A DNA stretch of 64,000 nt, taken from assembly GCA_902790495.1 (NCBI GenBank), contig CADASK010000024.1, positions 5,625-69,624 of the forward strand, given 5' to 3'. Below the pieces are notes generated by a model. That model saw nothing but the letters and a program-made list of their open reading frames with translations. It had not been told where the DNA came from and did no database searches. This document shows, one piece after another, positions 1-64,000 of this stretch. Numbering within the stretch: position 1 is the first letter of the stretch; every line of letters starts with the position of its first letter. The translations under genes were made by a program, and so were the position numbers. This DNA comes from an uncultured Eubacteriales bacterium (lineage in GTDB: Bacteria > Bacillota > Clostridia > Christensenellales > Aristaeellaceae).

Positions 1-2
1 GG

Positions 3-191
3 CTTTATCTGGTGGCCTGCCCCATGAAGGGCTGCGCCGGCCCGTCGTCCGACGCCAGCATGACCAGGCTCGTGCACGAGCACACCCAGGAGTCCATCGA
101 CCATGTGAAGGAGTATCTCGGCATGGATCTGCGCATCGGCGCGGAGGCTGTGCTGCCCTCGATCGTGCAGCTGGCGGGATTGCAATTGTAA
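3..191 (+). CDS. 3' end of an unidentified protein gene (start lies upstream of window)
   Basis: Frame 3 is open from the window edge to TAA 189-191 (...LYLVACPMKGCAGPSSDASMTRLVHEHTQESIDHVKEYLGMDLRIGAEAVLPSIVQLAGLQL). GC-rich third codon positions as in neighbours. No family recognised. Confidence 0.5.
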   Translation, partial: LYLVACPMKGCAGPSSDASMTRLVHEHTQESIDHVKEYLGMDLRIGAEAVLPSIVQLAGLQL

Positions 192-227
192 CCCTTTGAC
201 TGTTATCACACCTTAAAGAGCGGCAGG

Positions 228-285
228 CGAAGGGGTGCAGGGGGCGATCGCAAAGCCCCCTGCCCGCGCCCGCAGGCGCGGAACC
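228..285 (+). repeat. Family-1 bipartite hairpin repeat, short form (copy C1)
   Basis: cgaaggggt GCAGGGGG cgatcgcaaag CCCCCTGC CCGCGCC cgca GGCGCGG aacc: two adjacent perfect hairpins (H1, H2). Intergenic. Confidence 0.9.
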
Positions 286-352
286 TGATGCAGTTGAACT
301 ACGGAAGCTCATGAGCTACCGCTACATAGACAAATCAAGGAGGTCAATCGCT

Positions 353-1408
353 ATGGGAATCTTTGACGTGCTGCGCAGCCAGGCCATCGACGTGATCGAA
401 TGGTCCGACAGCAGCTCCAACACCATCGTGCACAAGTACGACATGAACGGCAAGGAGATCATGATGGGCGCGCAGCTCACCGTGCGCGAGAGTCAGGTGG
501 CGATCTTCGTCAACGAGGGTCAGCTCGCCGACATCTTCCAGCCCGGCCGCTACGAGCTGCAGACCTCCAACATGCCGATCATGACCGCGCTGAAGGCCTG
601 GAAGTTCGGCTTCAACAGCCCCTTCAAGGCGGACGTGTACTTCATCAACACCCGCCAGTTCCTCGACCTGAAGTGGGGCACGGCCAACCCCGTGATGATG
701 CGGGACGCCGAGTTCGGCATGATCCGCCTGCGCGCCTTCGGCAACTACGCCTTCCGCGTGGTGGACCCCGAGACCCTGCTGCGCGAGTGCTTCGGCACCG
801 CCAAGACCTACACCGTGGAGGACATCGAGGGCCAGATCAAGCGCACCGTGGTCTCCAATCTCTCCGACGCCATCGCCGAGAGCAAGATCCCCGCGCTGGA
901 CATCGCCGCCAACTACGACGAGCTGGCCGGCTACGTGCTGCAGGCCGTGAACCCCAAGGTCGCGGGCCTGGGCGTGCAGCTGACCGCCTTCACCATTGAG
1001 AACGTGTCCCTGCCCGAGGAGGTCGAGAAGGCGATGGATCGCCGCACCTCCATGGGCGTGGTCGGCGACCTGAACAAGTACACCCAGTACCAGGCGGCCG
1101 AGGCCCTGCGCGAGAGCGCCAACAACCCCTCCGGCATGGCCGGCGCGGGTGTCGGCGTGGGCGCGGGCGTGGCCATGGGCCAGGCCTTCGCCAGCGCGAT
1201 GCAGGCCAACCAGGCGCCCGCCGCCCAGGCTGCCCCCGCGGCCGCTGCCGGCAGCTTCTGCCCCGCCTGCGGCAAGCCCGTGCCCGCCGGCGCGAGGTTC
1301 TGCCCCAACTGCGGCCAGAAGCAGAGCGCCGATCCCGTGTGCCCCGCCTGCGGCGAGCCCGTGCCCGCCGGCGCGAAGTTCTGCCCGAATTGCGGGAAGA
1401 AGATGTAA
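353..1408 (+). CDS. SPFH/band-7 domain protein with two C-terminal zinc-ribbon motifs (YdjI-like)
   Basis: ATG 353 lies 9 nt after AAGGAGG. The long ORF beginning MGIFDVLRSQAIDVIEWSD... resembles SPFH-domain proteins. The C-terminus carries two copies of CPACGxPVPAGAxFCPNCGxK. Confidence 0.75.
   Translation: MGIFDVLRSQAIDVIEWSDSSSNTIVHKYDMNGKEIMMGAQLTVRESQVAIFVNEGQLADIFQPGRYELQTSNMPIMTALKAWKFGFNSPFKADVYFINTRQFLDLKWGTANPVMMRDAEFGMIRLRAFGNYAFRVVDPETLLRECFGTAKTYTVEDIEGQIKRTVVSNLSDAIAESKIPALDIAANYDELAGYVLQAVNPKVAGLGVQLTAFTIENVSLPEEVEKAMDRRTSMGVVGDLNKYTQYQAAEALRESANNPSGMAGAGVGVGAGVAMGQAFASAMQANQAPAAQAAPAAAAGSFCPACGKPVPAGARFCPNCGQKQSADPVCPACGEPVPAGAKFCPNCGKKM
1256..1402 (+). repeat. In-frame tandem duplication (period 81 nt) encoding the two zinc ribbons
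   Basis: ttctgccccgcctgcggcaagcccgtgcccgccggcgcgaggttctgcccc... at 1256 recurs as gtgtgccccgcctgcggcgagcccgtgcccgccggcgcgaagttctgcccg... at 1337. Confidence 0.85.
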
Positions 1409-1429
1409 TCCTGTCCCGATGAAAGCCTT

Positions 1430-1459
1430 GCCCGGAGTCCTTGCGGCTCCGGGCTTTTT
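1430..1459 (+). terminator. Rho-independent terminator after the SPFH gene
   Basis: GCCCGGAG tccttgcgg CTCCGGGC followed by TTTTT. Confidence 0.8.
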
Positions 1460-1504
1460 CTGTCGAAAGCGACGCGCCCCTTCCATATTCATGTCTTTTT
1501 TGTG

Positions 1505-1533
1505 TTGACAATCGACCAGAAATACAGTATACT
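1505..1533 (+). promoter_or_regulatory. Sigma-70-type promoter of the ABC transporter operon
   Basis: TTGACA (1505-1510), 17-nt spacer, TATACT (1528-1533). Confidence 0.6.
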
Positions 1534-1589
1534 TTCAACAGAACAAGAGCAGCGAAATGCTCGGACAATACAGAAAGGGGATCCGTACC

Positions 1590-2621
1590 ATGAAGAAGTT
1601 TTTGGCTGTCGTTCTGGCCCTGACCATGCTGCTGGGCCTGTGCTCCTTTGCCGTCGCCGAGGACGACGTGCTGGTGATCTACTCCGCCCGCAATGAGCGG
1701 CTGAACAACATCGTCATCCCCGCCTTTGAGGCCGCCACCGGCATCAAGGTCGAGATGATCACCGGCTCCTCCGGCGAGGTGCTGCAGCGCGTGAAGAGCG
1801 AGGTCGAGACCGGCAACGTGACCGTGGACATCCACTGGGCCGCCGACGAGACCATGCTGGCCGCCAACCGCGACCTGTTCGAGGTCTATGTCTCCACCGA
1901 GAACGACGCCCTCTATCCGAAGTTCCAGAATGACGGCACCAACGTGTTCAACAACGCCTATGCCGAGCCCAACGTCATGATCGTCAACACCGACGTGCTG
2001 AAGGAGCTGGGCATCGAGGTCAACGGCTACGCCGATCTGCTCCAGCCCCAGCTGAAGGGCAAGATCATCTCCGCCGACCCCGCCAACTCCTCCTCCGCCT
2101 TCCAGTGCCTGATCGGCATGCTCTACGGCATGGGCAACGGTGACCCGATGAGCAAGGAAGCCTGGGACTTCATCGACGAGTTCCTGAAGATCAAGGGCGA
2201 CATCGCCGCCAACTCCTCCTCCCAGGTGTACAACGGCGTGGCCAACGGCGAGTATGCGGTGGGTCTGAGCTATGAGGATCCCTGCGTGGAGCTGCAGGCC
2301 CAGGGCGACAAGCCCGTGAAGGTCGTCTACGCGGTGGAAGGCACCGTGTACCCCGGCGAGTCCGTGCAGATCATCAAGGGCGCGCCCCACATGGAAGCCG
2401 CGAAGAAGTTCGTGGACTTCGTGCTGAGCGAGGAGAGTCAGACCGCCGTGGCCGCGGCCCTGAACCTGCGCCCCCTGCGCCAGGGCATCCCGGTCAACGA
2501 GAAGATGCTGCCCGACAGCGAGATCAAGCAGTTTGAGACCTACTCCACCAAGTTCGTGGCGGAGCACAAGGCCGAGATCGTGAAGATGTATCTCGACCAT
2601 GTGGAAATGAATATGGAATAA
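1590..2621 (+). CDS. ABC transporter substrate-binding protein, Fe(3+)-type (FbpA/AfuA-like)
   Basis: MKKFLAVVLALTMLLGLCSFA signal peptide. VIYSARNERL..AATGIKVEMITGSSGEVLQRVKSE resembles family-1 iron-type solute-binding proteins. RBS aaagggga upstream of ATG 1590. Confidence 0.75.
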   Translation: MKKFLAVVLALTMLLGLCSFAVAEDDVLVIYSARNERLNNIVIPAFEAATGIKVEMITGSSGEVLQRVKSEVETGNVTVDIHWAADETMLAANRDLFEVYVSTENDALYPKFQNDGTNVFNNAYAEPNVMIVNTDVLKELGIEVNGYADLLQPQLKGKIISADPANSSSAFQCLIGMLYGMGNGDPMSKEAWDFIDEFLKIKGDIAANSSSQVYNGVANGEYAVGLSYEDPCVELQAQGDKPVKVVYAVEGTVYPGESVQIIKGAPHMEAAKKFVDFVLSEESQTAVAAALNLRPLRQGIPVNEKMLPDSEIKQFETYSTKFVAEHKAEIVKMYLDHVEMNME

Positions 2622-2671
2622 GGCGTAAGTCTGCTCGTTTATCCTCTCCATCCATATTGCCTGCCAGCAAA

Positions 2672-2730
2672 GGATTCCGCGCCTGCGGGCGCGGGCCGGG
2701 GGCTTTGCGATCGCCCCCGGCACCCCTTCG
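2672..2730 (-). repeat. Family-1 repeat, short form (C2), intercistronic
   Basis: The reverse complement reads cgaaggggt GCCGGGGG cgatcgcaaag CCCCCGGC CCGCGCC cgca GGCGCGG aatcc. Lies between the SBP and ATPase genes of one operon. Confidence 0.9.
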
Positions 2731-2838
2731 CCCGCCCGTCTTATATGGCTGGAAAGAGGCTAGTAACTCAATGAAGCCGGGGCGTTCTGCGGCTGTGCGG
2801 AACAGCCCCGGCTTTTCCAAAAGAAGGAGAGGAATCAT

Positions 2839-3918
2839 ATGGGTGTCGCCATTCATGTGGACAACGTGACCAAAGCCTACGGCAAAAACATCGTCATCCA
2901 GGGTCTCTCCGCCGAGATCAAGCCCGGCGAATTCTTCACCCTGCTGGGCCCCTCCGGCTGCGGCAAAACCACCCTGCTGCGCATGATCATCGGCTTCAAC
3001 TCCATCGAGGGCGGCGAGATCCGCGTGGACGACAAGGTGATCAACAACATCCCCACCAACAAGCGCAACATGGGCATGGTGTTCCAGAACTACGCCGTGT
3101 TCCCCCACATGTCCGTGCGCGACAACGTCGCCTACGGACTCAAGACCCGCCGGGTGCCCCGGGAGGAGCGCTACCGCCGGGCCGATGAGATCCTCAAGCT
3201 GGTGAAAATCGACCAGTACGCCGACCGCATGCCGACCCAGCTCTCCGGCGGCCAGCAGCAGCGCGTCGCCCTGGCCCGCGCCATCGTCATCGAGCCCGAG
3301 GTGCTGCTGATGGACGAGCCGCTGAGCAACCTGGACGCCAAGCTGCGCGTGGAGATGCGCAACGTCATCAAGCAGATCCAGCACCAGATCGGCATCACCA
3401 CGGTCTACGTGACCCACGACCAGGAGGAGGCCCTGGCCATCTCCGACCGCATCGCCGTGATGCACGGCGGCGTGATCCAGCAGATCGGCACGCCGAAGTA
3501 CATCTACCAGCGCCCGGCCAACGAGTTCGTCTCCACCTTCATCGGCCTGAGCAACCTGCTGGACGCCACCTGCAGCAATGACACCCTGGACTTCGGCTGC
3601 GGCTACCGCGTGCCCATGACCACCCTGCGCCCCGGCGTGAACGGCCCCGTGCACGTGGCGGTGCGCCCGGAGGAGTTCACCATCCACCAGGATGGCGCGC
3701 CGGGCATCCCCGCCACGGTGCAGAGCAGTGTGTTCCTGGGCATGACCCAGCACTACTTCATGCGCCTGGAGGGCGGCAAGGAGATCGAGGTGGTGGAGAA
3801 CAGCGACCTGACCGACATCCTGCCAGACGGCGCGAAGGTGACCCTGCAGATCGTGCCCCACAAGGTGAACGTGTTTGACGCCGCCAGCCGCACCACCCTG
3901 ATCCGGGAGGAGGCCTGA
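2839..3918 (+). CDS. ABC transporter ATP-binding protein (FbpC/PotA-like)
   Basis: Walker A GPSGCGKTT, signature LSGGQQQRVALARA, Walker B LLMDEPLS. RBS aaggaga upstream. Confidence 0.9.
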   Translation: MGVAIHVDNVTKAYGKNIVIQGLSAEIKPGEFFTLLGPSGCGKTTLLRMIIGFNSIEGGEIRVDDKVINNIPTNKRNMGMVFQNYAVFPHMSVRDNVAYGLKTRRVPREERYRRADEILKLVKIDQYADRMPTQLSGGQQQRVALARAIVIEPEVLLMDEPLSNLDAKLRVEMRNVIKQIQHQIGITTVYVTHDQEEALAISDRIAVMHGGVIQQIGTPKYIYQRPANEFVSTFIGLSNLLDATCSNDTLDFGCGYRVPMTTLRPGVNGPVHVAVRPEEFTIHQDGAPGIPATVQSSVFLGMTQHYFMRLEGGKEIEVVENSDLTDILPDGAKVTLQIVPHKVNVFDAASRTTLIREEA

Positions 3919-3923
3919 GCGCC

Positions 3924-5579
3924 ATGACAAAACGCCGCTATTCCCCGATCTGGACCTTCCTGGCCCTGGCCATCCTGGCGCTGTTCATCATCTTCGTGGT
4001 GTACCCGCTGGCCCTGGTGCTCTACAAGAGCGTGGTGGACCCCACCACCAACGGCTTCACCCTGGAGAACTTCACCCGCTTCTTCACCCGCAAGTATTAC
4101 ACCAACACCCTGAAGAACTCCTTCAGCGTGACCATCGTGTCCACTCTCATCAGCGCGACGCTGGGCCTGGTGATCGCCTACATCACCCGGCAGTACCGCA
4201 TCGCGGGCAGCAAGTGGCTGAACATCGCCATCGTGGTCAGCTACCTGTCGCCGCCCTTCATCGGCGCCTACGCCTGGATCCAGCTGCTGGGCCGCAACGG
4301 CATCTTCACCCGCTTCATCAACGGGGTCTTCGGCGCGAACTTCGGCGGCATCTACGGCTTCGCGGGCATCGTGCTGGTGTTCTCCCTGCAGTCCTTCCCG
4401 CTGGTGTACATGTACGTCAGCGGCGCGCTGCAGAACCTGGACAACTCCCTGAATGAGGCCGCCGAGAGCCTGGGCGCGAACAACTTCCAACGCGTCACCG
4501 GCATCATCCTGCCGCTGGTGCTGCCCACGGTGCTGGCCTCGGGCCTGCTGGTGTTCATGCGCGTGTTCAGCGACTTCGGCACGCCCATGCTCATCGGCGA
4601 GGGCTACCGCACCTTCCCCGTGGTGCTGTACAACCAGTTCATGGGCGAGGTGACCAACGACAGCTACTTTGCCGCGGCCCTGTGCGTCATCATCATGGCC
4701 ATCACGCTGGTGTTCTTCTTCCTGCAGCGGTGGATTGCCGCGCGCCACAGCTACGCCATGTCGGCCCTGAAGCCCATGCAGCCCCGCGCCCAGCGCCCGC
4801 TGCCGAAGGCTCTGTGCCATATCTTCGTCTACCTCGTGGTGCTCATCGCCCTCCTGCCGCAGATCACGGTCATTGTGACCTCCTTCCTGAAGGAGTCCAC
4901 GCCGGGCATCTTCACCACCGAGCTGTCCCTCATCAACTATGAGACCATCTTCTCCAAGAACCCGCGCGTGATCCCGAACACCTACCTCTTCGGCCTGGCG
5001 GCCATTGCCCTGGTGGTCATCTTCGGCGTGCTGATCTCCTACCTGGCGGTGCGGCGCAAATCCGTCATCACCACCACGGTGGATACCTTGACCATGCTGC
5101 CCTACATCATCCCGGGCTCCGTGCTGGGCATCTGCTTCCTGTACGCCTTCGCCACCAAGCCCCTGGCGCTGACGGGCACCGCGGCCATCATCATCATCGC
5201 GCTGACCGTGCGCCGCATGCCCTACACGATCCGCTCCTCCACCGCCATCATCAGCCAGATCAGCCCCTCCATCGAGGAGGCCGCGGTCTCCCTGGGCGCG
5301 TCCGAGGTGCGCTCCTTCGGCGAGATCATGCTGCCGATGATGATGCCCGGCGTCATCTCCGGCGCCATCATGAGCTGGGTGACGGTGATCAGCGAGCTGT
5401 CCAGCTCCATCATGCTCTACCGCGCATCGACCCAGACCCTGACCGTCGCGGTCTACACAGAGGTCATCCGCGACTGCTTCGGCAACGCCGCGGCCTATTC
5501 CACGGTGCTGACCGTGACGAGCATTGTGTCGCTGCTGCTGTTCTTTAAGCTCACGGGCAGAAGGGATATCAGTGTCTGA
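3924..5579 (+). CDS. ABC transporter permease, duplicated two-domain type (FbpB-like)
   Basis: 551-aa highly hydrophobic protein with two permease halves. Starts 5 nt after the ATPase stop. Confidence 0.85.
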   Translation: MTKRRYSPIWTFLALAILALFIIFVVYPLALVLYKSVVDPTTNGFTLENFTRFFTRKYYTNTLKNSFSVTIVSTLISATLGLVIAYITRQYRIAGSKWLNIAIVVSYLSPPFIGAYAWIQLLGRNGIFTRFINGVFGANFGGIYGFAGIVLVFSLQSFPLVYMYVSGALQNLDNSLNEAAESLGANNFQRVTGIILPLVLPTVLASGLLVFMRVFSDFGTPMLIGEGYRTFPVVLYNQFMGEVTNDSYFAAALCVIIMAITLVFFFLQRWIAARHSYAMSALKPMQPRAQRPLPKALCHIFVYLVVLIALLPQITVIVTSFLKESTPGIFTTELSLINYETIFSKNPRVIPNTYLFGLAAIALVVIFGVLISYLAVRRKSVITTTVDTLTMLPYIIPGSVLGICFLYAFATKPLALTGTAAIIIIALTVRRMPYTIRSSTAIISQISPSIEEAAVSLGASEVRSFGEIMLPMMMPGVISGAIMSWVTVISELSSSIMLYRASTQTLTVAVYTEVIRDCFGNAAAYSTVLTVTSIVSLLLFFKLTGRRDISV

Positions 5580-5629
5580 GTAACTTTTTTCTAACCAGCC
5601 CTATCCTCATGTTCAACGTAAGGGCGATG

Positions 5630-5755
5630 CGAAGGGGTCCCGGGGGCTCGGAGCGCCCGGAAAACGCCATGTTATGGCGTTTTCAGCGGAGAGCGGGCGG
5701 CAGCCCCGGACCGACCGCAAAGCCCCCGGGTCGCGGCCCGCAGGCCGCGAAATCC
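5630..5755 (+). repeat. Family-1 repeat, long form (C3)
   Basis: cgaaggggt CCCGGGGG [ctcggagcgcccgGAAAACGCCATgttATGGCGTTTTCagcggagagcgggcggcagccccggaccga] ccgcaaag CCCCCGGG TCGCGGCC cgca GGCCGCGA aatcc. Confidence 0.9.
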
Positions 5756-5776
5756 TCTTGCTGACATAAAAAGAGA

Positions 5777-5819
5777 CCACAGGTTCCTTACCTTTACAAG
5801 GTAAAGCCTGTGGCCTTTT
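5777..5819. terminator. Bidirectional terminator between the ABC operon and clpB
   Basis: CCACAGG ttcc TTACCTT tac AAGGTAA ag CCTGTGG nested hairpin, flanked by an A-run upstream and a T-run downstream. Confidence 0.7.
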
Positions 5820-5834
5820 CCATATGTAAGCGGA

Positions 5835-5892
5835 GTTTCCGCGCCTGCGGGCGCGGGTCAGGGGCTTTGCGGTCGCCCCTGACAACCCTTCG
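5835..5892 (-). repeat. Family-1 repeat, short form (C4)
   Basis: The reverse complement reads cgaagggtt GTCAGGGG cgaccgcaaag CCCCTGAC CCGCGCC cgca GGCGCGG aaac. Confidence 0.9.
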
Positions 5893-5933
5893 CGTCGCCT
5901 CCTGGTGATCAACGATAAAGTTGATCATGGAAG

Positions 5934-8531
5934 TTACACTGTGACAAACTGTCCATCCCTGACATCGACGGTGATCTCCTCCCCGGGCTTCACCGCGCCG
6001 GCGACGATCTTCCTCGCCACCAAGGTCTCCACGCGGCTCTGCAGGAAGCGCTTGAGCGGGCGCGCGCCGTAGACCGGGTCGAAGCCCTGGTCGATGACCT
6101 GCCGCATGGCCTCGTCGGTCAGCGTCACGTGCAGGCGGCTGTCCTTCAGGCGGTCGTTCAGGCTGTTCACCATCAGGCCCACGATGCGGGTGATCTCCTC
6201 GCGGCCCAGGGGCTTGTAGCAGATGATCTCGTCAATCCGGTTCAGGAACTCGGGGCGGAAGTGGGTCTTCAGCAGGCGGTCCACGATGCCGCGGGCCTCC
6301 TCGGAGATCTCGCCGTCGCGGATGCCCTCGAGGATCGCGTCGCTGCCCAGGTTGCTGGTCATGATGAGGATCGTGTTCTTGAAGTCCACGGTGCGGCCCT
6401 GGCTGTCGGTGATGCGGCCGTCGTCCAGCACCTGCAGCAGCACGTTGAACACATCCGGGTGCGCCTTCTCCACCTCGTCGAACAGCACGACGCTGTAGGG
6501 CTTGCGGCGCACGGCCTCGGTCAGCTGGCCGCCCTCGTCGTAGCCGACGTATCCGGGAGGCGCTCCGATGAGACGGGACACGGAGAACTTCTCCATGTAT
6601 TCCGACATATCGATGCGGATCAGGTTCTTCTCGTCGTCGAACAGGGCCTGGGCCAGAGCCTTGGCGAGCTCGGTCTTGCCGACGCCGGTCGGGCCGAGGA
6701 ACAGGAAGCTGCCCAGCGGGCGGTTCGGGTCCTGGATGCCCGCGCGGCTGCGCAGGATGGCCTCGCTGACCTTGGTCACGGCCTCGTCCTGGCCGATGAC
6801 GCGCTGGTGCAGGATGTCCGGCAGGTGCAGCAGCTTCTCGCGCTCGCCCTCCATGAGCTTGGCGACCGGGATGCCGGTCCAGCGGGCGACGATGCGGGCA
6901 ATCTCCTCGTCGGTCACGCGGTCGTGCAGCAGGCTGTCCTCGCCGCGGGCCTTTTCGGCCTCCGCCTCGGCCTCCTCCAGCTGCTTCTTCAGGGTGGGCA
7001 GGCGGCCGTACTTCAGCTCGGCGGCCTTGTTGAGGTCGTAGGCGCGCTCCGCCTTCTCAATCTCACCGTTCAGCTGCTCCAGCTGCTCGCGCAGGCTCGT
7101 GACCTTCTCGATCACGGCCTTCTCGCCCTCCCACTTGGCCTGCATGGCGTTGAAGCTGTCGCGCTCCTCCGCCAGCTGCTTCTGCACCTCCTCCAGGTGC
7201 GCCTTGGAGAGCTCGTCGTCGTCCTTCTTCAGGGCGGCCTCCTCGATCTCCAGCTGCATCATGCGGCGGCGTACCTCATCCATCTCGGTGGGCATGGAGT
7301 CGATCTCCGTGCGGATCATGGCGCAGGCCTCGTCCACCAGGTCGATGGCCTTGTCCGGCAGGAAGCGGTCGGTGATATAGCGGTTGGAGAGGGTCGCGGC
7401 GGAGATCAGGGCGCTGTCCTGAATCTTCACGCCGTGGAAGACCTCGTAGCGCTCCTTCAGGCCGCGCAGGATGGCGATGGTGTCCTCCACGGAGGGCTCG
7501 CCGACCATCACGGGCTGGAAGCGGCGCTCGAGGGCGGCGTCCTTCTCAATGTACTGGCGGTATTCGTTCAGCGTGGTCGCGCCGATGCAGTGCAGCTCGC
7601 CGCGGGCCAGCATGGGCTTGAGCAGGTTGCCGGCGTCCATGGCGCCCTCCGCCTTGCCCGCGCCGACGATGGTGTGCAGCTCGTCGATGAACAGCAGGAT
7701 GCGGCCCTCGCTCTTCTTAATCTCGGCCAGCACGGCCTTCAAGCGCTCCTCAAACTCGCCGCGGAACTTCGCGCCGGCGATCAGGCTGCCCATGTCCAGG
7801 GAGAACACGGACTTGTCCTTCAGGCTGTCCGGCACGTCGCCGCGCACGATGCGCTGGGCCAGGCCCTCGGCGATGGCGGTCTTGCCGACGCCGGGCTCGC
7901 CGATGAGCACCGGGTTGTTCTTGGTCTTGCGGCTGAGGATGCGGATCACGTTGCGGATCTCCGCGTCACGGCCGATGACCGGGTCGAGCTTCTGCTGCCG
8001 CGCCATCTCCACCAGGTCGGTGCCGTATTTCTTCAGCGAATCGTAGGTCTCCTCGGGGCTGTCGGAAGTCACGCGGGTCGCGCCGCGCACCTCGCTGAGG
8101 GCCTTGAGGAAGCGATTGAGGTCGAAGCCCGCGCGGCTGAGCACGGTCTTCATGCGCTCGTTGGGCTTCGAGGCCAGGCCCATCCACAGATGCTCCACGG
8201 AGATGTACTCGTCCTTCATCTGCTTGGCGCGGGCGTCGGCCTCGTTCAGGGCCTTGTCCAGCTCCTGGGTGATGTAGACCTTGTCGGCCTCCCGCCCGGG
8301 GCCGGAGACCCGCGGCATGCGCTCCAGGGCATCCTGCACGGCGGCCTTCAGGCTGTCCGCGCTGACCCCGCACTTGCCCAGCAGCTGCGGGATCAGCCCG
8401 CCCGCGTCCTCCAGCAGGGCCGAGGCCAGGTGCTCCTGATCCACCTGCATGTGCTGATAATCCACAGCGATGCGCTGCGCGCGCTGGATCGCCTCCAGCG
8501 ACTTCTGCGTATATTGGTTCATGGCTGCCAT
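5934..8531 (-). CDS. clpB: ATP-dependent chaperone ClpB
   Basis: 865 aa. Two AAA+ modules (GEPGVGKT and GPTGVGKT Walker A), a coiled-coil middle domain and a Clp N-domain. RBS aaggag 9 nt upstream of the ATG. Confidence 0.95.
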
Positions 8532-8568
8532 AGCTGTCAGCTCCTTTGCGTTGGTCTGCAGGTCAAAG

Positions 8569-8585
8569 TCTGACTTTCTTTGACC
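8569..8585 (-). promoter_or_regulatory. Candidate CtsR operator upstream of clpB
   Basis: The minus strand reads GGTCAAA gaa AGTCAGA. This has one mismatch to the CtsR heptad direct-repeat consensus (A/G)GTCAAA-NAN-(A/G)GTCAAA. It sits immediately downstream of the -10 box. Confidence 0.5.
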
Positions 8586-8594
8586 TTCATCTGC

Positions 8595-8623
8595 ATTCTA
8601 CAGCATTTGGGGAAAGAATGCAA
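8595..8623 (-). promoter_or_regulatory. Sigma-70-type promoter of clpB
   Basis: Minus strand: TTGCAT, 17-nt spacer, TAGAAT. Confidence 0.55.
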
Positions 8624-8723
8624 GGGGGTGCGGGAAATTTTTGCAAATTCTTTTGCGGGTTATAAGCAGGAAAAGCGCGGACGGGGCAGGCGCAGGATTT
8701 CACCTTGCGTCTTTTCATTTTTA

Positions 8724-8752
8724 TTGAAGGCGCGGCACTTGTGTGATATAAT
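8724..8752 (+). promoter_or_regulatory. Promoter with extended -10 for the RM gene
   Basis: TTGAAG, 17-nt spacer, TGaTATAAT (TG at 8744-8745, TATAAT 8747-8752). Confidence 0.5.
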
Positions 8753-8791
8753 TCAATGGGGTTATGAAAACAGCAATATGGAGGTTTACCC

Positions 8792-11572
8792 ATGAACGAC
8801 GTGCAGCAGCGCGCAGCGGCAAAGCACTTTGCGGATTACTGGAAAGGCAAGGGCTATGAGAAGGGCGACAGTCAAAAGTTCTGGCTTTCCCTGCTGACGG
8901 ATGTGTTCGGCGTGGAACACGCGGCGGAATTCATATCGTTTGAAGATCAAGTTCATCTTGACCACACCAGTTTTATAGATGGATATATCCCTGCCACCCA
9001 TGTTCTGATTGAGCAGAAAAGCATAGGCAAGAGCCTGTCACAGCCCATCCGGCAATCTGACGGTTCCCTGTTGAAGCCGATAGAGCAGGCAAAACGCTAT
9101 GCTAACGAACTGCCTTATTCACAACGTCCGCGCTGGATTGTCATTTCTAATTTTGAGTGTTTCCACGTTTACGATATGGAACACCCGCAGGCAGAAGCCA
9201 TAGAAATCAAGCTTGAAGACTTGCCTGAAGAGTATTACCGGCTTGAATTCCTGGTGAAGACCGGGGATGCGAACCTGCAAAGGGAAATGCAAATATCCTT
9301 TGACGCAGGCAAACTTGTCGGCAAACTGTATGACGCTTTCTTGAAGGAATACAGAGACCCCACCAACGAACACAGCTTGAAAAGCCTGAATGCGCTGTGC
9401 GTCCGCCTTGTTTTCTGCCTGTATGCCGAGGATGCGGGTATATTCGGCCGGCGTTTAATGTTCCATGACTATTTGCAGCACAACGGCATTTCCAAGGCAC
9501 GTCAGGCGTTAATCGACCTGTTCCGCGTGCTGGACACAAAAATCGAAGACCGCGACCCGTATATGGACGACGAGCTTGCATCGTTCCCTTACGTCAACGG
9601 CGGGCTTTTCAGCGATGAAAACATCGAGATACCTCGCATCAATGAAACCATTTTCGATCTGCTGCTGAACCAAGCCAGCGCGGCGTTTAACTGGAGCGAG
9701 ATCAGCCCGACCATATTTGGCGCTGTGTTTGAAAGCACCTTGAACCCGGAAACCCGGCGCAGCGGCGGCATGCACTATACCAGCATTGAAAACATTCACA
9801 AGGTCATTGACCCCTTATTCCTCGACGCATTGAAAACAGAGCTGGAAGACATCAAAGCAATCCAGCAGCCTGGCACAAGAAAGCGTCGTTTGGAAGCATA
9901 TCAGAACAAACTTGCTTCGCTGAAATTTTTGGACCCGGCCGCAGGCAGCGGAAATTTCCTCACCGAGAGCTATCTTTGTCTGCGCAGGCTGGAAAATGAA
10001 GTGATCGACTTGCTGCAGCAGGGGCAGATTGTCATCGGTGAGGCGATCAATCCGATCAAAGTATCCATTGCGCAGTTTTACGGCATTGAAATCAATGACT
10101 TTGCCGTGACCGTTGCTAAAACCGCTTTGTGGATTGCTGAAAGCCAAATGTTGAAGCGGACAGAAGATATAGTGCATTTGCAGCTTGATTTTCTGCCCTT
10201 GAAAAGCTATGTAAACATCGTTGAAGGAAACGCCCTGCGCATTGACTGGAATGATGTTATCCCGGCGCGGGAACTGTCCTATATTATGGGCAATCCGCCG
10301 TTTGTAGGCGCACGGATAATGACAAAAGTGCAAAAGGAAGATATTAATCTTATATTTGCTAAACGGAAAGGCGCAGGAAATCTTGATTATGTGTCGGCAT
10401 GGTATGAAAAAGCTACTGATTATATTTCTGGAACAAGAATCAATGCAGCCTTTGTGTCAACTAATTCCATTACTCAAGGGGAACAGGCAACCATATTATG
10501 GCAGCCTTTAATGGCAAAAGGTGTAGTTATTACTTTTGCATGGACAACTTTTAAGTGGGGCAGTGAATCAAATGACCCAGCCGCAGTTAGCTGTGTTATT
10601 GTTGGTTTTTCCGTAAATCCCCCAACTTCTGAACGTTTACTTTTTCAAAGCGAGCATTCATTTATCAAAGCAAACAACATAAATGCGTACCTGTTGAATG
10701 CGCCGAATATTTTTGTAACAAACAGAGCTAATACTTTGTGTAATGCCCCTGCAATCAATTATGGTAGTTTCGCTTTAGATGATGGAAACTATACAATAAG
10801 CGAAAAGGAATACTCCGAACTTATTGCACAGGATGAAACGATAACTGAATTGATGCGTCCATTTATTGGCGCACAAGAATTGTTGCACAAAAAGAAACGG
10901 TTTTGTGTTTGGCTAAAAGGTGTATCCCCCTCTAAGCTTAATGCTCATCCACTTATCAAAAACAAAGTGGCATTAGTTCAGGAATGGAGAAGCAAAAGTT
11001 CCCGGCAAAATACAGTAGCTTTAGCTGAGACCCCTACACTATTTGCAGAAGTAAGGCAACCAGATACGATGTATCTTGCAATCCCAACTGTTTGTAGTGA
11101 AAAAAGGCGTTATATACCTATGGCATTTTTGACACCAGATATTATAGCATCAAATCAATTATACATTGTTGGAAATGCTGACATATATCATTTTGGCGTC
11201 CTGATGTCAAATGTTCATATGGCGTGGATGCGTGCTGTATGTGGTAGATTAGAGTTAAGATATAGGTATTCGTCCGCCGTTGTTTATAATAATTTTCCAT
11301 GGCCTAATCCTACAGCCCAACAGCAAGAACGAATAAGAAAAACTGCACAGGCTATCATTGATGCACGTGCGCTTTATCCTGATAGCAGCCTTGCAGAGTT
11401 ATATGATGAAGTGTTAATGCCCCCGGAGCTGCGCACAGCCCACCAACAGAATGACCGCGCTGTATGGGAAGCATACGGCAAAGCATGGAACATCGGCAAA
11501 GAAAGTGAATGTGTCGCCTACCTGATGAAGCTTTATCAAACTATGACGGCGGCAGAGGGCAGCAAATCGTAA
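8792..11572 (+). CDS. MmeI-family Type IIL restriction-modification enzyme (fused nuclease, N6-adenine methyltransferase and specificity domain)
   Basis: 926 aa. The N-terminus has a PD-ExK-like IDGYIPATHVLIEQKS segment within an MmeI-like leader (FWLSLLTDVFGV). SAM motif I FLDPAAGSGNFL, motif IV NPPF (MGNPPFVGA), and a long C-terminal TRD. RBS ggagg 7 nt upstream. Confidence 0.85.
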   Translation: MNDVQQRAAAKHFADYWKGKGYEKGDSQKFWLSLLTDVFGVEHAAEFISFEDQVHLDHTSFIDGYIPATHVLIEQKSIGKSLSQPIRQSDGSLLKPIEQAKRYANELPYSQRPRWIVISNFECFHVYDMEHPQAEAIEIKLEDLPEEYYRLEFLVKTGDANLQREMQISFDAGKLVGKLYDAFLKEYRDPTNEHSLKSLNALCVRLVFCLYAEDAGIFGRRLMFHDYLQHNGISKARQALIDLFRVLDTKIEDRDPYMDDELASFPYVNGGLFSDENIEIPRINETIFDLLLNQASAAFNWSEISPTIFGAVFESTLNPETRRSGGMHYTSIENIHKVIDPLFLDALKTELEDIKAIQQPGTRKRRLEAYQNKLASLKFLDPAAGSGNFLTESYLCLRRLENEVIDLLQQGQIVIGEAINPIKVSIAQFYGIEINDFAVTVAKTALWIAESQMLKRTEDIVHLQLDFLPLKSYVNIVEGNALRIDWNDVIPARELSYIMGNPPFVGARIMTKVQKEDINLIFAKRKGAGNLDYVSAWYEKATDYISGTRINAAFVSTNSITQGEQATILWQPLMAKGVVITFAWTTFKWGSESNDPAAVSCVIVGFSVNPPTSERLLFQSEHSFIKANNINAYLLNAPNIFVTNRANTLCNAPAINYGSFALDDGNYTISEKEYSELIAQDETITELMRPFIGAQELLHKKKRFCVWLKGVSPSKLNAHPLIKNKVALVQEWRSKSSRQNTVALAETPTLFAEVRQPDTMYLAIPTVCSEKRRYIPMAFLTPDIIASNQLYIVGNADIYHFGVLMSNVHMAWMRAVCGRLELRYRYSSAVVYNNFPWPNPTAQQQERIRKTAQAIIDARALYPDSSLAELYDEVLMPPELRTAHQQNDRAVWEAYGKAWNIGKESECVAYLMKLYQTMTAAEGSKS

Positions 11573-11585
11573 CCCTTATTGTCTA

Positions 11586-11625
11586 AAGAAAGAGCGCCGT
11601 TCGTGACTGAACGACGCTCTTTCTT
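11586..11625. terminator. Bidirectional hairpin terminator
   Basis: AAGAAAGAGCG c CGTTC gtgact GAACG a CGCTCTTTCTT, between convergent genes. Confidence 0.65.
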
Positions 11626-11649
11626 GCATTGCTCTGTTTCCCTGGAGCC

Positions 11650-11901
11650 TCAGCCGTGCAGGCCCTGCTCCTGGCGCTCCATGTTCTCGACCACCACATC
11701 GTAGATCTCGCCCAGGGACGCGCCGTACTCCAGCACCTTCCAGGGTTCGTTGGTGTGGAAGTGGATCTTGATCAGCTCGTCGTCGCCGACGGCCAGCAGG
11801 CAGTCGCCCTTGAAGTTCTCGGTGATGTAGTCGTTGATGGCGTCCTCGTCGAGGTCATGGCCTTCAATGAGGAGTTGGGTGTCGAATTTGAATTCCAGCA
11901 T
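11650..11901 (-). CDS. Small FakA/YloV (DAK2-fusion) C-terminal-like protein
   Basis: 83 aa. IKIHFHTNEPWKVLEYGASLGEIYDVVVENMERQ resembles the conserved segment of YloV/FakA-type proteins. RBS aaaggag 10 nt upstream. Confidence 0.45.
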   Translation of the reverse strand: MLEFKFDTQLLIEGHDLDEDAINDYITENFKGDCLLAVGDDELIKIHFHTNEPWKVLEYGASLGEIYDVVVENMERQEQGLHG

Positions 11902-11967
11902 CAGGGGTCAGCTCCTTTCAAACTTGATACTGTTTGCAAATGCGTTTGTTCGCGTAAAGGCGAGCGG

Positions 11968-12025
11968 CGAAGGTTTGCAAAGGGCGATCGCAAAGCCCTT
12001 TGCCCGCGCCCGCAGGCGCGGAACC
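11968..12025 (+). repeat. Family-1 repeat, short form (C5)
   Basis: cgaaggttt GCAAAGGG cgatcgcaaag CCCTTTGC CCGCGCC cgca GGCGCGG aacc. Confidence 0.9.
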
Positions 12026-12035
12026 TCTGCGCAGG

Positions 12036-12093
12036 GGATTTCGCCGCCTGCGGGCGGCGACCAGAGGCTTTCCGATCGCCTCTGGACTCTTCG
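12036..12093 (-). repeat. Family-1 repeat, short form, CCAGAGG subtype (C6)
   Basis: The reverse complement reads cgaagagt CCAGAGG cgatcggaaag CCTCTGG TCGCCGCC cgca GGCGGCGA aatcc. Tail-to-tail with C5. Confidence 0.9.
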
Positions 12094-12146
12094 GGGCAGC
12101 CGTTTGGTGAAAGGGCTTTGTGTCGCTCAAGGCAATTGTAAGGAAG

Positions 12147-13970
<1,824 letters not shown>

Positions 13971-14017
13971 AGGCTTGATAAGGCTCCTTGTCTCATAAAA
14001 CAGTTCATCATGTAACA

Positions 14018-14075
14018 TGCTGCGCCCCGAAGAGTCCAGAGGCGATCGGAAAGCCTCTGGTCGCCGCCTGGAGGC
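14018..14075 (+). repeat. Family-1 repeat, short form, CCAGAGG subtype (C7)
   Basis: cgaagagt CCAGAGG cgatcggaaag CCTCTGG TCGCCGCC tgga GGCGGCGA aactcc. Near-identical to C6 but inverted. Confidence 0.9.
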
Positions 14076-14112
14076 GGCGAAACTCCTGCTTCCAGGAGGT
14101 CTTTGGAGGAAG

Positions 14113-15723
14113 TCATTCTTCCTCCGCCTTGCGGGCCGCGGTCTCCGCCAGCTCCAGGCCGGGGTTGTTCTCCATCGCCAGGCGGATGCTCCACTCGTTC
14201 TCAAACAGCAGCACATCCCTGCCGCGGCTGTCCTTGGCGCGTCCGGAGGTCGAGGTCAGCTTCAGCTCCTCCACGGGCTTGGGCGTCTTGGTGACCCAGC
14301 GCACGTGGTGGAAGTTCATGGGCTCCATCACCAGTTCGGCCTGGTACTCGGTGCGCAGGCGGTGTTCCAGCACCTCGAACTGCAGCACGCCGACCACGCC
14401 GACCATGAACTCCTCCCGCCCGGTCTCCGTGCGGGTGAAGGTCTGGATCGCGCCCTCCTCGGCCAGCTGGTTGATGCCCTTCTGGAACTGCTTGCGCTTC
14501 ATGCTGTCCCTGGGCCGCACGCGGTTGAAGAACTCCGGCGCGAAGACCGGGATGTCCTCGTAGTGCAGCTTCGGGCCGTCGGAAAGGGTGTCGCCCAGCT
14601 GGTAGATGCCGGGGTCGAACAGGCCGATGATATCGCCCGCGTAGGCCTCCTCCACCGCCTCGCGCTCGTCCGCCATGAACTGCTGGGGCTGCTTGAGGGC
14701 CACGGGCTTGCCGGTGCCGGAGTGCCAGACCTCCATGCCCTTCTCGAAGGCGCCGGACACGATGCGCATAAAGGCGAGGCGGTCGCGGTGGGCCGGGTTC
14801 ATATTGGCCTGGATCTTGAAGATGAAGCCGGAGAAGTAGTTCTCCTCGGGGCCGATCTCGCCGATGTCGCTGCGGCGCGGCAGGGGCGGCGGCGTGTAGC
14901 GCAGGAAGCGCTCCAGGAAGGGCTCCACGCCGAAGTTGGTCACCGCCGAGCCGAAGAACATGGGCGTCAGCTGGCCCGCGCGCACCTGCTCCAGGTCGAA
15001 GCTCTCGCCGGCCTCCAGCAGGTCCAGCTCCTCGTGCAGGCGCTCGATGTAGCCCTCGTTCAGCGCGTCGTGCAGGGCGGGGTCGTCCAGGGGAATGTCC
15101 GCCTTCTCCACCATGCGCTTGCCGTGGTCGCCGCCGGTGTAGAGCTCCACCAGGTTCGTGTCCCGGTGGTACACGCCCTGGAAGTCGCCGTCCACGCCGA
15201 TGGGCCAGTTGATCGGGCAGGAGCGGATGCCCAGCACGCTCTCGATCTCGTCCATCAGCGCGAAGGGATCCTTCGCCGCGCGGTCCATCTTGTTGACAAA
15301 GGTGAAGATCGGGATGTTGCGCATCCGGCAGACCTTGAACAGCTTGATGGTCTGGGCCTCGACGCCCTTGGCCGCGTCGATCAGCATGACCGCCGCGTCC
15401 GCCGCCACCAGCACACGGTAGGTGTCCTCCGAGAAGTCCTGGTGGCCGGGGGTGTCGAGGATGTTGATGTGGTAGCCGTCAAACTCGAACTGCATGGCGG
15501 AGGAGGTCACGGAGATGCCGCGCTGCTTCTCGATGTCCATCCAGTCGGAGGTGGCGTGCTTGTCGCTCTTGCGCGCCTTGACGCTGCCCGCGGAACGGAT
15601 CGCGCCGCCGTAGAGCAGCAGCTTTTCCGTGAGCGTGGTTTTGCCCGCGTCCGGGTGCGAGATGATGGCGAAGGTTCTTCGCCGCTCCACCTCCCTGTGC
15701 AGCGTCTCCTGGGTTGCCGGCAT
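14113..15723 (-). CDS. prfC: Peptide chain release factor 3
   Basis: MPATQETLHREVERRRTFAIISHPDAGKTTLTEKLLLYGGAI... with DTPGHQDF and NKMD motifs. ATG 15723 preceded by gggaggg. Confidence 0.92.
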   Translation of the reverse strand: MPATQETLHREVERRRTFAIISHPDAGKTTLTEKLLLYGGAIRSAGSVKARKSDKHATSDWMDIEKQRGISVTSSAMQFEFDGYHINILDTPGHQDFSEDTYRVLVAADAAVMLIDAAKGVEAQTIKLFKVCRMRNIPIFTFVNKMDRAAKDPFALMDEIESVLGIRSCPINWPIGVDGDFQGVYHRDTNLVELYTGGDHGKRMVEKADIPLDDPALHDALNEGYIERLHEELDLLEAGESFDLEQVRAGQLTPMFFGSAVTNFGVEPFLERFLRYTPPPLPRRSDIGEIGPEENYFSGFIFKIQANMNPAHRDRLAFMRIVSGAFEKGMEVWHSGTGKPVALKQPQQFMADEREAVEEAYAGDIIGLFDPGIYQLGDTLSDGPKLHYEDIPVFAPEFFNRVRPRDSMKRKQFQKGINQLAEEGAIQTFTRTETGREEFMVGVVGVLQFEVLEHRLRTEYQAELVMEPMNFHHVRWVTKTPKPVEELKLTSTSGRAKDSRGRDVLLFENEWSIRLAMENNPGLELAETAARKAEEE

Positions 15724-15765
15724 CCTGATCCCTCCCGCATTTCTTAAGGAAATAACCAACGATGT

Positions 15766-15795
15766 ATTATAAAGTGGAGATACATGGGTTGTCAA
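15766..15795 (-). promoter_or_regulatory. Sigma-70-type promoter of prfC
   Basis: Minus strand: TTGACA, 18-nt spacer, TATAAT. Confidence 0.6.
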
Positions 15796-15870
15796 GAATG
15801 AAATCTGGGAGGAATTTGGGCAGAAATCGGGAAAGATTGGGTGTTTGCGCGCAAAAAAGAACGGCCTCCG

Positions 15871-15899
15871 TTGACAGGACGCCGCTCCTTCGGTAGAAT
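15871..15899 (+). promoter_or_regulatory. Near-consensus promoter driving a short plus-strand RNA
   Basis: TTGACA (15871-15876), 17-nt spacer, TAGAAT (15894-15899). No plus-strand ORF follows. Confidence 0.6.
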
Positions 15900-15905
15900 T
15901 GTAAT

Positions 15906-15978
15906 GCAGTGGATGTTTCCTGTTGGCAACCCAATGGAAACGGCCTCTGAGTAGCGGCAACTACCCAGAGGCTTTTTC
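15906..15978 (+). ncRNA. Predicted ~73-nt antisense sRNA (type I antitoxin candidate)
   Basis: Bounded by the promoter at 15871-15899 and a terminator (GCCTCTG a GTAG cggcaa CTAC c CAGAGGC + TTTTT, 15943-15977). Convergent with the 26-aa toxin ORF and ends 5 nt from its stop codon. Confidence 0.5.
15943..15977. terminator. Bidirectional terminator shared by the sRNA and toxin mRNA
   Basis: 11-bp interrupted stem. T5 follows on the plus strand; a weaker TTT follows on the minus strand. Confidence 0.65.
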
Positions 15979-15982
15979 TGTC

Positions 15983-16063
15983 TTAGTTCTTATGACCGTA
16001 GTGAACGGTGAGAACAAGACTGATGACAGCAATCAGAGCCATGAACAATTCAAGGTTCGTCAT
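15983..16063 (-). CDS. 26-aa hydrophobic peptide, holin-like type I toxin candidate
   Basis: MTNLELFMALIAVISLVLTVHYGHKN: a single TM helix plus a polar tail. Strong SD AGGGGGTG 5 nt upstream of the ATG. Below the ORF-track size cut-off as an independent gene. Confidence 0.6.
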   Translation of the reverse strand: MTNLELFMALIAVISLVLTVHYGHKN

Positions 16064-16073
16064 GCGCACCACC

Positions 16074-16098
16074 CCCTGTTGTCTTGATTCCAACAGGG
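16074..16098 (-). promoter_or_regulatory. 5' UTR hairpin occluding the toxin Shine-Dalgarno
   Basis: The mRNA reads CCCTGTTG gaatcaaga CAACAGGG ggtggtgcgc ATG. The 3' arm overlaps the first 4 nt of the SD. Confidence 0.55.
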
Positions 16099-16139
16099 TA
16101 AAGCATCCGGGCGATCGCCCAACCAATGACAGCATCCTT

Positions 16140-16168
16140 ATCATAACATAAGCATGAAATCCCGGCAA
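16140..16168 (-). promoter_or_regulatory. Promoter of the toxin mRNA
   Basis: Minus strand: TTGCCG, 17-nt spacer, TATGAT. Predicts a ~70-nt 5' UTR. Confidence 0.5.
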
Positions 16169-16394
16169 GTATACCGGAACTTCAAATTGTTTTGGAATAT
16201 GAGACAGTATTGGGGAATTTGGATGGGCTTTCGCGGTTTTCCACAGCTGATTCCTGCTGTTGAAGCCGGTCTGAGGCATTTGTGGATGTACTGTGATTCC
16301 GCCGAGAGCGGAGCCAAAGTGCCGTTACCGTTGGTGAAGAAATTGATGCAGTCGAATGGAGAAACACAGATCACGGGGATTCATCTCCTAAAGG

Positions 16395-16429
16395 TTAAAA
16401 AGAAAGCGCCACTCACATTGAATGGCGCT
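16395..16429 (-). terminator. Rho-independent terminator of the secreted-protein gene
   Basis: Minus strand: AGCGCCA ttcaatgtgag TGGCGCT ttcttttt. Confidence 0.75.
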
Positions 16430-16457
16430 GAAAGAAACCAAGCGAAAAAGATGCTAC

Positions 16458-17099
16458 TTACTTTAACATATTGTATGCATTTTCAAAGAAAGATGTATCT
16501 TCCATCTTGAAAAGATAATCAGAAGAAGCAAATTGTCCTTGTTCGGTAATTTTGAACGTTACAGATGAATTCTTCTTCAGTGCTTCCAAAACAGTTGATT
16601 CATAAGACGAATCTATATAGATTCGGTCTCCACCTTTCCACATTGTTCCGGTCATTTTAACTTTTTTTCCATCAGGATCAAGCATAACAATTGAATAGTA
16701 TGTGGTATCATATGAACTCTTTACGACATTTCGACCGTATTCAACAAGTTTGAGGGCTACATCATCTTTATCAATCAACCAAATAACATACAGTTTACTG
16801 TTGGTAGTAGCTGAATTGTTGAAAGTTCCTTCAACATATTCCTTTGTTGTGATATATCCCTCGGTGGTAGGATTCTTAAACTCATCAACGTAATATTTGA
16901 TCTGCCAGATACCGGTATTAGTCGGATCTGAAGCCCCCGCGGCATTTTTAGCGGCTGTAATTCTTGATTCCAATTCGCTTTCGAGTGCAATTAATTCTTC
17001 CAACGACATTCCTTCTAAAAAAGAATAGTCAGCTGCTATGGCAGAGAAAGAAAGCGAGCAAACAAGAATCGCAAGTAAAACACTCACCAATTTTTTCAT
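16458..17099 (-). CDS. Secreted protein of unknown function
   Basis: MKKLVSVLLAILVCSLSFSAIA signal peptide. ATG 17099 lies 8 nt after AGGAGG. AT-rich codon usage unlike the host. No family recognised. Confidence 0.7.
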   Translation of the reverse strand: MKKLVSVLLAILVCSLSFSAIAADYSFLEGMSLEELIALESELESRITAAKNAAGASDPTNTGIWQIKYYVDEFKNPTTEGYITTKEYVEGTFNNSATTNSKLYVIWLIDKDDVALKLVEYGRNVVKSSYDTTYYSIVMLDPDGKKVKMTGTMWKGGDRIYIDSSYESTVLEALKKNSSVTFKITEQGQFASSDYLFKMEDTSFFENAYNMLK

Positions 17100-17134
17100 C
17101 ACCAAATCCTCCTTTGAGCAAACTTTCTTTATAG

Positions 17135-17163
17135 ATTATAACCTCACAGCCCAGAAAAAGCAA
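17135..17163 (-). promoter_or_regulatory. Promoter of the secreted-protein gene
   Basis: Minus strand: TTGCTT, 17-nt spacer, TATAAT. Confidence 0.5.
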
Positions 17164-17237
17164 TATACTAAATGGTTATTCTGGTGAATTGTTAATATAT
17201 TTTTCCCATTTACTCTGACACCCGTCTTCACTGCTGT

Positions 17238-17438
17238 TCATGTCCAGCTTTTCGCATTCAAGCCAAACTTCAGTACAAGAAATACTCCGTTTATGTGATC
17301 GTTCATCAAAGTAGTGCCCTTATAGGCTTCCTGTAATACGGATTCAATGACTATGTACTCAGAGATTTCCTCCAGTGCCGCGATCTTTGAGGTTGCCCAT
17401 TCACTCAGCAGAACTTTTCTTCCTCCAGCTCTTTCCAA
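17238..17438 (-). CDS. Small hypothetical ORF or gene fragment
   Basis: 66-codon frame beginning at TTG with no good SD. A 4-codon ATG ORF (MKKV stop) lies just upstream in another frame, suggesting a degraded gene. Confidence 0.2.
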   Translation of the reverse strand: MERAGGRKVLLSEWATSKIAALEEISEYIVIESVLQEAYKGTTLMNDHINGVFLVLKFGLNAKSWT

Positions 17439-17482
17439 ATGCCTTTTTGTTCAAACTTTCTTCATTCTTGCGTAATAACATC

Positions 17483-17512
17483 TTGACAAAAACAGCGCAT
17501 TTAGGTTACAAT
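17483..17512 (+). promoter_or_regulatory. Promoter of the surface-protein gene
   Basis: TTGACA (17483-17488), 18-nt spacer, TACAAT (17507-17512). Confidence 0.55.
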
Positions 17513-17597
17513 AGGCTTGGTATCGAATACCCATGCCTTGCCCGGCCTGGCCGGGAACGGAAGGAGGAAGGGCGGTGCCCCGCACGGCCCAAACACG

Positions 17598-19268
17598 ATG
17601 ATGAAACGTCGACTGATTGTGCTCATGCTCTGCGTGGCCGCGCTGCTGGTGGCACTCAGCGCAACAGCCATGGCGGATTTTGACCCGCTGAAGGTGAGCA
17701 TGAGTCTGTCCAGCAATACCTTCACCGAGCCGAAGACCATCACGGTGTCCATCAAGGTGTCCAACACCGGCGAGAGCGATATGCCCGGCCCGGTGACGCT
17801 GTATTATCCCAACGGCAAGCAGGTGGAGGAGTTCGGCTCGCCCACCCTGTCCGTCGGCGCGTCCCAAAGCTGGACGGGCACCTGGCGCGTGACCCAGAAG
17901 CAGCTGGAGAACGGCAAGATCACCTTCAAGATCGAATACACCCTTTATAACGAGAACGACGAGCTGGTCCGCAAGCAGAAGAGCTTCTCCAAGGCCATCA
18001 ACTACGAGGGCGGCGTCGCCTCCGTGGAGGTCAACCGCACCATCTCGCCCACCACGGCCAACAAGGGCCAGAAGGTCAGCGTCACCTACGACGTGGTGAA
18101 CACCGGCACCCTCGACATCAGCGATGTGACCATCACCGAGGACAAGAGCATCTCCTCCAAGAAGGGCACCATCGCCTCCATCAAGGCCGGCGAGAAGGGC
18201 AGCTACACCTTCACCGCCACCATGGGCTCCAAGGACCTGACCAGCAAGGCCACCATCACCTACAACGCCGAGGGCAAGAAGAACACCGTCACCAAGGAAG
18301 CCGCCACCGTGAAGTACGGCGAGGTGAAGCTCTCCGCCTCCCTGGACGCGGACAAGAAGGGCGGCATGTCCGGCGACACGGTGACGCTGACCCTGAAGCT
18401 CAAGAACTCCGGCAAGACCGACTATGAGAACATCTCCGTCACCGACCCGGTGCTGGGCCAGGTCGCCGCGAACGTCACCGTGCCCGCGGGTGAGACCGTG
18501 ACCGTGGAGAAGGAGATCTCCATCTCCGACACCACGGATTACCAGTTCACCGTGGCCGGCCAGGACACCGACGGCGCGGATGTGAGCACCACCAGCCCCC
18601 GCGTGACCGTCACCGCCATCGACCCCAAGCAGGTGGTCAGCCTGGCGGTGGATACCAGCGTGGACCGCGAGGTGGTCTACCAGCTGCCCGGCACCGTGCG
18701 CTTCCGCACCAGCGTGACCAACCTCTCCACCAGCGACGTCAGCGACGTGAACGTCTACGCCACCGGCGTGCTGATGTACACCTTCTCCAAGATTCCCGCC
18801 GGCCAGACCAAGGAATTCACCCGCGACGTCGACGTCACGATGGCCGGCCAGTACCAGTTCGTGGCCCGCGTGAAGAACCAGCTGGGCGAAACCCAGAGCT
18901 TTGACGGCAACATCGTGCGCATCGCCTACACCGCGCCCACGCCCGTGCCCACCGAGGCCCCGATCGTGACCCCCGTCGCGCCGGTGTACCTGGAGATGCC
19001 CACCGAGGCCGACCTGAGCCGCGACTACTCCACCCTGCAGCGCTACCTGCGCTACGCGAGCATCGCCCTGGCCGTGCCCGCCGTGCTGGGCCTGGGCCTG
19101 GTGCTGATCGGCGGCGTGCGCCGCGCCCGCCATGCAGCGGAATCCGCCAAGGCCGTGGATCACCTGGAGCGCGGCAACGTTCGCGACTACACTGAAAAGT
19201 CCGCCAGCCCGAATGTGATCGCCTCCGGTGAGGAGGCCGCCGAGGAAGCGGAAACCGCGGATGTCTGA
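17598..19268 (+). CDS. Membrane-anchored surface protein with repeated Ig-like (CARDB/DUF11-like) domains
   Basis: Signal peptide MMKRRLIVLMLCVAALLVALSATAMA. Repeated ~100-aa units with the pattern V.N.G..D...V.V. C-terminal TM segment IALAVPAVLGLGLVLIGGV followed by RRARH. No LPXTG motif. Confidence 0.7.
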   Translation: MMKRRLIVLMLCVAALLVALSATAMADFDPLKVSMSLSSNTFTEPKTITVSIKVSNTGESDMPGPVTLYYPNGKQVEEFGSPTLSVGASQSWTGTWRVTQKQLENGKITFKIEYTLYNENDELVRKQKSFSKAINYEGGVASVEVNRTISPTTANKGQKVSVTYDVVNTGTLDISDVTITEDKSISSKKGTIASIKAGEKGSYTFTATMGSKDLTSKATITYNAEGKKNTVTKEAATVKYGEVKLSASLDADKKGGMSGDTVTLTLKLKNSGKTDYENISVTDPVLGQVAANVTVPAGETVTVEKEISISDTTDYQFTVAGQDTDGADVSTTSPRVTVTAIDPKQVVSLAVDTSVDREVVYQLPGTVRFRTSVTNLSTSDVSDVNVYATGVLMYTFSKIPAGQTKEFTRDVDVTMAGQYQFVARVKNQLGETQSFDGNIVRIAYTAPTPVPTEAPIVTPVAPVYLEMPTEADLSRDYSTLQRYLRYASIALAVPAVLGLGLVLIGGVRRARHAAESAKAVDHLERGNVRDYTEKSASPNVIASGEEAAEEAETADV

Positions 19269-19288
19269 CCTTATCCCATGAATGCTTT

Positions 19289-19318
19289 CCCCGCTGGGCA
19301 ATGCTCGGCGGGGATTTT
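19289..19318 (+). terminator. Probable terminator after the surface-protein gene
   Basis: CCCCGC tgggcaatgctcg GCGGGG atttt. Confidence 0.5.
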
Positions 19319-19366
19319 CAATTCCCAAGCTCAAGCAAAGAACTGATCCCTTTCTAAGGCGATGCC

Positions 19367-19426
19367 CGAAGGTTTCCAAAGGGCGATCGGAAAGCCCTTT
19401 GGTCGCCGCCCGCAGGCGGCGAAATC
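19367..19426 (+). repeat. Family-1 repeat, short form (C8)
   Basis: cgaaggttt CCAAAGGG cgatcggaaag CCCTTTGG TCGCCGCC cgca GGCGGCGA aatc. Confidence 0.9.
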
Positions 19427-19465
19427 TCTTGGATACAAATCTATCTGCTGCCGAAACAGGCAATG

Positions 19466-19591
19466 CGAAGGGGTCCCGGGGGTTCGGAGCGCCCGGAAAA
19501 CGCCATGTTATGGCGTTTTCAGCGGAGAACGGGCGGCAGCCCTGGACCGATCGCAAAGCCCCCGGGTCGCCGCCCGCAGGCGGCGAAATCC
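19466..19591 (+). repeat. Family-1 repeat, long form (C9)
   Basis: cgaaggggt CCCGGGGG [ttcggagcgcccgGAAAACGCCATgttATGGCGTTTTCagcggagaacgggcggcagccctggaccga] tcgcaaag CCCCCGGG TCGCCGCC cgca GGCGGCGA aatcc. Confidence 0.9.
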
Positions 19592-19601
19592 CCCTGCACC
19601 C

Positions 19602-19630
19602 TTGCGCCACCCAGCGTCCTGCGCTATAAT
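19602..19630 (+). promoter_or_regulatory. Promoter of galM
   Basis: TTGCGC, 17-nt spacer, TATAAT (19625-19630). Confidence 0.5.
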
Positions 19631-19672
19631 ACCCTCACAGACATCCAACAAACCGCAAAGGAGGCACTCCCC

Positions 19673-20737
19673 ATGGCCATCACCCAAAAACCCTTCGGCA
19701 CCACGCCCGAGGGCAAGCAGGTCACCCTCTATACCCTGACCAATTCCACCGGCTCCTCCGTCTCCGTCACCGATTACGGCGCGATCCTGACCTCCATTCT
19801 CGTCCCGGACAAGGACGGCAACCTCGCCGACGTCTGCCTGGGCTTCGACACCCTGGACGGCTACCTGAAGAAGCACGGCTCCATGGGCGACGTGGTCGGC
19901 CGCCACGCCAACCGCATCGGCGGCGCGTCCTTCGACCTGGACGGCGTGCACTACGAGCTGGCGAAGAACCACGGCCCCAACAACCTGCACTCCGGCCCGG
20001 ACAACTTCGCGCTGAAGGTGTGGGACGCCTGCTGCGAGAGCGGCGTCATGGGCGACAGCGTGGTCTTCACCTGCGTCAGCCCCGACGGCGAGAGCGGCTT
20101 CCCCGGCACGATGCAGGTCAAAATGACCTACACCTGGACCGAGCAGGACGATCTGATCCTCCGCTACGAGGCCACCACCGACAAGGCCACCCTGTGCAAC
20201 ATGACCCATCACGCCTACTTCAACCTGGCCGGTCATGACCACGGCACCGTGCGCGATCAGGTGATCTACATCGACGCGGACGTGTTCACCCCCGTGGACG
20301 AGGGGCTGATTCCCCTGGGCACCTACATGCCCGTGGCCTGCACGCCGCTGGATCTGCGCGAGGGCGCGCTGCTGGGCGACGGCATCGACCACTGGCAGGA
20401 ATGGCCCATCATGCAGGCCGCCGGCGGCTATGACCACAACTTTGTGTTGCGCAAGGGCTGCGCCATGGGCCTGGCCGCCTGCGCCCACGACGAGAACAGC
20501 GGCCGCACCATGGAGGTCATCACCGACCAGCCCGCCATCCAGCTCTACACCGCCAACACCACCAACCTGGAGGGCGGCAAGGACGGCGCGGTCTACGGCC
20601 CCTTCTCCGGCTTCTGCCTGGAGACCCAGCACTGCCCGGACAGCATTCATCATCCCAACTTCCCCGGCACGGTTGTGCTTCGCCCCGGCGAGAAGTACGA
20701 CACCACCACCATCTACGCCTTCCGGGTGGATGACTGA
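19673..20737 (+). CDS. galM: Aldose 1-epimerase (galactose mutarotase)
   Basis: MAITQKPFGTTPEGKQVTLYTLTN...GRHANRIGGASFDLDGVHYELAKNHGPNNLHSGP... is typical of mutarotases. RBS aaaggagg upstream of ATG 19673. Confidence 0.88.
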   Translation: MAITQKPFGTTPEGKQVTLYTLTNSTGSSVSVTDYGAILTSILVPDKDGNLADVCLGFDTLDGYLKKHGSMGDVVGRHANRIGGASFDLDGVHYELAKNHGPNNLHSGPDNFALKVWDACCESGVMGDSVVFTCVSPDGESGFPGTMQVKMTYTWTEQDDLILRYEATTDKATLCNMTHHAYFNLAGHDHGTVRDQVIYIDADVFTPVDEGLIPLGTYMPVACTPLDLREGALLGDGIDHWQEWPIMQAAGGYDHNFVLRKGCAMGLAACAHDENSGRTMEVITDQPAIQLYTANTTNLEGGKDGAVYGPFSGFCLETQHCPDSIHHPNFPGTVVLRPGEKYDTTTIYAFRVDD

Positions 20738-20770
20738 GCCCTCTCAGTCATCCACAAGGGGAGCCAAGGC

Positions 20771-20820
20771 CCTCATCCGTCAGCCCTGCGGGCTGACACC
20801 TTCCCCCAGAGGGGGAAGGC
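20771..20820 (+). repeat. Family-2 double-hairpin repeat (D1)
   Basis: cctcatcc GTCAGCCC tgc GGGCTGAC ac CTTCCCCC aga GGGGGAAG gc. Confidence 0.85.
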
Positions 20821-20880
20821 AAGGGGGTTCGTCTGCAACATGAAAGCCATTCACAATAGCTGCCAAAACAAGTGCGGCTG

Positions 20881-20977
20881 CGAAGGGTTGGAGGGGGCTC
20901 GGAGCGCCCGGAAAACGCCATGTTATGGCGTTTTCAGCGGAGAGCGGGCGGCAGCCCCGGACCGACCGCAAAGCCCC
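20881..20977 (+). repeat. Family-1 repeat, long form, 3'-truncated (C10)
   Basis: cgaagggtt GGAGGGGG [insert] ccgcaaag cccc, after which the H1 3' arm and H2 are missing. Confidence 0.85.
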
Positions 20978-20987
20978 AAGTGCGGCG

Positions 20988-21047
20988 CGAAGGTTTCCAA
21001 AGGGCGATCGCAAAGCCCTTTGGTCGCCGCCCGCAGGCGGCGAAATC
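20988..21047 (+). repeat. Family-1 repeat, short form (C11)
   Basis: cgaaggttt CCAAAGGG cgatcgcaaag CCCTTTGG TCGCCGCC cgca GGCGGCGA aatc. Lies 10 nt after truncated C10. Confidence 0.9.
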
Positions 21048-21102
21048 TCCTGCAGCCAAAAGGAAAAGCCCTCCATTTCCGGAAGGGCTTTTCTTTATGC
21101 CA

Positions 21103-22230
21103 TCAGGATTCAGCCCAGTCCTGATACAAACTCCTTCTCGTGCGCCTCCTGGTCATCTCCACCAGCCCCAGGGAGGTGTACCCGTGCACAACGGTCTTCA
21201 CGCGGTCCCGGGCCAGGGCCTCCCGCAGGGCGGCCAGCACGGCCTCGCGGTCCGCCTCCTCCGCCATGTCGATCAGGTCCATGATGATGATCCCGCCCAG
21301 GCTGCGCAGGCGAATCTGCCTCGCGGCCTCGCGCACGGCCTCCAGGTTGGTCTCCAGCAGCGTGCGGCGCAGGCTCTCGCCGGTGTGGCGGGCGGTGTTC
21401 ACGTCGATCACCGTCAGCGCCTCGCAGGGGTCGATCACGAGGTTCCCGCCGCCGGGCAGGGGCACGCGGCGCTGCAAAGCGGCGTCCCGCTGGCGGATCA
21501 GGCCGTGGCGCTCCATCACGCCGGGCGCCTCCACCTCGCAGGGCAGGCGAGCCGCGTATTGCTCCGCTAAAGCGGCGTCCTCGGTCACCAGGCCGTCGAG
21601 GCCGCGGGGCAGCTCGTCCTCCAGCAGGGCGTCCAGCAGCGTGCGCGGGCGGTCGACGCAGGACGGCGCGTGGGCGGTGGGCAGTCTTTCGGCTACCTCC
21701 TCCCAGTGGGCGAGCAAGGCCTCCGCCTCGCCGCGCACCGCCGTCTCCGAGGCGTCCGCCGCCGCGTGGCGCAGCACCAGGCCGAAGCGTCCCCGGGCGA
21801 TCTCCGCGCCGAGGGCCTTCAGGCCGGCGATCTCCCCGGCGTCCGTCACGCGGGCGGAGACGCCAATGTGGCGGTTCATAGGCATCAGCAGCACATACTC
21901 CCCGCACAGGGTGATGTCCCGGGTGAGGAAGGCGCCCTTCGTGCCCTGGGCGGCGCGGCGCACCTGCACCGGCACGCGCATGCCCGTGCGCAGGGGCTGG
22001 CCCTCGAAGGTGGCGCTGTTCTCCTTCAGCGGCAAAAACCCCATCTTCTCCTCGCCGATGTCCACAAAGGCCGCGCTCATACCCAGCATCACGCGGCGCA
22101 CCACGCCCAGGTAGATGGCCTCGGTGGACGCGGCGGAGGCGTCCTCGCGCAGGTATTCGATCAGCACCCCGTCCTCGGTCAGGGCGATCTCCCGGTTAGG
22201 GACGGTGGTGGTATAAACGATTCTCTTCAT
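21103..22230 (-). CDS. rng: Ribonuclease E/G family protein (RNase G-like)
   Basis: MKRIVYTTTVPNREIALTEDGVLIEYL... with an S1-like N-terminus (AAFVDIGEEKMGFLP) and the catalytic segment ALTVIDVNTARHTG. Start 22230 is 8 nt downstream of the upstream gene's stop. Confidence 0.8.
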   Translation of the reverse strand: MKRIVYTTTVPNREIALTEDGVLIEYLREDASAASTEAIYLGVVRRVMLGMSAAFVDIGEEKMGFLPLKENSATFEGQPLRTGMRVPVQVRRAAQGTKGAFLTRDITLCGEYVLLMPMNRHIGVSARVTDAGEIAGLKALGAEIARGRFGLVLRHAAADASETAVRGEAEALLAHWEEVAERLPTAHAPSCVDRPRTLLDALLEDELPRGLDGLVTEDAALAEQYAARLPCEVEAPGVMERHGLIRQRDAALQRRVPLPGGGNLVIDPCEALTVIDVNTARHTGESLRRTLLETNLEAVREAARQIRLRSLGGIIIMDLIDMAEEADREAVLAALREALARDRVKTVVHGYTSLGLVEMTRRRTRRSLYQDWAES

Positions 22231-22237
22231 AGCGTCA

Positions 22238-22909
22238 TCAGAGCGTTTCCAGCGCCGCCAGCTGCCCGTCCGCACCGCGTCCCAGCAGCCCCAGACGGGT
22301 CACGCCGAAGCGGGGCTTTTCGCAGCCGGCGTCGGCGCACAGGGCGGTCACCAGCATGTCCGGCTTGCAGTTCTCCGTCTCGGAGAGGGCCAGCACCGCG
22401 TGGAGCGTGCCGCCCTCCATGGACAGCTCAAAGATCCACGGGCGGATGTTGACCTCCTTCACGCCGCTCTTGGTCTTCCGCTCGGCGAGGATTTCCTCCC
22501 GCGCCAGGAAGCCCGGCAGCGCGGCGCGGCAGCTCTCCGCCGCCTGGGCGTTCAGCAGGGTGATGCGGTAGTCCGCGGCCTGCACCATCGCCATCAGGGC
22601 GGGGTGCCGGTCGTCCAGGGCCCGGGCGGAGACCAGCTGCATCTCCGGCGGCAGGGCCCGGTTCATGGTCGCCACAAAATCCTCCGGGGTCATTTCCCGG
22701 CTCAGGGTCACGTCCATCAGCTCCCGCTCGCCGCTGGCGCCCACGGACAGGGCCGAGGCGAAGGTCAGCAGGATGTGCGGGTTGAAGCCGTTGGAGTAGG
22801 CCACCGGCACGCCCGAGCGGCGCAGCGCCCGCTGCATCGCCCGCATGATGTCCAGATGCCCGATGTGCCTCAGGCGCTCACCCTTGCGAAACACGGCCAG
22901 CATCCGCAT
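22238..22909 (-). CDS. TIGR03936-family radical-SAM-associated protein (DUF2344)
   Basis: MLAVFRKGERLRHIGHLDIMRAMQRALRRSGVPVAYSNGFNPHILLTFASAL matches the conserved N-terminus of this family. Overlaps the upstream gene by about 30 nt. Confidence 0.75.
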   Translation of the reverse strand: MRMLAVFRKGERLRHIGHLDIMRAMQRALRRSGVPVAYSNGFNPHILLTFASALSVGASGERELMDVTLSREMTPEDFVATMNRALPPEMQLVSARALDDRHPALMAMVQAADYRITLLNAQAAESCRAALPGFLAREEILAERKTKSGVKEVNIRPWIFELSMEGGTLHAVLALSETENCKPDMLVTALCADAGCEKPRFGVTRLGLLGRGADGQLAALETL

Positions 22910-24752
22910 AGCTGCACACCCCCTTGTAGCGCTGAATGCCGCAGCCGTTGCAGCCCTGGCGGCAGTCGCGGGTCGTTTCGGCGGCGAGAGCCTTTTCCCA
23001 CTCGCGCCAGAGGAAGGGCTTCACAATCCCGCTGTCGATGAAATCCCAGGGCAGAAGCTCGTCCTTCTCCCTGCGGCGGTTGGCGTAGAAGGCCGGGTCG
23101 AGACCGCAGTCCGCGAAGGCCTGCAGCCAGGCGTCCAGCTTGAACAGCTCGGTCCAGCCGTCCAGCATGCAGCCCAGCTCGTGGGCGCGCAGCAGCACGC
23201 CGCCCAGCCGGCGGTCGCCCCGGGCGAAGCAGGCCTCCAGGAAGCTCAGCCCGCTCTCATGGTAGTTGAAGGTGACGCCCTTCACGCCCTTGAACTTTTC
23301 GCGGAGGTAGGCCTGCTTCTGCTGCAGGGTCTCGCGGGTGTCCTGGGGCTCCCACTGGAAGGGGGTCACCGGCTTGGGCACGAAGGAGGAGGCGCTCACG
23401 GTGACGCGCAGGCCCTTCGCCCGAACGCCCTTGGGCACGGCGAAATAGCAGGCAACCACCTTGCGCGCCAGCTCCACCATGCCGTCCAGATCCTCGTAGG
23501 TCTCCGTCGGCAGGCCGATCATAAAGTAGAGCTTCACGCTGCTCCAGCCGCCCTGGAAGGCGTCGGAGACCTTCTCCATCAGGTCCTCCTCGGTGACGCC
23601 CTTGTTGATGACGTCCCGCAGGCGCTGGGTGCCGGCCTCCGGAGCGAAGGTCAGGGAGGTCTTGCGCACCTTCTGGGTCTCCTCGAGGGATTCCTTCAGC
23701 ACGCTGTCCAGGCGCAGGGACGGCAGCGAGATGGAGACGCGCTCCTGCTGCAGATCCTTCATCAGCTGGCGGATCAGATCGGCCAGGCAGGTGTAGTCGC
23801 CGCTGGAGAGGCTGGAGAGGCTCATCTCCTCATAGCCGGTGGATTTTTCGAGGGCGAGGGCAAGCTGCACCAGGCGCTTGAGGCTGCGTTCGCGCACCGG
23901 GCGGTAGAGCATGCCGGCCTGGCAGAAGCGGCAGCCCCGGGTGCAGCCGCGCATGATCTCCAGCATGATGCGGTCGTGCACGATCTCCGTGTAGGGCACG
24001 GGGATCTCCTCGGGATAGTAGGCGCTGTCCAGGTCGGTGACGATGCACTTCTCGACCTTCGCGGGGGCCTCCGGGCAGTTGGGCGTCATGGCGGCCAGGG
24101 TGCCGTCCGGGTTGTAGGTCACGTCGTAGAGGGCCGGCACATAGACGCCCTTGATCTTCGCCAGGGTCTTCAGGCAGTCCATGCGCGGCGCGCCGCTCTT
24201 CTTCCAGTCGCGGATGGTGGCGGTCACCTCCAGGGTGACCTCCTCGCCGTCGCCGATCATGAAGGCGTCGATGAAGTCCGCCAAAGGCTCCGGGTTGAAA
24301 GCGCAGGGGCCGCCCGCCACCACGATGGGCTCCTCGCGCCGCCGGTCGCGGCTGAGCAGGGTCACGCGCCCCAGCTCCATCATCGCCAGGATGTTGGAGT
24401 AGCTCATCTCGTACTGCAGCGTGAAGCCGATCATGTCGAAATCACACAAGGCGCGGCGGCTCTCCATGGAAAACAGCGGCACGTCCTCCTGCCGCATCAG
24501 CTCCATCATATCCGTCCAGGGCATGAAAAAGCGCTCGCACACGCTGTCCGGCTCGCGGTTGACCAGGCCGTAGAGGATCTTCATGCCCAGGTGGCTCATG
24601 CCCACCTCGTAGGTATCCGGGAAGCAGAAGCCGTAGTGCAGGGCCACCTCGTCCCAGGGCTTCACCACGGTGTTCATCTCTCCGCCCGTGTAGCGCGGCG
24701 CCTTCTGCACCTGCTCCAGCAGGGCTTCGATCTTTTCGTTCGATACAGTCAA
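22878..24752 (-). CDS. TIGR03960-family B12-binding-domain radical SAM protein
   Basis: QKAPRYTGGEMN leader, CTRGCRFCQAG radical SAM cluster motif. Preferred start is TTG 24752, 7 nt after GAAGGAGG. An ATG at 24776 lacks an SD. Confidence 0.8.
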   Translation of the reverse strand: MTVSNEKIEALLEQVQKAPRYTGGEMNTVVKPWDEVALHYGFCFPDTYEVGMSHLGMKILYGLVNREPDSVCERFFMPWTDMMELMRQEDVPLFSMESRRALCDFDMIGFTLQYEMSYSNILAMMELGRVTLLSRDRRREEPIVVAGGPCAFNPEPLADFIDAFMIGDGEEVTLEVTATIRDWKKSGAPRMDCLKTLAKIKGVYVPALYDVTYNPDGTLAAMTPNCPEAPAKVEKCIVTDLDSAYYPEEIPVPYTEIVHDRIMLEIMRGCTRGCRFCQAGMLYRPVRERSLKRLVQLALALEKSTGYEEMSLSSLSSGDYTCLADLIRQLMKDLQQERVSISLPSLRLDSVLKESLEETQKVRKTSLTFAPEAGTQRLRDVINKGVTEEDLMEKVSDAFQGGWSSVKLYFMIGLPTETYEDLDGMVELARKVVACYFAVPKGVRAKGLRVTVSASSFVPKPVTPFQWEPQDTRETLQQKQAYLREKFKGVKGVTFNYHESGLSFLEACFARGDRRLGGVLLRAHELGCMLDGWTELFKLDAWLQAFADCGLDPAFYANRRREKDELLPWDFIDSGIVKPFLWREWEKALAAETTRDCRQGCNGCGIQRYKGVCSYADAGRVSQG

Positions 24753-24854
24753 GGGGCGGCCTCCTTCGTCTGTCATGGGTCTTAGGGGAATTGTAGCATC
24801 GATGACCGGGTTTGTCTATCGGCAAATACCATGAAAAAAGGATCGCCGCGGCAT

Positions 24855-24896
24855 ACAAAAAGCCGGGCTTCACGCCGACTGACGTGTTTGCCCGGC
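24855..24896 (-). terminator. Rho-independent terminator of the Rpn-like gene
   Basis: Minus strand: GCCGGGC aaacacgtcagtcggcgtgaa GCCCGGC ttttt. Confidence 0.7.
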
Positions 24897-24905
24897 CTGA
24901 TTGCC

Positions 24906-25790
24906 TCATACCGGCAGCCGTTTCCTCTCCTGCAGCAGCGCCTCAAATTCCGGCAGGGTCTTGTTCGCCCGCCTCGCGCCCTCCTGCACGGGCAGGATGC
25001 CGTCCAGCACCAGCTGGATCAGCGTGTCCAAGGCACCCTCAGCCCGGCCCTCCATGCGGCCTTCCTTGCGGCCCGTCTCCAGCGCCAGCTTGCTCTGCGC
25101 CTTTGCATATTGCTCAATGGCATATTCCTGGTTGAACAGCGTCACCATGATGTCGATGACCTCCTTCTCCTGCTCGTTGAGGTAGTTGATCAGAACGCCC
25201 CGATCCTTGCAGATGCGAATGGCCTCCTGCGCCGCTTCCCTGGTTCTGCCGAGCAGCTGAACCTGCCTGTCCAGCACATGGCAGAAGATGATATACTGGC
25301 CGATGATATCCTCCGTCTCCGCGGTGAAGACCCGCGCCTCCAGCTCCAGCGGCAAATCGGCCCGCCCGAAGAAATCCTTTCTCAGCGAGATGATTTCCGG
25401 CACCGTCTGCGCGCCGGTGTAGATCACATAGAATTCCGGGAACGGCAGCTCCAGCTTCCGGGTGTCGTGGATGTCGTACACATTCCTGTGGATGTATTCC
25501 TGCATGGTGTCCGCCAGGTACAGCAGGGTGCGGATCAGGATATTGACCGACCAGGTGGCCTGCGCCTCCACAAAGATCATCAGCTTGTCCCTGACCACGA
25601 AGGCGAGATCGTTGTACTGATGATTGGTGATCACCTGCTTGAGGGTGATGGGTTTGATGTCCGAGGCGAGCACATCGGTCATATCCGGATGCAGGGTCTG
25701 GAACAGCTGAAGCCGGTAGTCGTCCCGCTCAAACAGATCGATAAAGACAGAGTTCTTGAAATCCCGCTTGACACCAGGCTCCATATGCAT
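24906..25790 (-). CDS. Rpn-family recombination-promoting nuclease / putative transposase (PD-(D/E)xK, YhgA-like)
   Basis: DLAFVVRDKLMIFVEAQAT (D...E.Q nuclease core) and a C-terminal KEGRMEGRAEG repeat segment typical of this family. The start is among three close ATGs (25805, 25790, 25784). Confidence 0.6.
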   Translation of the reverse strand: MHMEPGVKRDFKNSVFIDLFERDDYRLQLFQTLHPDMTDVLASDIKPITLKQVITNHQYNDLAFVVRDKLMIFVEAQATWSVNILIRTLLYLADTMQEYIHRNVYDIHDTRKLELPFPEFYVIYTGAQTVPEIISLRKDFFGRADLPLELEARVFTAETEDIIGQYIIFCHVLDRQVQLLGRTREAAQEAIRICKDRGVLINYLNEQEKEVIDIMVTLFNQEYAIEQYAKAQSKLALETGRKEGRMEGRAEGALDTLIQLVLDGILPVQEGARRANKTLPEFEALLQERKRLPV

Positions 25791-25901
25791 CCCTTCTTTC
25801 CTCATTTCTATTATATCGGCCGGAGCAGGGAGAGTCAAGCATGGAAAGAAGAAAAGCCCTCCCAACCGGGAAGGCTTGAAGGCTTACCCTCTGCTCCTCC
25901 G

Positions 25902-27026
25902 TCAGTCCAGCATCCCGCTGGCTTCCTGCAGCAGCTGGATGATCGGCAGGTGCTGGGGGCAGACGCTCTCGCACTGGCCGCACTGGATGCAGGCGCTGGC
26001 CGCGCCGGACTTGCCGGAGGAGACCAGGCCCTTGTAGAAGTTCTTGGGGCGGAAAGTCTCGTTGTAGAGCTTCATCGTGTTCACGGCCTTGAACACGTCG
26101 GGGATCGCGATGCCCATGGGGCAGCCGTCCGTGCAGTAGCGGCAGGCGGTGCAGCCGATCTGGGGCACGTTGAGCATGATCGCGCGCACCTCGTCGATGG
26201 TCTCGCGCTCCTTCTCCGTCAGCGGCTCGAAGTGGGTGAAGGTGTGCAGGTTGTCCGCCATCTGCTCCTCGCTGCTCATGCCGGAGAGGATCGTCATCAC
26301 CCCAGGCAGGGAGGCCACGAAGCGCAAGGCCCAACTGGCGATGCTGCTCTCGGGCCGCACGGCCTTGAACTTCGCCTCCAGCTCGGGCGTCAGGGAGACC
26401 AGGATGCCGCCCTTGACCGGCTCCATGATGACCATCGGGATATTCCGCGCGTGCAGGATCTCGTAGAGGCGGCCGCTCTGCACCACGGGGTTCGTCCAGT
26501 CGGCGTAGTTCAGCTGAATCTGCACAAACTCCACCTCGGGGTGCTGATCCAGCAGGCGCTCCAGCAGCTCGGGCGAGCCGTGGAAGGAGAAGCCGAAGTG
26601 GCGGATCTTGCCCTCGGCCTTCTTCTGCATGCCCCAGTTGAAGCAGTCGTACTTGTCGTAGGTCTCCGCGTTGCTGCCGTCCTCGACGGAGTGCAGCAGA
26701 TAGAAGTCGAAGTAGTCGGTGCAGGCGCGGGCCAGCTGCTCGTTGAAGATGCGGTCGCGATCCTCGGCGCAGTGCATCTCCCAGGCCGGCAGCTTGGTGG
26801 CCAGGTAGAAACTGTCCCGGGGATAGCGCTTCACGAGGGCCTCGCCCGCCGCGCTCTCGGATTTGCCCTTGTGATAGACATAAGCCGTGTCAAAATAATT
26901 CAGGCCGGCCGCCATGTAGGCGTCGACCATGCGGCACACCTGGGCCATGTCGATGGCGTCGTCCTTCTGGGGCAGGCGCATCAGGCCAAAGCCCAGCTTC
27001 GGCATTTCGTTCAGGTTGATGGACAC
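25902..27026 (-). CDS. Aldo/keto reductase with C-terminal 4Fe-4S ferredoxin domain
   Basis: MPKLGFGLMRLP...NYFDTAYVYHKGKSE AKR core. C-terminal CTACRYCTDGCP and CIQCGQCESVCP cluster motifs. GTG start 27026 lies 7 nt after AGGAGG. Confidence 0.8.
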   Translation of the reverse strand: MSINLNEMPKLGFGLMRLPQKDDAIDMAQVCRMVDAYMAAGLNYFDTAYVYHKGKSESAAGEALVKRYPRDSFYLATKLPAWEMHCAEDRDRIFNEQLARACTDYFDFYLLHSVEDGSNAETYDKYDCFNWGMQKKAEGKIRHFGFSFHGSPELLERLLDQHPEVEFVQIQLNYADWTNPVVQSGRLYEILHARNIPMVIMEPVKGGILVSLTPELEAKFKAVRPESSIASWALRFVASLPGVMTILSGMSSEEQMADNLHTFTHFEPLTEKERETIDEVRAIMLNVPQIGCTACRYCTDGCPMGIAIPDVFKAVNTMKLYNETFRPKNFYKGLVSSGKSGAASACIQCGQCESVCPQHLPIIQLLQEASGMLD

Positions 27027-27077
27027 TGTGACTCCTCCTTCGATGGGTCGGGGGTGAATGCGAACCGGCGGGGTACA

Positions 27078-27146
27078 GGCCTGCCGTCCCATGCGGCAGG
27101 CCCTCTCAGTCAGCCTTCGGCTGACAGCTCTCCCAGAGGGAGAGCC
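27078..27146 (+). repeat. Family-2 double-hairpin repeat (D2) preceded by an extra hairpin
   Basis: GGCCTGCCG tcccatg CGGCAGGCC, then ccctctca GTCAGCC ttc GGCTGAC agc TCTCCC aga GGGAGA gcc. Intergenic between the GH39 and AKR genes. Confidence 0.85.
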
Positions 27147-27156
27147 AGGGTTTCGC

Positions 27157-28761
27157 TTATTCTTTGATCCGGATGAACGCCACGTCGTTGACGCCCAGCT
27201 CCGCCTCGGCAGACAGCACGCCGTCAGCATAGGCGGCTGACAGCGGCTCGTCGGTCACGGCGCTGCGGGTCTTCAGGCTTTCCACCTCCGCTGGTGTCAG
27301 CTGCACGGGGGAACCCATCTCCTGCCACAGCTTTAGCGGGTTGCTGTGCGTCTCGTCGATGCGGCGCACAGTCACCGCCGCCGGGGCCTTGGGCAGCTCC
27401 ACGGCGATACGAACCTTCTCCGCCGGGAGCTCCAGGTTCTTCATCCTCTGGCGGAACAGGAGCACCTGGGTCTCGCCGTCCCCGCGGAAGGCCGCGCAGC
27501 CGATCTCGCCCAGGGTCGCGTTCGGGCCCAGGTCGACGCGGGCGTCCCCCGCCTCCCGGAGCATCCGCAGGGCGTGGTAGACCGGCTTGGGAATCCCGTG
27601 CTGGGTCAGCATGCCGAAGCCGCCGTGGAACTCCTGCGGGAAGGGATGCAGCTCCTCAAAGATATCGGAGAAGCACCAGATGGAGGAGCCGTCCACATGG
27701 TCGGCCACCTCCAGCGCCGCCTTCACGTCGTAGGCCGCCACCTTGCGGGTGTCGTTGGTCGCGGCGGAGAAGATGGCGTTCTCGTTCCACTCGGTGTAGT
27801 ACAGCGGCAGGCTGCCGGCCTGGAGCCGCACCTTCGCCGCGTTCTTGCGGAACAGATCGTTGGGGATGTCGGTGGTCTCGGACTTGTCCGGCGACAGGGC
27901 GCGGAAGCCGTTCAGGAAGCTCTTCTCCTCCACGGTCTTCAGGGTCTCCGCTCCCCTGCGCATGCGCTCCTCCCAGGACTCGCCGGGAACGGCCTGGCCC
28001 TCCTCGTCGCCCTGGTCGTCCACGCCGCCCAGCGGATCGCCCGCGTACTGGTGGGTCGAGATGAAATCCACGGGCACGCCGTGGGCCTTGCAGAAATCGG
28101 TGAAGCTGACCACCCACTTGCTGCTGCTGGTGGCCGGGCCGCCCACGCGGATGAGCGGGTCCACGTCCTTGATGGCGCGGGCCGTGATCTCGTAGAGGTG
28201 GAAATACTCCTCCCGCGTGCCGTTCCAGAAGGCGTAGGGCAGGTCGGGCTCGTTCCACACCTCGAAGTCCCAGCTGCGCACCTCCTCCGCGCCGTAGCGG
28301 CGGATCAGGAAGCGCACGAAGGCCTGGATGTAATCCCGCCAGGCGGCATCGTCCGCCGGGGGCACGATGTTGGGCTTGTAGAAGAACGCGCCCTTGAGCG
28401 GCCGGCCTTCCTCCTTCAGCGCCAGCTTCTCCGGCATGAAGGACAGCTCCACGAAGGGCTTCATGCCCGCGGCCAGCACGTTGTCGTAGGCCAGGGCGCA
28501 GGCGTTGAAGTTGTATTCCTCAAACTGCTCAGCGCCGGCCACGGCCATCTGCATGGAGAGGTCGGTCAGGGTGCGCATGTCGTCGCAGAAGATGCCGTGG
28601 AAGCGCACGCGCTCGATGCCCAGGGTGTCATGGATGAACCGGAGCTGGGCCGTCCAGTCGGTGCGCAGGGCCAGCAGGGCGTGGCCGGAGCCCACGCAGT
28701 ACTGCCAGTGGCGCTTATGGGGCTTCACCGGGGCGTTTTGCGGAATCCGAAACTCTGTCAT
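27157..28761 (-). CDS. Glycoside hydrolase family 39 (beta-xylosidase-like)
   Basis: HWQYCVGSGHALLALRTDWTAQLRFIHDTLGIERVRFHGIF and WNEPDL (acid/base Glu region) resemble XynB-type GH39 enzymes. Confidence 0.8.
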   Translation of the reverse strand: MTEFRIPQNAPVKPHKRHWQYCVGSGHALLALRTDWTAQLRFIHDTLGIERVRFHGIFCDDMRTLTDLSMQMAVAGAEQFEEYNFNACALAYDNVLAAGMKPFVELSFMPEKLALKEEGRPLKGAFFYKPNIVPPADDAAWRDYIQAFVRFLIRRYGAEEVRSWDFEVWNEPDLPYAFWNGTREEYFHLYEITARAIKDVDPLIRVGGPATSSSKWVVSFTDFCKAHGVPVDFISTHQYAGDPLGGVDDQGDEEGQAVPGESWEERMRRGAETLKTVEEKSFLNGFRALSPDKSETTDIPNDLFRKNAAKVRLQAGSLPLYYTEWNENAIFSAATNDTRKVAAYDVKAALEVADHVDGSSIWCFSDIFEELHPFPQEFHGGFGMLTQHGIPKPVYHALRMLREAGDARVDLGPNATLGEIGCAAFRGDGETQVLLFRQRMKNLELPAEKVRIAVELPKAPAAVTVRRIDETHSNPLKLWQEMGSPVQLTPAEVESLKTRSAVTDEPLSAAYADGVLSAEAELGVNDVAFIRIKE

Positions 28762-28773
28762 AGGCGCACCTCG

Positions 28774-29136
28774 TCAGGCCCGGTCGATGTGCTTGGTGAC
28801 GATCACGTCGCTGCCCAGGCCGAGGACGTCGGCGATCACCACGTCGCCGATGTGCACCGGGGCGGTCAGGGTCTGCCGGTTGATCTCCGCCATCACGTCG
28901 AAGATGCGGTCCTTCGGGATGGCCTTGGTCAGCCGCACGCTGGTCAGGGGCAGGGAACCGCCCTCCACCCGCACGCTGGTGGCGATGGTGCGGCGGGGAT
29001 CCACCAGCTCCTGGGTCACATAGGCCTTGCCCTTGGGGCAGAGGTTGCCGGTCACGGAGAGCACGGTCGTGCCCTCGTACTCCGCCTCGACCTCGCAGCC
29101 GTTGGGGCACACAATGCAGGTAAACGTCCGTTTCAT
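28774..29136 (-). CDS. DUF1667 domain protein
   Basis: MKRTFTCIVCPNGCEVEAEYEG..VTGNLCPKGKAYVTQELVDPRRTIATSVRV matches the DUF1667 pattern. ATGA start/stop overlap with the upstream gene. Confidence 0.8.
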   Translation of the reverse strand: MKRTFTCIVCPNGCEVEAEYEGTTVLSVTGNLCPKGKAYVTQELVDPRRTIATSVRVEGGSLPLTSVRLTKAIPKDRIFDVMAEINRQTLTAPVHIGDVVIADVLGLGSDVIVTKHIDRA

Positions 29137-30368
29137 TCCACACACACCTCCATGTCGGCGCTGTCGGTCAGCTTCGCGGCCTTGATGGGCAGCTGGATCA
29201 TCTCGGCGGGCAGGGCCTTGCGCATCTTTTTGCGCAGCACCTCGCGGCCGTCCTGGCGCACCACCACGCTCACGTCGCGCAGGGGCTGGCGCACGCGCAG
29301 GGACAGGGTGAAGTCCCGGGTGCCGCTGATGCGCTGGGGAATCACATGGCCCACGTTCTGCCCGGCCCTGACCTCCAGGCGGCACGCGGGCAGGCTGCCG
29401 GTCAGCAGGTACTCCGCCGCGCTGTCCGCCAGGGCCTCCGCCTCCAGGGAGACGAAGTCCACCAGGTCGTGCACGTGCAGCACGTTGCCCGCGGCGAAGA
29501 TGCCGGGCACCTGGGTCTGGCAGTGCTCGTCCACAAACGCGCCGCGGGTGCGGGCGTCCAGCTCCACGCCGGCGGCCAGGCTCAGCTCGTTCTCCGGGAT
29601 CAGGCCCACGGAGAGGATCAGCGTGTCGCAGGGGATCTCCTCCTCGGTGCCGGGGATCGGGCGGAAGCGCTCGTCGCACTGGGCCACCACCACGCTGGTC
29701 AGCCGCTCGCGGCCCCGGATGTCCACCACCGTGTGGCTCAGGTGCAGCGGGATGCCGTAGTCGTTCAGGCACTGCTCAATGTTGCGGGGCAGGCCGCTGG
29801 GGTAGGACTGCACCTCGTACACGCCCTTCACGTGAGCGCCCTCCAGCGTCATGCGCCGGGCCATGATCAGGCCGATGTCGCCGGAGCCGAGGATGACCAC
29901 CTCGTGGCCCACCATGATATTCTGCAGGTTGATGTAGTTCTGGGCCACGCCGGCGGTGTAGACGCCCGCGGGCCGGGTGCCCGGGATCGCCAGCGCGCCG
30001 CGGGTGCGCTCCCGGCAGCCCATGGTCAGCAGCACCGCGTCGGCCTGGATCTGCAATAGGCCCTTCTCCCGGCTCGCGGCGGTCACCAGCTTTTCCGGGG
30101 TGATGTCCAGCACGGTGCAGTCCGTCAGGCACTCGATGCCCTCCGCCTGCACGCGGTCGATAAAGCGCTGGGCGTACTCCGGGCCGGACAGGGACTCGCC
30201 GAAGCGGGTCAGGCCGAAGCCGTCGTGGATGCACTGGCGCAGGATGCCGCCCAACAGGCGCTCCCGCTCAAGAATCAGAATGTCATTGACGCCCTTTTCC
30301 TTCAGGCGCAGGGCTGCCGCCAGACCGGCCGGGCCGCCGCCCACAATCACCGCTTGCTTGTGCATCAT
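29133..30368 (-). CDS. NAD(P)/FAD-dependent pyridine nucleotide-disulfide-type oxidoreductase
   Basis: AVIVGGGPAGLAAALRLKEKG dinucleotide fold and a second GxGxxG (VVILGSGDIGL). Overlaps both neighbours by 4 nt. Confidence 0.8.
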   Translation of the reverse strand: MMHKQAVIVGGGPAGLAAALRLKEKGVNDILILERERLLGGILRQCIHDGFGLTRFGESLSGPEYAQRFIDRVQAEGIECLTDCTVLDITPEKLVTAASREKGLLQIQADAVLLTMGCRERTRGALAIPGTRPAGVYTAGVAQNYINLQNIMVGHEVVILGSGDIGLIMARRMTLEGAHVKGVYEVQSYPSGLPRNIEQCLNDYGIPLHLSHTVVDIRGRERLTSVVVAQCDERFRPIPGTEEEIPCDTLILSVGLIPENELSLAAGVELDARTRGAFVDEHCQTQVPGIFAAGNVLHVHDLVDFVSLEAEALADSAAEYLLTGSLPACRLEVRAGQNVGHVIPQRISGTRDFTLSLRVRQPLRDVSVVVRQDGREVLRKKMRKALPAEMIQLPIKAAKLTDSADMEVCVE

Positions 30369-31831
30369 GCCTGCTCGCCTCCTTTGACATAGCCCGTGAA
30401 CATCCTGGAATCACCGTTGGTCAGCCGCACGTCGGTCACGGCCTTGCCCAGCTCCTCGCGGATCAGGGCCGTGATGCGGGTCTCGCAGTAGCCGCCCTGG
30501 CAGCGGCCCATGCTGGCGCGGGTGCGCACCTTGATGCCGTTGACCGTGCACACGCCCAGGGGATTGTGGATCGCGGCCACGATCTCGGCGCGGGTGATGG
30601 TCTCGCAGCGGCAGATGATCTCGCCGTAGTCGGGGTTCTCCGCGATCAGCCTCGCCTGCTCCTCGCGGCTCTGCTCGTGGAAGCGGGCCACGCCGCGGCG
30701 GATGGGATCGAAGGCCGGGTTCGGGATCAGCTCCTCCTTCTCGCGGATCAGGTTCACCGCGCGGCGGGCGATGGGCAGGGCGCTGGTCAGGCCGGGGCTC
30801 TCGATGCCCACCAGGTTGATGACGCCGGGCACCTCGTCGCGGCGCTCGATCAGGAAGTCCTGGATCTCGCCGGTGGCCGGGTCGATGCGCTTGGGCCGCG
30901 CGCCCGCGAAGGTGCGGATGTAGTACTCGCGCTTCATGTGCTTGAACATGCGCGCGCCGCTCTCCTGCAGGCCGTCCATGCCCACCTGGCGCACGCTGTA
31001 GTCCTCGCCGTCGACCACGTTGAAGCTGTTGGGGCCGACCAGCACGTTGCCGTCCACGGTGGGGGTGGCGTGGGTGTCGAAGGTGTTGCGCTCGGTGGGC
31101 GCGGGATAGACCGGGATCTTCGCGAAGGCGCCGGCCTTCTTGTCCAGCACGAAGTATTCGCCCTTCACCGGCTGGATCACATAGCCGGGGATGCCGAGCA
31201 TCGCGCTGATCTCGGCGCTGCGCAGGCCCGCGCTGTTGACCACCCAGCGGCAGGCGAAGTCGCCCTTGGTGGTGTGCAGCACGTGACGGCCGTCCGCGAT
31301 GACCTCCGCGCCGGTCACCTCGGTGTAGAGGTGGTACTCCGCGCCGTTCTTCACCGCGTTCTCCGCCAGGGCGATGGTATAGATGAACGGGTCGAGGATG
31401 CCGCTGGAGGGGCAGTGGATCGCGAAGTTGCCGCCGGCGGAGGGGTCGATCTCGTCCATCCGCTGGCGGTCGATCAGCTCCATGCCGGGCACGCCGTTGG
31501 CGCGGCCGCGCTCGATCATGGTCAGCAGGCGCTGGCGGTGCTCCTCGGTGAAGCCCACGATCAGCTTGCCCGTGCGTTTGAAGGGCACATCCAGCTCCTT
31601 GGCCACCTGGTCGAACTCGCGGTTGCCCTCCACGCAGCACTGGGCCTTCAGGCTGCCCGTCTTATAGAGGAAGCCGGCGTGCAGCATGCCCGTGTTGCGC
31701 CCGCTGGTGTGGGTCACCACGTCGCTCTCCTTCTCCAGCACGGCGACGCGCAGCTTGTAGCGCGTCAGCTCCCGGGCGATGGCGCTGCCGATGACGCCGC
31801 CGCCGATGATGATGATGTCATACTCCCGCAT
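30365..31831 (-). CDS. FAD-dependent oxidoreductase (GlpA / glycerol-3-phosphate dehydrogenase-like) with BFD-like [2Fe-2S] domain
   Basis: YDIIIIGGGVIGSAIARELTR FAD fold. C-terminal ICRCETITRAEIVAAI...GRCQGGYC BFD-like motif. ATG 31831 lies 9 nt after aaaggag. Confidence 0.8.
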   Translation of the reverse strand: MREYDIIIIGGGVIGSAIARELTRYKLRVAVLEKESDVVTHTSGRNTGMLHAGFLYKTGSLKAQCCVEGNREFDQVAKELDVPFKRTGKLIVGFTEEHRQRLLTMIERGRANGVPGMELIDRQRMDEIDPSAGGNFAIHCPSSGILDPFIYTIALAENAVKNGAEYHLYTEVTGAEVIADGRHVLHTTKGDFACRWVVNSAGLRSAEISAMLGIPGYVIQPVKGEYFVLDKKAGAFAKIPVYPAPTERNTFDTHATPTVDGNVLVGPNSFNVVDGEDYSVRQVGMDGLQESGARMFKHMKREYYIRTFAGARPKRIDPATGEIQDFLIERRDEVPGVINLVGIESPGLTSALPIARRAVNLIREKEELIPNPAFDPIRRGVARFHEQSREEQARLIAENPDYGEIICRCETITRAEIVAAIHNPLGVCTVNGIKVRTRASMGRCQGGYCETRITALIREELGKAVTDVRLTNGDSRMFTGYVKGGEQA

Positions 31832-31923
31832 GAGCCTGGCTCCTTTCCCGTACAAAAGGGTTGCTTTTTGACCGGATCAGCCTTATGATACAGGAGGTGA
31901 AACCCTTTGTCAATTTCGTATAT

Positions 31924-31951
31924 TTGACAGATATGTTAGCTGTGCTAACAT
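31924..31951 (+). promoter_or_regulatory. Candidate promoter with overlapping palindrome
   Basis: TTGACA (31924-31929), 16-nt spacer, TAACAT. The inverted repeat TGTTAGC tgt GCTAACA (31934-31950) overlaps the spacer and -10. Confidence 0.35.
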
Positions 31952-31966
31952 TAGAGAGGACATTCC

Positions 31967-32626
31967 ATGAACGGAAAGAAGAAACGCGAATCGATCTTCC
32001 TCAGCGAGCGCTTCATGCAGGCCGCCTGCATCTTCGCCATCGCCACCGGCCTGGCCTCCATGATCCTCCGCCTGCGCGAGGGCGACGCCTTCGCGGTGTT
32101 TGAATCCCTGACCAAGCTCCTCGCCGCGGGCGCCATGTACCTGGCCTTCAGCTTCTTCAAGTGGGACGTGGCCAAGGGTCTCATGGGCGGCTTCCTGTTC
32201 TCCCTGATGTACCAGGAGGCCCACCTCGTGCTGGCGCAGCTCTGGGCCGCCCAGGATTTTGACGTCTACCTCGTGGCGGGCGTCCAGGGCAGCCTCTACA
32301 TCGCCGCGGCCGGCATGTCCTTCCTGATGACCGTCATCATCACCGTCAACCACTTCTTCATCAACTACGCGACCAGCGGCAACCCGAAGGACGTCATCTT
32401 CAACCGCATGGCCATCCTCTTCAAGCTCTTCGTGTACATCCTGCTGGTGGCGGCCAACAGCGGGCTGGGGTTTGCCTCCGTCATCCTCTGGCGCAACGCC
32501 CTCGGGTATCTGTCGGACATCGGCCTGCTCCTGCTGCTGGTCAGCGTGGAAGCCCAGATGTACACCTTCAGCGTGCTGCGGAAGGAGCTGCTGAAGCAAA
32601 AGCGCGAGAGGGGGAAGAAAGCATGA
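31967..32626 (+). CDS. Polytopic membrane protein, unknown function
   Basis: 219 aa, about 6 hydrophobic segments, lysine-rich C-tail. 4-nt overlap with the next gene. Confidence 0.65.
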   Translation: MNGKKKRESIFLSERFMQAACIFAIATGLASMILRLREGDAFAVFESLTKLLAAGAMYLAFSFFKWDVAKGLMGGFLFSLMYQEAHLVLAQLWAAQDFDVYLVAGVQGSLYIAAAGMSFLMTVIITVNHFFINYATSGNPKDVIFNRMAILFKLFVYILLVAANSGLGFASVILWRNALGYLSDIGLLLLLVSVEAQMYTFSVLRKELLKQKRERGKKA

Positions 32627-33597
32627 GCACCCGGGAACGCCTCTCCGGCATCTGGCTGACGGCGACGACCCTGCTCGCGCTGTTCGCCTTCACCGTGTTT
32701 TTCGTGGCGCAGATGTGGCTGAACGTGCTCTTCGCGGTGTACCTGGGACTGGTCATCGTGCAGAGCGCGGCCCTGATCCTCTACCTGTGGGGCCCCGAGA
32801 AGCTCAAGAGCAAACCGCTCAGGATCCTCTACCGCCTGATGTACGCCTCCTCCCTGCTCGTGATCCCCTGCTTCCTGTTCATCTTCACCGGCCTCGTCTC
32901 CCAGTATCACGCGGAGCTGCGGGACAGCATCGACGCCTCCGCGATGCCGGTGGAGCAGATTCTCCCGGCCGAGCGCACGACGGTCTACAAGACCGGCGAG
33001 GTGTACGTCATCTTCCCCGAATACAGCCAGGTGGAGCTGGCCTGCCAAAGCCGTCCCTCCAAGGGCGATCCCTCCATCACCTGGTGCAGCGGGGCGGCCT
33101 TTCAGCACACCGTGAGCCTCGGCTTCTCCCAGGAGGACATCGAGGGCGACCACGCGGTGAAGGGCGCCCTCTACGAAAGCCCCTACAGCAAGGACAGCTA
33201 CGCGGCCTTTACCTTCGCCGAGGGCCGCTTCGCCTTCACCTTCGACGACGCGCCCGGGGCCGTCCGGCGGGCGGCGGAGGCCGGCGGAAGCGGCTTCATG
33301 CAGTTCGGGCTGATCCGGGACGGGGAAACCGTCATGATGATCAACCGGCCCAGGGCGCGCTGCTACCGGGCGCTGGCGGAGCTGAACGGGCACCTGTGCA
33401 TCATCGATTCCGTCAACATGCTGCACTTCGAGGCCTTCATGGAGGAGCTGCACCGTCTCGGCGTGACCAACGCCCTGTACATGGACATGGGCGCGGGCTG
33501 GAACTACTCCTGGCTCAGGGACGCGGCCGACCGCGTGGTGACGCTGTTCGGGCTCCCGGTGCCCTGGTCGCACAACTGGCTTGTCTTCCGGAAATAA
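32623..33597 (+). CDS. Membrane-anchored protein with possible phosphodiester glycosidase (NAGPA/DUF2233)-like C-terminal domain
   Basis: Three N-terminal TM segments. The soluble domain contains RCYRALAELNGHLCIIDS...LGVTNALYMDMGAGWNYSW, loosely resembling the DUF2233 core. Confidence 0.4.
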   Translation: MSTRERLSGIWLTATTLLALFAFTVFFVAQMWLNVLFAVYLGLVIVQSAALILYLWGPEKLKSKPLRILYRLMYASSLLVIPCFLFIFTGLVSQYHAELRDSIDASAMPVEQILPAERTTVYKTGEVYVIFPEYSQVELACQSRPSKGDPSITWCSGAAFQHTVSLGFSQEDIEGDHAVKGALYESPYSKDSYAAFTFAEGRFAFTFDDAPGAVRRAAEAGGSGFMQFGLIRDGETVMMINRPRARCYRALAELNGHLCIIDSVNMLHFEAFMEELHRLGVTNALYMDMGAGWNYSWLRDAADRVVTLFGLPVPWSHNWLVFRK

Positions 33598-33626
33598 TGC
33601 GCAACGCGCGAGGAGCGTGAACCGCC

Positions 33627-34538
33627 ATGGATCTGCACCTGTTGGAGAACATCGTGTGCATCGCCGATGAGAAGAGCATCACCCGCGCGGCGGAGAAGCG
33701 CTTCGTGACCCAGAGCGCCCTCAACCAGCAGCTGCAGAAGCTGGAGGAGGAGCTGGGCGCGCCCCTGTTCATCCGCTCCCGGGGCAACTGGCAGCCCACC
33801 GAGGCCGGCGAGGCCTACCTGAGCGCCGCCCGGCAGATGCTGCTGCTGCGCAAGGACACCTACCGCCGCATCGCGGACGTGGCCGAGGAGAGCCGCCGTC
33901 ACCTCGCAGTGGGGCTGATCCCGGAGCGCGGGGTGGAAATGTTCACCGCGGTCTATCCCGCCTTCCACCGCTCCTTCCCCCAGACCCGGGTGGAGCCGGT
34001 GGAGTGCCGCGTCACCGAGATGCAGCGGATGATCTCCGCCGGCCAGCTGGACCTGGGCCTGGCGACCCTGGCCGAGCACCAGCGCGACGGCAACCTCTAC
34101 CACGTGATGGCCGAGGAGGAGATTCTGCTGGCCGTCCCCGCCGTCAGTCCCCTGGCCGCGGGCGGGAGCCCCGACTGGCGGCGCGCGCCGGAGACGGAGT
34201 TGGGCCGCTTCGCGGAGGAGTCCTTCGTGCGCATCTACCAGCGCTCGACCCTCTTCAGCCTGACCAGCGCCCTGTTCGAGGCCGCGGGCTTCACGCCCAA
34301 GGTGCTCTTCTCCACCGCCAGCAACGCCAGCAAGTACCGCATCGTGGCCCTGGGCCTGGGCTGCGCCCTGCTCCCGGCCCTCTACGCCCTGCGCGGCGAC
34401 GACGTGGTCTATTTCCGCCTCCCCCAGCGCCCTCGCTGGCAGGTCACCCTGTGCAGCCGCCGCGGCGGCTACCTCGGCCGCGCCGAGAAGCGCTACATCG
34501 AGCTGTGCAGGGAATACTGGCGAAGGCTGGAAGCGTAA
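33627..34538 (+). CDS. LysR-family transcriptional regulator
   Basis: N-terminal HTH ITRAAEKRFVTQSALNQQLQKLEEELGAPLFIR and a C-terminal substrate-binding fold; length is typical. Confidence 0.9.
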   Translation: MDLHLLENIVCIADEKSITRAAEKRFVTQSALNQQLQKLEEELGAPLFIRSRGNWQPTEAGEAYLSAARQMLLLRKDTYRRIADVAEESRRHLAVGLIPERGVEMFTAVYPAFHRSFPQTRVEPVECRVTEMQRMISAGQLDLGLATLAEHQRDGNLYHVMAEEEILLAVPAVSPLAAGGSPDWRRAPETELGRFAEESFVRIYQRSTLFSLTSALFEAAGFTPKVLFSTASNASKYRIVALGLGCALLPALYALRGDDVVYFRLPQRPRWQVTLCSRRGGYLGRAEKRYIELCREYWRRLEA

Positions 34539-34554
34539 AAACCAAAGCAAAAGT

Positions 34555-34601
34555 GCCTGTCCGGGCATGGGATTTCCCGGACAGGCGCCTCTTTGTTGTT
34601 T
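34555..34601 (+). terminator. Terminator after the LysR gene
   Basis: GCCTGTCCGGG catgggattt CCCGGACAGGC followed by a T-rich tract. Confidence 0.7.
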
Positions 34602-35955
34602 ACGCCGTCCTCTCCTCCCCCGTCAGCCCGTCCACCTCCTCGGGCTGGAGGTAGGGGTTCAGGCGCAGGGCGGTGGCGCGGTCGATGTCAGGGCGCATCA
34701 CCTGGATGTTGCGGATGATCTCGCTCTCGTCGGCGATGGTCTGGCGGGTGAAGCGCACGGCCTCGGTGTCCGCGTCCAGCAGGGCGAGGATGCCTCGCAC
34801 GAAAGCGTAGGCCTGCCACTCGAAGCGGTTGGCCTTCAGGTCGAGGCTGGCACAGGCGGCGCGGATGGCCACGTTGGTCAGGCTGCCGCCGGTCAGCTCC
34901 TCCATGTTCAGGGCCATGTAGTCCTGGTAGAGGGCCTTCTCCAGCAGCTTCAGCGCGGCCTGCCGGGCCTCGTAGGGCACACTGATCGTGTGGGGCTCGG
35001 CGGTGGACGCGCCGCCCGCGCCGTCGGAGATGCTGGTCACGGCCTTCAGCCGCTGGATGGTCTCCAGCACCTCGGCGATGTCGTCGAGGGTGCCGCCGAA
35101 GTTGTTGAGCACCCAGTAGACGTCGTTGGCGCGGTCGAGGTTGTCCGCGAAGTCCGAGAGGATGCGGTCGTAGCAGTCGATCTTGGAGCGGATGGCCGGG
35201 GTCAGCTCGCTGCGGCGCTCCTCGTTGGCCCAGAAGGGCACCAGCGGCAGGGCCCGCACCGCCTCGGCCACCAGCTCCGTGCCCAGCACGCTCTCGCGGC
35301 GGATGAGCCGGTAGGGGCGGAAATCCCCTGCGGGCACCAGCTGACCCTTCTCCTCCCGCCACATCGAGACGCCCTGGGGCTCGAACAGCCGCACGCACAG
35401 CGGCGAGCGGGCCTCCAGCTGCCAGAACTGCACACCCATCCGGGCCTCGCCGCTCACCTCGTCGATCAGCGGAAAGAAGCCGGAACAGGGGTCGCGCACC
35501 GCCTCCACGATCTCCAGGTGGTCGGTGTTCCAGTAGCCCCAGCACACGCCGTGCTGCAGGGCTTTTTCGCCCATGCGGGCAAGGGTGAGGTCGAAGTCCG
35601 CGCCGAGGCGCGCCTTGAGGCCCGGGTCGCCAAGGGTGACGCCGTTGCCCAGCAGGTACTGGGCCTGCTGGGTCACGAAGCGGCCGAAGAAGCCCGAGTA
35701 CACGCGGCTGCCGACCACGTCCTTCATCCGCGTGCGCACGCGGCGGCGGCCCGAGGCGTCTGTGGTCTCCACCTTGGAGGCGCGCAGCACGGTCTTCTGG
35801 GCGATGGCCGGGTTCTCCCCGCGGAAGTACGCACTGGCCTGCAGTCCGTCGCGGAAGAACGGCGACACCCGGTACGCGCGGATCGCCTGAAGCAGGCATT
35901 TGCCCTTGTCTGGGGAGGAAAGATAGGTTTGGTAGGTGATGGGGGTATGGTACAT
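34600..35955 (-). CDS. Phage portal protein (SPP1 Gp6-like)
   Basis: 451 aa, located directly downstream of terL. FFGRFVTQQAQYLLGNGVTL resembles the conserved N-terminal portal segment. Confidence 0.65.
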   Translation of the reverse strand: MYHTPITYQTYLSSPDKGKCLLQAIRAYRVSPFFRDGLQASAYFRGENPAIAQKTVLRASKVETTDASGRRRVRTRMKDVVGSRVYSGFFGRFVTQQAQYLLGNGVTLGDPGLKARLGADFDLTLARMGEKALQHGVCWGYWNTDHLEIVEAVRDPCSGFFPLIDEVSGEARMGVQFWQLEARSPLCVRLFEPQGVSMWREEKGQLVPAGDFRPYRLIRRESVLGTELVAEAVRALPLVPFWANEERRSELTPAIRSKIDCYDRILSDFADNLDRANDVYWVLNNFGGTLDDIAEVLETIQRLKAVTSISDGAGGASTAEPHTISVPYEARQAALKLLEKALYQDYMALNMEELTGGSLTNVAIRAACASLDLKANRFEWQAYAFVRGILALLDADTEAVRFTRQTIADESEIIRNIQVMRPDIDRATALRLNPYLQPEEVDGLTGEERTA

Positions 35956-35968
35956 AGGATACTCCTTT

Positions 35969-37222
35969 TCAAATTTTCGGTTCGATTCGCAGCGCCCTCA
36001 CCAGCGACGCGGCGCTGTCCGGCGCGTCATCATGCTCCGCCTGGGGCGTGTAGCCCAAAATCTCCCGCAGCCACGCGGGATCCGTGCCCGCCACCAGTGT
36101 CACCCGCGGCCACCAGGCCCGCAGATAGGTGCTGATCTTGATGTGCTTGTTCATCCGCTCGGCGTAGGGATGCGCCGCGATCCCCCTGCGCCGGGCCTCC
36201 CGGGCGAGATAGCCCCTGTCGCCGTTGGTCTCCATCCACAGCGGGCCACAGAGCAGCCGCTCGCACACGTCCCCGATCTCCTCCAGGCAGTCGTTCACGT
36301 GGGCGCGCCACAGCCGGCCGTAGAGGTACAGCCGCTCGCCGTCGAAGCGGCCACAAGTCAGGGCGGTGCCCTCGCCGCCGCCGTAGCCCGCGTCCACGTG
36401 GGCGATGCCGTCCCGCAGGCAGTCCGTGTCCTCCGTGAAGGGCGGCATCAGGGCGAACAGGGCGTCCGCCTCGGCGATGTGCCGCAGCTCATAGTTGGCC
36501 GCGAAGAGGCTGGGACTCATGGACGCGCGCAGGGCCCGCAGCTCCTCCGGCGCGATCAGCCCGGTGCTGTAGCAGTCGAAGCGCTGCGGGGCCGGCATCA
36601 GGCTGATGGCGTCCTCCGGGTGCCAGGGCGTGCCCATGTTGATCATCCGCCCACCGCGGTTGCGGATGTTCTGCAGCTCCTGGTACACCGTGCGCGTCCG
36701 CTGGCGCTCGGCGCTGCTGAGCCGGTCGGTCAGGTTCACGATGTCGTCGGTCAGGATGAGGTCGGCGTGTTTGCCGGTGAGACTGCCGCCGATGCCCTGG
36801 CCGCGCAGCTGGGGCGCGCCGCGGGCCGCCGTGTACACGCTGGTGACGAGGGTGTCCTCCGTGGCGCGGGCGAGGGTCACCGGCTCGCCCCAGACCCGCG
36901 CCGTCAGCTCCCGCAGGGCGGGATGCCGGAGGATCGCGGCGGTCTGGGCAATGACCTCGCGCACATCCGTGTCGGTCTTCCGCAGGAAGAGCAGGGTTTT
37001 CTCCGGCTGCAGGGCCAGGGTCAGCGCCATGGCCAGAGAGAGGCAGGTGGTCTTGTAGCTGCCGCGGTGGGCCAGCAGCGTCATGTCGGTTTCGCCGAGG
37101 AGCATTTGGCGAAGCCAGTCACCGTGGAGGGCATCGGTCAGGCGGGTGAAGCCGCAGAGGCGGCCGACGGCGGCGGGGTGGGCGGCGAGGAAGGTAATGG
37201 CATCACGATTTCTTTGCTGCAT
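35969..37222 (-). CDS. Phage terminase large subunit
   Basis: Walker-A-like LAHRGSYKTTCLS. Length and position upstream of portal fit. ATG 37222 follows aaggaa. The longer ORF extension runs through repeat C12. Confidence 0.7.
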   Translation of the reverse strand: MQQRNRDAITFLAAHPAAVGRLCGFTRLTDALHGDWLRQMLLGETDMTLLAHRGSYKTTCLSLAMALTLALQPEKTLLFLRKTDTDVREVIAQTAAILRHPALRELTARVWGEPVTLARATEDTLVTSVYTAARGAPQLRGQGIGGSLTGKHADLILTDDIVNLTDRLSSAERQRTRTVYQELQNIRNRGGRMINMGTPWHPEDAISLMPAPQRFDCYSTGLIAPEELRALRASMSPSLFAANYELRHIAEADALFALMPPFTEDTDCLRDGIAHVDAGYGGGEGTALTCGRFDGERLYLYGRLWRAHVNDCLEEIGDVCERLLCGPLWMETNGDRGYLAREARRRGIAAHPYAERMNKHIKISTYLRAWWPRVTLVAGTDPAWLREILGYTPQAEHDDAPDSAASLVRALRIEPKI

Positions 37223-37232
37223 CAATTCCTTC

Positions 37233-37646
37233 TTATGTGTTTCTTTCAGCTTGGACAGCTGGAGATTCCGCGCCTGCGGGCGCGGGCAAAGGGCTTTGCG
37301 ATCGGTCCGGGGCTGGTCGCCCGCTCTCCGCTGAAAACTCCATAACATGGAGTTTTCCGGGCGCTCCGAGCCCCCTCCACCCCTTCGCCCCTTCGCCTGA
37401 GTGAGCTTCTTCCGCAATCTCAGCAAGAAGCTGGGTGATCTCGCGGGAGAGGCGGCGGGTGTCGGGCGGAGCGGCTTCGGGGCGCTCGAAGAGGCCGTAG
37501 TGGCGGCCCAGCAGCTCGGCGGCCTTGTAGCGCTCGCTGGTCTTCACGGCGGCGTCCTCCGGCTGCTCGCCGCGCAGGATGGACGTCATCACCCGCAGCA
37601 CCTCCTCCGGCTGGGCGATGGCCGGGTCGCTCGTGCGTCTGGTCAT
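37233..37646 (-). CDS. Terminase small subunit-like protein (C-terminal half only; tail encoded by a repeat)
   Basis: VKTSERYKAAELLGRHYGLF matches the conserved Terminase_2-type motif, but the N-terminal HTH is absent. The last ~50 codons are read through family-1 copy C12. ATGA overlap with the upstream gene. Confidence 0.5.
   Translation of the reverse strand: MTRRTSDPAIAQPEEVLRVMTSILRGEQPEDAAVKTSERYKAAELLGRHYGLFERPEAAPPDTRRLSREITQLLAEIAEEAHSGEGAKGWRGLGAPGKLHVMEFSAESGRPAPDRSQSPLPAPAGAESPAVQAERNT
37264..37387 (-). repeat. Family-1 repeat, long form, chimeric (C12)
   Basis: The reverse complement reads cgaaggggt GGAGGGGG [..GAAAACTCCATgttATGGAGTTTTC..] tcgcaaag CCCTTTGC CCGCGCC cgca GGCGCGG aatc. 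The H1 arms do not match each other. The inner hairpin carries a compensatory G-C to T-A change. Confidence 0.9.
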
Positions 37647-38059
37647 GCGGCCGCCTCCAACCTGCGGGTGAATTCCGCGCGGATGCGCTGCACATGCCGC
37701 GGCGACAGCCGGGTTGTCTCGGCGATGGCCTCGCAGGTTTCCCCGTAGGCGTAGTAGTCCTCGAGAATGGCCCGGTTGCGGCTGTTCGGCGCCAGGCGCA
37801 GGATCTGCCTCAGCCGGGGACGGATGGCCGCCAGGCGCTGTTCGTTCTCCTCCAGCTGCCTCAGGTAGGCGTCTCGGTGCTGCTCCGCCGCGTAGCGCGG
37901 CTCGTTGGTGCCGGGCAGTTGTCCCGGCGCGCAGGACCCTCGCAGGCCCGCCGGCCCCAGCCGCTCCTCCAGGCTGTCCAGCGTTCTCCTCAGCGCCCGC
38001 GATTCCCGCGCCATCTCCCGGCAAAGGCTCAGGCATTCCAGATCGGTCAGGGTTTCCAT
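37643..38059 (-). CDS. Sigma-70 region-4-type HTH protein (phage late regulator, ArpU/RinA/DUF1492-like)
   Basis: RNRAILEDYYAYGETCEAIAETTRLSPRHVQRIRAEFTRRL is a region-4-like HTH. Lies directly upstream of the packaging genes. Confidence 0.55.
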   Translation of the reverse strand: METLTDLECLSLCREMARESRALRRTLDSLEERLGPAGLRGSCAPGQLPGTNEPRYAAEQHRDAYLRQLEENEQRLAAIRPRLRQILRLAPNSRNRAILEDYYAYGETCEAIAETTRLSPRHVQRIRAEFTRRLEAAA

Positions 38060-38113
38060 GCTTCATTCTCCTCTCTATGCGAATGTTTGTTCGCTCAGTG
38101 CGTCTGCATCATA

Positions 38114-38132
38114 CATCAACTTGCGGTTGATG
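38114..38132. promoter_or_regulatory. Inverted repeat in the divergent regulatory region (candidate repressor operator)
   Basis: CATCAAC ttgcg GTTGATG. Confidence 0.4.
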
Positions 38133-38145
38133 TCAAGGGCTCGGC

Positions 38146-38174
38146 TTGATTTTTTTCAACCTTTGGTGTAGAAT
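38146..38174 (+). promoter_or_regulatory. Promoter of the XRE-ImmA operon
   Basis: TTGATT, 17-nt spacer, TAGAAT. Confidence 0.5.
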
Positions 38175-38232
38175 GAAGACAGTTCCAACAGATGGCCAAT
38201 CCCGACAGACAGCGATCAGATGGGGTGATCCC

Positions 38233-38556
38233 GTGTTAGGCTCCAACATCCGTACACTGCGCAAAGCGCGCAAAATGAGCCAGAGTGAGCTGGCGGAGCT
38301 CTTCGGCGTATCCGTCAACGCGGTGTCCAAGTGGGAGAAGGGCGTGGCTGAACCCAACGTTGAACGGCTGACCGCCATGGCGGAGCTCTTCGGCGTGACG
38401 CTGGACGAGCTGTGCGGCGAGCTGCCCTCCCCCGACATGTCCACGCTGAAGGTGATGAACCGCGCCTTCGCCCAGATGACCCCGGACGAGCAGGAGAAGC
38501 TGCTGGCCGTGGGCCGCGCGCTGTTCGCCCACGCCTTCGAGGGCCTCGGCGAATGA
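38233..38556 (+). CDS. XRE-family HTH transcriptional regulator
   Basis: LGSNIRTLRKARKMSQSELAELFGVSVNAVSKWEKGVAEP. GTG 38233 follows ggggtg. An in-frame ATG at 38146 is the alternative start. Confidence 0.8.
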   Translation: MLGSNIRTLRKARKMSQSELAELFGVSVNAVSKWEKGVAEPNVERLTAMAELFGVTLDELCGELPSPDMSTLKVMNRAFAQMTPDEQEKLLAVGRALFAHAFEGLGE

Positions 38557-39149
38557 GTCCCGACCGTCTGCGCGGCGCGGACGCGGCCTGCAAGTGTCTC
38601 CTCCGCCTGCAATGGGCCGCGCTGCCCGTGGAGCCCATGGACCTGTTCAAGCATCTGCGGCGGATGGTGAAGCTCATCAGCTACGAGGAGCTGGCGCAAG
38701 CCGACAGCGAGGCGGAATACGCGCTGCGCCACACCGCGCCCGAGGCGGAGGGCCAGACCTTCACCGCCCGCACGGAGGACGGCCGGCATGAGATCCTCTT
38801 CGTGCTCTACCGCGCGAGCGGGCACCCGGGCCGCGTGCGGCACACCCTCGCCCACGAGCTGGGCCACGTGGCCCTGGGGCACAGGGAGGACAGCGCGGCC
38901 TGCGACGCCCAGGCGGAGGCCTTCGCGTCCGCCCTGCTGTGTCCGCCCGGGCTGCCGGAGAGGCTGGCCGAGGCCCTCGGCGCGGCGCTCACGGCGGAGC
39001 AGCTGGCGGCTGTCTGCGGGATTTCGCGGGAAGCCGCGCGCCTGGCGCTGAGGACGCCGGAGGAGCTGAGGGAGCTGCCCTCGGCAAAGGAGGCAGCGGA
39101 GATGCTGCTTCCGGCAGGGGTTGCAAGGGTAAGGCTGTTTGGCTTTTGA
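38553..39149 (+). CDS. ImmA/IrrE-family metallopeptidase
   Basis: HEXXH motif in TLAHELGHVALGH. ATGA overlap with the XRE gene, the classic ImmR/ImmA-type pairing. Confidence 0.75.
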   Translation: MSPDRLRGADAACKCLLRLQWAALPVEPMDLFKHLRRMVKLISYEELAQADSEAEYALRHTAPEAEGQTFTARTEDGRHEILFVLYRASGHPGRVRHTLAHELGHVALGHREDSAACDAQAEAFASALLCPPGLPERLAEALGAALTAEQLAAVCGISREAARLALRTPEELRELPSAKEAAEMLLPAGVARVRLFGF

Positions 39150-39161
39150 ACACGTGAAAAA

Positions 39162-39197
39162 AGCTCTTCCTGTGCTTTTGTGCGGTAAGAGCTTTTT
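39162..39197. terminator. Bidirectional terminator
   Basis: A-run, AGCTCTT cctgtgcttttgtgcggt AAGAGCT, T-run; lies between convergent genes. Confidence 0.65.
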
Positions 39198-39229
39198 CTA
39201 TGGATTTGGTTTGTCAGGCTTTTATCTCC

Positions 39230-40270
39230 TTATTTCGCCGGCAGATAATCCTGCTCCGCATACCCCAGCTCGCTGTCATAGGGATTCAGCCGGAAATTCG
39301 TGTCATCCTGAATCAGACTCATCACATAGTCCGCGTCCTGGCCGGTGACCAGCTTCGGCTGGAAATTGCTGTTCGGGTAGGTGCCGGAGATGTGGGCGGG
39401 ATAGAGCCGCAGCTGCTGGCCCTTGTAGGTGCCGTCGTCCGCGAAGGTGAAGGTCACCTGGGCGATGGCCGTGTACAGCTCGCGCACCTCGCAGTTGCCG
39501 CCGAAGCAGAAATTGCCCAGCGACCACAGCACGTTGCGGTTGCCCATCACGTCGATGCCCTGGAGCACGTGGGGATGGTGCATCACCACCAGGTCGCAGC
39601 CCTGCTGCAGGGCGAAGCTGGCGAAGTTGGCCTGGCTGTCGCCGTGGCGCCGCGCGTACTCCGTGCCGCAGTGGAAGGTGAACACGATGGAGTTGACCCC
39701 GTCCGCCTTCAGCGCCTGGATCTTCTTCATGAACCACTCGCGGTTGTCCAGGTAATCGCTCTGCCACACGCCGAGGAAGCCCATGCGGATGCCGCCGAAA
39801 TCGTGCACGTACACATAGCGGTTCCCGAAGAAGCCGATGCCATTGCCCTTGAGGGTCGCGCGGGTGGCCTTCAGGCCCTGGGAGCCGTAGTCGGCGGTGT
39901 GGTTGTTGGCCAGGTTCACCGCCTCGATGGAGGCGTTTTTCAGGATGTCCGCGTAGCTCGGGCGGCCCCGGAAGCGGTAGGTCTTGCCCGTGTTCTCCGA
40001 GGAGGAGGAGTCGCTGAGCACGCCCTCGAGGTTGACCACGGTCAGGTCGTCTGCCTCAAAGATGTGCTTCACATTGGCGAAGAACCAGTCGAAGCCCTCG
40101 CTGCGGGCAAAGCCGTTGAAGGCATAATCCTTGTCGCGCAGGCGCTCCTCGCAGCCCAGGGTCACGTCGCCGGTGAAGGTGACGGTGATCTGCCTGTCCG
40201 CCAGAGCGGGCGCAGCCAGGGTCAGCAGCAGGGCAGCGAGCAGGAGCAGGGAGAGCAGGCGGTTTTTCAT
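39230..40270 (-). CDS. CapA-family (PGA_cap metallophosphatase-like) protein
   Basis: Signal peptide. VTFTGDVTLG and NLANNHTADYG motifs are typical of the CapA family. Confidence 0.8.
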   Translation of the reverse strand: MKNRLLSLLLLAALLLTLAAPALADRQITVTFTGDVTLGCEERLRDKDYAFNGFARSEGFDWFFANVKHIFEADDLTVVNLEGVLSDSSSSENTGKTYRFRGRPSYADILKNASIEAVNLANNHTADYGSQGLKATRATLKGNGIGFFGNRYVYVHDFGGIRMGFLGVWQSDYLDNREWFMKKIQALKADGVNSIVFTFHCGTEYARRHGDSQANFASFALQQGCDLVVMHHPHVLQGIDVMGNRNVLWSLGNFCFGGNCEVRELYTAIAQVTFTFADDGTYKGQQLRLYPAHISGTYPNSNFQPKLVTGQDADYVMSLIQDDTNFRLNPYDSELGYAEQDYLPAK

Positions 40271-40318
40271 AAGATGGTACCTCCCGGAGCATCAAAGATT
40301 GTTGATCGTGCAGGCAAA

Positions 40319-40366
40319 CCTCATCCGGCCTCGCAAAGCTTGGCCACCTTCCCCAAGGGGGAAGGC
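40319..40366 (+). repeat. Family-2 repeat (D3)
   Basis: cctcatcc GGCC tcgcaaagctt GGCC ac CTTCCCC aag GGGGAAG gc. The first hairpin is degenerate. Confidence 0.75.
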
Positions 40367-40384
40367 AAAGACGAAACGCGGCAA

Positions 40385-40437
40385 GCCTTCCCCATAGGGG
40401 AAGGTGGCATCGCGCTTCAGCGCGATGACGGATGAGG
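40385..40437 (-). repeat. Family-2 repeat (D4)
   Basis: The plus strand reads gc CTTCCCC ata GGGGAAG gtgg CATCGCGC ttca GCGCGATG acggatgagg. It contains the flippase stop codon (tca at 40417-40419) in the hairpin loop. Confidence 0.85.
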
Positions 40438-41865
40438 TCCTTCTTTCCTCCTCAGCAGGCGAAGAATCCCCTGATTCTTCGTCAGCCTCCACAGGGCGAG
40501 GCAGCACACGCCGTAGACCGCCGCGCCGACGAGCATCGCCGCGGCCAGGGCCGTCCAGCCGCCGGGCAGCAGGCGGAACACCAGCCGCACCGCGCAGGTC
40601 ATCACCGCGCCGATGCCGCAGTAGGTCAGGGCGTAGCGCAGGAAGCGGCCGTAGGGCAGCTCGCCGCGCAGGTGCAGATATTGTACCACGGGAACCGTCC
40701 CTTCCGCAAGCACCGTGCCGATCACCGCGCCCATGGCCCCCATGCGGGGGATCAGCAGGCTGTTGGCAACCAGGTTGACCGCCGCCCCCGCCGTGACCGA
40801 GCGCACCACGATCCTGTCCCGCTCCTGGGGCAGAATCCACTGGGTGCGCACCACGTTGGCGAAGCCGATGAGGATCAGCGTGGCCGCCAGCGGGATCATC
40901 AGCGCGCCGGAGCGCCTGAAGTCCTCGCCGTAATAGAGCGGAGCCAGCTCGGGCGCGACGCTGGCGATGCCGAAGCCCAGGGCGCACACCATGCACAGCA
41001 CCAGCTGCATGCTCAGGTCGATGTGGCGGCGGATGTCCTCCACCCGGCCCTGCTTCCACATGTGGCTGACCTTGGGCATCATCACCGTGCCCACGGCCGA
41101 GATGAAACCGGAGAGACAGTAGATGATCTTCTCCGCGTTCTCGTACAGGCCGTTCTCCGCCATGCCCGCCATGGCGCCCACCATCACCTTGTCCATGGTG
41201 CGGTAGACGCTGACGGCCAGCACCGAGAGGAAGAGCACCGCGCAGGGCTTCAGGTGGCGCAGGGCCTCCGCCCGGGTCACCGGGGTCAGGGACACGAGGC
41301 TCCGCAGGCTAAGCGCGGTGAGCAGGCAGCCCACCAGCGTCGCCAGGGCCCACACCAGGCCGTAGATCCACAGGTCGTCCGGCGACTTCACGAAGATGAA
41401 CACACAGGCTGCCGCCGCCAGCTTGACCGCCGTGTTTTTCAGGGCGATGGGCTTGAAGCGGTCGAGGCCCATCAGGCACCAGTCCAGGTTGACCAGGCAC
41501 GAGAGGGACGCCGGGGTCAGCGCCCAGGCGATGGCCTTCTCCTCGTCCGCCACCAGGGCCGCGTAGGCGATCCACACCGCCAGCGTCAGCCCGGCGACGA
41601 TGCGCTGCATCCGCCACACGGAGGAGAACACGCGGCTCAGCGCTGCCCTGTCGTCCCGGGCCCGGGCGACGGCGCGCACGCCGTAATTTTCCAGGCCGAG
41701 CATGGCCACCAGGCAGAAGAAATAGCTGATGTTCCAGGCATAGCTGTACAGCCCCACGCCCGCCTGCCCGCACACCCGCGAGAGGTACGGCGCGGTGACC
41801 AGGGGCAGCAGCACCGAGAAGACCCGGTAGCCCACATTGTAAAGGGTGTTTTTGCGTGTGCTCAA
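40417..41865 (-). CDS. Polysaccharide biosynthesis flippase (Wzx-like, MOP superfamily)
   Basis: About 12-14 TM segments. KNTLYNVGYRVFSVLLPLVTAPYLSRVCG is a typical N-terminus. The likely start is TTG 41865, 11 nt after aaaggag. The longer ORF to 41922 runs into repeat D5. Confidence 0.75.
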   Translation of the reverse strand: MSTRKNTLYNVGYRVFSVLLPLVTAPYLSRVCGQAGVGLYSYAWNISYFFCLVAMLGLENYGVRAVARARDDRAALSRVFSSVWRMQRIVAGLTLAVWIAYAALVADEEKAIAWALTPASLSCLVNLDWCLMGLDRFKPIALKNTAVKLAAAACVFIFVKSPDDLWIYGLVWALATLVGCLLTALSLRSLVSLTPVTRAEALRHLKPCAVLFLSVLAVSVYRTMDKVMVGAMAGMAENGLYENAEKIIYCLSGFISAVGTVMMPKVSHMWKQGRVEDIRRHIDLSMQLVLCMVCALGFGIASVAPELAPLYYGEDFRRSGALMIPLAATLILIGFANVVRTQWILPQERDRIVVRSVTAGAAVNLVANSLLIPRMGAMGAVIGTVLAEGTVPVVQYLHLRGELPYGRFLRYALTYCGIGAVMTCAVRLVFRLLPGGWTALAAAMLVGAAVYGVCCLALWRLTKNQGILRLLRRKEGPHPSSR

Positions 41866-41894
41866 AGGAAAGAGATCTCCTTTCACGCGATATA

Positions 41895-41949
41895 GCCTTC
41901 CCCCGGAGGGGGAAGGTGGCATCGGGCTTCAGCCCGATGACGGATGAGG
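41895..41949 (-). repeat. Family-2 repeat (D5)
   Basis: gc CTTCCCCC gga GGGGGAAG gtgg CATCGGGC ttca GCCCGATG acggatgagg. A direct repeat of D4 with compensatory stem changes. Confidence 0.85.
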
Positions 41950-41967
41950 ATCTGTGTTGTCTGCTGG

Positions 41968-42014
41968 CCCTCTCAGTCAGCCTTACGGCTGACAGCTCTC
42001 CCAGAGGGAGAGCC
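41968..42014 (+). repeat. Family-2 repeat (D6)
   Basis: ccctctca GTCAGCC tta GGCTGAC agc TCTCCC aga GGGAGA gcc. Confidence 0.85.
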
Positions 42015-42025
42015 AAGAAATACGC

Positions 42026-42049
42026 GGCCTTTCCCCTCCGGGGAAAGCC
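42026..42049 (+). repeat. Family-2-like single hairpin (D7)
   Basis: gg c CTTTCCCC tcc GGGGAAAG cc followed by TTTT. Confidence 0.6.
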
Positions 42050-42059
42050 TTTTATACAC

Positions 42060-42087
42060 TTGACAAAGCCTCCGCGATGAGTATAAT
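42060..42087 (+). promoter_or_regulatory. Promoter of bioY
   Basis: TTGACA, 16-nt spacer, TATAAT. Confidence 0.6.
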
Positions 42088-42119
42088 GCGTAAACTGTAA
42101 ACTATATTTTGGTTTACGC
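42088..42119 (+). promoter_or_regulatory. Candidate BirA operator
   Basis: GCGTAAAC - 16 nt (AT-rich) - GTTTACGC inverted repeat immediately downstream of the -10 box of a biotin transporter gene. Confidence 0.5.
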
Positions 42120-42145
42120 AAATTCTCACAGCGAGGTCCTCTGCC

Positions 42146-42709
42146 ATGTCTGATACGAAAACCGTTTCTTCCTCCCGCATCCCGACCGCCCAGCTGGTGC
42201 TCTGCGCCCTGTTCGCGGCGCTGACCGCCGTTTGCGCGCAGATCATCATCCCCATCGGGCCGGTGCCCGTGTCGCTGTCGCTGCTGCCGGTGCTGCTGTG
42301 CGGCGCGCTGCTGGAGACCCGATACGCCCTGCTGTCCATGGCGGTGTACATGCTGCTGGGCCTGGCGGGCGCGCCGGTCTTCTCCAACCTGACGGGCGGC
42401 GCGGCGAAGCTCTTCGGCGTCACGGGCGGCTACATCATCGGCTACCTGCCCTGCGTGGCCCTGACGGCCATGCTCATCCGCAAATGGGGCCGCGCCTACT
42501 GGAAGCAGTGCCTGGCCATGGCCATCGGCGTCATCGTCTGCTATGCCTTCGGCACGGCCTGGTTCATGGTGACCAAGCACACCGGGCTGATGGCCAGTCT
42601 GAGCGCCTGCGTGCTGCCCTTCCTGCCCTTCGACGCGGTGAAGATCGCCCTGGCGGCCTTCCTCTCCCTGCGCCTGTACGAGCCGATGAAGCGCGCCGCG
42701 CATCTGTGA
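42146..42709 (+). CDS. bioY: Biotin transporter BioY (ECF S-component)
   Basis: LVLCALFAALTAVCAQIIIPIGPVPVSLSLLPVLLCGALL...GGYIIGYL is typical of BioY; 187 aa. Confidence 0.88.
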   Translation: MSDTKTVSSSRIPTAQLVLCALFAALTAVCAQIIIPIGPVPVSLSLLPVLLCGALLETRYALLSMAVYMLLGLAGAPVFSNLTGGAAKLFGVTGGYIIGYLPCVALTAMLIRKWGRAYWKQCLAMAIGVIVCYAFGTAWFMVTKHTGLMASLSACVLPFLPFDAVKIALAAFLSLRLYEPMKRAAHL

Positions 42710-42760
42710 GGCCTGCCCTTCACGAGGCGGAGACGCACCTGTTCGGCCTACAAGAACAAA

Positions 42761-42787
42761 ACCCGGCCTTTGAAGCCGGGTCTTTTT
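42761..42787. terminator. Bidirectional terminator between bioY and rubredoxin
   Basis: caaa ACCCGGC ctttgaa GCCGGGT cttttt. Confidence 0.8.
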
Positions 42788-42789
42788 GT

Positions 42790-42948
42790 TCACTCAACCT
42801 TGGTGAACGCGTCCTTGCCCAGGCCGCAGGTGGGGCACACCCAATCCTCGGGCACGTCTTCCCAGGCAGTGCCGGGGGCGATGCCGTTGTCCGGATCTCC
42901 CTCAGCGGGGTCATACACATAGCCGCAGGGGCATTCCCATTTGTCCAT
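42790..42948 (-). CDS. Rubredoxin
   Basis: Not in the ORF track (52 aa): [52 protein letters not shown], with CxxCG...CPxCG iron-binding pairs. GGAGG lies 7 nt upstream. Confidence 0.9.
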
Positions 42949-43033
42949 TGCGAGGCCTCCTTTATGCTTTAGGATAGAAAAAGCATAGCATAGTTTGCGG
43001 GGGAAGTCAATTGCCCGGCGCGCGATTCAGGGC

Positions 43034-43061
43034 TTGCAAAGGGGTGGAAAGGTGGTATGAT
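43034..43061 (+). promoter_or_regulatory. Promoter of the Fic gene
   Basis: TTGCAA, 16-nt spacer, TATGAT. Confidence 0.45.
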
Positions 43062-43120
43062 GAAAGATGGCGAGCTTGTGTTGATAATTCAATGATAGAA
43101 GCTGCCGAAAGGATTCCATC

Positions 43121-44113
43121 ATGCATGAAGCCTACACTCCGCCCTTCCATATGACGGACGAAATCACTGCCCTGGCCATCGAGATCGGCGAGATGATCGG
43201 CCGGCTCTCCGTCAGCGCGGGTCTCAGCCCCGACCCAACGCTGCGCAGGGAAAGCCATATCCGCCGGGTCTATTCCTCGCTGGCCATCGAGCACAATACC
43301 CTTTCCCTCGACCAGGTGACGGATGTCATCGACGGGCACCGCGTGCTGGGGCCGCCCAAAGATATCCGGGAGGTCAAGAACGCCTACGAGGCCTACGAGC
43401 GCCTGAACAGCCTGAACCCCGCCTCGCAGGAAGATCTGCTGCTGGCCCACAGGCTGATGATGCAGGATCTGATCCCGGACGCGGGCTGTTACCGCAGCCG
43501 GGATGTCGGTGTGTACAGCGAGGGCCAGCTGATCCACGCCGGGACACCGGCGGCCTATGTGCCGGAGGTGATGAATCAGCTCTTCTCATGGCTGAACGAC
43601 GCCGCGGTGCATCCGCTCATCGCGGGCTGTATCTTCCACTATGAGTTTGAATTCATCCATCCGTTCTCGGATGGCAACGGACGCACAGGCAGGCTGTGGC
43701 ATTCGCTGATCCTGCAGAGATGGCAGCCCATTTTCGCCTGGCTTCCGGTGGAGAGCATGATCCACGAGCACCAGGCCGCCTATTATCAGGCCCTCGGCGC
43801 GTCAGACAGCACGGCCTTTGTCACGCTCATGCTGACCATCATCCGGGACATCCTGCGCGATCTGCGGCAGAACGCTTCAGAAGATGGCCATGTAAATGGC
43901 AGTGTAAATGGCAGTGTAAATGGCAGTGTAAACGAGGAAACCATCCTGCTGATTCTGCAAAAGAGACCCAAAGCCACCATCAAGCAGATCGCAGCGTGGA
44001 CCCATCTGTCTGTCCGACAGGTTTCCCGTCTGCTGGCAGGTCTGAAAGACAGCGGGAAGATTATCCGGCACGGGGCACCCAAGAACGGCTATTGGGAAGT
44101 GTCCTCCAACTGA
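43121..44113 (+). CDS. Fic-family protein (AMPylase-type) with C-terminal winged-helix domain
   Basis: Fic motif HPFSDGNGRTGR. N-terminal Fic_N-like SLAIEHNTL. C-terminal wHTH (IKQIAAWTHLSVRQVSRLLAGLKDSGKI). Confidence 0.85.
   Translation: MHEAYTPPFHMTDEITALAIEIGEMIGRLSVSAGLSPDPTLRRESHIRRVYSSLAIEHNTLSLDQVTDVIDGHRVLGPPKDIREVKNAYEAYERLNSLNPASQEDLLLAHRLMMQDLIPDAGCYRSRDVGVYSEGQLIHAGTPAAYVPEVMNQLFSWLNDAAVHPLIAGCIFHYEFEFIHPFSDGNGRTGRLWHSLILQRWQPIFAWLPVESMIHEHQAAYYQALGASDSTAFVTLMLTIIRDILRDLRQNASEDGHVNGSVNGSVNGSVNEETILLILQKRPKATIKQIAAWTHLSVRQVSRLLAGLKDSGKIIRHGAPKNGYWEVSSN
43892..43933 (+). repeat. 12-nt tandem repeat (3.5 copies) inside the Fic gene
   Basis: gtaaatggcagt x3 plus gtaaac, encoding VNGS-VNGS-VNGS-VN in the linker before the wHTH domain. 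Confidence 0.9.
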
Positions 44114-44130
44114 CCTCAAAGGAGTCCACC

Positions 44131-44784
44131 ATGCGCACCATAGGCCTGACAGGCGGCATTGCCTGCGGAAAAAGCAACGTATCTGCCGAGCTGAAGCGGC
44201 TTGGCGCCTTTGTCATCGACGGGGACGTCCTCACCCGGGAGCTGCAGGCCCCCGGCGGCGCGGCCCTGCCCGCCCTGCGCGAGGCCTTCGGCGACGGGAT
44301 CTTTGCCGCCGATGCGCCCGAAACCCTCGACCGCAAGGCCCTCGCCGCCCTGGTCTTCTCGGACAGCGCCGCGCTGGAAAAACTGGACGCGGTGATGCAG
44401 CCCCTCATCCTCGGCGAGATCCTCCGCCGCATGGAGGAGGCCCGCGCCCGGGGCGAGAGGCTGTGCGTGCTGGACATGCCCCTGCTCTACGAGAAGGGCC
44501 TGGAGCGCCTGTGCGACGCGGTGTGGTGCGTCAGCCTGCCGGAGGAGGAGCAGCTGGAGCGCCTCATGGCCCGGGACGGCATCGGCCGCGAGGCCGCCCT
44601 CGCCCGCATCCGCAGCCAGCTGCCCGCCGCCGAGAAGGCGCGCCGCGCGGACGTGGTGATTGACACGAGCGGCTCCATCGGGTACACTAAGAGCCTGGTT
44701 CCGCCCCTGGTTCGGCAGGAGCTTGCAAAGGAGGGGAGTGTCCTTGGATCAGCAGCCATGGCAGAGACGCACGGCGCGCTATGA
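44131..44784 (+). CDS. coaE: Dephospho-CoA kinase
   Basis: MRTIGLTGGIACGKSNV P-loop and typical length. RBS aaaggag upstream. Confidence 0.88.
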   Translation: MRTIGLTGGIACGKSNVSAELKRLGAFVIDGDVLTRELQAPGGAALPALREAFGDGIFAADAPETLDRKALAALVFSDSAALEKLDAVMQPLILGEILRRMEEARARGERLCVLDMPLLYEKGLERLCDAVWCVSLPEEEQLERLMARDGIGREAALARIRSQLPAAEKARRADVVIDTSGSIGYTKSLVPPLVRQELAKEGSVLGSAAMAETHGAL

Positions 44785-45790
44785 GCAGCCGGAGCGCCCC
44801 TCCTATGCCCCCAGAATCACAAAGGAATACGAGCTGCCGCAGCAGGGCTATGCGCCGCCCGCGCCCCAGGCCTTTCCCCAGCGCAGGGCCAGAGCCGCGG
44901 CCCAGCCCGAGCGCCGCATCCCGACCCCCGCGGCCCACGGCGTCTATGAGACAGAGGAGGAGGACGCTCCCCAGCCCCGCTACCAGGCGGCCTGGGAGCC
45001 CCAGCCCGTCGCCCGCTCGCGCATCCAGCGCGGCCGCCGCGACATCGAGGACCGCACGGAGGCCGAGGAGCGGGACGAGCGCCGCTCCCGCCGGGTGCGC
45101 GAGCGGACACCCTCCCGCATGCCGCGGCTGCTGTCCTTCGCCCTGGCGCTGATGCTCCTGGTGGTCATGGGGCTGCTGGCCTCGGACGCCATGATGTCCG
45201 CCTACCTCAAGCGCCAGCAGGAGGCCCGCGAGGCCGCCTACCAGGAGGTGCTGTCCAAGCATCCCCTCGACTACCGCGCCTACATCGAGCGCTACGCCGC
45301 GGAGTACAACCTGCAGCCCGCCTACGTGGCGGCCATCATCCTCAACGAATCCAGCTTCAACCCCTCCGCCGTGTCCAACGTGGGTGCGCGCGGGCTGATG
45401 CAGCTGATGGAGGACACCGCCGAGTGGATCAACGGCAAGCTGAACGTCTCGGGCTACAGCTTCCAGATGATGTACGACCCGGAGACCAACATCCGCTTCG
45501 GCTGCTGGTACCTGAGCTACCTGGCGCGCATGTTCGGCGGCGACCCGGTGTGCGTCACCAGCGCCTACCACGCGGGGCAGGGCACGGTGAGCAACTGGCT
45601 GCAGAACGGCCAGCTGCAGCGCGGCGGCGGCAACGCGGCCATCGAGGCCATGCCCGAGGGCCCCACAAAAACCTACGCAGGAAGGGTGACACGAGCCTAT
45701 GGCATCTACGACGCGCTCTACTACCACGCGTTCAACAGCGCTGCTGACGGCGCTGCTTCTGCTGCTCCTGGCGCTGACGCCGGCGGCTGA
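44744..45790 (+). CDS. Lytic transglycosylase (SLT domain) with disordered charged N-region and one TM segment
   Basis: AAIILNESSFNPSAVSNVGARGLMQLM SLT catalytic region. The start is uncertain: TTG 44744 lies 9 nt after aaggagg and overlaps the end of coaE. Confidence 0.7.
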   Translation: MDQQPWQRRTARYEQPERPSYAPRITKEYELPQQGYAPPAPQAFPQRRARAAAQPERRIPTPAAHGVYETEEEDAPQPRYQAAWEPQPVARSRIQRGRRDIEDRTEAEERDERRSRRVRERTPSRMPRLLSFALALMLLVVMGLLASDAMMSAYLKRQQEAREAAYQEVLSKHPLDYRAYIERYAAEYNLQPAYVAAIILNESSFNPSAVSNVGARGLMQLMEDTAEWINGKLNVSGYSFQMMYDPETNIRFGCWYLSYLARMFGGDPVCVTSAYHAGQGTVSNWLQNGQLQRGGGNAAIEAMPEGPTKTYAGRVTRAYGIYDALYYHAFNSAADGAASAAPGADAGG

Positions 45791-47288
45791 GGCCACCAAC
45801 GTGCGCGACACGCTGGTGGTGGGCATCCAGTCCACCAAGACCTCCGTGATCCGCCCCCTCGATCCGCTGGAGCGCGACATCCTCAGCGTCTACAACCTGG
45901 TCTATGAGTCCCTCGTCGTCATCGACGACAACTACCTGCCCCAGCCCGGCCTGGCCGAGAGCTGGGAGGAGAGCGGCGGCGGGCGCACCTGGACCTTCCA
46001 CATCCGCAGCGGCGTCACCTTCTCCGACGGCTCGCCGCTGACCGCCCGGGACGTGGTGGCCACCGCCGAGTACATCCTTGCCCGCGCGACGGACGAGAGC
46101 TCCGCCTCGCCGGGGTATTACTCCAACCTGCGCTATTTCTGCTCGAAGATCACCGCCTCCGACGATTACACCGTGGTCGTGCGCACGCCCACGGGCCGCA
46201 GCTATTTCGGCGTGCTCTACGCGATGACCTTCCCCGTGCTGCCCGCTGCCCTGGTGGACACCGACAACCCGCCGGGCACGGGCCCCTACGTCATCACCTC
46301 CTTCACCCCCAGCACCTACATCTCCCTGGACGCGAACATGAGCTGGTGGAAGAGCCTCCCCCAGGTGCGCTCCATCTCCTTCATGCTGCACGACACCCAG
46401 AAGGCCGTGATCGAGAGCTACGAGTACGCGCGGGTCAACACGATCTTCACCCGCTCCATCGCCGCGGCCCAGTACAAGTCCGGCATGAACTCCCTCTCCC
46501 TGGACTACCGCACCAACCAGCTGGAGGTGCTGCTGCTCAACCAGAGCTACGCCAAGCTCAAGAGCGAGGCCGTGCGCAAGGCCATCCGCTACGCGGTCAA
46601 CGTGGATTACATCGCCCAGAACGTCTACATGGGCATGGTGGACCGCACGGACACGCCCATGATCCCCGGCTCCTGGATGTACAACGACACCCTCGGCAGC
46701 TACTTCGTCAACGACGTGCAGGCCGCCCGCCAGCTGCTGGCCGACGACGGCTGGAGCGACACCAACGAGGACGGCGTGCTGGACAAGTTCACCGAGGAGG
46801 GCGAGACCCTCGACCTCAACCTGCGCCTCTACGTCTACGAGGAGCCGGACAACGACGTGCGCATCGAGACCGCCAACGTCATCAAGCAGCAGCTGGCGGA
46901 GATCGGCATGAACGTGGAGATCATCACCACCACCTACCTCGACATCCAGGAGAAGCTCTCCGCGGGCTCCTTCCACCTGGCGCTGTGCTCCTTCGCCATG
47001 GACGTCTGCCCCGACCCCGGCTTCCTGCTGATGAGCGGCAACACCGGCAACTACGGCCGCTACCGCTCCACCGCCATGACGGATCTGTGCAAGGAGCTGC
47101 GCGCCTGCGTCAACCAGCAGGACTACCGCGCCAAGCTGATGGACATCCAGCGGCGCTTCGCCGAGGACTGTCCCTTCATCTGCATGTTCTACCGCTCCGG
47201 CGCGGTGCTGACCCGGATGATGTACACCACCGCCAGGGATGTGCGGGAGGGCGAGCTGCTGCGGGGCATCGAGACCTTCAGGCCCTGA
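45699..47288 (+). CDS. ABC transporter substrate-binding protein, family 5 (peptide/nickel-type), orphan
   Basis: Signal peptide LLTALLLLLLALTPAAEA. GLAESWEESGGGRTWTFHIRSGVTFSDGSPLTARDV is typical of family-5 SBPs. No adjacent permease genes. Confidence 0.8.
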   Translation: MASTTRSTTTRSTALLTALLLLLLALTPAAEATNVRDTLVVGIQSTKTSVIRPLDPLERDILSVYNLVYESLVVIDDNYLPQPGLAESWEESGGGRTWTFHIRSGVTFSDGSPLTARDVVATAEYILARATDESSASPGYYSNLRYFCSKITASDDYTVVVRTPTGRSYFGVLYAMTFPVLPAALVDTDNPPGTGPYVITSFTPSTYISLDANMSWWKSLPQVRSISFMLHDTQKAVIESYEYARVNTIFTRSIAAAQYKSGMNSLSLDYRTNQLEVLLLNQSYAKLKSEAVRKAIRYAVNVDYIAQNVYMGMVDRTDTPMIPGSWMYNDTLGSYFVNDVQAARQLLADDGWSDTNEDGVLDKFTEEGETLDLNLRLYVYEEPDNDVRIETANVIKQQLAEIGMNVEIITTTYLDIQEKLSAGSFHLALCSFAMDVCPDPGFLLMSGNTGNYGRYRSTAMTDLCKELRACVNQQDYRAKLMDIQRRFAEDCPFICMFYRSGAVLTRMMYTTARDVREGELLRGIETFRP

Positions 47289-47315
47289 GGCGTCTGGATC
47301 CTTCTGACGATAAAA

Positions 47316-47356
47316 GGCTCCGGAATCCATGTCGCTGTGGATTCCGGAGCCTTTTT
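47316..47356 (+). terminator. Rho-independent terminator
   Basis: GGCTCCGGAATCCA tgtcgctg TGGATTCCGGAGCC ttttt. Confidence 0.85.
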
Positions 47357-47377
47357 GTGTTTTCTTCATGTTAGCAA

Positions 47378-47482
47378 GGGTTCCGCGCCTGCGGGCGCGG
47401 GCAAAGGGCTTTGCGATCGGTCCGGGGCTGCCGCCCGCTCTCCGCTGAAAACGCCATAACATGGCGTTTTCCGTTCCGCGCC
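47378..47482 (-). repeat. Family-1 repeat, long form, 5'-truncated/rearranged (C13)
   Basis: The reverse complement reads ggcgcggaac gGAAAACGCCATgttATGGCGTTTTCagcggagagcgggcggcagccccggaccga tcgcaaag CCCTTTGC CCGCGCC cgca GGCGCGG aaccc. Abuts the DUF2812 stop codon. Confidence 0.85.
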
Positions 47483-47483
47483 T

Positions 47484-47990
47484 TTATTCGTGAAGCAGGC
47501 GTTCCTTCTCCAGGGCTTCCTTTTTCCCGTGGATGCGGCCCAGGGCGTACATCAGCAGCGTGGCGCACAGCAGGTTCGCCCAGCCGAAGCGGGACGGGCT
47601 GAAGCTGTTGACAAAGCCGATCAGCAGGTTCGCGCCGCCCACCGCGGCCAGCATCTTGCCGATCTTGTCCAGGTGGCCGATGCGCGAATCGATGTCGGAA
47701 AACAGATCAAAGGGGCCGTCCGCCGTCTTTTTTCGGAAGTAGATCCACATCGCGTATCGGCCGATGTATTCCGCGCCGGTCTCCTGCATGAAGGAGATAT
47801 AGGCCTCGTCATAGGGGTGCATTTCCAGCCGCACGCTGTACTCGCCCGGCTCGCAGCACACAAAATGGTAGGTGGCGAGCCCCACGTCCTCCAGCACCCA
47901 GCCGTTCATCGCCATCTCGTTGAGCCAGGTCTCTTCCTTTTCAAAGCTCCAAACCCAGAACCATTTCCGGATCGTCTTTCTGTTCTCCAT
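47484..47990 (-). CDS. DUF2812 domain membrane protein
   Basis: RKWFWVWSFEKEETWLNEMAMNGWVL matches the DUF2812 N-terminus. Typical partner of PadR regulators. Confidence 0.7.
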   Translation of the reverse strand: MENRKTIRKWFWVWSFEKEETWLNEMAMNGWVLEDVGLATYHFVCCEPGEYSVRLEMHPYDEAYISFMQETGAEYIGRYAMWIYFRKKTADGPFDLFSDIDSRIGHLDKIGKMLAAVGGANLLIGFVNSFSPSRFGWANLLCATLLMYALGRIHGKKEALEKERLLHE

Positions 47991-47992
47991 CG

Positions 47993-48307
47993 TTACGCCT
48001 CCCGCAGTATCCTTTCCCCGTTGTCCGCCAGCTCCCGCAGCCTCGCCGTCTCCCGGCGCAGCACCTGCAGGCCGTCCTCCGTCAGTTTGTATTCCTTCCG
48101 CCGGCTGTCGTCCTGGGACGGCAGCTGGATGATCCAGCCCTTGTCGGTCAGGGCGCTCAGCGCGCCATACAGCGTCCCCGCCGCCAGGTGCACCCGGCCG
48201 CCGGACAGCTCCTCGGTCAGCTGCATGATGCCGTAGCCGTGGCGCGGCCTGACCAGGGAAAGAAGGATGTAGTACGTGGCCTCCGTCAGCGCGTATCCCT
48301 CCGCCAT
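47993..48307 (-). CDS. PadR-family transcriptional regulator
   Basis: YYILLSLVRPRHGYGIMQLTEELSGGRVHLAAGTLYGALSALTDKGWI is a PadR winged helix. Confidence 0.88.
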   Translation of the reverse strand: MAEGYALTEATYYILLSLVRPRHGYGIMQLTEELSGGRVHLAAGTLYGALSALTDKGWIIQLPSQDDSRRKEYKLTEDGLQVLRRETARLRELADNGERILREA

Positions 48308-48325
48308 GTTCTCACTCCCATCGTC

Positions 48326-48381
48326 GTTCGATATATCGATGTTCGATATATCGTGACTGCATTATATCGATGCCCGATATA
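48326..48381 (-). promoter_or_regulatory. Array of ATATCG-type palindromes (candidate PadR operators)
   Basis: gttCGATATATCg at 48326-48338 and 48341-48353 (period 15), plus TATATCG atgcc CGATATA at 48363-48381 inside the promoter spacer. Confidence 0.5.
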
Positions 48382-48389
48382 TTTGTCAA
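48361..48389 (-). promoter_or_regulatory. Consensus sigma-70 promoter of the padR operon
   Basis: Minus strand: TTGACA, 17-nt spacer, TATAAT (perfect consensus hexamers). Confidence 0.7.
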
Positions 48390-48490
48390 GAGGGTTTTTC
48401 AAATTTTCTTGATTGAGCGGCGGCACGAAAAAAAAGACCGCCGAACGCGGTCTATCATATTCAAGTTTACCATCCAAAACCTCTGCATGG

Positions 48491-48543
48491 GGATTCCGCG
48501 CCTGCGGGCGCGGCCAGGGCCTTCCGATCGCCCTGGACCTTCG
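48491..48543 (-). repeat. Family-1 repeat, short form (C14)
   Basis: The reverse complement reads cgaaggt CCAGGG cgatcggaagg CCCTGG CCGCGCC cgca GGCGCGG aatcc. Confidence 0.9.
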
Positions 48544-48613
48544 GGCTGCCCGCTTTGCAAACGTTTTGCTTTCTGATCTGAAGCAGAAGCCTTTCTGGTT
48601 CAAATACCCAAGC

Positions 48614-49876
48614 TCACTCTTCCTCATCCCGATACAGATCCGGCGCGGAGAAGTAGAGGTGATCCAGGGCGATGAAGGCGCCCTCGGCGTCCATTTCGGA
48701 GATGGAGCGGTGGTCGGCGATCAGCTGGAAGGGCACGCCGTCGGCGTAGTAGCGGAAGCCCGCCATCTCCTGCCACAGGGTCTCGCGGAACACCTCGTCC
48801 GCCGCGGCGTAGTCGCCCTGGAGAATCACCGTGTCCGGGTCGAACACGAGGCTCACGTTGCGCAGTACCGGCGCGAAGATGTGGGCCAGGGCCTTCGACA
48901 CGGCCTGGGCGGCGGCGTCCCCCTCCGCCGAGGCGCGGAACAGCTCGGAGATGGTGCAGTCCTCCTCATGGCCCGCCAGCGCGGAGTCCGGGTGTTTGGC
49001 TGTCTCCGCCGCGAGCATCACGCGCATCCTCCGCGGGCTGATCATCCGCTCGAAGCAGCCCCGGCTCCCGCAGCCGCAGGGCTCGGGGTCGTCCGGCGCC
49101 ACGGTCATGTGGCCGATCTCGCCGATGAGCGAGTGCCGTCCGTTGGTGATGCGCCCGTGCTCGATGAAGCTGCTCGATACGCCCCAGGTGGTGAACAGCA
49201 CCAGCACCCGCTGGTTCCGCAGGGTGGAATCCAGGAGGAAGGGCCGCGCGCACATCTTCCCGGCGTTCTCCAGCAGGATGGGCGTCTCGGTGCCCAGCAG
49301 GGCGGAGAGGCTGTCCAGCAGGTGGACGTGAGTGCCCCACTGCGGGGTGTGGGAGGAGAACATCAGCGTATTCGTCGCCCGGTCCACCGTGCCGCTGGTG
49401 GAGACGCTGGCGGCGCACACGTCCTGGGGCAGCACGCACTGCTCCCGCAGCAGCCGGGCGGCCAGGGCGGCGGCCTGCTTCGCCGTCTCCTCCGCCGTGG
49501 CGGGCAGGGGCTGGGGCAGGTTCAGCTTGCCGATCAGCGTGTGGCCGATGCTGTAGAGGCTCGCCCGCAGCTCCCTGGGCCACAGGGCGATGCTGAGGAA
49601 GTAACGGTTTTCCGAGAGGGTATAGTATTCCGGACGCTTGCCGCCCGCCGCCGTCGAGGAGCCCTTGCCCCTGGAGATCAGCAGGCCCTTGTCCTGGAAG
49701 AAGCGGATGCACTTGACCACCGTGGGCCGCGAGATGCCGGTCATTTGGCTGATGTCGCCCGCGCTCAGCCTCGCGCCCCGCCGGAAGGCGGACAGGACGC
49801 TGCGCCGGTTGACGATCTTCAGGTCGGCCAGCATGGCGGGGGAACCGGTCTCGGGGCGTATATCGATCTTTTCCAT
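48614..49876 (-). CDS. ROK-family transcriptional regulator (XylR-like)
   Basis: N-terminal wHTH (LSAGDISQMTGISRPTVVKCIRFFQDKGLL) and a ROK sugar-kinase-like body with a CGCGSRGC zinc motif. Confidence 0.85.
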   Translation of the reverse strand: MEKIDIRPETGSPAMLADLKIVNRRSVLSAFRRGARLSAGDISQMTGISRPTVVKCIRFFQDKGLLISRGKGSSTAAGGKRPEYYTLSENRYFLSIALWPRELRASLYSIGHTLIGKLNLPQPLPATAEETAKQAAALAARLLREQCVLPQDVCAASVSTSGTVDRATNTLMFSSHTPQWGTHVHLLDSLSALLGTETPILLENAGKMCARPFLLDSTLRNQRVLVLFTTWGVSSSFIEHGRITNGRHSLIGEIGHMTVAPDDPEPCGCGSRGCFERMISPRRMRVMLAAETAKHPDSALAGHEEDCTISELFRASAEGDAAAQAVSKALAHIFAPVLRNVSLVFDPDTVILQGDYAAADEVFRETLWQEMAGFRYYADGVPFQLIADHRSISEMDAEGAFIALDHLYFSAPDLYRDEEE

Positions 49877-50004
49877 GGAAGATCCCGTCCTCCTTTCGGT
49901 TTGGTAAGAGAGATGCGTAACTTATTGTCCGAACAAAGTGTACCACAAGATGTGCCTTTTTGCAAACATTACGGCACAGAATCAGAAAATTTTCGACAGG
50001 GTGC

Positions 50005-50033
50005 TTGACAGACGGGCGGGCATGCTGTACAAT
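50005..50033 (+). promoter_or_regulatory. Promoter of the chvE-gguAB-xylB operon
   Basis: TTGACA, 17-nt spacer, TACAAT. Confidence 0.65.
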
Positions 50034-50045
50034 AGCATCAAGTTA

Positions 50046-50071
50046 AGAAAGAATGTTGCGTAACATTCTTT
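50046..50071 (+). promoter_or_regulatory. Perfect 11-bp inverted repeat (candidate ROK repressor operator)
   Basis: GAAAGAATGTT gcgt AACATTCTTTC, 13 nt downstream of the -10 box. Confidence 0.55.
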
Positions 50072-50119
50072 CACAATCTCATCAAACGCCCGAAAGGGCA
50101 AGAAAAGGAGTGCTCCTGT

Positions 50120-51166
50120 ATGAAGAAGCTCGTATCAATTCTCCTCGTCCTGGCGCTCTGCCTGTCCGCGACCGCCGCGATGGCTGCCGGCAAGGTCGGC
50201 GTGGCCATGCCCACCGAGAGCCTGCAGCGCTGGAATCAGGACGGCGCCAACATGAAGGCCCAGCTGGAGGCCGCCGGCTATGAGGTCGACCTGCAGTACG
50301 CCAACAACGACGTGGCCCTCCAGGTCAGTCAGCTTGAGAACATGATCCTGGGCGGCGCTCAGGTGCTGGTCGTCGCCTCCATCGACGGCGGCGCGCTGGA
50401 CACCGTGCTGGCCCAGGCCAAGGAAGCCGGCATCCCGGTCATCGCCTATGACCGTCTGCTGACCGGCACCAAGAACGTCGACTACTACACCACCTTCGAC
50501 AACTACGGCGTGGGCACCATCCAGGGCACCTATGTGAAGGAAAAGCTGGATCTGGACAACGCCGAGGGCCCCTTCACCATCGAGTTCACCGCCGGCTCCC
50601 CCGACGACAACAACGCGCTGCTGTTCTTCCAGGGCGCCTATGACGTGCTGGCTCCCTACATCGAGGCCGGCAAGCTGGTCGTCAAGTCCGGCCAGACCAC
50701 TTTCGAGCAGTGCGCCACCCCCGCCTGGAAGTCTGAGACCGCCCAGGCCCGCATGGACAACATCCTGACCGCCAACTACTCCGACGGCACCAAGCTGGAT
50801 GTGGCCCTGTGCTCCAACGACTCCACCGCTCTGGGCGTGACCAACTCCCTGATCTCCTTCGGCCTCACGGCTGACGAGATGCCCATCATCACCGGTCAGG
50901 ACTGCGACAAGCCCAACACCAAGAACATGATCGCGGGCCTGCAGAGCATGTCCGTGTTCAAGGATACCCGCGTGCTGGCCGAGCAGACCGTGAAGATGGT
51001 CGGCGACCTGCTGGAAGGCAAGACCCCCGAGACCAACGCCACCTATGCCAACGGCGTGATGGATGTTCCTTCCTACAACTGCACGCCCCTGTTTGCCGAC
51101 GTGAACAACTACGCCGAGCTGCTGCTGGATTCCGGCTACTACACCGCCGAGGATCTGGCCAACTGA
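50120..51166 (+). CDS. chvE: Multiple-monosaccharide ABC transporter substrate-binding protein (ChvE-like)
   Basis: Extended similarity to Agrobacterium ChvE as I recall it (VGVAMPT..RW..DG...QL..AGY..DLQYA..D...Q..Q.ENM...G..VLV.ASIDG; SPDDNNA; GKLVVKSGQ; AQARMDN; FKDTR). Confidence 0.88.
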
Positions 51167-51251
51167 TCTCGGACGCCCAGGCAAGGATCCCAGGGACGGA
51201 CGGCCTTCGTCCGTCCCTGATTTTCCATTCGGACAAAGGGGGAAGCGTACT

Positions 51252-52799
51252 TTGGGCAAGAACATTCTCGAGATGAGAAATATCACCAAGGTGTTCCCGG
51301 GCGTGAAGGCGCTTGACCAGGTCAATATCGAGGTGGAGGAGGGCGAGATTCACGCCCTGTGCGGCGAGAACGGCGCGGGCAAATCCACCCTGATGAAGGT
51401 GCTCAGCGGCATTCACCCCTACGGCACCTACGAGGGCGACATCATCTATCAGGGTGAGGAGTGCCGTTTCCGCAACATCAAGGACAGCGAGCGCAAGGGC
51501 ATCGTCATCATCCACCAGGAGCTGGCGCTGGTCCCCTACCTGAGCATCGCCGAGAACATGTTTCTGGGCAACGAGCAGCAGAAGCGCAGGGGCGTGGTGG
51601 ACTGGGACAAGACCTACTCCACCTGCTCGAAATACCTGGAGATGGTCGGCCTGCACGAGAACCCGCGCACGCTGATCAAGGACATCGGCGTGGGCAAGCA
51701 GCAACTGGTCGAGATCGCCAAGGCGCTGGCCAAGAACGTGAAGCTGCTGATCCTCGACGAGCCCACCTCCTCCCTGAATGAACAGGACGCCAAGAACCTG
51801 CTGGACATGCTCATCCGCTTCAAGGGCCAGGGCATCACCAGCATCCTGATCTCGCACAAGCTCAACGAGATCAGCTACTGCTCGGACAAGATCACCATCA
51901 TCCGCGACGGCCACACCATCGAGACGCTGGACAAGGCCGTGGACGACATCAGCGAATCCCGGATCATCAAGGGCATGGTGGGCCGCGAGATGACGAACCG
52001 CTTCCCCCAGCGCGAGCACCACATCGGCGACGTCTCGCTGGAGATCAGGAACTGGAACGTCTACCATCCGCAGTTCACCGAGCGCAAGGTGGTGGACAAC
52101 GTCTCCATCACGCTGCGCAAGGGCGAGGTCGTCGGCATCTCCGGCCTGATCGGCGCCGGGCGCACCGAGCTGTGCATGTCGGTCTTCGGCCGGGCCTACG
52201 GCAACCGCATCTCCGGCGAGCTGCTGCTGGACGGCAAGCCGATCCAGCTGCACGACATCCCCACCGCCATCCGGCACGGCATCATGTACGTCACCGAGGA
52301 CCGAAAGGGCGACGGCCTGATCGTCTCGGACTCCATCAAGCACAACATCTCCCTCGCCCGGCCGGCCTTTATCTCCTCGCGCGGCGTGATCGACCAGGAC
52401 CTGGAAGCCATCAAGGGCAAGGAATTCAGCCAGGAGCTGGGGGTCAAGACCCCCACCATCGAGCAGCTGGTCGGCAACCTCTCCGGCGGCAACCAGCAGA
52501 AGGTGCTGCTGGCCAAGAGCCTCTTCGCCGAGCCGGACATCCTCATGCTCGACGAGCCGACCCGCGGTGTCGACGTCGGCGCTAAGTACGAAATCTACGA
52601 AATCATCAACAAGATGGTCGGGGACGGGAAGTCCGTGCTGATGATTTCTTCTGAACTGCCTGAGTTGTTAGGCATGGCCGACCGCATCTACGTGATGAAC
52701 GAAGGCCATGTGGTTGCCGAGCTGCAGAACGACGGCACCGTGACCCAGGAGGAGATCATGGGCTACATCCTGCGCGACAGCAACAGGAATATTCAATAA
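51252..52799 (+). CDS. gguA: Multiple-monosaccharide ABC transporter ATP-binding protein (duplicated ATPase)
   Basis: Two ABC cassettes (GENGAGKST; LSGGNQQK). [20 protein letters not shown] is a typical N-terminus. TTG start 51252 follows aaggggga. Confidence 0.88.
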
Positions 52800-52812
52800 C
52801 GGGGGTTCAAGC

Positions 52813-54027
52813 ATGAAAAAGAAGTCGCTTATGAAGGGCAATATGCGCGAGATGAGCATGCTGATTGCCCTCGTCATCATCATCGTTCTCTTCACCATTC
52901 TCACCAAGGGCATCCTCCTGAGGCCCATGAACATCGCCAACCTGATCAACCAGAACGCCTACGTGGTGATCCTGGCCTGCGGCATGCTGCTGTGCATCCT
53001 CACCGGCGGCAACATCGACCTGAGCGTTGGCTCCACCGTCGCCCTGGTCGGCGCCTTCGCCGGCACCTTCATCATCACCTGGGGCTGGAACCCCTACCTG
53101 AGCATCGTCCTGTGCCTGCTCATCGGCATCGGCCTGGGCGCGTGGCAGGGCTTCTGGATTGCCTATGTGGGCATCCCGCCCTTCATCTGCACCTTGAGCG
53201 GCATGCTGGTGTTCCGCGGCATCACCCTGCTCATCCTGAACGGCCTGACGCTCGCGCCCTTCCCGGCGGCCTACACCCAGCTGTCCACGGGCTTCATCCC
53301 CGATATCGCGCCCGATGGCATCACCCTGTTCGGCACGAAGCTGAACCTGCTGTGCCTGCTGGTGGGCGTCGCCATCGCCGTGGCCTATGTGGCCCTGCAG
53401 ATCAAGAACAACGCCACCCGCAAGAAGAAGGGCTATGAGACCGAGCCCCTGCCCAGCCTGCTGATCAAGACCGTCATCATCTGCGCGGCCGTGATCGCGG
53501 TGTTCTGGAAGCTGGCCCAGCACAAGGGCATCCCCACCGTGCTGATCATCCTGGGCATCCTGCTGCTGGTGTATAACTTCATCACCCAGAAGACGGTGAT
53601 GGGCCGTCACCTCTACGCCATCGGCGGCAACAAGAAGGCCGCCGAGCTCTCCGGCGTCAAGACCAAGAAGATGATGTTCCTGGCCTATACCAACATGAGC
53701 TTCATCGCGGCCATCGCCGGCCTGGTCTTCGCGGCCCGTCTGAACAGCGCCAGCCCGGTGGCCGGCCAGAGCTTTGAGATGGACGCCATCGCCTCCTGCT
53801 TCATCGGCGGCGCGTCCGCCTACGGCGGCACCGGCACCATCGGCGGCGCCCTGATCGGCGCCCTGATCATGGGCACGCTGAACAACGGCATGTCCATCAT
53901 GGGCATCTCCTCCAACACGCAGCAGGTGGTCAAGGGCCTTGTGCTGCTGATCGCCGTCGCCATCGACGTGCTGGGCAAGAAGAACTTCAACTGGAAGTCT
54001 CTGCTGAACCTGGGCAAGAAGGCGTGA
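52813..54027 (+). CDS. gguB: Multiple-monosaccharide ABC transporter permease
   Basis: 404-aa polytopic permease of the ribose/xylose type (GGNIDLSVGS motif). Confidence 0.85.
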   Translation: MKKKSLMKGNMREMSMLIALVIIIVLFTILTKGILLRPMNIANLINQNAYVVILACGMLLCILTGGNIDLSVGSTVALVGAFAGTFIITWGWNPYLSIVLCLLIGIGLGAWQGFWIAYVGIPPFICTLSGMLVFRGITLLILNGLTLAPFPAAYTQLSTGFIPDIAPDGITLFGTKLNLLCLLVGVAIAVAYVALQIKNNATRKKKGYETEPLPSLLIKTVIICAAVIAVFWKLAQHKGIPTVLIILGILLLVYNFITQKTVMGRHLYAIGGNKKAAELSGVKTKKMMFLAYTNMSFIAAIAGLVFAARLNSASPVAGQSFEMDAIASCFIGGASAYGGTGTIGGALIGALIMGTLNNGMSIMGISSNTQQVVKGLVLLIAVAIDVLGKKNFNWKSLLNLGKKA

Positions 54028-54070
54028 CATGGCCTTCCGCCATGACCAACCAAGGAGGGAATGGGCAGAC

Positions 54071-55594
54071 ATGCGCTACGTATTGGGTGTCGACCTCGGA
54101 ACCAGCGGAACCAAGACCGTTCTCTTTGACGAAAACGGCATTGCCGCCGCGTCCGCGTCCCGGGAGTATCCGATGGATCAGCCCTACAACGGCTGGGCCG
54201 AGCAGGATCCCGACGACTGGTGGCGCGCCGCGCGGGACACCATCCGCGAGATTCTGGACAAGAGCGGCGTGAAGGCCGCCGACATCTGCGGTCTGGGCAT
54301 CAGCGGCCAGATGCACGGCCTGGTGATGACCGACGACGCGGGCGCCGCCCTGCGCAAGGCCATCCTCTGGTGCGACGGCCGCACCGGCGAGGAGTGCCGC
54401 GAGCTGACCGAGCGGGTCGGCAAGGAGCGGCTGATCGCCATCTCCGCCAACCCGGCCCTCACCGGCTTCACCGCCGGCAAGATCCTCTGGGTGCAGAAGC
54501 ACGAGCCGGAGCTGTGGGCGCAGGTGCGCCACGTGATGCTCCCCAAGGACTATGTGCGGCTGAAGCTGACCGGCGTCTTCGCCTCCGAGATGAGCGACGC
54601 CAGCGGCACCAACATGCTGGACGTGCCGAACCGCCGCTGGTCGGAGGAGATCGCCGCGGCCCTGAACCTGCCCATGGCCTACCTGCCGCCGCTGTGCGAG
54701 AGCCCCGACGTGGCCGGACGCATCAGCGCCGAGGCCGCGAAGGAGACCGGCCTGCTGGAGGGCATGCCCGTGGCGGGCGGCGCGGCGGACAACATGGCCG
54801 GCGCCATCGGCACAGGCGTGGTGCGTGCGGGCAAGGCCTTCACCACCATCGGCACCAGCGGCGTGGTGTTCGCCCACAGCGACACCGTGCAGATCGACCC
54901 GGCAGGCCGGGTGCACACCTTCTGCGCGGCAGTGCCCGGGGCCTACACCGTGATGAGCTGCACGCTGGCGGCAGGCCTGTCGCTGAAGTGGTTCCGCGAC
55001 ACCTTCTGTCAGGCGGAGATCCAGACCGCCGACGGCATGGGCACCGACCCCTATGTGCTGATGAACGAGCAGGCCGCCCAGAGCCCCATCGGCTCCAACC
55101 GGCTGATCTTCCTGCCCTACCTGATGGGCGAGCGCAGCCCGCTGCTGGACAGCGACGCCCGCGGCGCCTTCATCGGCCTGAGCGCGATCCATCAGCGCCG
55201 CGACCTGCTGCGCGCGGTGATGGAGGGCGTCATCTTCTCTCAGCGGCAGAACCTGGACATCCTGCGCGGCATGCACGTGGTGCCGGAGACCATGCTGGCC
55301 TGCGGCGGCGGCGCGAAGAGTCCCTTCTGGCGGCAGATGATGGCGGACGTCTTCGGGATGCCCGTGGCCACGGTGCAGAACACCGAGGGCCCGGCCCTGG
55401 GCGCGGCCATCCTGGCCGGCACGGCGGCGGGGCTGTACGAGAGCGTCCCCGCGGCCTGCGAAAAGATGATCCGCGAGAGCGAGCCCCTGCAGCCTGACCA
55501 GGCGCGCGGCGCGGCCTACGAACCGTTCTTTGAGATTTACGAGAAGCTGTATCCCCAGCTGAAGAGCGCTTACGCCGAGTTAGCGAAGCTGTAA
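54071..55594 (+). CDS. xylB: Xylulokinase (FGGY family)
   Basis: MRYVLGVDLGTSGTKTVLFDENG...GWAEQDPDDWW...GISGQMHGLV are typical XylB motifs. Confidence 0.85.
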   Translation: MRYVLGVDLGTSGTKTVLFDENGIAAASASREYPMDQPYNGWAEQDPDDWWRAARDTIREILDKSGVKAADICGLGISGQMHGLVMTDDAGAALRKAILWCDGRTGEECRELTERVGKERLIAISANPALTGFTAGKILWVQKHEPELWAQVRHVMLPKDYVRLKLTGVFASEMSDASGTNMLDVPNRRWSEEIAAALNLPMAYLPPLCESPDVAGRISAEAAKETGLLEGMPVAGGAADNMAGAIGTGVVRAGKAFTTIGTSGVVFAHSDTVQIDPAGRVHTFCAAVPGAYTVMSCTLAAGLSLKWFRDTFCQAEIQTADGMGTDPYVLMNEQAAQSPIGSNRLIFLPYLMGERSPLLDSDARGAFIGLSAIHQRRDLLRAVMEGVIFSQRQNLDILRGMHVVPETMLACGGGAKSPFWRQMMADVFGMPVATVQNTEGPALGAAILAGTAAGLYESVPAACEKMIRESEPLQPDQARGAAYEPFFEIYEKLYPQLKSAYAELAKL

Positions 55595-55623
55595 GAGATT
55601 CCGCTGCCATATCAACGCGGCGG

Positions 55624-55747
55624 CGAAGGGGTGCAGGGGGTTCGGAGCGCCCGGAAAACGCCATGTTATGGCGTTTTCAGCGGAGAACGGGCGGCAGCCC
55701 CGGACCGACCGCAAAGCCCCCTGCCCGCGCCCGCAGGCGTGGAATCC
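55624..55747 (+). repeat. Family-1 repeat, long form (C15)
   Basis: cgaaggggt GCAGGGGG [insert] ccgcaaag CCCCCTGC CCGCGCC cgca GGCGTGG aatcc. The H2 stem has a G-T (G-U) pair only if read on the plus strand. Confidence 0.9.
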
Positions 55748-55792
55748 CTGTGCCAAAGCACAAAGCTTTCAAACCAGAAAGGATGACAACCC

Positions 55793-56428
55793 ATGAAAAT
55801 CCTTCCCGTCAGTGATCCGGCATTCCGCCCCTATGGGCGCATCGTCGGAGGCTACCCGGTCGAGGGCCTGCTGGAGGCCCTGACCAAGACGCCGCTGCCC
55901 GAGGGCACCGAGTATGTGCCCAAGGACGAAACCCTGCACGCCGCGAAGGACGCGGAGGCCGTCGGCGAGGCCCTCTTCGGCGGCATGCCCTTCCAGCTGG
56001 GCTGGTGCAACGGCCACAACACCAGGCTGAACTGCCTGGAGTACCACCGCGACAGCGAGTTCAACCTCTCCCCCGAGGCTTTCATCCTCCTGCTGGCGAA
56101 GATGGACGACATCGCGGAGGACGGCACCCTGGACACCGCGAAGGTCAAGGCCTTCTGCGTGCCGGCGGGCGTGATGGTCGAGGTCTACGCCACCACCCTG
56201 CACTATGCCCCCTGCCACGTCGACCCGGCCAAGGGCTTCCACGTGATGGTGGGCCTGCCCGCGGGCACCAACACCGACTACCGCCCGGTGAACGCGGCAA
56301 ACGTCGCCGACAGCACGATCTGGGCGCGGAACAAGTGGCTGCTGGCCCATCCCGAGAGCAGCGAGGCCGCCCAGGGCGCGAAGGCGCTGCTGGTGGGCGA
56401 AAACATCGATATCGCCAAGGATCTGTAA
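55793..56428 (+). CDS. DUF4867-family protein
   Basis: MKILPVSDPAFRPYGRIV... at 211 aa resembles the DUF4867 proteins found next to sugar kinase/isomerase genes. Family assignment is from memory. Confidence 0.55.
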   Translation: MKILPVSDPAFRPYGRIVGGYPVEGLLEALTKTPLPEGTEYVPKDETLHAAKDAEAVGEALFGGMPFQLGWCNGHNTRLNCLEYHRDSEFNLSPEAFILLLAKMDDIAEDGTLDTAKVKAFCVPAGVMVEVYATTLHYAPCHVDPAKGFHVMVGLPAGTNTDYRPVNAANVADSTIWARNKWLLAHPESSEAAQGAKALLVGENIDIAKDL

Positions 56429-56434
56429 AAAACT

Positions 56435-56471
56435 GCCCTCTCCGTCAGCGCTTCGCGCTGACGGAGAGGGC
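56435..56471 (+). repeat. Family-2-related 17-bp perfect hairpin (D8)
   Basis: GCCCTCTCCGTCAGCGC ttc GCGCTGACGGAGAGGGC, 7 nt after the DUF4867 stop. No T-tract. Confidence 0.8.
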
Positions 56472-56542
56472 AAGCAAGCAAAGCATCCAAATATCCCATC
56501 ATTTTATCACCCCATCGACTATTTTGAGAGGAGCTACCGCCT

Positions 56543-58021
56543 ATGATCACCAATATCCCCGAGGTCAAGCTGGGCATCGTCGCCGTCAGCCGTGACTGCT
56601 TCCCGATCCAGCTGTCCGAAAAGCGCCGCGCGGCCATCGTCGCCGCCTACGGCAAGGATCTGTACGAGTGCCCCGTGACCGTCGAGAACGAGCTCGACAT
56701 GCAGAAGGCCATCGCGGACGTCAAGGCCGCGGGCATCAACGCCCTGGTCGTCTTCCTGGGCAACTTCGGCCCCGAGACCCCCGAGACCCTGCTGGCCAAG
56801 TACTTCGACGGCCCGACCATGTTCGTGGCAGCGGCCGAGGGCGACGGCGACATGATCAACGGCCGCGGCGACGCCTACTGCGGCATGCTCAACTGCTCCT
56901 ACAACCTCGGCATGCGCCACCTCGCCGGGTACATCCCCTCCTACCCCGTGGGCACCGCGGAGGACGTGGCCGGCATGATCTGCGAGTTCGTGCCGATCGC
57001 CCGCGCCATCATCGGCGTGAAGAACCTGAAGATCATCACCTTCGGCCCGCGTCCCCAGGACTTCTTCGCCTGCAACGCCCCCATCAAGGGCCTGTATGAG
57101 CTGGGCGTGGAGATCGAGGAGAACAGCGAGCTGGATCTGCTGGTCAGCTACAAGGAGCACGCGAACGATCCCCGCATCCCCGAGGTCTGCGCGGACATGG
57201 CCAAGGAGATGGGCGAGGGCGCGTACTATCCGGATATGAGCGTGCGCCTGGCGCAGTTTGAGCTGACCCTGCTGGACTGGGCCGAGAAGCACAAGGGCGA
57301 CCGCAAGTATGTGGCCTTCGCCGACAAGTGCTGGCCCGCCTTCCCGAGCCAGTTCGGCTTCGAGCCCTGCTATGTCAACAGCCGTCTGGTCAGCCGGGGC
57401 ATCCCGGTCTCCTGCGAGGTGGACATCTACGGCGCGCTGTCCGAGTACATCGGCCTGTGCGTCTCCGCCGACCCGGTCACCCTGCTGGACATCAACAACA
57501 GCGTGCCGAAGTACATCTATGACGAGGACATCAAGGGCAAGTACAACTACAGCCTGACCGATACCTTCATGGGCTTCCACTGCGGCAACACGCCCGAGTG
57601 CAAGCTGTGCTCCGACCGCGCCGTGAAGTATCAGCTGATCCAGCACCGCCTGCTCGAGCCGGAGGGAAGCGAGCCCGACTTCACCCGCGGCACCCTCGAG
57701 GGCGACCTGGCCGCCAGCGACATCACCTTCTACCGCCTGCAGTGCGACAGCGAGGGCTGCCTGCGCGCCTACATCGCCGAGGGCGAGATTCTGGACGTGA
57801 AGACCCGCAGCTTCGGCGGCATCGGCGTGTTCGCCATCCCGGAGATGGGCCGCTTCTATCGCCACGTGCTGATCGAGAAGCGCTATCCGCACCACGGCGC
57901 CGTGGCCTTCAGCCATGTGGGCAAGGCCCTGTTCGAGGTCTTCCGCTTCCTGGGCGTGAAGGACATCGCCTACAACCAGCCCGCCTCCCTGCCCTATCCC
58001 ACGGAGAACCCCTTTAAGTAA
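56543..58021 (+). CDS. L-fucose/L-arabinose isomerase-family protein
   Basis: 492 aa. KLGIVAVSRDCFP...VVFLGNFGPE...GDAYCGMLNCSYNLGMR resembles the FucI-like isomerase family. Confidence 0.7.
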   Translation: MITNIPEVKLGIVAVSRDCFPIQLSEKRRAAIVAAYGKDLYECPVTVENELDMQKAIADVKAAGINALVVFLGNFGPETPETLLAKYFDGPTMFVAAAEGDGDMINGRGDAYCGMLNCSYNLGMRHLAGYIPSYPVGTAEDVAGMICEFVPIARAIIGVKNLKIITFGPRPQDFFACNAPIKGLYELGVEIEENSELDLLVSYKEHANDPRIPEVCADMAKEMGEGAYYPDMSVRLAQFELTLLDWAEKHKGDRKYVAFADKCWPAFPSQFGFEPCYVNSRLVSRGIPVSCEVDIYGALSEYIGLCVSADPVTLLDINNSVPKYIYDEDIKGKYNYSLTDTFMGFHCGNTPECKLCSDRAVKYQLIQHRLLEPEGSEPDFTRGTLEGDLAASDITFYRLQCDSEGCLRAYIAEGEILDVKTRSFGGIGVFAIPEMGRFYRHVLIEKRYPHHGAVAFSHVGKALFEVFRFLGVKDIAYNQPASLPYPTENPFK

Positions 58022-58145
58022 GCTATACACCGCCCAGCCCAGCGGTCATCTGACCTGAAAGGGGGACCGACCATCTTCAGACCGCGGCACGGCGGTTCAA
58101 AAACACATGAATATTTCATGCAAAAAAACGTACAGGAGGATTACC

Positions 58146-59393
58146 ATGAAGAAGTTTGTAGCTATGCTGCTGGCAGCCATGATGCTGCTGTCCATGACCT
58201 CTGCCTTCGCCGAGGCCGAAAAGACCACCCTGACCATGTGGTGCATCGCCACCGAGAGCGACGCCAACCGCCCCGCCTATGAGAAGGCCATCGCGGAATT
58301 CGAGGAAGCCCATCCCGACATCGAGATCAAGTGGGAAGCCTTTGAGAACCAGTCCTACAAGACCAAGATCAAGACCGCGATGTCTGATCCCTCCACCCTG
58401 CCGGACATCTTCTTCACCTGGGCCGGCGCCTTCTGCGGCGACTTCGCCGAGCAGGGCAATGTGTACTGCCTGAACGACGCCTACAAGGGCTTCGCGGATC
58501 AGCTGCCCGAGGTCATGATGCAGAACGCCTCCTACGGCGAGAACGGCGACCACTATGCGGTGCCGCTGACCATGAACATCGTGACCCTGTTCGCCAACAT
58601 GGACCTGCTGGCCCAGGCCGGCTGGGATCATGTGCCCACCACCTATGACGACCTGATCGCCTGCTGCGACGCCCTGGTCGCCGCCGGCATCACCCCCTTC
58701 GGCTGCGCCGGCTCCGAGACCTGGTGCGTGACCGAGTACCTGGAGCCCATGATCGAGAAGACCATCGGCTACGAGGCGCTGAACGCCATCTTCGCCGGCA
58801 AGGCCACCTGGAATGACGAAGCCATCGCCAAGGCTGTGGACGCCTTCCAGGAGATGATCGTGAAGGGCTACTTCGATCCCGACGGTCTGACCCTGGGCAA
58901 CGACCAGGTCAAGGCCAACTTCATCGCCGGCAAGTACGCCTTCTATCAGAACGGTTCCTGGAACTGCGGCGAGATCAACGACGCCGAGGGCAACTTCCAG
59001 GTCGCGCTGTTCCCCGTGATGGACACCGAGAAGGCCACCTACGGCCAGGTCATCGGCGGCCCCTCTGACTCCCTGGCTGTCGCCGCCACCTCCAAGAACC
59101 CCGAGCTGGCCGCTCAGGCTGCCTTCGAGCTGGGCCGCGCCATCTGCCACTACGGCTATCTGGCTGGCTCCGGCCTGCCCGCCTGGACTCCCGACTACGA
59201 CACCAGCGCTGTGAAGCCTCTGGTGGCTGACGTGGCCAAGATCGTGGCCGAGTCCGAGGGCATGGTGCTCTTCGGCGACACTGCCATGAGCGCTGACCCC
59301 GCCAACATCTACCTGAACTATGTCTCCCAGGTGTACGGCTGCGAGATCGACGGCGCGCAGTTCGTCGACGGCCTGACCAACACCCTGCAGTAA
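58146..59393 (+). CDS. Carbohydrate ABC transporter substrate-binding protein (family 1, CUT1)
   Basis: Signal peptide MKKFVAMLLAAMMLLSMTSAFA. RBS aggagg 7 nt upstream. Followed by two CUT1 permease genes. Confidence 0.85.
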   Translation: MKKFVAMLLAAMMLLSMTSAFAEAEKTTLTMWCIATESDANRPAYEKAIAEFEEAHPDIEIKWEAFENQSYKTKIKTAMSDPSTLPDIFFTWAGAFCGDFAEQGNVYCLNDAYKGFADQLPEVMMQNASYGENGDHYAVPLTMNIVTLFANMDLLAQAGWDHVPTTYDDLIACCDALVAAGITPFGCAGSETWCVTEYLEPMIEKTIGYEALNAIFAGKATWNDEAIAKAVDAFQEMIVKGYFDPDGLTLGNDQVKANFIAGKYAFYQNGSWNCGEINDAEGNFQVALFPVMDTEKATYGQVIGGPSDSLAVAATSKNPELAAQAAFELGRAICHYGYLAGSGLPAWTPDYDTSAVKPLVADVAKIVAESEGMVLFGDTAMSADPANIYLNYVSQVYGCEIDGAQFVDGLTNTLQ

Positions 59394-59419
59394 GCGATTG
59401 CATCAGCAATGATGGAACC

Positions 59420-59472
59420 GGAGACGGCCCGTCGAGGGAGAATATTCCGAAGAGGGCCGTCTCCCTCTTTTT
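59420..59472 (+). terminator. Intra-operon terminator/attenuator hairpin after the SBP gene
   Basis: GGAGACGGCCC ...23 nt... GGGCCGTCTCC ctcttttt. Confidence 0.7.
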
Positions 59473-59493
59473 ATACAATGCCTTGACAGCAGG

Positions 59494-59551
59494 GGTTCCG
59501 CGCCTGCGGGCGCGGGCAAAGGGCTTTGCGATCGCCCTTTGCAAACCTTCG
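59494..59551 (-). repeat. Family-1 repeat, short form (C16), intercistronic
   Basis: The reverse complement reads cgaaggttt GCAAAGGG cgatcgcaaag CCCTTTGC CCGCGCC cgca GGCGCGG aacc. Confidence 0.9.
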
Positions 59552-59612
59552 CCTGCATCCCTCGCGATCGCATTGTAAGAAAAGAATGGTCTAACAAAAA
59601 GGACTGCGAAAG

Positions 59613-60581
59613 ATGAAGAAGCATTGGTCTTATCGGCTGAGCGTGTTCGCCTTCCTGCTGCCGGGTCTCATCCTCTTCGTCGGCATCCTCATCGCGCCCA
59701 TCATCATGTCGGTGTTCTACAGCCTGAATGACTTCAAGGCCATCTCCGGCTCCGATATGACCTTCGTGGGCCTGAGGAACTACGTGGAGCTGTTCAGCCG
59801 GCAGCTGGCCAACGAGAAGGGCACGCTCTTCGCCAACGTCAACTACATGGGAGACGCCCTGGTCAACGCCCTGGTGCTGGGCGCGCTGTCCGTGTTCATC
59901 CAGCTGCCCCTCGCCCTCATCATCGCCCTCAAGCTCAGCAAGGGCATCCGCGGCGAGCGGGCCTACCTGTCCATCTACTTCATGCCCGTGCTGATCTCCA
60001 CGGTCATCATCGGCCAGCTGTGGATGAACATCTACGAGCCCGACGGCCTGCTGAACGCGGCGCTGGGCGCGCTGGGTGTCCGCGACCAGGTGTTCACCTG
60101 GATCACCTCCCACATCCACTCCACCAAGATGCCCTTCAAGGGCGGCTGGACGGGCTACAAGGAGACCGCCCTGATCGCCGCCTTTGTGCCGATCCTGTGG
60201 CAGTACATCGGCTACCACATGCTGCTGATGTACGCGGGCATCAAGGGCGTGCCGGCGGACCTGCTCGAGGCCGCGCAGCTGGACGGCTGCACCGAGGGCC
60301 AGGTCAACCGCCACATCGTGATTCCCTACATCAAGCCGATCCTCAAGGTCTGTGTCATCTTCGCGGTGACGGGCTCGCTCAAGTCCTTCGACCTCATCTA
60401 CACCCTGATGAAGGACACCCGCCGGGCTGAGCTGCCCAGCACGTTGATGTACAAGCTGACCTTCCTCAACAACCGCTACGGCCTGGGCAGCGCCATCGCC
60501 GTGGTGCTGATCGTGCTGTGCTTCGCCTTCGCGCTGCTGATCAGCCTTGCGTTCAGGGACAGGGGGGAGAAAGTCGCATGA
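59613..60581 (+). CDS. Carbohydrate ABC transporter permease (CUT1, MalF-like)
   Basis: 322-aa polytopic protein containing the EAA-loop region LLEAAQLDGCTEGQVNRHIVIPYIKP. Confidence 0.85.
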   Translation: MKKHWSYRLSVFAFLLPGLILFVGILIAPIIMSVFYSLNDFKAISGSDMTFVGLRNYVELFSRQLANEKGTLFANVNYMGDALVNALVLGALSVFIQLPLALIIALKLSKGIRGERAYLSIYFMPVLISTVIIGQLWMNIYEPDGLLNAALGALGVRDQVFTWITSHIHSTKMPFKGGWTGYKETALIAAFVPILWQYIGYHMLLMYAGIKGVPADLLEAAQLDGCTEGQVNRHIVIPYIKPILKVCVIFAVTGSLKSFDLIYTLMKDTRRAELPSTLMYKLTFLNNRYGLGSAIAVVLIVLCFAFALLISLAFRDRGEKVA

Positions 60582-61480
60582 AAGTCGGAAAGAAAAAGGC
60601 GTCCCTCATCCTGGTGCACCTACTGCTGCTCGTGCTGGTGGTCATCAACCTGTTTCCCCTGTACTGGATGCTGACCTTCTCCCTGAAGGACAACGACGAG
60701 ATCTTCGGCGGCTACCTCAAGGACGACACCGGCGCCATCATCTACGATGCCAGCGGCGAGAAGATCCCCGTGGCGCGCAACATGATCGGCTTGCCGCGCA
60801 CCTGGCGCTGGAGCAACTACACCAAGGCGCTGAACACAGGCAACATGGGGCGCTACTTCCTCAACAGCCTGATCGTGTCCGCCTCGGCCATCATCATCAC
60901 GCTGATGGCGGCCTTCATGGCCACCTACGCCATGACGCGGCTGGTGTGGAAGGGCCGGAAGATGATGAACAAGTTCTTCATGCTCGGCCTGACCATCCCG
61001 ATCCACGCCGCCCTGGTGCCCGTGTTCCTGATCCTCTCGCGGCTGAAGCTGCTGGATACCTACACGGCCCTGATCGTGCCCTACGCGGCCTTCTCGCTGT
61101 CCATGGGCATCCTGATTAGCGCGGGCTTCATGGGGGATATCCCCTATGACCTGGACGAGGCCGCCTTCCTGGACGGCTGCACCGAGTGGGGCATCTTCGG
61201 CCGGGTGATCCTGCCGCTGATGATGCCCGCCACCGCCACCGTGGGCATCTACACCTTCCTGCAGTGCTGGAACGAGCTGCTCTTCGCCACCATCTTCGTC
61301 AGCAAGGGCGAGTACGTCACCCTGCCCGTGGGCGTCAAGCAGCTGGTGGGCCAGCACACCACCGACTGGGGCCCTGTGGGCGCGGCGCTGGCCATCGCGA
61401 CCATCCCGACGATGATCGTCTATGTGCTGCTGAGCCGGAAGATTCAGGAGGGCTTCATCGCCGGTGCGGTCAAGGGCTAA
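60578..61480 (+). CDS. Carbohydrate ABC transporter permease (CUT1, MalG-like)
   Basis: ATGA overlap with the upstream gene. EAA loop LDEAAFLDGCTEWGIFGRVILPLMMP. Confidence 0.85.
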   Translation: MKVGKKKASLILVHLLLLVLVVINLFPLYWMLTFSLKDNDEIFGGYLKDDTGAIIYDASGEKIPVARNMIGLPRTWRWSNYTKALNTGNMGRYFLNSLIVSASAIIITLMAAFMATYAMTRLVWKGRKMMNKFFMLGLTIPIHAALVPVFLILSRLKLLDTYTALIVPYAAFSLSMGILISAGFMGDIPYDLDEAAFLDGCTEWGIFGRVILPLMMPATATVGIYTFLQCWNELLFATIFVSKGEYVTLPVGVKQLVGQHTTDWGPVGAALAIATIPTMIVYVLLSRKIQEGFIAGAVKG

Positions 61481-61513
61481 AACCCTTTCAACAGACCAAA
61501 TTCAAGCGGCAGG

Positions 61514-61633
61514 CGAAGGGGTGGAGGGGGCGCCGAACGCCCGGAAAACTCCACAGTGTGGAGTTTTCAGTGAGGCGAAAGCGGCAGCGACATGATCGCA
61601 AAGCCCCCTCCCCGCGCCCGCAGGCGCGGAACC
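61514..61633 (+). repeat. Family-1 repeat, divergent long form (C17)
   Basis: cgaaggggt GGAGGGGG [cgccgaacgcccgGAAAACTCCACagtGTGGAGTTTTCagtgaggcgaaagcggcagcgacatga] tcgcaaag CCCCCTCC CCGCGCC cgca GGCGCGG aacc. Confidence 0.9.
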
Positions 61634-61656
61634 TCCGCTGGCAAACAATGCAAAAA

Positions 61657-61690
61657 GCCTTTCTCACCGATGCTGGGAGAAAGGCTTTTT
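61657..61690 (+). terminator. Rho-independent terminator of the sugar ABC operon
   Basis: GCCTTTCTC accgatgctgg GAGAAAGGC ttttt. Confidence 0.85.
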
Positions 61691-61696
61691 GTATGC

Positions 61697-61725
61697 TTGA
61701 TTCATCCCGGGAGGTGTGGTAAAAT
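61697..61725 (+). promoter_or_regulatory. Promoter of glgB
   Basis: TTGATT, 17-nt spacer, TAAAAT. Confidence 0.5.
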
Positions 61726-61781
61726 CAGATCATCATCGATACCGAAACATCCATCCTCACGCGAGAGAAAGGTGATTGCCT

Positions 61782-63761
61782 ATGCTGCGTATCCTCAAAA
61801 CCCACCCGGAGCTGCAGCCCTACGAATCCGACCTCGAGCTGCGCATGCGGCTCTACAAAGATAAGAAGCGCCAGCTGGTGGACGACAAGACCCCGCTGAG
61901 CAGCTTCGCCAACGCCCACCACTGGTACGGCTTCCACCAGGAGCCGGACGGCTGGGTCTACCGCGAGTGGGCCCCCGCCGCGGATCAGCTCTACCTGACC
62001 GGCGACTTCAACAGCTGGGCCTGGACGAAGACGCCCATGACTCGCCTGGACAACGGCAACTGGGAGCTGAAGCTGCCCGGCAACACCCTGCAGCAGGGCA
62101 GCCGGGTCATGACCATCGTGCGCAACGGCGACCGGCTGACCCAGCACATCCCGCTCTTCGCCCGCCGCGTGACCCAGGACTGGGTGACCCAGAGCTGGTG
62201 CTGCGAGGTGTGGGACGACATGACGCCCTACCCCTGGACGGATCAGGACTTTACCTGCGACGAGGCCCCGCTGATCTACGAGGCCCACGTGGGCATGTCC
62301 AGCGAGGAGTACCGCATCGCCACCTACCGCGAGTTTGCGGACAATGTGCTGCCCCACGTGCAGGACGCCGGCTACAACACCGTGCAGCTGATGGCCGTGA
62401 TGGAGCACCCCTACTACGGCTCCTTCGGCTACCAGGTCAGCAGCTTCTACGCCGCCTCCAGCCGCTTCGGCTACCCGGACGACCTGAAGTACCTCGTCAA
62501 CAAGGCCCACGCCATGGGCATCCGCGTGCTGCTGGACGTGGTGCACTCCCACGCGGTGGGCAACACGCTGGAGGGCATCAACCTCTTCGACGGCACCTCC
62601 TACCAGTTCTTCCACGAGGGGCCGGAGGGCGACCATCCCGCCTGGGGCACCAAGCTGTTCAACTACGCCAAGCCCGAGGTGCTGCACTTCCTGCTCAGCA
62701 ACCTGAAGTTCTGGCTGGAGGAGTACCACTTCGACGGCTTCCGCTTTGACGGCGTCACCTCCATGCTCTACCACGACCACGGCCTGGGCGTGGCCTTCAG
62801 CGACCTGAGCAAGTACTTCACCATGAACACGGACACCGAGGCCGTGACCTACCTGCAGCTGGCCAACGAGCTGATCCGCCAGGTGAACCCCCACGCCCTG
62901 ACCATCGCCGAGGACATGAGCGGCATGCCCGGCATGTGCGAGCCCATCGCGGACGGCGGCATCGGCTTTGACGCCCGCCTGGGCATGGGCATCCCCGACC
63001 TGTGGATCCGCTGGGTGAAGGAGCGCCGCGACGAGGACTGGAACCTGGGCGAGGTGTGGAAGGAGCTGACCTTCCGCAACGCCCCCACCATCGCCTATGT
63101 GGAGAGCCACGACCAGGCCCTCGTGGGCGACCAGACCATGATGTTCCGCCTGGCCGGGGCCGCCATGTACGACCAGATGAGCGCCGACTGCCACACCCAA
63201 GTGATCGACCGTGCCATCGCCCTGCACAAGATGATCCGCCTGCTGACCATGGCCGCCGGCGGCACGGGCTACCTGACCTTCATGGGCAACGAGTTCGGCC
63301 ATCCGGAGTGGATCGACTTCCCGCGCCCCGGCAACGGCAACAGCTTCCAGTACTGCCGCCGCCAGTGGAGCCTGATGACGAACCCCGCGCTGAAATACCA
63401 GGGCCTGTACAACTTCGACCATGACATGATCCACACCGCCCGGCGCTACCACATCTTCAAGGAGGGCTGGCCCACGCTGCAGTACATCCACGAGGATCAG
63501 CACGTGCTGGCCTTTGAGCGCGGCGGGCTGCTGTTCGTGTTCAACTTCTCGCCCAACCAGAGCTACACCGACTACCCGATCCCGGTGAGCCGCGGCGTGG
63601 ATTACCGTCCGCTCTTCTCCACGGACGACACGCGCTACGGCGGCTTCGGCCGCGTGGGCCACGACCCGGTGAGCGCCTATGTGCCCGGGATGGAGGGCAA
63701 TCACGTGCGGCTCTATCTCCCCGCCAGGACGGCGATGGTGCTGGCGCCAACCGATCTGTAA
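61782..63761 (+). CDS. glgB: 1,4-alpha-glucan branching enzyme (GH13)
   Basis: GH13 catalytic regions DVVHSH, GFRFDGVTSM, AEDMSG and VESHDQ. N-terminal CBM48-like segment. ATG 61782 lies 7 nt after aaaggtg. Confidence 0.88.
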   Translation: MLRILKTHPELQPYESDLELRMRLYKDKKRQLVDDKTPLSSFANAHHWYGFHQEPDGWVYREWAPAADQLYLTGDFNSWAWTKTPMTRLDNGNWELKLPGNTLQQGSRVMTIVRNGDRLTQHIPLFARRVTQDWVTQSWCCEVWDDMTPYPWTDQDFTCDEAPLIYEAHVGMSSEEYRIATYREFADNVLPHVQDAGYNTVQLMAVMEHPYYGSFGYQVSSFYAASSRFGYPDDLKYLVNKAHAMGIRVLLDVVHSHAVGNTLEGINLFDGTSYQFFHEGPEGDHPAWGTKLFNYAKPEVLHFLLSNLKFWLEEYHFDGFRFDGVTSMLYHDHGLGVAFSDLSKYFTMNTDTEAVTYLQLANELIRQVNPHALTIAEDMSGMPGMCEPIADGGIGFDARLGMGIPDLWIRWVKERRDEDWNLGEVWKELTFRNAPTIAYVESHDQALVGDQTMMFRLAGAAMYDQMSADCHTQVIDRAIALHKMIRLLTMAAGGTGYLTFMGNEFGHPEWIDFPRPGNGNSFQYCRRQWSLMTNPALKYQGLYNFDHDMIHTARRYHIFKEGWPTLQYIHEDQHVLAFERGGLLFVFNFSPNQSYTDYPIPVSRGVDYRPLFSTDDTRYGGFGRVGHDPVSAYVPGMEGNHVRLYLPARTAMVLAPTDL

Positions 63762-63784
63762 TCCCCCAAGCTTTCACATGAAAA

Positions 63785-63827
63785 GCCTCATCTGTCAGTT
63801 TTTGCGCATCTGGCCGATGAGGCTTTT
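63785..63827 (+). terminator. Terminator after glgB
   Basis: GCCTCATC ...23 nt... GATGAGGC tttt. Confidence 0.7.
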
Positions 63828-63927
63828 GCGATTGCTGCATTTTCCCATTGCCACACCCCCGTTCTTTGTGGTATACTGGGAGCAGCGAAAATGCGTTCCC
63901 AATTTCATACCACAGGAGGCTCAGGTT

Positions 63928-64000
63928 ATGCTGAAGGATTTTGAACCACGCGAAACCGAGGACAAGGAGCAGCTCAAAGCGGAAATCAAGCAGCTCAAGG
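63928..64000 (+). CDS. 5' end of an unidentified gene (continues beyond window)
   Basis: ATG 63928 lies 8 nt after aggagg. Reads MLKDFEPRETEDKEQLKAEIKQLK. Confidence 0.5.
   Translation, partial: MLKDFEPRETEDKEQLKAEIKQLK

Follow-up and report, generated by a model that had tools for sequence, protein, structure and literature searches.

The 64,000-nucleotide stretch of DNA analysed here (the window) carries many copies of a short two-hairpin repeat with constant loops and variable, complementary stems, which raises the question of whether such a pattern marks a functional RNA or a mobile element. The evidence favours mobile DNA over functional RNA. The loop CGATCGSAAAG, with at most one mismatch, was matched 17 times in the window, against 2.9 matches expected from shuffled sequences (0/100 shuffles reached 17), and a covariance model trained on 10 of the copies returned the identical set. 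The 17 copies and constant loops described in an initial annotation of this DNA were thus recovered both by the loop count and by the model; with its filters off, the model detected no extra or decayed copies in the window. Ten copies lie on the plus strand and seven on the minus strand. A scan of the window against Rfam 15 gave no match at the gathering threshold, in agreement with the earlier remark that the element was not recognised as a named family, and a search of positions 5580-5935 at E values up to 10 returned spurious weak matches only. Plasmids, phages and the literature likewise provided no match, and the two-hairpin repeat family is apparently undescribed so far.

The conserved module is a core of about 60 nt, composed of two adjacent G+C-rich hairpins, H1 and H2. 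Re-analysis yielded the same layout as first proposed: CGAAGG(K)(K)T, H1, its loop, H2 and RAAYC. The loops are invariant (CGATCGSAAAG, 11 nt, in H1; CGCA, 4 nt, in H2), and the core is closed by a short pairing of AGGKKT with AAYCY. The 5' arm of H1 occurs as GCAGGGGG, GCCGGGGG, CCCGGGGG, GTCAGGGG, GCAAAGGG, CCAAAGGG, CCAGAGG, CCAGGG and GGAGGGGG, and H2 is of the CCGCGCC, TCGCGGCC or TCGCCGCC type. The H1 arms are perfectly complementary over 6-8 bp in 14 of the 17 copies, exactly as reported before, the exceptions being the 3'-truncated copy 20963, the chimeric copy 37294 and copy 47409, which lacks its 5' part. The single core form given in the initial annotation was correct as far as the core is concerned, but seven copies (5712, 19548, 20963, 37294, 47409, 55706 and 61593) have a long form of about 125 nt, as opposed to the short form of about 60 nt. 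The additional 63 nt constitute an extra hairpin domain within the H1 loop, placed after the H1 5' arm and ahead of the loop sequence; its stem (H3) covaries like those of the core, and every occurrence of the insert in about 900 kb was within an H1 loop. Another genome (JAFWQU) has a second expansion, 18 nt long, on the other side of the loop. Copies in the window genome are abundant and diverse, their conserved flank extends for about 10 nt at most, and a permutation test in the window gave no sign that the two outer flanks of a copy pair specifically with each other (p = 0.52).

The short copies are distributed along the whole window. The first (227..286, plus strand; H1 GCAGGGGG/CCCCCTGC, H2 CCGCGCC) is intergenic, upstream of an SPFH/Band_7 gene (311-1408), and the second (2672..2731, minus; GCCGGGGG/CCCCCGGC, CCGCGCC) is antisense, with an ABC substrate-binding gene on one side and an ATPase gene on the other. 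Downstream (3') of clpB lies 5834..5893 (minus; GTCAGGGG/CCCCTGAC, loop CGACCG, H2 CCGCGCC), whereas 11967..12026 (plus; GCAAAGGG/CCCTTTGC, CCGCGCC) forms a tail-to-tail pair with 12037..12094 (minus; CCAGAGG/CCTCTGG, H2 TCGCCGCC), located 3' of typA. The copy at 14027..14084 (plus; CCAGAGG/CCTCTGG, H2 TCGCCGCC with loop TGGA) is antisense in the gap between prfC and typA. Copies 19366..19426 and 20987..21047, both on the plus strand, share H1 CCAAAGGG/CCCTTTGG and H2 TCGCCGCC. The remaining two are on the minus strand: 48491..48544 has a 6-bp H1 (CCAGGG/CCCTGG), the loop CGATCGGAAGG and H2 CCGCGCC, and 59493..59552 (GCAAAGGG/CCCTTTGC, CCGCGCC) is antisense in the gap between a sugar substrate-binding gene and a permease gene.

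Among the long copies, 5712 (5629..5754, plus) has H1 CCCGGGGG/CCCCCGGG around the 63-nt insert with H3, and H2 TCGCGGCC; together with 5834..5893 it forms a tail-to-tail pair that flanks a terminator hairpin. Copy 19548 (19465..19590, plus; CCCGGGGG/CCCCCGGG, H2 TCGCCGCC) is upstream of galM, and 55706 (55623..55747, plus; GCAGGGGG/CCCCCTGC) is 3' of a xylulokinase gene, its CCGCGCC-type H2 carrying one mismatch (GGCGTGG). Copy 61593 (61513..61634, plus; H1 GGAGGGGG/CCCCCTCC, loop TGATCG) has a divergent insert with H3 TCCAC/GTGGA. Three long copies are defective: 20963 (20880..20977, plus; 5' arm GGAGGGGG) stops after CGACCGCAAAGCCCC and adjoins 20987..21047; 37294 (37263..37388, minus) combines the 5' arm GGAGGGGG with the mismatched 3' arm CCCTTTGC; and 47409 (47378..47473, minus) has lost its 5' part through a 64-nt deletion with CGGAA microhomology at the junction. 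The window thus contains two tail-to-tail pairs and 13 singlets.

Gene calls based on GC3 place 16 of the 17 window copies between genes. The earlier statement that no copy lies inside a well-supported gene therefore needs one amendment: copy 37294 is read through by an ORF, of which it supplies the last ~50 codons and whose upstream part looks coding. Across the family, orientation shows no bias with respect to genes (53 copies sense, 48 antisense). Gaps between convergent genes hold 49 copies, compared to 9 in divergent gaps, against a background of 55 gaps of each kind. In ABC operons, several copies separate the substrate-binding gene from the permease gene, and others are dispersed, in both orientations and with no cassette array, among housekeeping genes (clpB, typA and prfC, for example).

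In the stem alignment, 98.9% of the cells are paired, and 12 of the 16 pairs show double changes (372 double-change cells versus about 13 one-sided changes). Compensated stem changes combined with constant loops indicate a constraint on the folded hairpin, beyond primary sequence, and support the earlier reading of the variable, complementary stems as a sign of selection on the fold. The covariation is located between subfamilies, in which H1 type, H2 type, flank and tail vary together, and one or two stem types dominate each genome. Some variants appear in bursts, e.g., 26 copies of CCAGGGG and 26 of CCAGAGGG in JAFRPG, 22 of CCAGGG in JAFWQU and 16 of CCAAAGGG in CALVVZ. The earlier argument that simple copying of a MITE would not produce such a pattern is not supported, given the linked subfamilies, the one or two dominant variants per genome and the replacement of whole units at orthologous sites. 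Compensatory stem changes are documented in mobile repeats, both in REPINs (PMC3116915) and in the bcr1 element of Bacillus (PMC3184786). Hairpin-dependent copying of entire units, rather than RNA function, is the most likely source of the matched changes in the stems.

Uncultured Clostridia from gut and rumen carry the family in at least 27 species-level genomes, among them 'Faecalibacterium sp. CAG:74', Ca. Egerieenecus and Christensenellales, and the covariance model produced 224 matches in 745 kb from 27 genomes. Because the genome scan demanded exact loop sequences, the constancy of the loops across species is partly a product of the way in which copies were found. The sequence examined consisted of 8-kb blocks around the matches. 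In other genomes the core is embedded in longer units with terminal inverted repeats. The JAFWQU unit (~165 nt) and the JAFRPG head-to-head doublet (~330 nt) have clear terminal inverted repeats and fold into long hairpins; the flanks and terminal inverted repeats differ wholly between genomes, and the core is shared. No consistent direct repeats indicative of target-site duplication were observed at the ends of the JAFWQU units or at polymorphic sites, a weak result given that the ends are imprecise. A weak search for transposases, covering some 850 kb around copies (a small fraction of each genome), combined phmmer, using an approximate IS608 TnpA query, with HUH/Y motifs and detected no IS200/Y1-like ORF. 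Apart from ABC transporters, no protein family recurs beside the copies in these partial genomes, again by a weak search.

Comparison of related strains, suggested in the initial annotation as a check, disclosed rapid turnover (L085, L106 and L108): the presence of copies differs between strains that are 90-99% identical. L106 has the pair 11967..12026 and 12037..12094, L108 lacks it, and 14027..14084 is absent in both. In L085, a relative of about 90% identity, 59493..59552 is missing within a segment of ~121 nt, and 61513..61634 is missing from the corresponding intergenic region. At other sites the L108 strain has a different occupant: a copy from another subfamily at 5629..5754, CCAAAGGG plus TCGCCGCC at 5834..5893, and a single chimeric long copy in which 19366..19426 and 19465..19590 are fused. 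The 64 nt missing from 47378..47473 are retained with the matching arm in L117, a 99.9% identical assembly, and the complete copy, with GCAAAGGG/CCCTTTGC, occurs in L117 and L118. Chimeric and deleted copies come from recombination between copies or at microhomology. None of the polymorphic sites offered a clean empty counterpart bearing a target-site duplication; the intergenic segment differs over its full length, 30-45 nt of non-repeated flank included, and the ends of the window-genome unit are only roughly placed.

Taken together, the family probably represents non-autonomous, REP/REPIN- or MITE-like interspersed mobile DNA repeats. Whole units would be copied by transposition, with a folded single strand of DNA as the intermediate that a putative enzyme recognises through its loops, and conversion or recombination between copies may also spread whole units. 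If propagation were limited to units with intact stems, new stem variants would be fixed as complementary pairs, which could then expand as lineage-specific subfamilies. Copies would survive where they are least harmful, i.e., at gene 3' ends and above all in convergent-gene gaps; if they affect mRNA stability or termination at all, this would be a secondary effect. The conservation of the core across many species, amid differing flanks, could alternatively be caused by a host-level function.

Several known systems resemble such mobile repeats in part. REPs and REPINs, mobilised by RAYT Y1/HUH enzymes mainly in Proteobacteria, are likewise abundant G+C-rich extragenic palindromes that form subfamilies within genomes. 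Compensatory changes preserve their hairpins (PMC3116915), they share the bias to convergent gaps (PMC3184786), inverted doublets and tandem clusters recall those of some genomes here, and REPINs persist for long periods in a lineage by vertical inheritance (bioRxiv 10.1101/2021.07.10.451892). Unlike a REP, in which one imperfect palindrome carries a GTAG-type head, the present element has two different hairpins and the head CGAAGG(K)(K)T, without GTAG; unlike REPINs, its window copies are mostly singlets; and its hosts are uncultured Clostridia in which the weak search found no RAYT in ~850 kb around copies. The bcr1 element of the Bacillus cereus group (~155 bp) also has a Firmicute host, folds like a cruciform into two independent stem-loops, shows compensatory base-pair changes and differs in distribution among close strains (PMC3184786). 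It is set apart by its description: bcr1 has flanking 5-bp direct repeats, none of which were found here, and is reported to be transcribed (PMC3184786), whereas the present core is only ~60 nt long with strictly conserved loops. Intergenic location, lineage-specific bursts and the terminal-inverted-repeat units of JAFWQU and JAFRPG are shared with MITEs (Correia/NEMIS, RUP, Chunjie), but neither target-site duplication nor a parent IS with matching ends was seen in the 8-kb blocks around matches, the window genome lacks conserved terminal inverted repeats beyond AGGKKT/AAYCY, and the terminal-inverted-repeat context of the shared core varies between genomes. The likeness to PATEs (IS200/IS605-derived) and integron attC sites would lie in recognition of folded single-stranded DNA, with conserved structure and variable stem sequence. 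The window copies differ in that they show no strand bias (10 plus, 7 minus) and no evident conserved 5' target tetranucleotide, nor was TnpA found in the weak search of ~850 kb around copies. An attC or cassette array was rejected, since the copies are strewn among housekeeping operons in both orientations.

A structured RNA is an unlikely alternative. It would act in cis to stabilise or process mRNA, or be a small ribozyme or non-coding RNA with a three-way junction; selection on the RNA fold would then explain the loops and covarying stems, and mobility would merely disperse the element. Predicted folds are stabler than shuffled sequences (z -2.6 to -5.3), but both strands fold equally well, and stem mismatches show no excess of G·T (12) over A·C (11). 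The invariant loops of the three-way junction and the optional expansion domain, with its fixed place and own covarying stem, would suit an RNA, whereas Rfam provides no match even at E up to 10. Classical mRNA-stabilising REPs occupy positions like the substrate-binding/permease gaps of ABC operons in which several copies are found here, but the orientation to flanking genes is random. Similarly, the core is kept across the 27 or more species, yet orthologous positions are not retained even at 96-99% strain identity. Of the two options originally offered, RNA and single-stranded or cruciform DNA, the former is thus disfavoured by the lack of a G·U excess, the unbiased orientation and the loss of orthologous positions.

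More doubtful is a host-maintained DNA site, at which a nucleoid, topology or site-specific recombination protein would recognise the cruciform or its loops, and which would spread mainly by gene conversion rather than transposition. The palindromic CGATCG in the invariant loop, the symmetrical use of both strands, the absence of target-site duplications and the whole-unit replacement at the same site in two strains are consistent with such a site, and BIMEs, which bind IHF and gyrase (PMC3184786), provide a precedent. However, single-variant lineage bursts and terminal-inverted-repeat units are typical of selfish amplification, and presence varies among near-identical strains. The pair 11967..12026/12037..12094 is near-identical between strains with 5% divergence in coding DNA, as a maintained site might be, but the low-divergence tract (~11750-12149) starts inside a gene and therefore resembles a strain-level recombination tract, not a constraint on the copies. 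Least probable is that the core is a non-mobile passenger or preferred target in unrelated MITEs and the 63-nt insert a second element specific for the H1 loop: flanks and terminal inverted repeats do change completely around an unchanged core, the insert occupies one loop position with varied H1 stems (CCCGGGGG, GCAGGGGG, GGAGGGGG and CCAGAGG) and the 18-nt JAFWQU expansion lies on the opposite side, but the window-genome core is abundant and diverse without conserved flanks past ~10 nt, the insert was confined to H1 loops in the ~900 kb covered, and stems can also be reshuffled when long copies recombine with short ones.

There is a slim chance that the core is the cis-recognition module of an unrecognised, vertically inherited replicator-enzyme partnership in Firmicutes, or a new structured motif with its own activity that was captured by several unrelated MITEs. 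Such a partnership would resemble REPIN-RAYT but with a substrate of another architecture and perhaps another enzyme. With roughly one copy every 2-4 kb, the family would reach hundreds of copies per genome in widespread uncultured gut and rumen Clostridia, where annotation pipelines at present leave it unnamed; it fragments assemblies, creates chimeric intergenic regions and supplies strain-level markers. It also serves as a caution that perfect stem covariation with constant loops is, taken alone, no evidence for a functional RNA. The conserved core in its changing flanks is a good system in which to find an enzyme mobilising REP-like DNA outside the Proteobacteria.

The H1 loop motif CGATCGSAAAG of the first hairpin matches the window 17 times (at most one mismatch), compared with a mean of 2.9 in dinucleotide-preserving shuffles, none of 100 of which attained that number, and all 17 matches fall at the positions named in the initial annotation. 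The anatomy described there was recovered by register alignment, which gives a head CGAAGG(K)(K)T, followed by H1 with its constant 11-nt loop, a second hairpin (H2, loop CGCA) that abuts H1 without a spacer, and a tail RAAYC. Per-copy parsing shows that, as had been claimed, H1 is perfectly paired in 14 copies, over 6-8 bp, with the 5' arms GCAGGGGG, GCCGGGGG, CCCGGGGG, GTCAGGGG, GCAAAGGG, CCAAAGGG, CCAGAGG, CCAGGG and GGAGGGGG, together with three H2 types. A covariance model trained on ten short copies retrieved the same set from the window and, with filters off, no decayed or additional copies there.

Seven copies (at 5712, 19548, 20963, 37294, 47409, 55706 and 61593) have a long form of ~125 nt, in which ~63 nt, containing a third hairpin, H3 (GGAAAACGCCATgttATGGCGTTTTC), separate the H1 5' arm from the loop downstream. 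H3 also covaries, occurring as GCCAT/ATGGC, TCCAT/ATGGA, TCCCC/GGGGA and TCCAC/GTGGA among ten long copies from three genomes. In the window genome, conservation of the flanks ends ~10 nt beyond the core, and the only closing pairing that holds is the short conserved AGGKKT/AAYCY. A copy-specific extended closing stem was rejected, as the flanks of a copy pair with each other no better than with those of other copies (permutation p = 0.52).

Over 147 distinct aligned copies, Watson-Crick pairing is present in 98.9% of stem cells (81% in shuffles, 34-49% in slid controls), and 12 of the 16 stem pairs exhibit changes on both sides, with 372 double-change cells; the stems thus do change in a compensated way. 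The covariation sits between amplified subfamilies and not among independently evolving copies: the H1 type, the H2 type, the head (GGTTT or GGGGT) and the tail vary together as linked haplotypes, and one or two stem types dominate each of the at least 27 genomes. Assembly JAFRPG contains 26 CCAGGGG and 26 CCAGAGGG arms, JAFWQU contains 22 CCAGGG and CALVVZ 16 CCAAAGGG. In the gap between the ABC permease and clpB genes, the copies of the window and of the related block L108 match in position and orientation and differ in subfamily, in both arms and H2 (GTCAGGGG with CCGCGCC and loop CGACCGC in the window; CCAAAGGG with TCGCCGCC and loop CGATCGG in L108). Such a swap shows that conversion or reinsertion exchanged the unit in its entirety, which explains how the arms remain complementary without selection on each copy. 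The argument that simple copy-paste of a MITE would not produce this pattern is therefore not supported, since linked subfamilies, dominance within genomes and whole-unit replacement all fit it; copy-paste of the MITE or REP kind is the likeliest explanation of the pattern and not something that the data rule out.

Comparison of related strains revealed the presence/absence polymorphism of individual copies for which a check had been proposed. Copy 59524 lies within a ~121-nt segment that is absent from L085 (~90% identical), copies 11985 and 12068 are found in L106 (~95% identical) and not in L108 (96-99% identical), and copy 14043 is missing from both of the latter. Presence or absence of copies was seen in L085, L106, L108 and L120, but none of the four provided a clean empty site marked by a target-site duplication: the flanks were unalignable throughout, and non-repeated flank of 30-45 nt differs as well at polymorphic sites. 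L120 is uninformative in this respect, its TypA protein being 98% identical to that of the window (12147-14015) yet encoded by divergent, much more A+T-rich DNA; close relatives thus differ sharply in G+C content and codon usage (the GC3 of the window is ~0.95).

The three imperfect copies are products of rearrangement. Copy 47409 lacks its 5' part in the window assembly only, as L117 and L118 (99.9-100% identity with the window across 20 kb) retain 64 more nucleotides, which restore matching arms (GCAAAGGG/CCCTTTGC); a single 64-nt deletion inside the copy distinguishes the window from both (window 47473 versus L117:3340-3402). The deletion junction displays the microhomology CGGAA; the missing stretch may reflect genuine variation between strains or, alternatively, a collapse of the assembly at the repeat. 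Copy 37294 is chimeric, with 5' arm GGAGGGGG and 3' arm CCCTTTGC. In L108, the neighboring window copies 19384 (short) and 19548 (long) are merged into a single long copy whose arms, CCAAAGGG and CCCCCGGG, do not match, the product expected of recombination between adjoining copies. Just past the DUF2812 stop codon, at 47474-47490 on the minus strand, there is an orphan fragment, AGGCGCGGAAC (CCCTGC in L117), that looks like the H2 3' arm and tail of another copy, possibly left behind by an element that formerly occupied this site.

Two further strain differences were observed. Part of a FakA-like gene, two copies and the intergenic region make up the 400-nt tract 11750-12149, in which four positions differ from L106; for the adjacent typA coding DNA the difference is ~5%. 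Recent recombination between strains is the probable origin of this tract. In addition, a low-G+C island at 8643-11573 (49% versus 64%) harbors, at 8792-11572 on the plus strand, an ORF for a complete MmeI-type (type IIL) restriction-modification enzyme; L108, 96-99% identical elsewhere, is without this island and has a gene for an LRR_5 protein in its place.

The window genes among which the copies lie include those for ClpB, TypA, PrfC, GalM, xylulokinase and sugar ABC transporters. The repeat had been described as strictly intergenic, which holds for 16 copies according to gene calls based on GC3 (~0.9-0.95 in real genes), but copy 37294 forms the final ~50 codons of an ORF, the upstream part of which carries a coding-type GC3 signal. 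This site belongs to an apparently phage-derived stretch (37233-38066, minus strand) with two small genes in overlapping frames, one with an HTH_23 domain; the second runs through the copy and stops inside it, so that the repeat is its C-terminus. Among the relatives' blocks and the window, the copies in tandem gene contexts are balanced in orientation (53 sense, 48 antisense), and 49 copies lie between convergent genes versus 9 between divergent genes, the background of both contexts being equal (55 each). Enrichment between convergent genes is a known pattern of REP-type repeats (Tobes and Pareja, as cited in PMC3184786). Terminator-like G+C-rich hairpins with T runs often lie 20-40 nt from copies (e.g., window 5770-5830, 59420-59470 and 61655-61700; GACCACAGG...CCTGTGGCC is such a hairpin between the convergent permease and clpB genes), which suggests that copies insert, or are tolerated, beside terminators.

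The constant loops and complementary stems had been taken as a sign of selection on a folded RNA or on a DNA structure. The compensated stems and constant loops uphold the structural constraint, but its assignment to RNA is unsupported. The rare stem mismatches comprise 12 G·T and 11 A·C, with no excess of G·T; an RNA under selection would accept G·U and not A·C, whereas equality is expected of a DNA hairpin, or of random decay in young copies. The balanced orientation and the enrichment in convergent gaps likewise disfavor a cis-regulatory RNA, and the constraint most likely acts at the DNA level. A small ORF through the core (ATG...CCGAAGG...) was ruled out, since differences in stem length shift the frame.

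An exact-pattern scan of 185,579 species-representative genomes, which required exact loop sequences, returned at least 95 DNA blocks from at least 26 assemblies, hence at least 27 genomes with that of the window. Among the matches listed, all hosts are uncultured gut, rumen or fecal Clostridia, including "Faecalibacterium sp. CAG:74", Ca. Egerieenecus and Christensenellales MAGs, and the carriers include the assemblies JAFRPG01, JAFWQU01, CALVVZ01 and CAMNLM01; window proteins also occur in MAGs recorded as "Clostidia bacterium" (i.e., "Clostridia bacterium"). The covariance model identified 224 copies in the 745 kb of scan blocks and window. Constancy of the loops across species is partly an artefact of finding copies by exact loops; the same loops are nevertheless present in further copies that the model, and not the pattern, detected within these blocks. 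The region in L001-L010, close ABC permease relatives with 57% G+C, is without copies. A pattern scan of IMG/VR gave 5 contigs only, and a long copy used as BLAST query matched nothing in the annotated plasmid and phage collections. As initially stated, the repeat belongs to no family that we could name: Rfam gave nothing meaningful, either for the whole window at gathering thresholds or for 5580-5935 at E values up to 10, and no description was found in the literature.

In other genomes the core is embedded in larger units. The JAFWQU unit measures ~165 nt, carries terminal inverted repeats (ATACCAATCTCAAG... and ...CTGAGATTAGTAT) and has the core at its apex. That of JAFRPG (~330 nt, ends GGTTCTTCACG... 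and ...CGTGAAGAACC) contains two diverged cores arranged head to head, and in CALVVZ the core has yet another context of ~190 nt. Together with the unconserved flanks of the window copies, these differing units indicate that the core is the conserved module, with lineage-specific flanks. JAFRPG also contains a tandem cluster (L105:6223-6703, JAFRPG010000016.1) of five cores in the same orientation, head to tail, with a period of ~100 nt, resembling ordered REPIN/BIME clusters. A second expansion of the H1 loop, of 18 nt (CGCCAGTCCGGCTGCGGA), is seen in JAFWQU on the 3' side of CGATCGGAAAG (L042:1754-1856, L058:2221-2321, L093:5175-5276 and 5531-5636, and L103:4911-5012); both sides of the conserved loop thus accept extra hairpins.

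The repeat is abundant, turns over rapidly and is indifferent to strand, and in every propagating lineage the hairpins are intact and the loops invariant. RAYT and IS200-type HUH enzymes recognize the hairpins of REPs or IS ends, and REPIN excision in Pseudomonas SBW25 has reportedly been followed through split reads. We propose that whole units would be copied via a folded single-stranded DNA intermediate recognized by its loops, that conversion and recombination between copies may also disseminate them, and that selection would work on which units replicate. Two weak searches of ~850 kb around the copies, by phmmer (with an IS608 TnpA query) and by a HUH/Y motif expression, found no IS200-like ORF; all-against-all clustering of ORFs near copies gave only ABC transporter components as recurring families, and Pfam detected no transposase among ten unannotated window ORFs.

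Nearest in kind are the REP/REPIN-RAYT systems, Bacillus bcr1 and MITEs with terminal inverted repeats. REP/REPIN-RAYT systems commonly show compensatory hairpin changes (PMC3116915) and persist for long periods by vertical inheritance (bioRxiv 10.1101/2021.07.10.451892), and bcr1 has two independent stem-loops with compensatory changes and a strain-variable distribution (PMC3184786). Unlike REP-RAYT systems, the repeat is without a GTAG-type head and no RAYT was seen in the ~850 kb around copies; unlike classical MITEs, it shows no target-site duplication at its imprecisely defined ends, and no parent IS was seen. Membership of either is accordingly not established, and we therefore file the family among the "interspersed palindromic mobile repeats". 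The system is not new in kind; what is distinctive is the combination of two hairpins with strictly conserved loops and an optional inserted domain, and a single core common to many species in different flanks. The repeat is a very abundant unnamed element of an uncultured gut lineage.

Follow-up and report, generated by a model that had tools for sequence, protein, structure and literature searches.

A covarying structured module nested in REP-like hairpins of ruminant-gut Clostridia, a candidate non-autonomous mobile element

The closest described systems to the element studied here are the REP, BIME and REPIN repeats of Proteobacteria, which are moved by RAYT (TnpA-REP) Y1 nucleases and are high-copy, extragenic, GC-rich imperfect palindromes whose stems vary while their pairing is kept, with mosaic, clustered arrangements and strand-specific recognition. 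A REP is a single hairpin of 20–40 nt, and REPINs and BIMEs are inverted doublets. At the foot of the REP palindrome there is a GTAG (or CGTC) tetranucleotide tag (PMC3333891, PMC3733652), and Y1 transposases, which act on one of the two strands, require an imperfect hairpin, a mismatch and a conserved foot sequence (PMC3333891). REPs serve also as insertion targets, as IS1397, ISKpn1, ISPpu9 and ISPa11 are IS elements that insert specifically into REP hairpins (PMC1525189). The IS200/IS605 elements have subterminal imperfect hairpins without terminal inverted repeats or target duplication, show seamless presence or absence and insert in a fixed orientation beside a short sequence. Optional internal blocks, co-transcription with mRNA and predicted stable RNA structures are found in the ERIC/IRU and pneumococcal BOX repeats. 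The intervening sequences of 23S rRNA are extra stem-loops at helix tips that leave the host fold intact; they are restricted to rRNA and are excised by RNase III.

The window, as we call the whole stretch of 64 kb that was analysed, contains a REP-like intergenic repeat of 56–58 nt with two hairpins, H1 and H2 (family 1). Some of its copies carry an insert in the loop of H1, which a preliminary description took as part of a long form of family 1. The insert is indeed a genuine structured module in this loop, but it is not proper to family 1, being found outside it as well. The focal copy is built as follows.

5630 to 5752, plus strand: focal long form, a family-1 host (hairpins H1 and H2) with the nested module
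5634 to 5646, plus strand: 5′ arm of host H1, GGGGTCCCGGGGG, pairing with 5722–5732
5647 to 5711, plus strand: nested module, the unit gained and lost (module positions 5–67 plus AC; boundaries about ±2 nt)
5647 to 5654, plus strand: 5′ strand of helix Pα, CTCGGAGC, pairing with 5686–5693, with G·A, G·G and A·G as the non-canonical pairs inside
5655 to 5659, plus strand: 5-nt bulge GCCCG, adjoining the P3 foot on its 5′ side
5660 to 5684, plus strand: P3, the inner hairpin of 11 bp with a 3-nt loop
5685 to 5693, plus strand: invariant A43, then the 3′ strand of Pα, GCGGAGAG
5695 to 5706, plus strand: P4 mini-hairpin, GGGC-GGCA-GCCC
5712 to 5732, plus strand: remnant of the host loop, CGACCGCAAAG, and 3′ arm of H1
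5733 to 5748, plus strand: host hairpin H2, GCGGCC-CGCA-GGCCGC

The module is self-contained and has a length of about 63–66 nt, its limits at 5647–5711 being taken from short versus long forms, filled versus empty homologous sites and covariance-model matches. Both host and module share the REP properties given above, and the conserved unpaired or mismatched bases and conserved hairpin-foot sequence of the module parallel features that RAYT requires (PMC3333891). However, the GTAG/CGTC tag is absent from the ends of host and module on both strands, the module has three helices instead of one short hairpin, and only one clean inverted pair occurs (5630 on the plus strand with 5892 on the minus strand), the rest being single or in same-orientation tandem. 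Moreover, the hosts are uncultured Clostridia, and no RAYT gene, which REP/REPIN genomes have as a cognate single-copy gene, was identified in the DNA examined. The likeness to IS200/IS605 extends to the subterminal imperfect hairpins, the ends and the seamless presence or absence, and perhaps to oriented insertion beside a short sequence, the "target" of the module being only a G-run. Unlike the mutually similar left and right ends of IS200/IS605, P3 (11 bp, GAAAAC foot) and P4 (4–5 bp, GGGC/GCCC) are unrelated, and neither tnpA nor tnpB was found near the module. The hairpin-foot GCCCG could play the role of an IS200/IS605 guide sequence, since it is complementary to CGGGC 10 nt 3′ of P3; this complement is missing in subtype B (see below). 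With IS1397 and its like the module has in common a REP-like hairpin as landing site, which results in nested repeats, but those elements are full-length and encode their own transposase, whereas the module is a 65-nt non-coding guest. It differs from ERIC/IRU and BOX in having no sequence relationship to them, in an inner block that is independent elsewhere and in much stronger covariation evidence. Insertion at helix tips is shared with the 23S intervening sequences, which do not form a dispersed family built on a conserved core.

Other known types were discarded. A classical MITE would have terminal inverted repeats and a target-site duplication, and both are absent. Integron attC sites were rejected because the R″/R′ core sites (RYYYAAC / GTTRRRY), which in integrons stand at cassette 3′ ends in uniform orientation, are lacking and copies lie on both strands beside housekeeping genes. 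There is no terminator-like site in 5500–6000, and the elements end in GAA(A/C)C with no T-run, which excludes an intrinsic terminator; a CRISPR reading was also rejected from the sequence.

A degenerate pattern of the inner hairpin gave seven matches in the window, which are exactly the seven long forms, against none expected (100 shuffles). All seven had been listed in the preliminary description and lie where it placed them, but their strands and completeness had to be corrected: five are on the plus strand and two on the minus strand, one is 5′-truncated and one 3′-truncated. Besides the focal copy, the following elements were located.

19466 to 19588, plus strand: long form with the module at about 19483–19547, type A with U5/A51
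20881 to 20977, plus strand: long form without H1 3′ arm and H2, module at about 20898–20962
37266 to 37387, minus strand: long form with the module at about 37305–37370 and a 1-nt insertion in the P4 loop (the 37264 copy)
47378 to 47484, minus strand: 5′-truncated long form
55624 to 55747, plus strand: long form with the module at about 55641–55705 and a G·T pair in H2
61514 to 61631, plus strand: long form with a subtype B module at about 61531–61593
228 to 283, plus strand: short form (host without module)
2675 to 2730, minus strand: short form, antisense to both flanking genes
5836 to 5892, minus strand: short form in the orientation opposite to that of the focal copy
11968 to 12023, plus strand: short form
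19367 to 19424, plus strand: short form, lying 42 nt before the long form at 19466
20988 to 21045, plus strand: short form directly following the truncated long form 20881–20977, which has lost its 3′ arm
59496 to 59551, minus strand: short form, antisense to both flanking genes

Seven clean short forms were thus counted beside the seven long ones, and the 64 kb hold in total seven long and at least seven short elements, every one intergenic. Family-1 elements are currently called as spurious ORFs, for example a 137-aa "gene" over the 37264 copy. The H1 arms covary among the short forms, in which the loop is an intact GCGATCGC palindrome with no deletion scar. Mismatched host arms were seen in about 9 of 29 long forms versus 0 of 23 short forms. 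One such case is the 37264 copy, situated between prophage-remnant genes, whose H1 arms are non-complementary (GGGGTGGAGGGGGC versus GCCCTTTGCCC) in base-for-base agreement of three independent assemblies. The 47378 locus is full-length in two independent assemblies that are 99.7–100% identical to the window; compared with them, the copy in the window misses 64 nt between two CGGAA repeats.

The architecture of the module could be derived from its covariation. In P3, the preliminary description had proposed compensatory changes, and these are correct: the hairpin is GAAAACGCCAT/ATGGCGTTTTC in five of the seven window copies, GAAAACTCCAT/ATGGAGTTTTC in the 37264 copy and GAAAACTCCAC/GTGGAGTTTTC in the 61514 copy. 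The last one, with the loop AGT versus GTT, is nevertheless not the consensus plus two changes but a distinct subtype B, in which both hairpin flanks differ, the CGGGCG segment is absent and Pα reads CGCC-GA-AC / GU-GA-GGCG with a canonical tandem G·A. Compensation of the inner stem holds also beyond the window. Among 26 distinct sequences retrieved by outer anchors, the hairpin itself being unconstrained, P3 was 100% paired and 9 of the 11 pairs had changed on both sides; in a wider set of 54 sequences it was 98% paired. The foot of P3 is conserved (GAAA.../...UUUC), whereas the sequence of the upper stem varies with persistence of the pairing. Next to the foot, the bulge has the nearly invariant consensus GCCYG, with at least 97% conservation at four of five positions and 88% C at the fourth (96 distinct copies, including those found without anchors).

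The second helix, Pα, had been overlooked. It is formed by pairing of a 5′ CGGAG with a 3′ CGGAG (module positions 5–12 with 44–51), and consists of four to five Watson-Crick pairs, then a tandem G·A in most subtypes, then two further Watson-Crick pairs; in the type A modules of the window, G·A, G·G and A·G replace the tandem. The Watson-Crick positions are 93–99% paired with up to four pair types per position, covariation is found at 5-51, 6-50, 7-49, 8-48, 11-45 and 12-44, and copies found without anchors add compensations at 7-49, 12-44, 9-47 and 10-46. For the module fold, 94.1% of cells were paired versus 71.3% in shuffles, and the covariation score was 0.592 versus 0.168 in shuffles, of which 0 of 500 reached 0.592; with slid partners it was at most 0.134. 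A kink-turn, in which a 3-nt bulge leads straight into tandem sheared G·A pairs between a canonical and a non-canonical stem, or a k-junction was considered and rejected, as the tandem G·A (G9·A47, A10·G46) is flanked on both sides by covarying Watson-Crick pairs (8-48, 11-45, 12-44), and the bulge of the module has 5 nt and lies two pairs away on the opposite strand.

A three-way arrangement closed by CGCCCG and CGGGCG had been suggested at first. This stem shows no covariation and is absent in about one third of the copies found without anchors, its pairs 15-54 and 16-53 being C·A in 23–24 of 71. The CGGGC segment pairs instead with GCCC as a small hairpin of its own, P4. Of 101 distinct copies, 70 have this hairpin (4–5 bp); its loops are of the form G-N-N-A, chiefly GGCA, GGUA or GAUA and hence not GNRA, and its stem shows a few compensated changes; a series GGGC/GCCC, GGGC/GUCC, GGAC/GUCC runs across three contigs with similar flanks. 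Covariation supports P3 and Pα, and Pα is the conserved closing helix. A pseudoknot of Pα with CGCCCG/CGGGCG was rejected on geometry, there being no linker nucleotides; the two pairings are alternative and only Pα covaries. A kissing contact of the bulge GCC with GGC of the P4 loop was rejected, as the loops vary (GAUA, GGAA, GAA) with no matching change of the bulge, and the alternative inner register of RNAalifold (12-46, 13-45, 14-44) was discarded because the G12/C44 variants fit only 12-44. Folding energies do not decide between the models, since minimum-free-energy folds favour other pairings by 7–9 kcal/mol and z-scores are similar on both strands.

The module is widespread outside the window. 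Outer anchors located it at 35 loci in 12 MAG assemblies of ruminant-gut Clostridia, and a second search pattern gave about 68 true copies in metagenomes, from which chance matches are cleanly separable (hairpin stem of at most 4 pairs). A covariance model found 132 full-length matches comprising 96 distinct sequences, all on one strand. Altogether, about 100 loci in genomes and metagenomes of ruminant-gut Clostridia carry about 130 full-length copies. The hairpin loop of the REP-like host holds about half of the distinct ones, and 66 of 120 are in contexts without family-1 sequence, such as a different host repeat, the variable loop of tRNA-Ala pseudo-copies, leader-like regions and tandem arrays. 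The subtypes of host arms and modules are not tied to each other, one arm subtype occurring with different module subtypes and vice versa. Copies occur at a density of about 1 per 9 kb, with unrelated housekeeping genes as neighbours. In RUG111, tRNA-Ala from the D-loop onwards forms a repeated unit that holds the module in its variable loop and stops precisely at the terminal CCA. At least three such units are present, and two copies are separated by a low-GC AAA_14 gene. No module matches were found in viral contigs, phage records or plasmid records, and a search for linked genes (clustered ORFs within 1.5 kb of modules) yielded only repeat-derived pseudo-ORFs and common transporters. The module matches no catalogued RNA family: in Rfam 15 the window has no match at the gathering thresholds, and the module, scanned at E ≤ 0.1, ≤ 1 and ≤ 10, has none even at E ≤ 10. 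The sole Rfam matches are tRNA and weak tmRNA ones, caused by flanking tRNA fragments.

Related sites with and without the insert were compared, as already proposed in the preliminary description; the ortholog of the 61514 site at locus L091 is empty. At another homologous site, L120 has just the first and L003 just the second of the two modules present in L015. L064 and L135 have three modules, and L074 is without the middle one, in the place of which there is a plain GGG-AGU-CCC hairpin. The module is therefore a discrete unit that is gained and lost independently of its host, even if at any single site precise deletion instead of insertion may have occurred. Neither target duplication nor terminal inverted repeats were found in the filled-versus-empty or short-versus-long comparisons, and the module ends, YUCGGAG... 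and ...GCCCCGG, are not mutual inverted repeats. A G-run (GG to GGGG; positions 2–4) precedes 86–95% of copies; with boundaries of ±2 nt, it perhaps belongs to the element itself. In hosts of the CGSAAAG type, the module has one orientation in 54 cases and the opposite in none. L128 was dismissed as an example of orthologous short/long interconversion, since homology breaks inside the element, which may reflect recombination or an assembly chimera.

In our opinion, the best explanation, to which we give slightly less than an even chance, is that the long form consists of two separate small repeats, the module being a non-autonomous, structure-dependent mobile element moved as a folded single strand. 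The fold and its conserved unpaired bases would be the recognition site of a strand-specific and structure-specific enzyme acting in trans, which would move the element as folded single-stranded nucleic acid, most likely single-stranded DNA with an HUH/Y1-type nuclease, in the manner of IS200/IS605 ends and REPs, and with a preference for G-rich hairpin tips as targets. Inserted copies would decay neutrally and recombine among themselves, and the chimeric host arms are proposed to arise from this recombination. Copies in untranslated regions would be co-transcribed, making local RNA effects possible. The similar counts of G·U and A·C pairs (23 versus 19 over 96 distinct copies) show no strand asymmetry, and fit neutral decay of single copies with selection upon propagation. 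Some points are less favourable. Copies on both strands of the window fit poorly to a simple lagging-strand rule. A compensated change at 7-49 separates the orthologous copies of L064 and L135 and, together with the P4 series, hints at selection in place, not just at propagation. No mobilising gene was found in the 64-kb window, and a tblastn search with an approximate IS200 TnpA query gave no match in the about 1 Mb of DNA examined.

Alternatively, the module might be a cis-acting structured RNA that benefits its host, for instance by binding proteins or blocking exonucleases in UTRs, spread by recombination or duplication and held by purifying selection in place. We consider this rather unlikely. 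Strong covariation in three helices, a tandem sheared-type G·A and a capped mini-hairpin are traits of functional RNAs, and the 7-49 change between orthologs points in the same direction, as do the intrinsic terminator at the end of the multi-module locus L064, placed on the same strand as the modules, and insertions that respect host structures (tRNA variable loop, hairpin tips). Orientation is a further argument: on both strands of the window, 7 of 7 long forms and 13 of 15 family-1 elements have the sense of the neighbouring gene upstream, and among the genomes of the type A set sense copies prevail by 21 to 6. This mostly sense orientation in the window (7/7) and the type A set is counted against the best explanation. 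Over all loci, however, the ratio of 26 to 19 is not significant (p = 0.37), and where L064 is syntenic with the 61514 site, its modules run antisense to permease genes. The preliminary description had noticed in H2 of the 55624 copy a G-T pair tolerated as G-U only in a plus-strand RNA; the pair is there, but the hint does not generalise, G·U not being in excess over A·C. Moreover, the P4 loops are mostly not GNRA, the copies are too dense beside unrelated genes to fit this explanation well, presence and absence at homologous sites speaks against an essential local role, and Rfam has no matching family.

A combination of both ideas, which seems to us unlikely, is that the module is a mobile cassette of a new class, about 65 nt long and folding by itself, which integrates specifically at G-rich hairpin tips, its conserved G·A helix and 5-nt bulge providing a portable protein-binding or RNA function. 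The multi-module loci of the L064 type, with their terminator ends, would then be genuine genes for non-coding RNA composed of it. Such a cassette would have colonised REP-like repeats, the variable loop of a tRNA and larger non-coding loci with several helices, leaving their folds unbroken.

Movement through an RNA intermediate, as a SINE-like retro-element or by insertion resembling reverse splicing with a reverse transcriptase in trans, is quite doubtful. The RUG111 units ending exactly at CCA, insertion sites that are single-stranded or loop-like in RNA and the strict strand specificity of the element would agree with it. Yet no reverse transcriptase was seen when looked for near the copies, there are neither A-tails nor truncation gradients, G·U is not favoured, and integrated islands with duplicated attachment sites would account equally well for the tRNA fragments, given the AAA_14 gene between copies. 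It is just as improbable that family 1 began as the complete long form, from which short forms derive by internal deletion, the module never moving alone. Deleted forms are known in ERIC-like families, the orientation of the module in its host is fixed, and the 64-nt deletion in the 47378 copy did occur between short direct repeats within an element of the window. Against it stand the more than half of distinct copies in unrelated contexts, the mixing of host-arm and module subtypes in both directions, the gain and loss of the module by itself outside family 1 and the scarless palindrome in the short-form loop. Chance similarity or mis-assembled repeats in metagenome bins are a negligible explanation: many metagenome copies do lie at contig ends, and synteny at L128 is lost exactly inside an element, but no chance matches are expected, those of the search pattern are clearly separable by their short stems, and three independent assemblies are identical at 37264 and agree closely elsewhere.

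The module is dispersed among related bacteria of the ruminant gut, with its shape kept by many compensating mutations. If it is mobile, it would be a compact, sequence-defined non-coding element whose targets are the tips of other hairpins and whose recognition features have been fully mapped by natural covariation, and its mobiliser could be sought directly in uncultured Clostridia of the rumen through phylogenetic profiling. If it acts as RNA, it would be an uncatalogued, widespread motif, with a tandem G·A helix and a conserved bulge, in agriculturally important and little-studied bacteria. The covariance model is ready for annotating these repeats, which on either reading account for many of the chimeric junctions and broken contigs met in metagenome assemblies from the rumen.

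All seven long forms that the preliminary description had reported for the window are present, and a degenerate pattern of the inner hairpin matches just these seven sites, when none would be expected by chance. The two compensatory variants quoted are also correct: the copy starting at 37264 has a G-C to T-A change, to which the one at 61514 adds T-A to C-G. Although the positions were right, the strand, completeness or subtype of some copies was not: 37264 and 47378 lie on the minus strand, 20881 has no 3' arm, 47378 has no 5' part, and 61514 carries a different module subtype (B). The 47378 copy has been shortened by a 64-nt deletion between CGGAA repeats when compared with two otherwise identical assemblies. 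This strain-level difference (window 47420-47484 against 4598-4660 of loci L149/L150) took away the 5' arm of the host and the beginning of the module. Upstream of it, AGGCGCGGAACC directly follows a stop codon and resembles the tail of another, older family-1 element. The window also contains seven clean short forms, in which the family-1 host stands alone, of 56-58 nt each and with the following layout:

Short form: CGAAGG, H1 5' arm, GAT-CGCAAAG, H1 3' arm, H2 (CGCGCC-CGCA-GGCGCG), GAA

The H1 arms vary among copies (at least nine variants), yet they are complementary in 23 of the 23 short forms examined from the window and related loci. The short-form H1 loop (e.g., window 244-251) contains an 8-nt palindrome, GCGATCGC, that the module interrupts; this is the octamer known from cyanobacteria as the HIP1 repeat. 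Directly downstream of the BipA gene, at ~12040-12115 (minus strand), there is a family-1-like element of greater divergence, inverted relative to the 11968-12023 short form, with arms AGTCCAGAGGC and GCCTCTGGTC and loop GATCGGAAAG. Between the convergent 5630 long form (plus) and 5892 short form (minus), a long hairpin GACCACAGG...CCTGTGGCC at ~5768-5822 has an A-run before it and a T-run after it; to the eye it resembles a bidirectional terminator, but a simple scan did not call one.

The interpretation as a structured module nested in the host loop, with covariation in its inner stem, was borne out, whereas the proposed closing stem and the inference of an RNA strand were not. The 11-bp inner hairpin (P3) is kept by compensation, being 100% paired in 26 distinct sequences with both sides changed at 9 of 11 pairs. 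The closing stem CGCCCG/CGGGCG presents no covariation, is broken in about one-third of the unanchored copies and is mutually exclusive with the outer helix Pα and the mini-hairpin P4. Comparison across subtypes identifies Pα as the pairing of two CGGAG motifs, positions 5-12 with 44-51 (position 1 is window 5643). Where both sides are anchor-free, pair 6-50 is UA in 24 copies, GC in 26, AU in 4 and CG in 4, with one mismatch; pair 5-51 is UA in 24, CG in 24, GC in 7 and AU in 1, with three mismatches; and pair 8-48 is CG in 29 and UA in 14 or G·A in 11. In the window copies of type A, a module subtype, position 5 (C/U) is perfectly linked with position 51 (G/A), and unanchored copies add pairs 7-49 (CG, GC, AU) and 12-44 (CG, GC). 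Most subtypes have a tandem G·A (5'-GA/5'-GA) at the centre of Pα, where window type A has G·A, G·G, A·G; the register is fixed because one unanchored copy has U-A/C-G in place of the central G·A/A·G pairs. Across 54 distinct sequences, pairing is found in 94.1% of cells versus 71.3% in shuffles, and the covariation score is 0.592 versus 0.168 in shuffles and at most 0.134 when the partners are slid by 1-3 columns. RNAalifold independently recovers P3 and the outer part of Pα. The two helices are separated by a 5-nt bulge that hardly varies, reading GCCCG or, in some copies, GCCUG, and the A opposite to it is invariant. P4, a small hairpin that follows Pα, occurs in 70 of 101 distinct copies, with a degenerate form in subtype B; its usual form is GGGC-GGCA-GCCC, with variants GGGU-GAUA-ACCC, GGGCC-GGAA-GGCCC and GGAC...GUCC, and its loops are G-N-N-A.

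The module is an element in its own right, not restricted to its family-1 host. A scan of one genome per species that specified the outer flanks alone (TCGGAGCGCCCG, then 23-27 free bases, then AGCGGAGARCGGGCG) gave 39 matches at 35 loci in 12 MAG assemblies, all from ruminant guts. In every match 25 free bases form a perfect 11-bp hairpin, and at least eleven different P3 stem sequences occur, such as GAAAACAGTCC, GAAAACGGTCC, GAGATAGAGCC and GAGAAAGAGCC. The module occupies family-1 loops in the window's own genome and in one related bin (CAMNLM01); in other bins it is found in the variable loop of tRNA-Ala(CGC) pseudo-copies, in leader-like regions just upstream of start codons, in other repeats and as tandem pairs. 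A covariance model recovered divergent copies that do not match the anchors, i.e., subtypes A', B (including window 61514) and C. A metagenome scan for the non-A subtypes gave 113 loci, ~68 of them true copies and ~45 chance matches, the latter recognized by a 'hairpin' of at most 4 pairs.

Some of these sites deserve description. Pseudo-copies derived from tRNA-Ala(CGC), with the module exactly in the variable loop, are located at L004 ~1120-1270, L030 ~3262-3393 and ~5034-5165, and L022 ~2596-2700. The L030 repeat unit extends from the D-loop to the terminal CCA, two copies flanking a low-GC AAA_14/DUF4143 gene, and 150 nt downstream of the L004 pseudo-copy there is an intact tRNA-Ala that lacks the module. 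The pseudo-copies may be repeats derived from the tRNA, or duplicated attachment sites of integrated islands. In related bins (L012 1-500, minus strand; L035 2600-3700), the module is embedded in further complex intergenic repeats, tandem or dispersed, that have many small hairpins with loops of CAGUG, CGGUG or CAAUG.

Comparison of homologous sites indicates gain and loss of the module. One leader-like region has two modules in L015, only the first in L120 and only the second in L003. A conserved locus of ~480 nt holds three different modules in L064 (10040-10530) and L135 (3100-3600); in L074 (10060-10560, minus strand) the middle one is absent and a simple GGG-AGU-CCC hairpin stands in its place. 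This locus, also found at the contig end of L054, has inverted GCAAATCCGCA segments as connecting hairpins and, at its end, an intrinsic terminator (10492-10522 in L064). It matches nothing in Rfam and may represent a non-coding RNA gene of larger size. The window 61514 copy is preceded by a permease gene, downstream of which the L091 ortholog has no module; the corresponding region of L064 carries modules on the opposite strand. Every comparison gives a unit of ~63-66 nt, with its start immediately behind GG to GGGGG and its end near ...GCCC(C)GG, and none shows a target duplication or inverted ends. In hosts with a CGSAAAG loop, the orientation is identical in 54 of 54 distinct copies. Host arms do not match in ~9 of 29 long forms versus none of 23 short forms, and the mismatched-arm case at window 37264 is identical in three assemblies; therefore, the copies recombine through the shared module. 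Metagenome contig L128 is 98.9% identical to window 246-1749, and at the element (window 228-283, L128 1-130) the homology ends exactly in the H1 loop, beyond which the contig has a module of subtype B and another 5' arm. This break is due either to recombination between dispersed copies or to an assembly chimera.

The window comes from the chromosome of an uncultured Clostridia bacterium of the rumen and has 64% G+C overall and ~93% at third codon positions. The locus is present with 99.7-100% identity in two independent public assemblies, one represented by a MEGAHIT contig and the other by a scaffold with a record name beginning with STEW19. Its genes are of housekeeping type (ClpB, BipA, RF3, RNase E/G, many sugar ABC transporters), and no transposase is found in the 64 kb. 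A complete MmeI-type restriction-modification enzyme with all five MmeI Pfam domains is encoded at 8792-11572, on an island of 45% G+C against 64% for the genome, and a second low-GC stretch at 16-18 kb has ORFs without Pfam matches. A prophage remnant at 34600-39150 comprises portal, probable terminase, small unknown genes and an ImmA-peptidase/HTH pair:

34600-35955, minus strand: SPP1-type portal gene, with the probable terminase gene upstream

The 37264 long form sits between two genes of this remnant and is annotated inside a spurious ORF of 137 aa in one public assembly and 558 aa in another.

A further issue is whether the module acts as RNA. The full covariance model scores 45-78 bits on one strand and ~20 bits on the other, where palindromic P3 alone contributes. 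The fold is thus strongly strand-specific, and therefore something reads one strand. Several observations favour RNA. Each of the seven window modules, whichever strand it is on, has the same orientation as the gene immediately upstream; sense orientation also prevails, 21 to 6, in the type A set; true orthologs differ by one compensated change; and the L064-type locus closes with a terminator on the module strand. However, the G·U wobble that had been taken as a hint of RNA-level function is not commoner than A·C mismatches (23 versus 19 among 1,725 paired cells), as neutral decay of individual copies would give, and orientation to flanking co-directional genes is overall 26 sense to 19 antisense (p = 0.37). 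Thermodynamic folding does not discriminate. For the propagation step, we lean toward single-stranded DNA.

In its behaviour the host resembles REP-type repeats, and the module resembles a miniature element of the IS200/IS605 or REP kind. Unlike in REPs, there is no GTAG or CGTC tag and there are no inverted doublets; unlike in IS200/IS605, the two end hairpins of the module are dissimilar; and, in contrast to classical MITEs, the module has neither terminal inverted repeats nor target duplication. No Rfam 15 family matches it, and phage, plasmid and viral collections hold no counterpart. It is best filed among small structured non-autonomous intergenic repeats, where it stands out by nesting in other structured sequences, at the tips of their hairpins, and by its richly constrained, non-palindromic core.

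The observations establish a discrete nested unit of conserved asymmetric fold and fixed orientation, preceded by a G-run, gained and lost at homologous sites without target duplication and recombining between copies. The fold and its conserved unpaired bases may constitute the binding site of a trans-acting enzyme, structure- and strand-specific, with G-rich hairpin tips as its probable preferred targets. The nearest mechanistic precedents are the Y1 HUH nucleases of IS200/IS605 and REPs, which act on one strand and require an imperfect hairpin together with its mismatch and a conserved sequence at its foot (PMC3333891), and the IS elements that insert specifically into REP hairpins (PMC1525189). 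Covariation defines the module family well; the family is widespread and uncatalogued, and its mobiliser and function are testable questions.

Follow-up and report, generated by a model that had tools for sequence, protein, structure and literature searches.

A mobile cassette upstream of prfC as a probable member of a new type I toxin-antitoxin family in Clostridia

We analysed a 64,000-nucleotide stretch of DNA (the window) and propose that positions 15852-16168, a 320-base unit upstream of prfC, are a copy of a mobile, self-contained cassette that probably works like a Gram-positive type I toxin-antitoxin module. Copies of the entire unit also occur in a prophage, plasmid-like elements and other chromosomes, which makes a new, unannotated family of such RNA-controlled modules very likely. 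A sequence-only reading had described a small membrane peptide gene facing a convergent small RNA (sRNA) gene, and the elements that it listed are all present in the sequence, on both strands. The elements of the cassette are as follows.

15852-16168, peptide gene on the minus strand and convergent sRNA gene on the plus strand: the cassette, with all of the elements below located in it.
16140-16168, minus strand: mRNA promoter, with -35 TTGCCG (16168-16163), a 17-nt spacer and -10 TATGAT (16145-16140).
16064-16134, minus strand: 5' untranslated region (5'UTR) of about 71 nt, with a conserved UGCUGU at its start and hairpins H1 and H2.
16120-16109, minus strand: hairpin H1, GGGC-loop-GCCC, with an invariant stem and a variable loop.
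16074-16098, minus strand: hairpin H2, in which CCCUGUUG (16098-16091) pairs with CAACAGGG (16081-16074).
16070-16077, minus strand: Shine-Dalgarno sequence (SD), AGGGGGUG; in relatives, GGAGGUGAU.
15983-16063, minus strand: peptide ORF of 26 codons plus stop, MTNLELFMALIAVISLVLTVHYGHKN.
15943-15972, both strands: T1 hairpin, the sRNA terminator (U5 at 15973-15977 on the plus strand) and a weak or first mRNA terminator.
15911-15926, minus strand: 3'UTR segment CCAACAGGAAACAUCC, complementary to leader GGAUGCUUUACCCUGUUGG (16108-16090).
15906-15977, plus strand: predicted sRNA of about 72 nt, the antitoxin candidate, a 5' hairpin followed by T1.
15871-15899, plus strand: sRNA promoter, TTGACA-17-TAGAAT, with 11 of 12 consensus matches.
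15853-15887, minus strand: T2, the distal mRNA terminator, with stem GAGCGGC/GCCGUUC followed by U6.

Eight distinct variants of the cassette were recovered in total. An exhaustive phmmer search of 1.84 billion representative proteins gave a single homologue, in which 18 of the final 26 residues match those of the window peptide. On its contigs it lies in a prophage lysogeny module, flanked by a phage integrase on one side and a CI-type S24 repressor on the other. A degenerate-codon scan of metagenomes added four variants, a word search one more, and an nhmmer scan one distant relative, L028; four of the eight were found with a pattern that fixes the first nine residues. Statistics on seven variants refer to the window and six relatives, with L028 as a distant eighth. 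Of nine metagenome pattern matches, we dropped five as chance ORFs (MTNLEFFMA...) that lack an SD. Relaxing the patterns in two more viral scans brought up nothing beyond the known UViG and a false match (L099), and a peptide query padded to 40 aa did not find shared words. Neither phages nor plasmids matched the cassette in blastn; with the peptide as tblastn query, the sole match among plasmids was to an NRPS and due to chance, and there was none among phages. No additional copy was found within the 64-kb window.

The relatives occupy diverse settings: the prophage, plasmid- or phage-like elements with primase, ParA and ImmA, a site with a Fic neighbour, and chromosomal positions in the polC/rimP gap and downstream of typA. 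The arrangement of the elements as a whole is kept in the seven further loci, and in alignments with these relatives homology runs from the -35 of the mRNA promoter to the distal T-run, with none beyond. The cassette is a discrete mobile unit, and the earlier suggestion that it is autonomous is borne out by the recurrence of the full cassette in prophage, plasmid-like elements and chromosomes.

The site itself lies at the edge of a low-GC islet, as had been noted before, with GC of 0.34-0.49 over 15750-17550 and about 0.65 elsewhere. A promoter scan of the 1.4-kb region found six promoter-like sites, against 1.4 +/- 1.1 in shuffles. Upstream of prfC in 80 loci of related species, neither DNA nor peptide similarity was found, and two neighbour proteins encoded upstream in the window are absent from the same 80 loci. 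The only nhmmer match in this set is L028, which lies downstream of typA. Conservation by synteny was therefore dropped as an argument, as the cassette is not syntenic in these loci; same-species contigs are 100% identical to the window and offer no variation. By chance alone, an AT-richer intergenic region beside a foreign islet could contain hexamers that resemble promoters, together with a terminator and a short ORF for a hydrophobic peptide. Such a coincidence would agree with the empty prfC loci and with the lack of matches to curated families, and a best-looking small ORF can always be picked from 64 kb. We nonetheless regard it as having almost no probability, refuted as it is by seven other loci in unrelated contexts, where each element of the cassette is present and compensatory changes are seen.

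The minus-strand promoter and the leader of roughly 70 nt that had been predicted from it were both found again in the sequence, the former by the promoter scan. The -10 is preceded by an extended TG at 16148-16147 (TGtTATGAT, 16148-16140), and a TTGC-type -35 with a TGn-extended -10 (TATAAT or a one-base variant of it) occupies the same place in 7/7 variants. Within the leader, the 3' arm of H2 supplies the first Gs of the SD, which has optimal spacing and is strong in all eight variants; in the window the motif ends 6 nt, and its G-run 8 nt, before the ATG. H2 is present in the minimum-free-energy fold of the isolated leader in all seven variants, built from different stems (GUUG/CAAC, GCU/AGC, CUGU/ACAG, CCCCG/CGGGG), and the window copy carries a compensatory U-A insertion. 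The SD-sequestering hairpin proposed from a single sequence thus forms in every variant from different sequences with compensatory changes. The predicted fold of the mRNA has z = -3.8.

On the plus strand, the near-consensus promoter with no ORF behind it was likewise upheld by the relatives, which keep its hexamers. Its -35 is invariant, its -10 reads TAnAAT and its spacing is 17 or 18 in 7/7 variants, while L028 has TTGACG-TAAAAT; the window promoter has no extended -10 TG. Mean pairwise identity is 1.00 for the -35 and 0.87 for the -10, against 0.64 in the spacer and 0.44 in the 12 nt downstream. The predicted sRNA folds at -31.3 kcal/mol (z = -3.3), its 5' hairpin (15915-15941) bears the C-rich motif CCUGUUGG, and counterparts of 79-91 nt exist in all variants. 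The sequence-only reading had assigned it a strong terminator at 15943-15977 with five Ts. The terminator is there and ends 5 nt downstream of the peptide stop (5-16 nt across variants), but its plus-strand form contains an A.C mismatch, and the hairpin is stronger on the minus strand (-21.6 vs -16.4 kcal/mol). A U-tract of U3-U7 follows T1 on the antisense strand in 7/7 variants; on the mRNA strand of the window it is poor (CGUUUCCAUU).

A second minus-strand terminator, T2, at 15887-15853 sets the end of the cassette at about 15852, and its loop contains the sRNA -35 (UGUCAA). Though conserved, T2 was missed in the earlier reading. Since T2 lies distal to the sRNA gene, the mRNA could overlap the entire sRNA; the overlap had been thought limited to the 3' ends of the two transcripts, a view that does not hold. 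Both terminators covary, with compensatory changes at 5/12 pairs in T1, where 97.5% of cells are paired, and at 6/10 pairs in T2. In the RNA structure 93% of cells are paired, compared with 30-54% when the partners are slid, and compensatory change occurs at 14 pairs compared with 1-4. Among 500 shuffles, none reached the observed value for cells paired, none for the covariation score and one for pairs changed on both sides.

The ORF at 15983-16063 encodes 26 residues that form, as described before, a single transmembrane (TM) helix, predicted at residues 4-20, with a polar tail, which is short. Its best 17-residue mean KD is 2.58 (2.4-2.6 across variants), and peptide length is 25-26 aa throughout. 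The C-terminal tail has KR or RR in seven variants and only HKN in the window copy. These tails are very short; typical lysine-rich toxin tails are longer. The substitution pattern indicates that the ORF evolves as coding sequence: pN/pS is 0.07-0.49 over the ORF in seven variants, which signifies purifying selection, and 0.10-0.72 (mean 0.34) over codons 10-26, which the search pattern did not cover. Counted by codon position, the variable columns number 11/7/20. The pN/pS of the window copy is the highest (mean 0.51 vs 0.27), and this copy, the most divergent of the set, may be attenuated.

We also considered that the unit acts through RNA only, as a bidirectional terminator or insulator or as a regulatory RNA pair, with an untranslated ORF conserved through RNA structure. 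Synonymous change is nearly absent from codons 1-11, and in RNAalifold the SD flank pairs with parts of the ORF, so that RNA constraints exist inside the ORF; T1 and T2 together would insulate neighbours such as prfC. This possibility is nevertheless very improbable given the strong, optimally spaced SD of all eight variants and the third-position bias of codons 14-26 (variable columns 8/6/13), where Leu18 is written with four different codons and Thr19 with all four of its own. The only indel in the ORF is exactly one codon, with the stop in register, and the L028 peptide keeps its length and hydrophobic pattern at 27% identity.

A second layer of control is suggested by the ends of the mRNA. 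The 3'UTR segment at 15911-15926 repeats the H2 3' arm in direct orientation, and duplexes between 5'UTR and 3'UTR reach z = -3.5 to -7.3 in 5/7 variants. L028 attains z = -4.0 from unrelated sequence, so that the complementarity is significant in 6/8 variants; long-range pairing is weakest in the window copy (z = -0.9). Cognate pairing of the two regions is the best of 5040 permutations, by which measure 5'UTR and 3'UTR co-evolve as complementary partners. The sRNA also carries a copy of the anti-SD arm, with 5-11 possible pairs to the SD region. In RNAduplex, pairing of the sRNA with the translation-initiation region gave energies no better than shuffles and no cognate preference, and direct sRNA-to-SD pairing, being unproven, was set aside as the main mechanism.

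We propose that the sigma-A-type promoter would yield an mRNA for the single-pass membrane peptide of 26 residues, whose translation the leader hairpin would repress in cis by pairing the first Gs of the SD. The near-consensus plus-strand promoter, inside the distal mRNA terminator, would produce the RNA of about 72 nt that ends at the bidirectional hairpin 5 nt past the peptide stop. An mRNA reading past T1 to T2 would be fully complementary to this sRNA, and the duplex might be degraded in RNase III style, as with RatA and SR4. The 3'UTR segment that the sRNA would target is the same one that pairs with the anti-SD arm of the leader; once the sRNA occupied it, the arm would be free to close the SD hairpin. 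Upon loss of the sRNA, the 3'UTR would hold the anti-SD arm and leave the SD exposed, and the peptide would then damage the membrane. Our most specific version of this scheme is tentative, and we would sooner bet against it than for it: the antitoxin sRNA may be an inverted, ORF-less paralogue of the promoter and leader of the toxin mRNA, both competing for one 3'UTR segment, such that binding switches a 5'-3' conformer to the SD-occluded hairpin. The same tentative version sees a new mobile type I family, so far only in uncultured gut and rumen Clostridia and their prophages.

In type I modules an antisense RNA complementary to the toxin mRNA is encoded in cis by a gene that has a promoter and a terminator of its own, and such a gene is predicted here from sequence. 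Overexpressed toxin harms the cell in these modules and the RNA neutralises it, which may hold for the cassette too. Their toxins are small (<60 aa) and hydrophobic, with a predicted TM domain and charged C-terminal residues (PMC6563280), a description that the peptides fit in size, TM helix and C-terminal charge. Cis elements sequester the SD through a local anti-SD hairpin, a 5'-3' long-distance interaction or both (PMC8594479); in the cassette there is a hairpin in all variants and the co-evolving 5'UTR-3'UTR complementarity.

The family has no counterpart in the curated collections that we searched. The sequence-only reading had likened the peptide to Hol-Tox and proposed an HMM search against Pfam Hol_Tox and type I toxin collections. 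In Pfam, which includes Hol_Tox (PF16935), the window peptide is unmatched at E <= 10 and all eight peptides gave only PGF-CTERM noise, so the resemblance is reduced to a general likeness: about 30 aa, a single TM helix and occurrence in Firmicutes. For type I toxins, all eight peptides are unmatched at E <= 10 in NCBIfam, which includes Fst, and PADLOC, like PHROGs, gave no meaningful match. An Rfam search of the RNA returned only sub-threshold noise at E <= 10. A PDB profile search gave YneM/MgtS as a weak best match, at a non-significant E = 1.5.

Such a peptide might not be a toxin at all. It could be a small, non-toxic membrane protein whose level an antisense RNA adjusts in cis, an accessory function ('moron') of a phage or plasmid rather than an addiction or abortive module, serving for example in superinfection exclusion or in modulation of a host membrane complex. 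Many bacterial single-TM proteins of 25-35 aa are regulators and not toxins, and the very short peptide with a basic tail of only two residues, the YneM/MgtS match, weak and not significant as it is, and the interval between integrase and repressor, a classic moron site, would suit this role. We consider it unlikely, though not negligibly so: the cassette has the hallmarks of type I systems (PMC8594479, PMC6563280) in its layered repression of translation, its autonomous mobility and its predicted convergent sRNA, which has the stronger promoter, and isolated chromosomal copies beside housekeeping genes fit a selfish cassette better.

Among known type I systems, txpA/RatA, bsrG/SR4 and bsrE/SR5 (PMC8167048, PMC6563280) share with the cassette a small peptide with an N-terminal TM helix, a convergent 3'-side sRNA extensively complementary to the mRNA 3' end, an antitoxin promoter nearer to consensus than that of the toxin, and a location in prophages or mobile DNA; type I systems of B. 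subtilis and C. difficile are prophage-associated (PMC6563280, PMC8167048). In bsrG/SR4, sRNA binding at the 3' end alters structure around the SD (PMC8167048, PMC6563280), a logic that may extend to the cassette. Unlike in these systems, however, the cassette peptide has 25-26 aa and not 28-60, and neither peptide nor RNA has sequence similarity to theirs (Pfam, NCBIfam, Rfam). Their antisense RNAs overlap the 3' part of the ORF (PMC8594479), whereas the cassette sRNA stops 5-16 nt after the stop codon and hence has no ORF overlap; it is embedded wholly in the mRNA 3'UTR between two terminators and resembles the mRNA's own leader. The earlier comparison with txpA/RatA and bsrG/SR4 is supported for the convergent 3'-side design.

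The par locus (fst RNA I/RNA II) of Enterococcus faecalis pAD1 also has convergent genes with a shared bidirectional terminator (PMC8167048) and, like the cassette, an antisense RNA without ORF overlap (PMC8594479). A repeat copy in its sRNA gene gives complementarity to the toxin SD region (PMC8167048); in the cassette, a direct repeat links the 3'UTR motif to the H2 3' arm. Leader structure limits translation in par and is predicted to do so here. The cassette differs in that its peptide has no Fst/Ldr superfamily match (NCBIfam), its sRNA-SD pairing is short (5-11 bp) and no better than shuffles, its distal terminator implies read-through mRNAs overlapping the whole sRNA, and its dominant co-evolving interaction joins the leader to the 3'UTR, not the sRNA to the leader.

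A 5'-3' long-distance interaction combined with a local SD-sequestering hairpin recalls hok/Sok and aapA/IsoA (PMC6733600, PMC8594479), with cognate-specific complementarity in the cassette. In those Gram-negative systems the antisense RNA is encoded opposite the 5' part of the mRNA and acts on that part after 3' processing (PMC6733600, PMC8594479), whereas here the sRNA gene lies in the 3'UTR and its product would target the 3' partner of the long-range helix, and there is no homology. The C. difficile modules, CD2517.1-RCd8 and others (PMC5961336, PMC7699646, PMC6563280), likewise come from Clostridia, with convergent overlapping genes, enrichment in prophages and unannotated small ORFs found only through dedicated searches. 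Their toxins, in contrast, are of 34-59 aa with lysine-rich tails and without similarity to the peptides, and their antitoxins overlap the coding region.

Annotation hardly ever picks up type I toxin-antitoxin loci, whose ORFs are too short for gene-caller cut-offs and whose RNAs have no models. To our knowledge, next to nothing has been charted of them beyond a few cultured Firmicutes and Proteobacteria. The cassette would add a family from uncultured Christensenellales-like Clostridia and their prophages, defined purely by covariation and with clear boundaries. A leader-mimic antitoxin mechanism, if true, is not described for the 16 curated families, and the cassette offers a clean test case for a 3'-encoded antisense RNA that would control an SD about 200 nt away via a competing long-range helix. 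As a compact, portable unit of about 320 nt, it might also be put to use in gut anaerobes, as a part for counter-selection or for the stabilisation of plasmids. For this genome, our reading would mean that the region upstream of prfC harbours an acquired selfish element rather than prfC regulation.

All features listed in the sequence-only reading (promoters, a leader hairpin over the SD, the peptide ORF and the terminator of the sRNA) were found in the sequence of the cassette, together with a distal terminator of the peptide mRNA (T2) that it had overlooked:

16168-16140, minus strand: peptide-mRNA promoter TTGCCG-17-TATGAT, preceded by an extended -10 TG
16098-16074, minus strand: hairpin CCCUGUUG/CAACAGGG of the ~71-nt mRNA leader, in which the leading Gs of the SD AGGGGGUG are paired
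16063-15983, minus strand: peptide ORF MTNLELFMALIAVISLVLTVHYGHKN
15871-15899, plus strand: sRNA promoter TTGACA-17-TAGAAT, with no ORF behind it
15943-15977, plus strand: sRNA terminator, a hairpin and U5, ending a predicted two-hairpin RNA of ~72 nt
15887-15853, minus strand: T2

The two transcripts had been read as overlapping at their 3' ends. [quoted passage not shown] Neither predicted RNA is equalled in folding by any of 200 shuffles (sRNA z = -3.3, mRNA z = -3.8), six promoter-like sites occur in the region where 1.4 are expected, and the cassette is present in a single copy within the window. A 13-bp hairpin at 16155-16184 (minus), not conserved in the other cassette copies, overlaps the -35 of the peptide-mRNA promoter and could adjust read-in from the islet gene that lies upstream.

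GC content is 0.34-0.49 over 15750-17550, compared with ~0.65 for the genome. The downstream gene, prfC (minus strand, 14113-15723; NCBIfam 4e-230), has its own perfect promoter at 15795-15766. Upstream of the cassette, a low-GC islet (16458-17500, GC 0.34-0.42) carries a gene for a secreted, signal-peptide protein of 213/215 aa (16458-17105, minus strand) with its own terminator at 16429-16405. Pfam, NCBIfam and PHROG assign this protein to no family, 80 related prfC loci lack a homologue of it, and its gene was probably acquired horizontally. In the same 80 loci, from related uncultured Clostridia/Christensenellales (best 90% identical; many rumen/gut MAGs), the region upstream of prfC has no DNA or peptide similarity and the two upstream neighbour proteins are absent; contigs of the same species match the window at 100% identity. 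Palindromic REP/MITE-like intergenic repeats, with a unit of roughly AAAGGGCGATCGCAAAGCCCTTTGGTCGCCGCCCGCAGGCGGCGAAA forming two hairpins, were noted at 11957-12100, 14024-14082, 19356-19603 and 20977-21060, and typA is bracketed by one 59-nt inverted pair of them (97% complementary).

The resemblance to Hol-Tox peptides was not borne out by Pfam, where the window peptide matched neither Hol_Tox nor any other family; NCBIfam (Fst model included) and PADLOC gave no match, PHROGs only generic membrane noise. Rfam at E <= 10 likewise returned noise, with no match to the sRNA, and cultured phage and plasmid collections held nothing similar to the cassette. An exhaustive phmmer search with a 30-residue query against 1.84 billion representatives yielded exactly one match (E = 7e-4), a called ORF of 60 aa whose C-terminal 26 residues are MTNLELFMALITVAGLVLTIYFGMKR. 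On its contigs (L084-L086) this ORF sits in a prophage lysogeny module, in the order integrase, PhdYeFM fragment, small ORF, Bro-N or HSDR_N and CI-type S24 repressor, and an IMG/VR viral contig (L087) carries the same locus. The PhdYeFM-family antitoxin ORF there (51 aa; L084 4792-4947, L085 and L086 1349-1504) is transcribed away from the cassette, and no toxin gene that could be its partner is visible.

A degenerate back-translation of MTNLELFMA, used as a pattern against metagenome contigs, recovered four further genuine variants (L089, L091, L093 and L095); five other matches were chance ORFs and were dropped. A word search with the 60-aa ORF added a seventh variant (MTTVELF..., L097/L098), and nhmmer with the cassette alignment a distant eighth, in L028 (6548-6958, plus strand, peptide MTGYEIIMVVLTIIGLLIAVYQMNRR), downstream of typA in a related Bacillota MAG. 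The L028 leader is longer (~150 nt) and has an additional GC-rich hairpin, with the layout of T1 (the hairpin after the ORF), antisense promoter and T2 kept. L091 and L095 are plasmid- or phage-like elements, with D5/DUF5906 primase-helicase, CHC2 primase, CI-like HTH, ParA and ImmA/IrrE genes; a Fic gene adjoins the L089 copy, and the L093 copy lies at a chromosomal position between polC and rimP-nusA.

In alignments of the variants, homology starts at the mRNA -35 and stops directly after the distal T-run, with unrelated flanks; judged from these alignments, the unit of conservation is the whole cassette. Its conserved elements are, in order, a TTGC-type -35 with a TGn-extended -10 (TATAAT or a one-base variant); the mRNA 5' end UGCUGU; an invariant leader hairpin H1 (GGGC-loop-GCCC); the SD-sequestering hairpin H2, present in every isolated leader and built from different stems; the SD GGAGGUGAU; the peptide ORF; the bidirectional hairpin T1; a variable hairpin; the complement of TAnAAT; and T2, a stem that carries UGUCAA (complementary to the sRNA -35) in its loop and leads into U-runs. 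H2 of the window has one more U-A pair than that of the prophage copy L084, a compensatory double insertion.

The ORF evolves as a coding sequence: pairwise pN/pS is 0.07-0.49, and 0.10-0.72 (mean 0.34) over codons 10-26, outside the search pattern. Variable columns number 11/7/20 at codon positions 1/2/3, Leu18 is encoded by CTC, TTG, CTG and CTA and Thr19 by all four of its codons, the sole indel spans a single codon, and the stop codons keep their register. The window copy stands apart, with a tail of HYGHKN versus YFG(M)KR in the other variants and a mean pN/pS of 0.51 versus 0.27 among the rest. The first 11 codons (window 16031-16063; also L084-L097) show near-zero synonymous variation, though the search pattern permitted it. 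RNAalifold models a small hairpin within codons 2-10 and a pairing of codons 12-14 with the SD flank GGUGAUG; taken with the scarce synonymous variation, this suggests an additional RNA-level constraint or a second anti-SD.

Structure statistics covered H1, T1, T2 and the 5'-end/3'UTR helix (alignment A3). In these helices 93.2% of cells are paired, against 30-54% with slid partners, and both partners have changed in 14 pairs, against 1-4; the score for covariation, 0.315 versus 0.04-0.14, is reached by 0/500 shuffles. Compensatory pairs number five in T1 and six in T2. In 6/8 variants the ORF-strand form of T1 is the more stable one, because its G.U pairs become A.C mismatches on the opposite strand, and its U-tracts are better on the sRNA strand; T1 is therefore truly bidirectional. 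Seven variants share an unchanged TTGACA as the -35 of the sRNA promoter, with TAnAAT as the -10 and 17-18 nt between them; six add an extended -10 TG, which the window copy does not have. Mean pairwise identity is 1.00 in the -35, 0.87 in the -10, 0.64 in the spacer and 0.44 downstream; such retention of hexamers amid divergence is the sequence signature of a functional promoter.

Unexpectedly, the sRNA resembles the mRNA leader. UGC opens both RNAs, and both contain GGAAG/GGAUG ahead of a C-rich, anti-SD-like motif whose sequence varies in parallel in the two (window CCUGUUGG, L089 CCGCCGG, L093 CCGCUGG). Seen the other way round, the leader and the 3'UTR of the same mRNA are complementary. 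For five of the seven variants RNAduplex scored this 5'UTR-3'UTR pairing at z = -3.5 to -7.3, with -0.9 for the window and -1.9 for L097, and the cognate assignment is the best among 5040 permutations. L028 has ~45 nt of such complementarity in unrelated sequence (dG = -52 kcal/mol, z = -4.0). Full-length MFE folds keep the SD hairpin in some variants and pair the anti-SD arm with the 3'UTR in others. Direct sRNA-SD pairing (5-11 possible pairs) is no better than in shuffles.

At the sequence level, the comparison demonstrates a coding, SD-occluded gene for a predicted small membrane peptide, a convergent sRNA gene, likewise conserved, that lies within the 3'UTR of the peptide mRNA, pairing between leader and 3'UTR that co-evolves, and mobility of the cassette. 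We propose that the sRNA would duplex with read-through mRNA and lead to its decay, in the manner of RatA and SR4 (PMC8167048). It might also occupy the 3'UTR partner of the anti-SD arm, favouring the SD-closed hairpin; this would be analogous to the change that SR4 induces around the bsrG SD (PMC8167048), and the 5'-3' long-distance control of hok and aapA offers a parallel (PMC6733600, PMC8594479). Toxicity is assumed by analogy with the design rules of type I toxins (PMC6563280); the main rival, a non-toxic small membrane protein under the same antisense control, seems rather unlikely.

The cassette shares a 3'-side asRNA with the Gram-positive families in T1TAdb (PMC8594479), a bidirectional terminator with par (PMC8167048), and prophage carriage with B. 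subtilis and C. difficile systems (PMC6563280, PMC7699646). Its asRNA stays clear of the ORF, as in Fst/RNAII and SprA1/SprA1as. Pfam, NCBIfam and Rfam searches found no sequence membership in the compared families. As a lead, the closest precedent would be SprA1as, should sRNA-SD pairing prove real: this cis-encoded antisense RNA from S. aureus acts on the toxin initiation region through its non-overlapping 5' domain. Comparison with the variants supports the type I toxin-antitoxin interpretation, and the cassette very likely represents a new, unannotated family of this known kind, probably working as an antisense-controlled toxic-peptide cassette. The window copy is intact, yet it is the most divergent of the set and may be partly attenuated.
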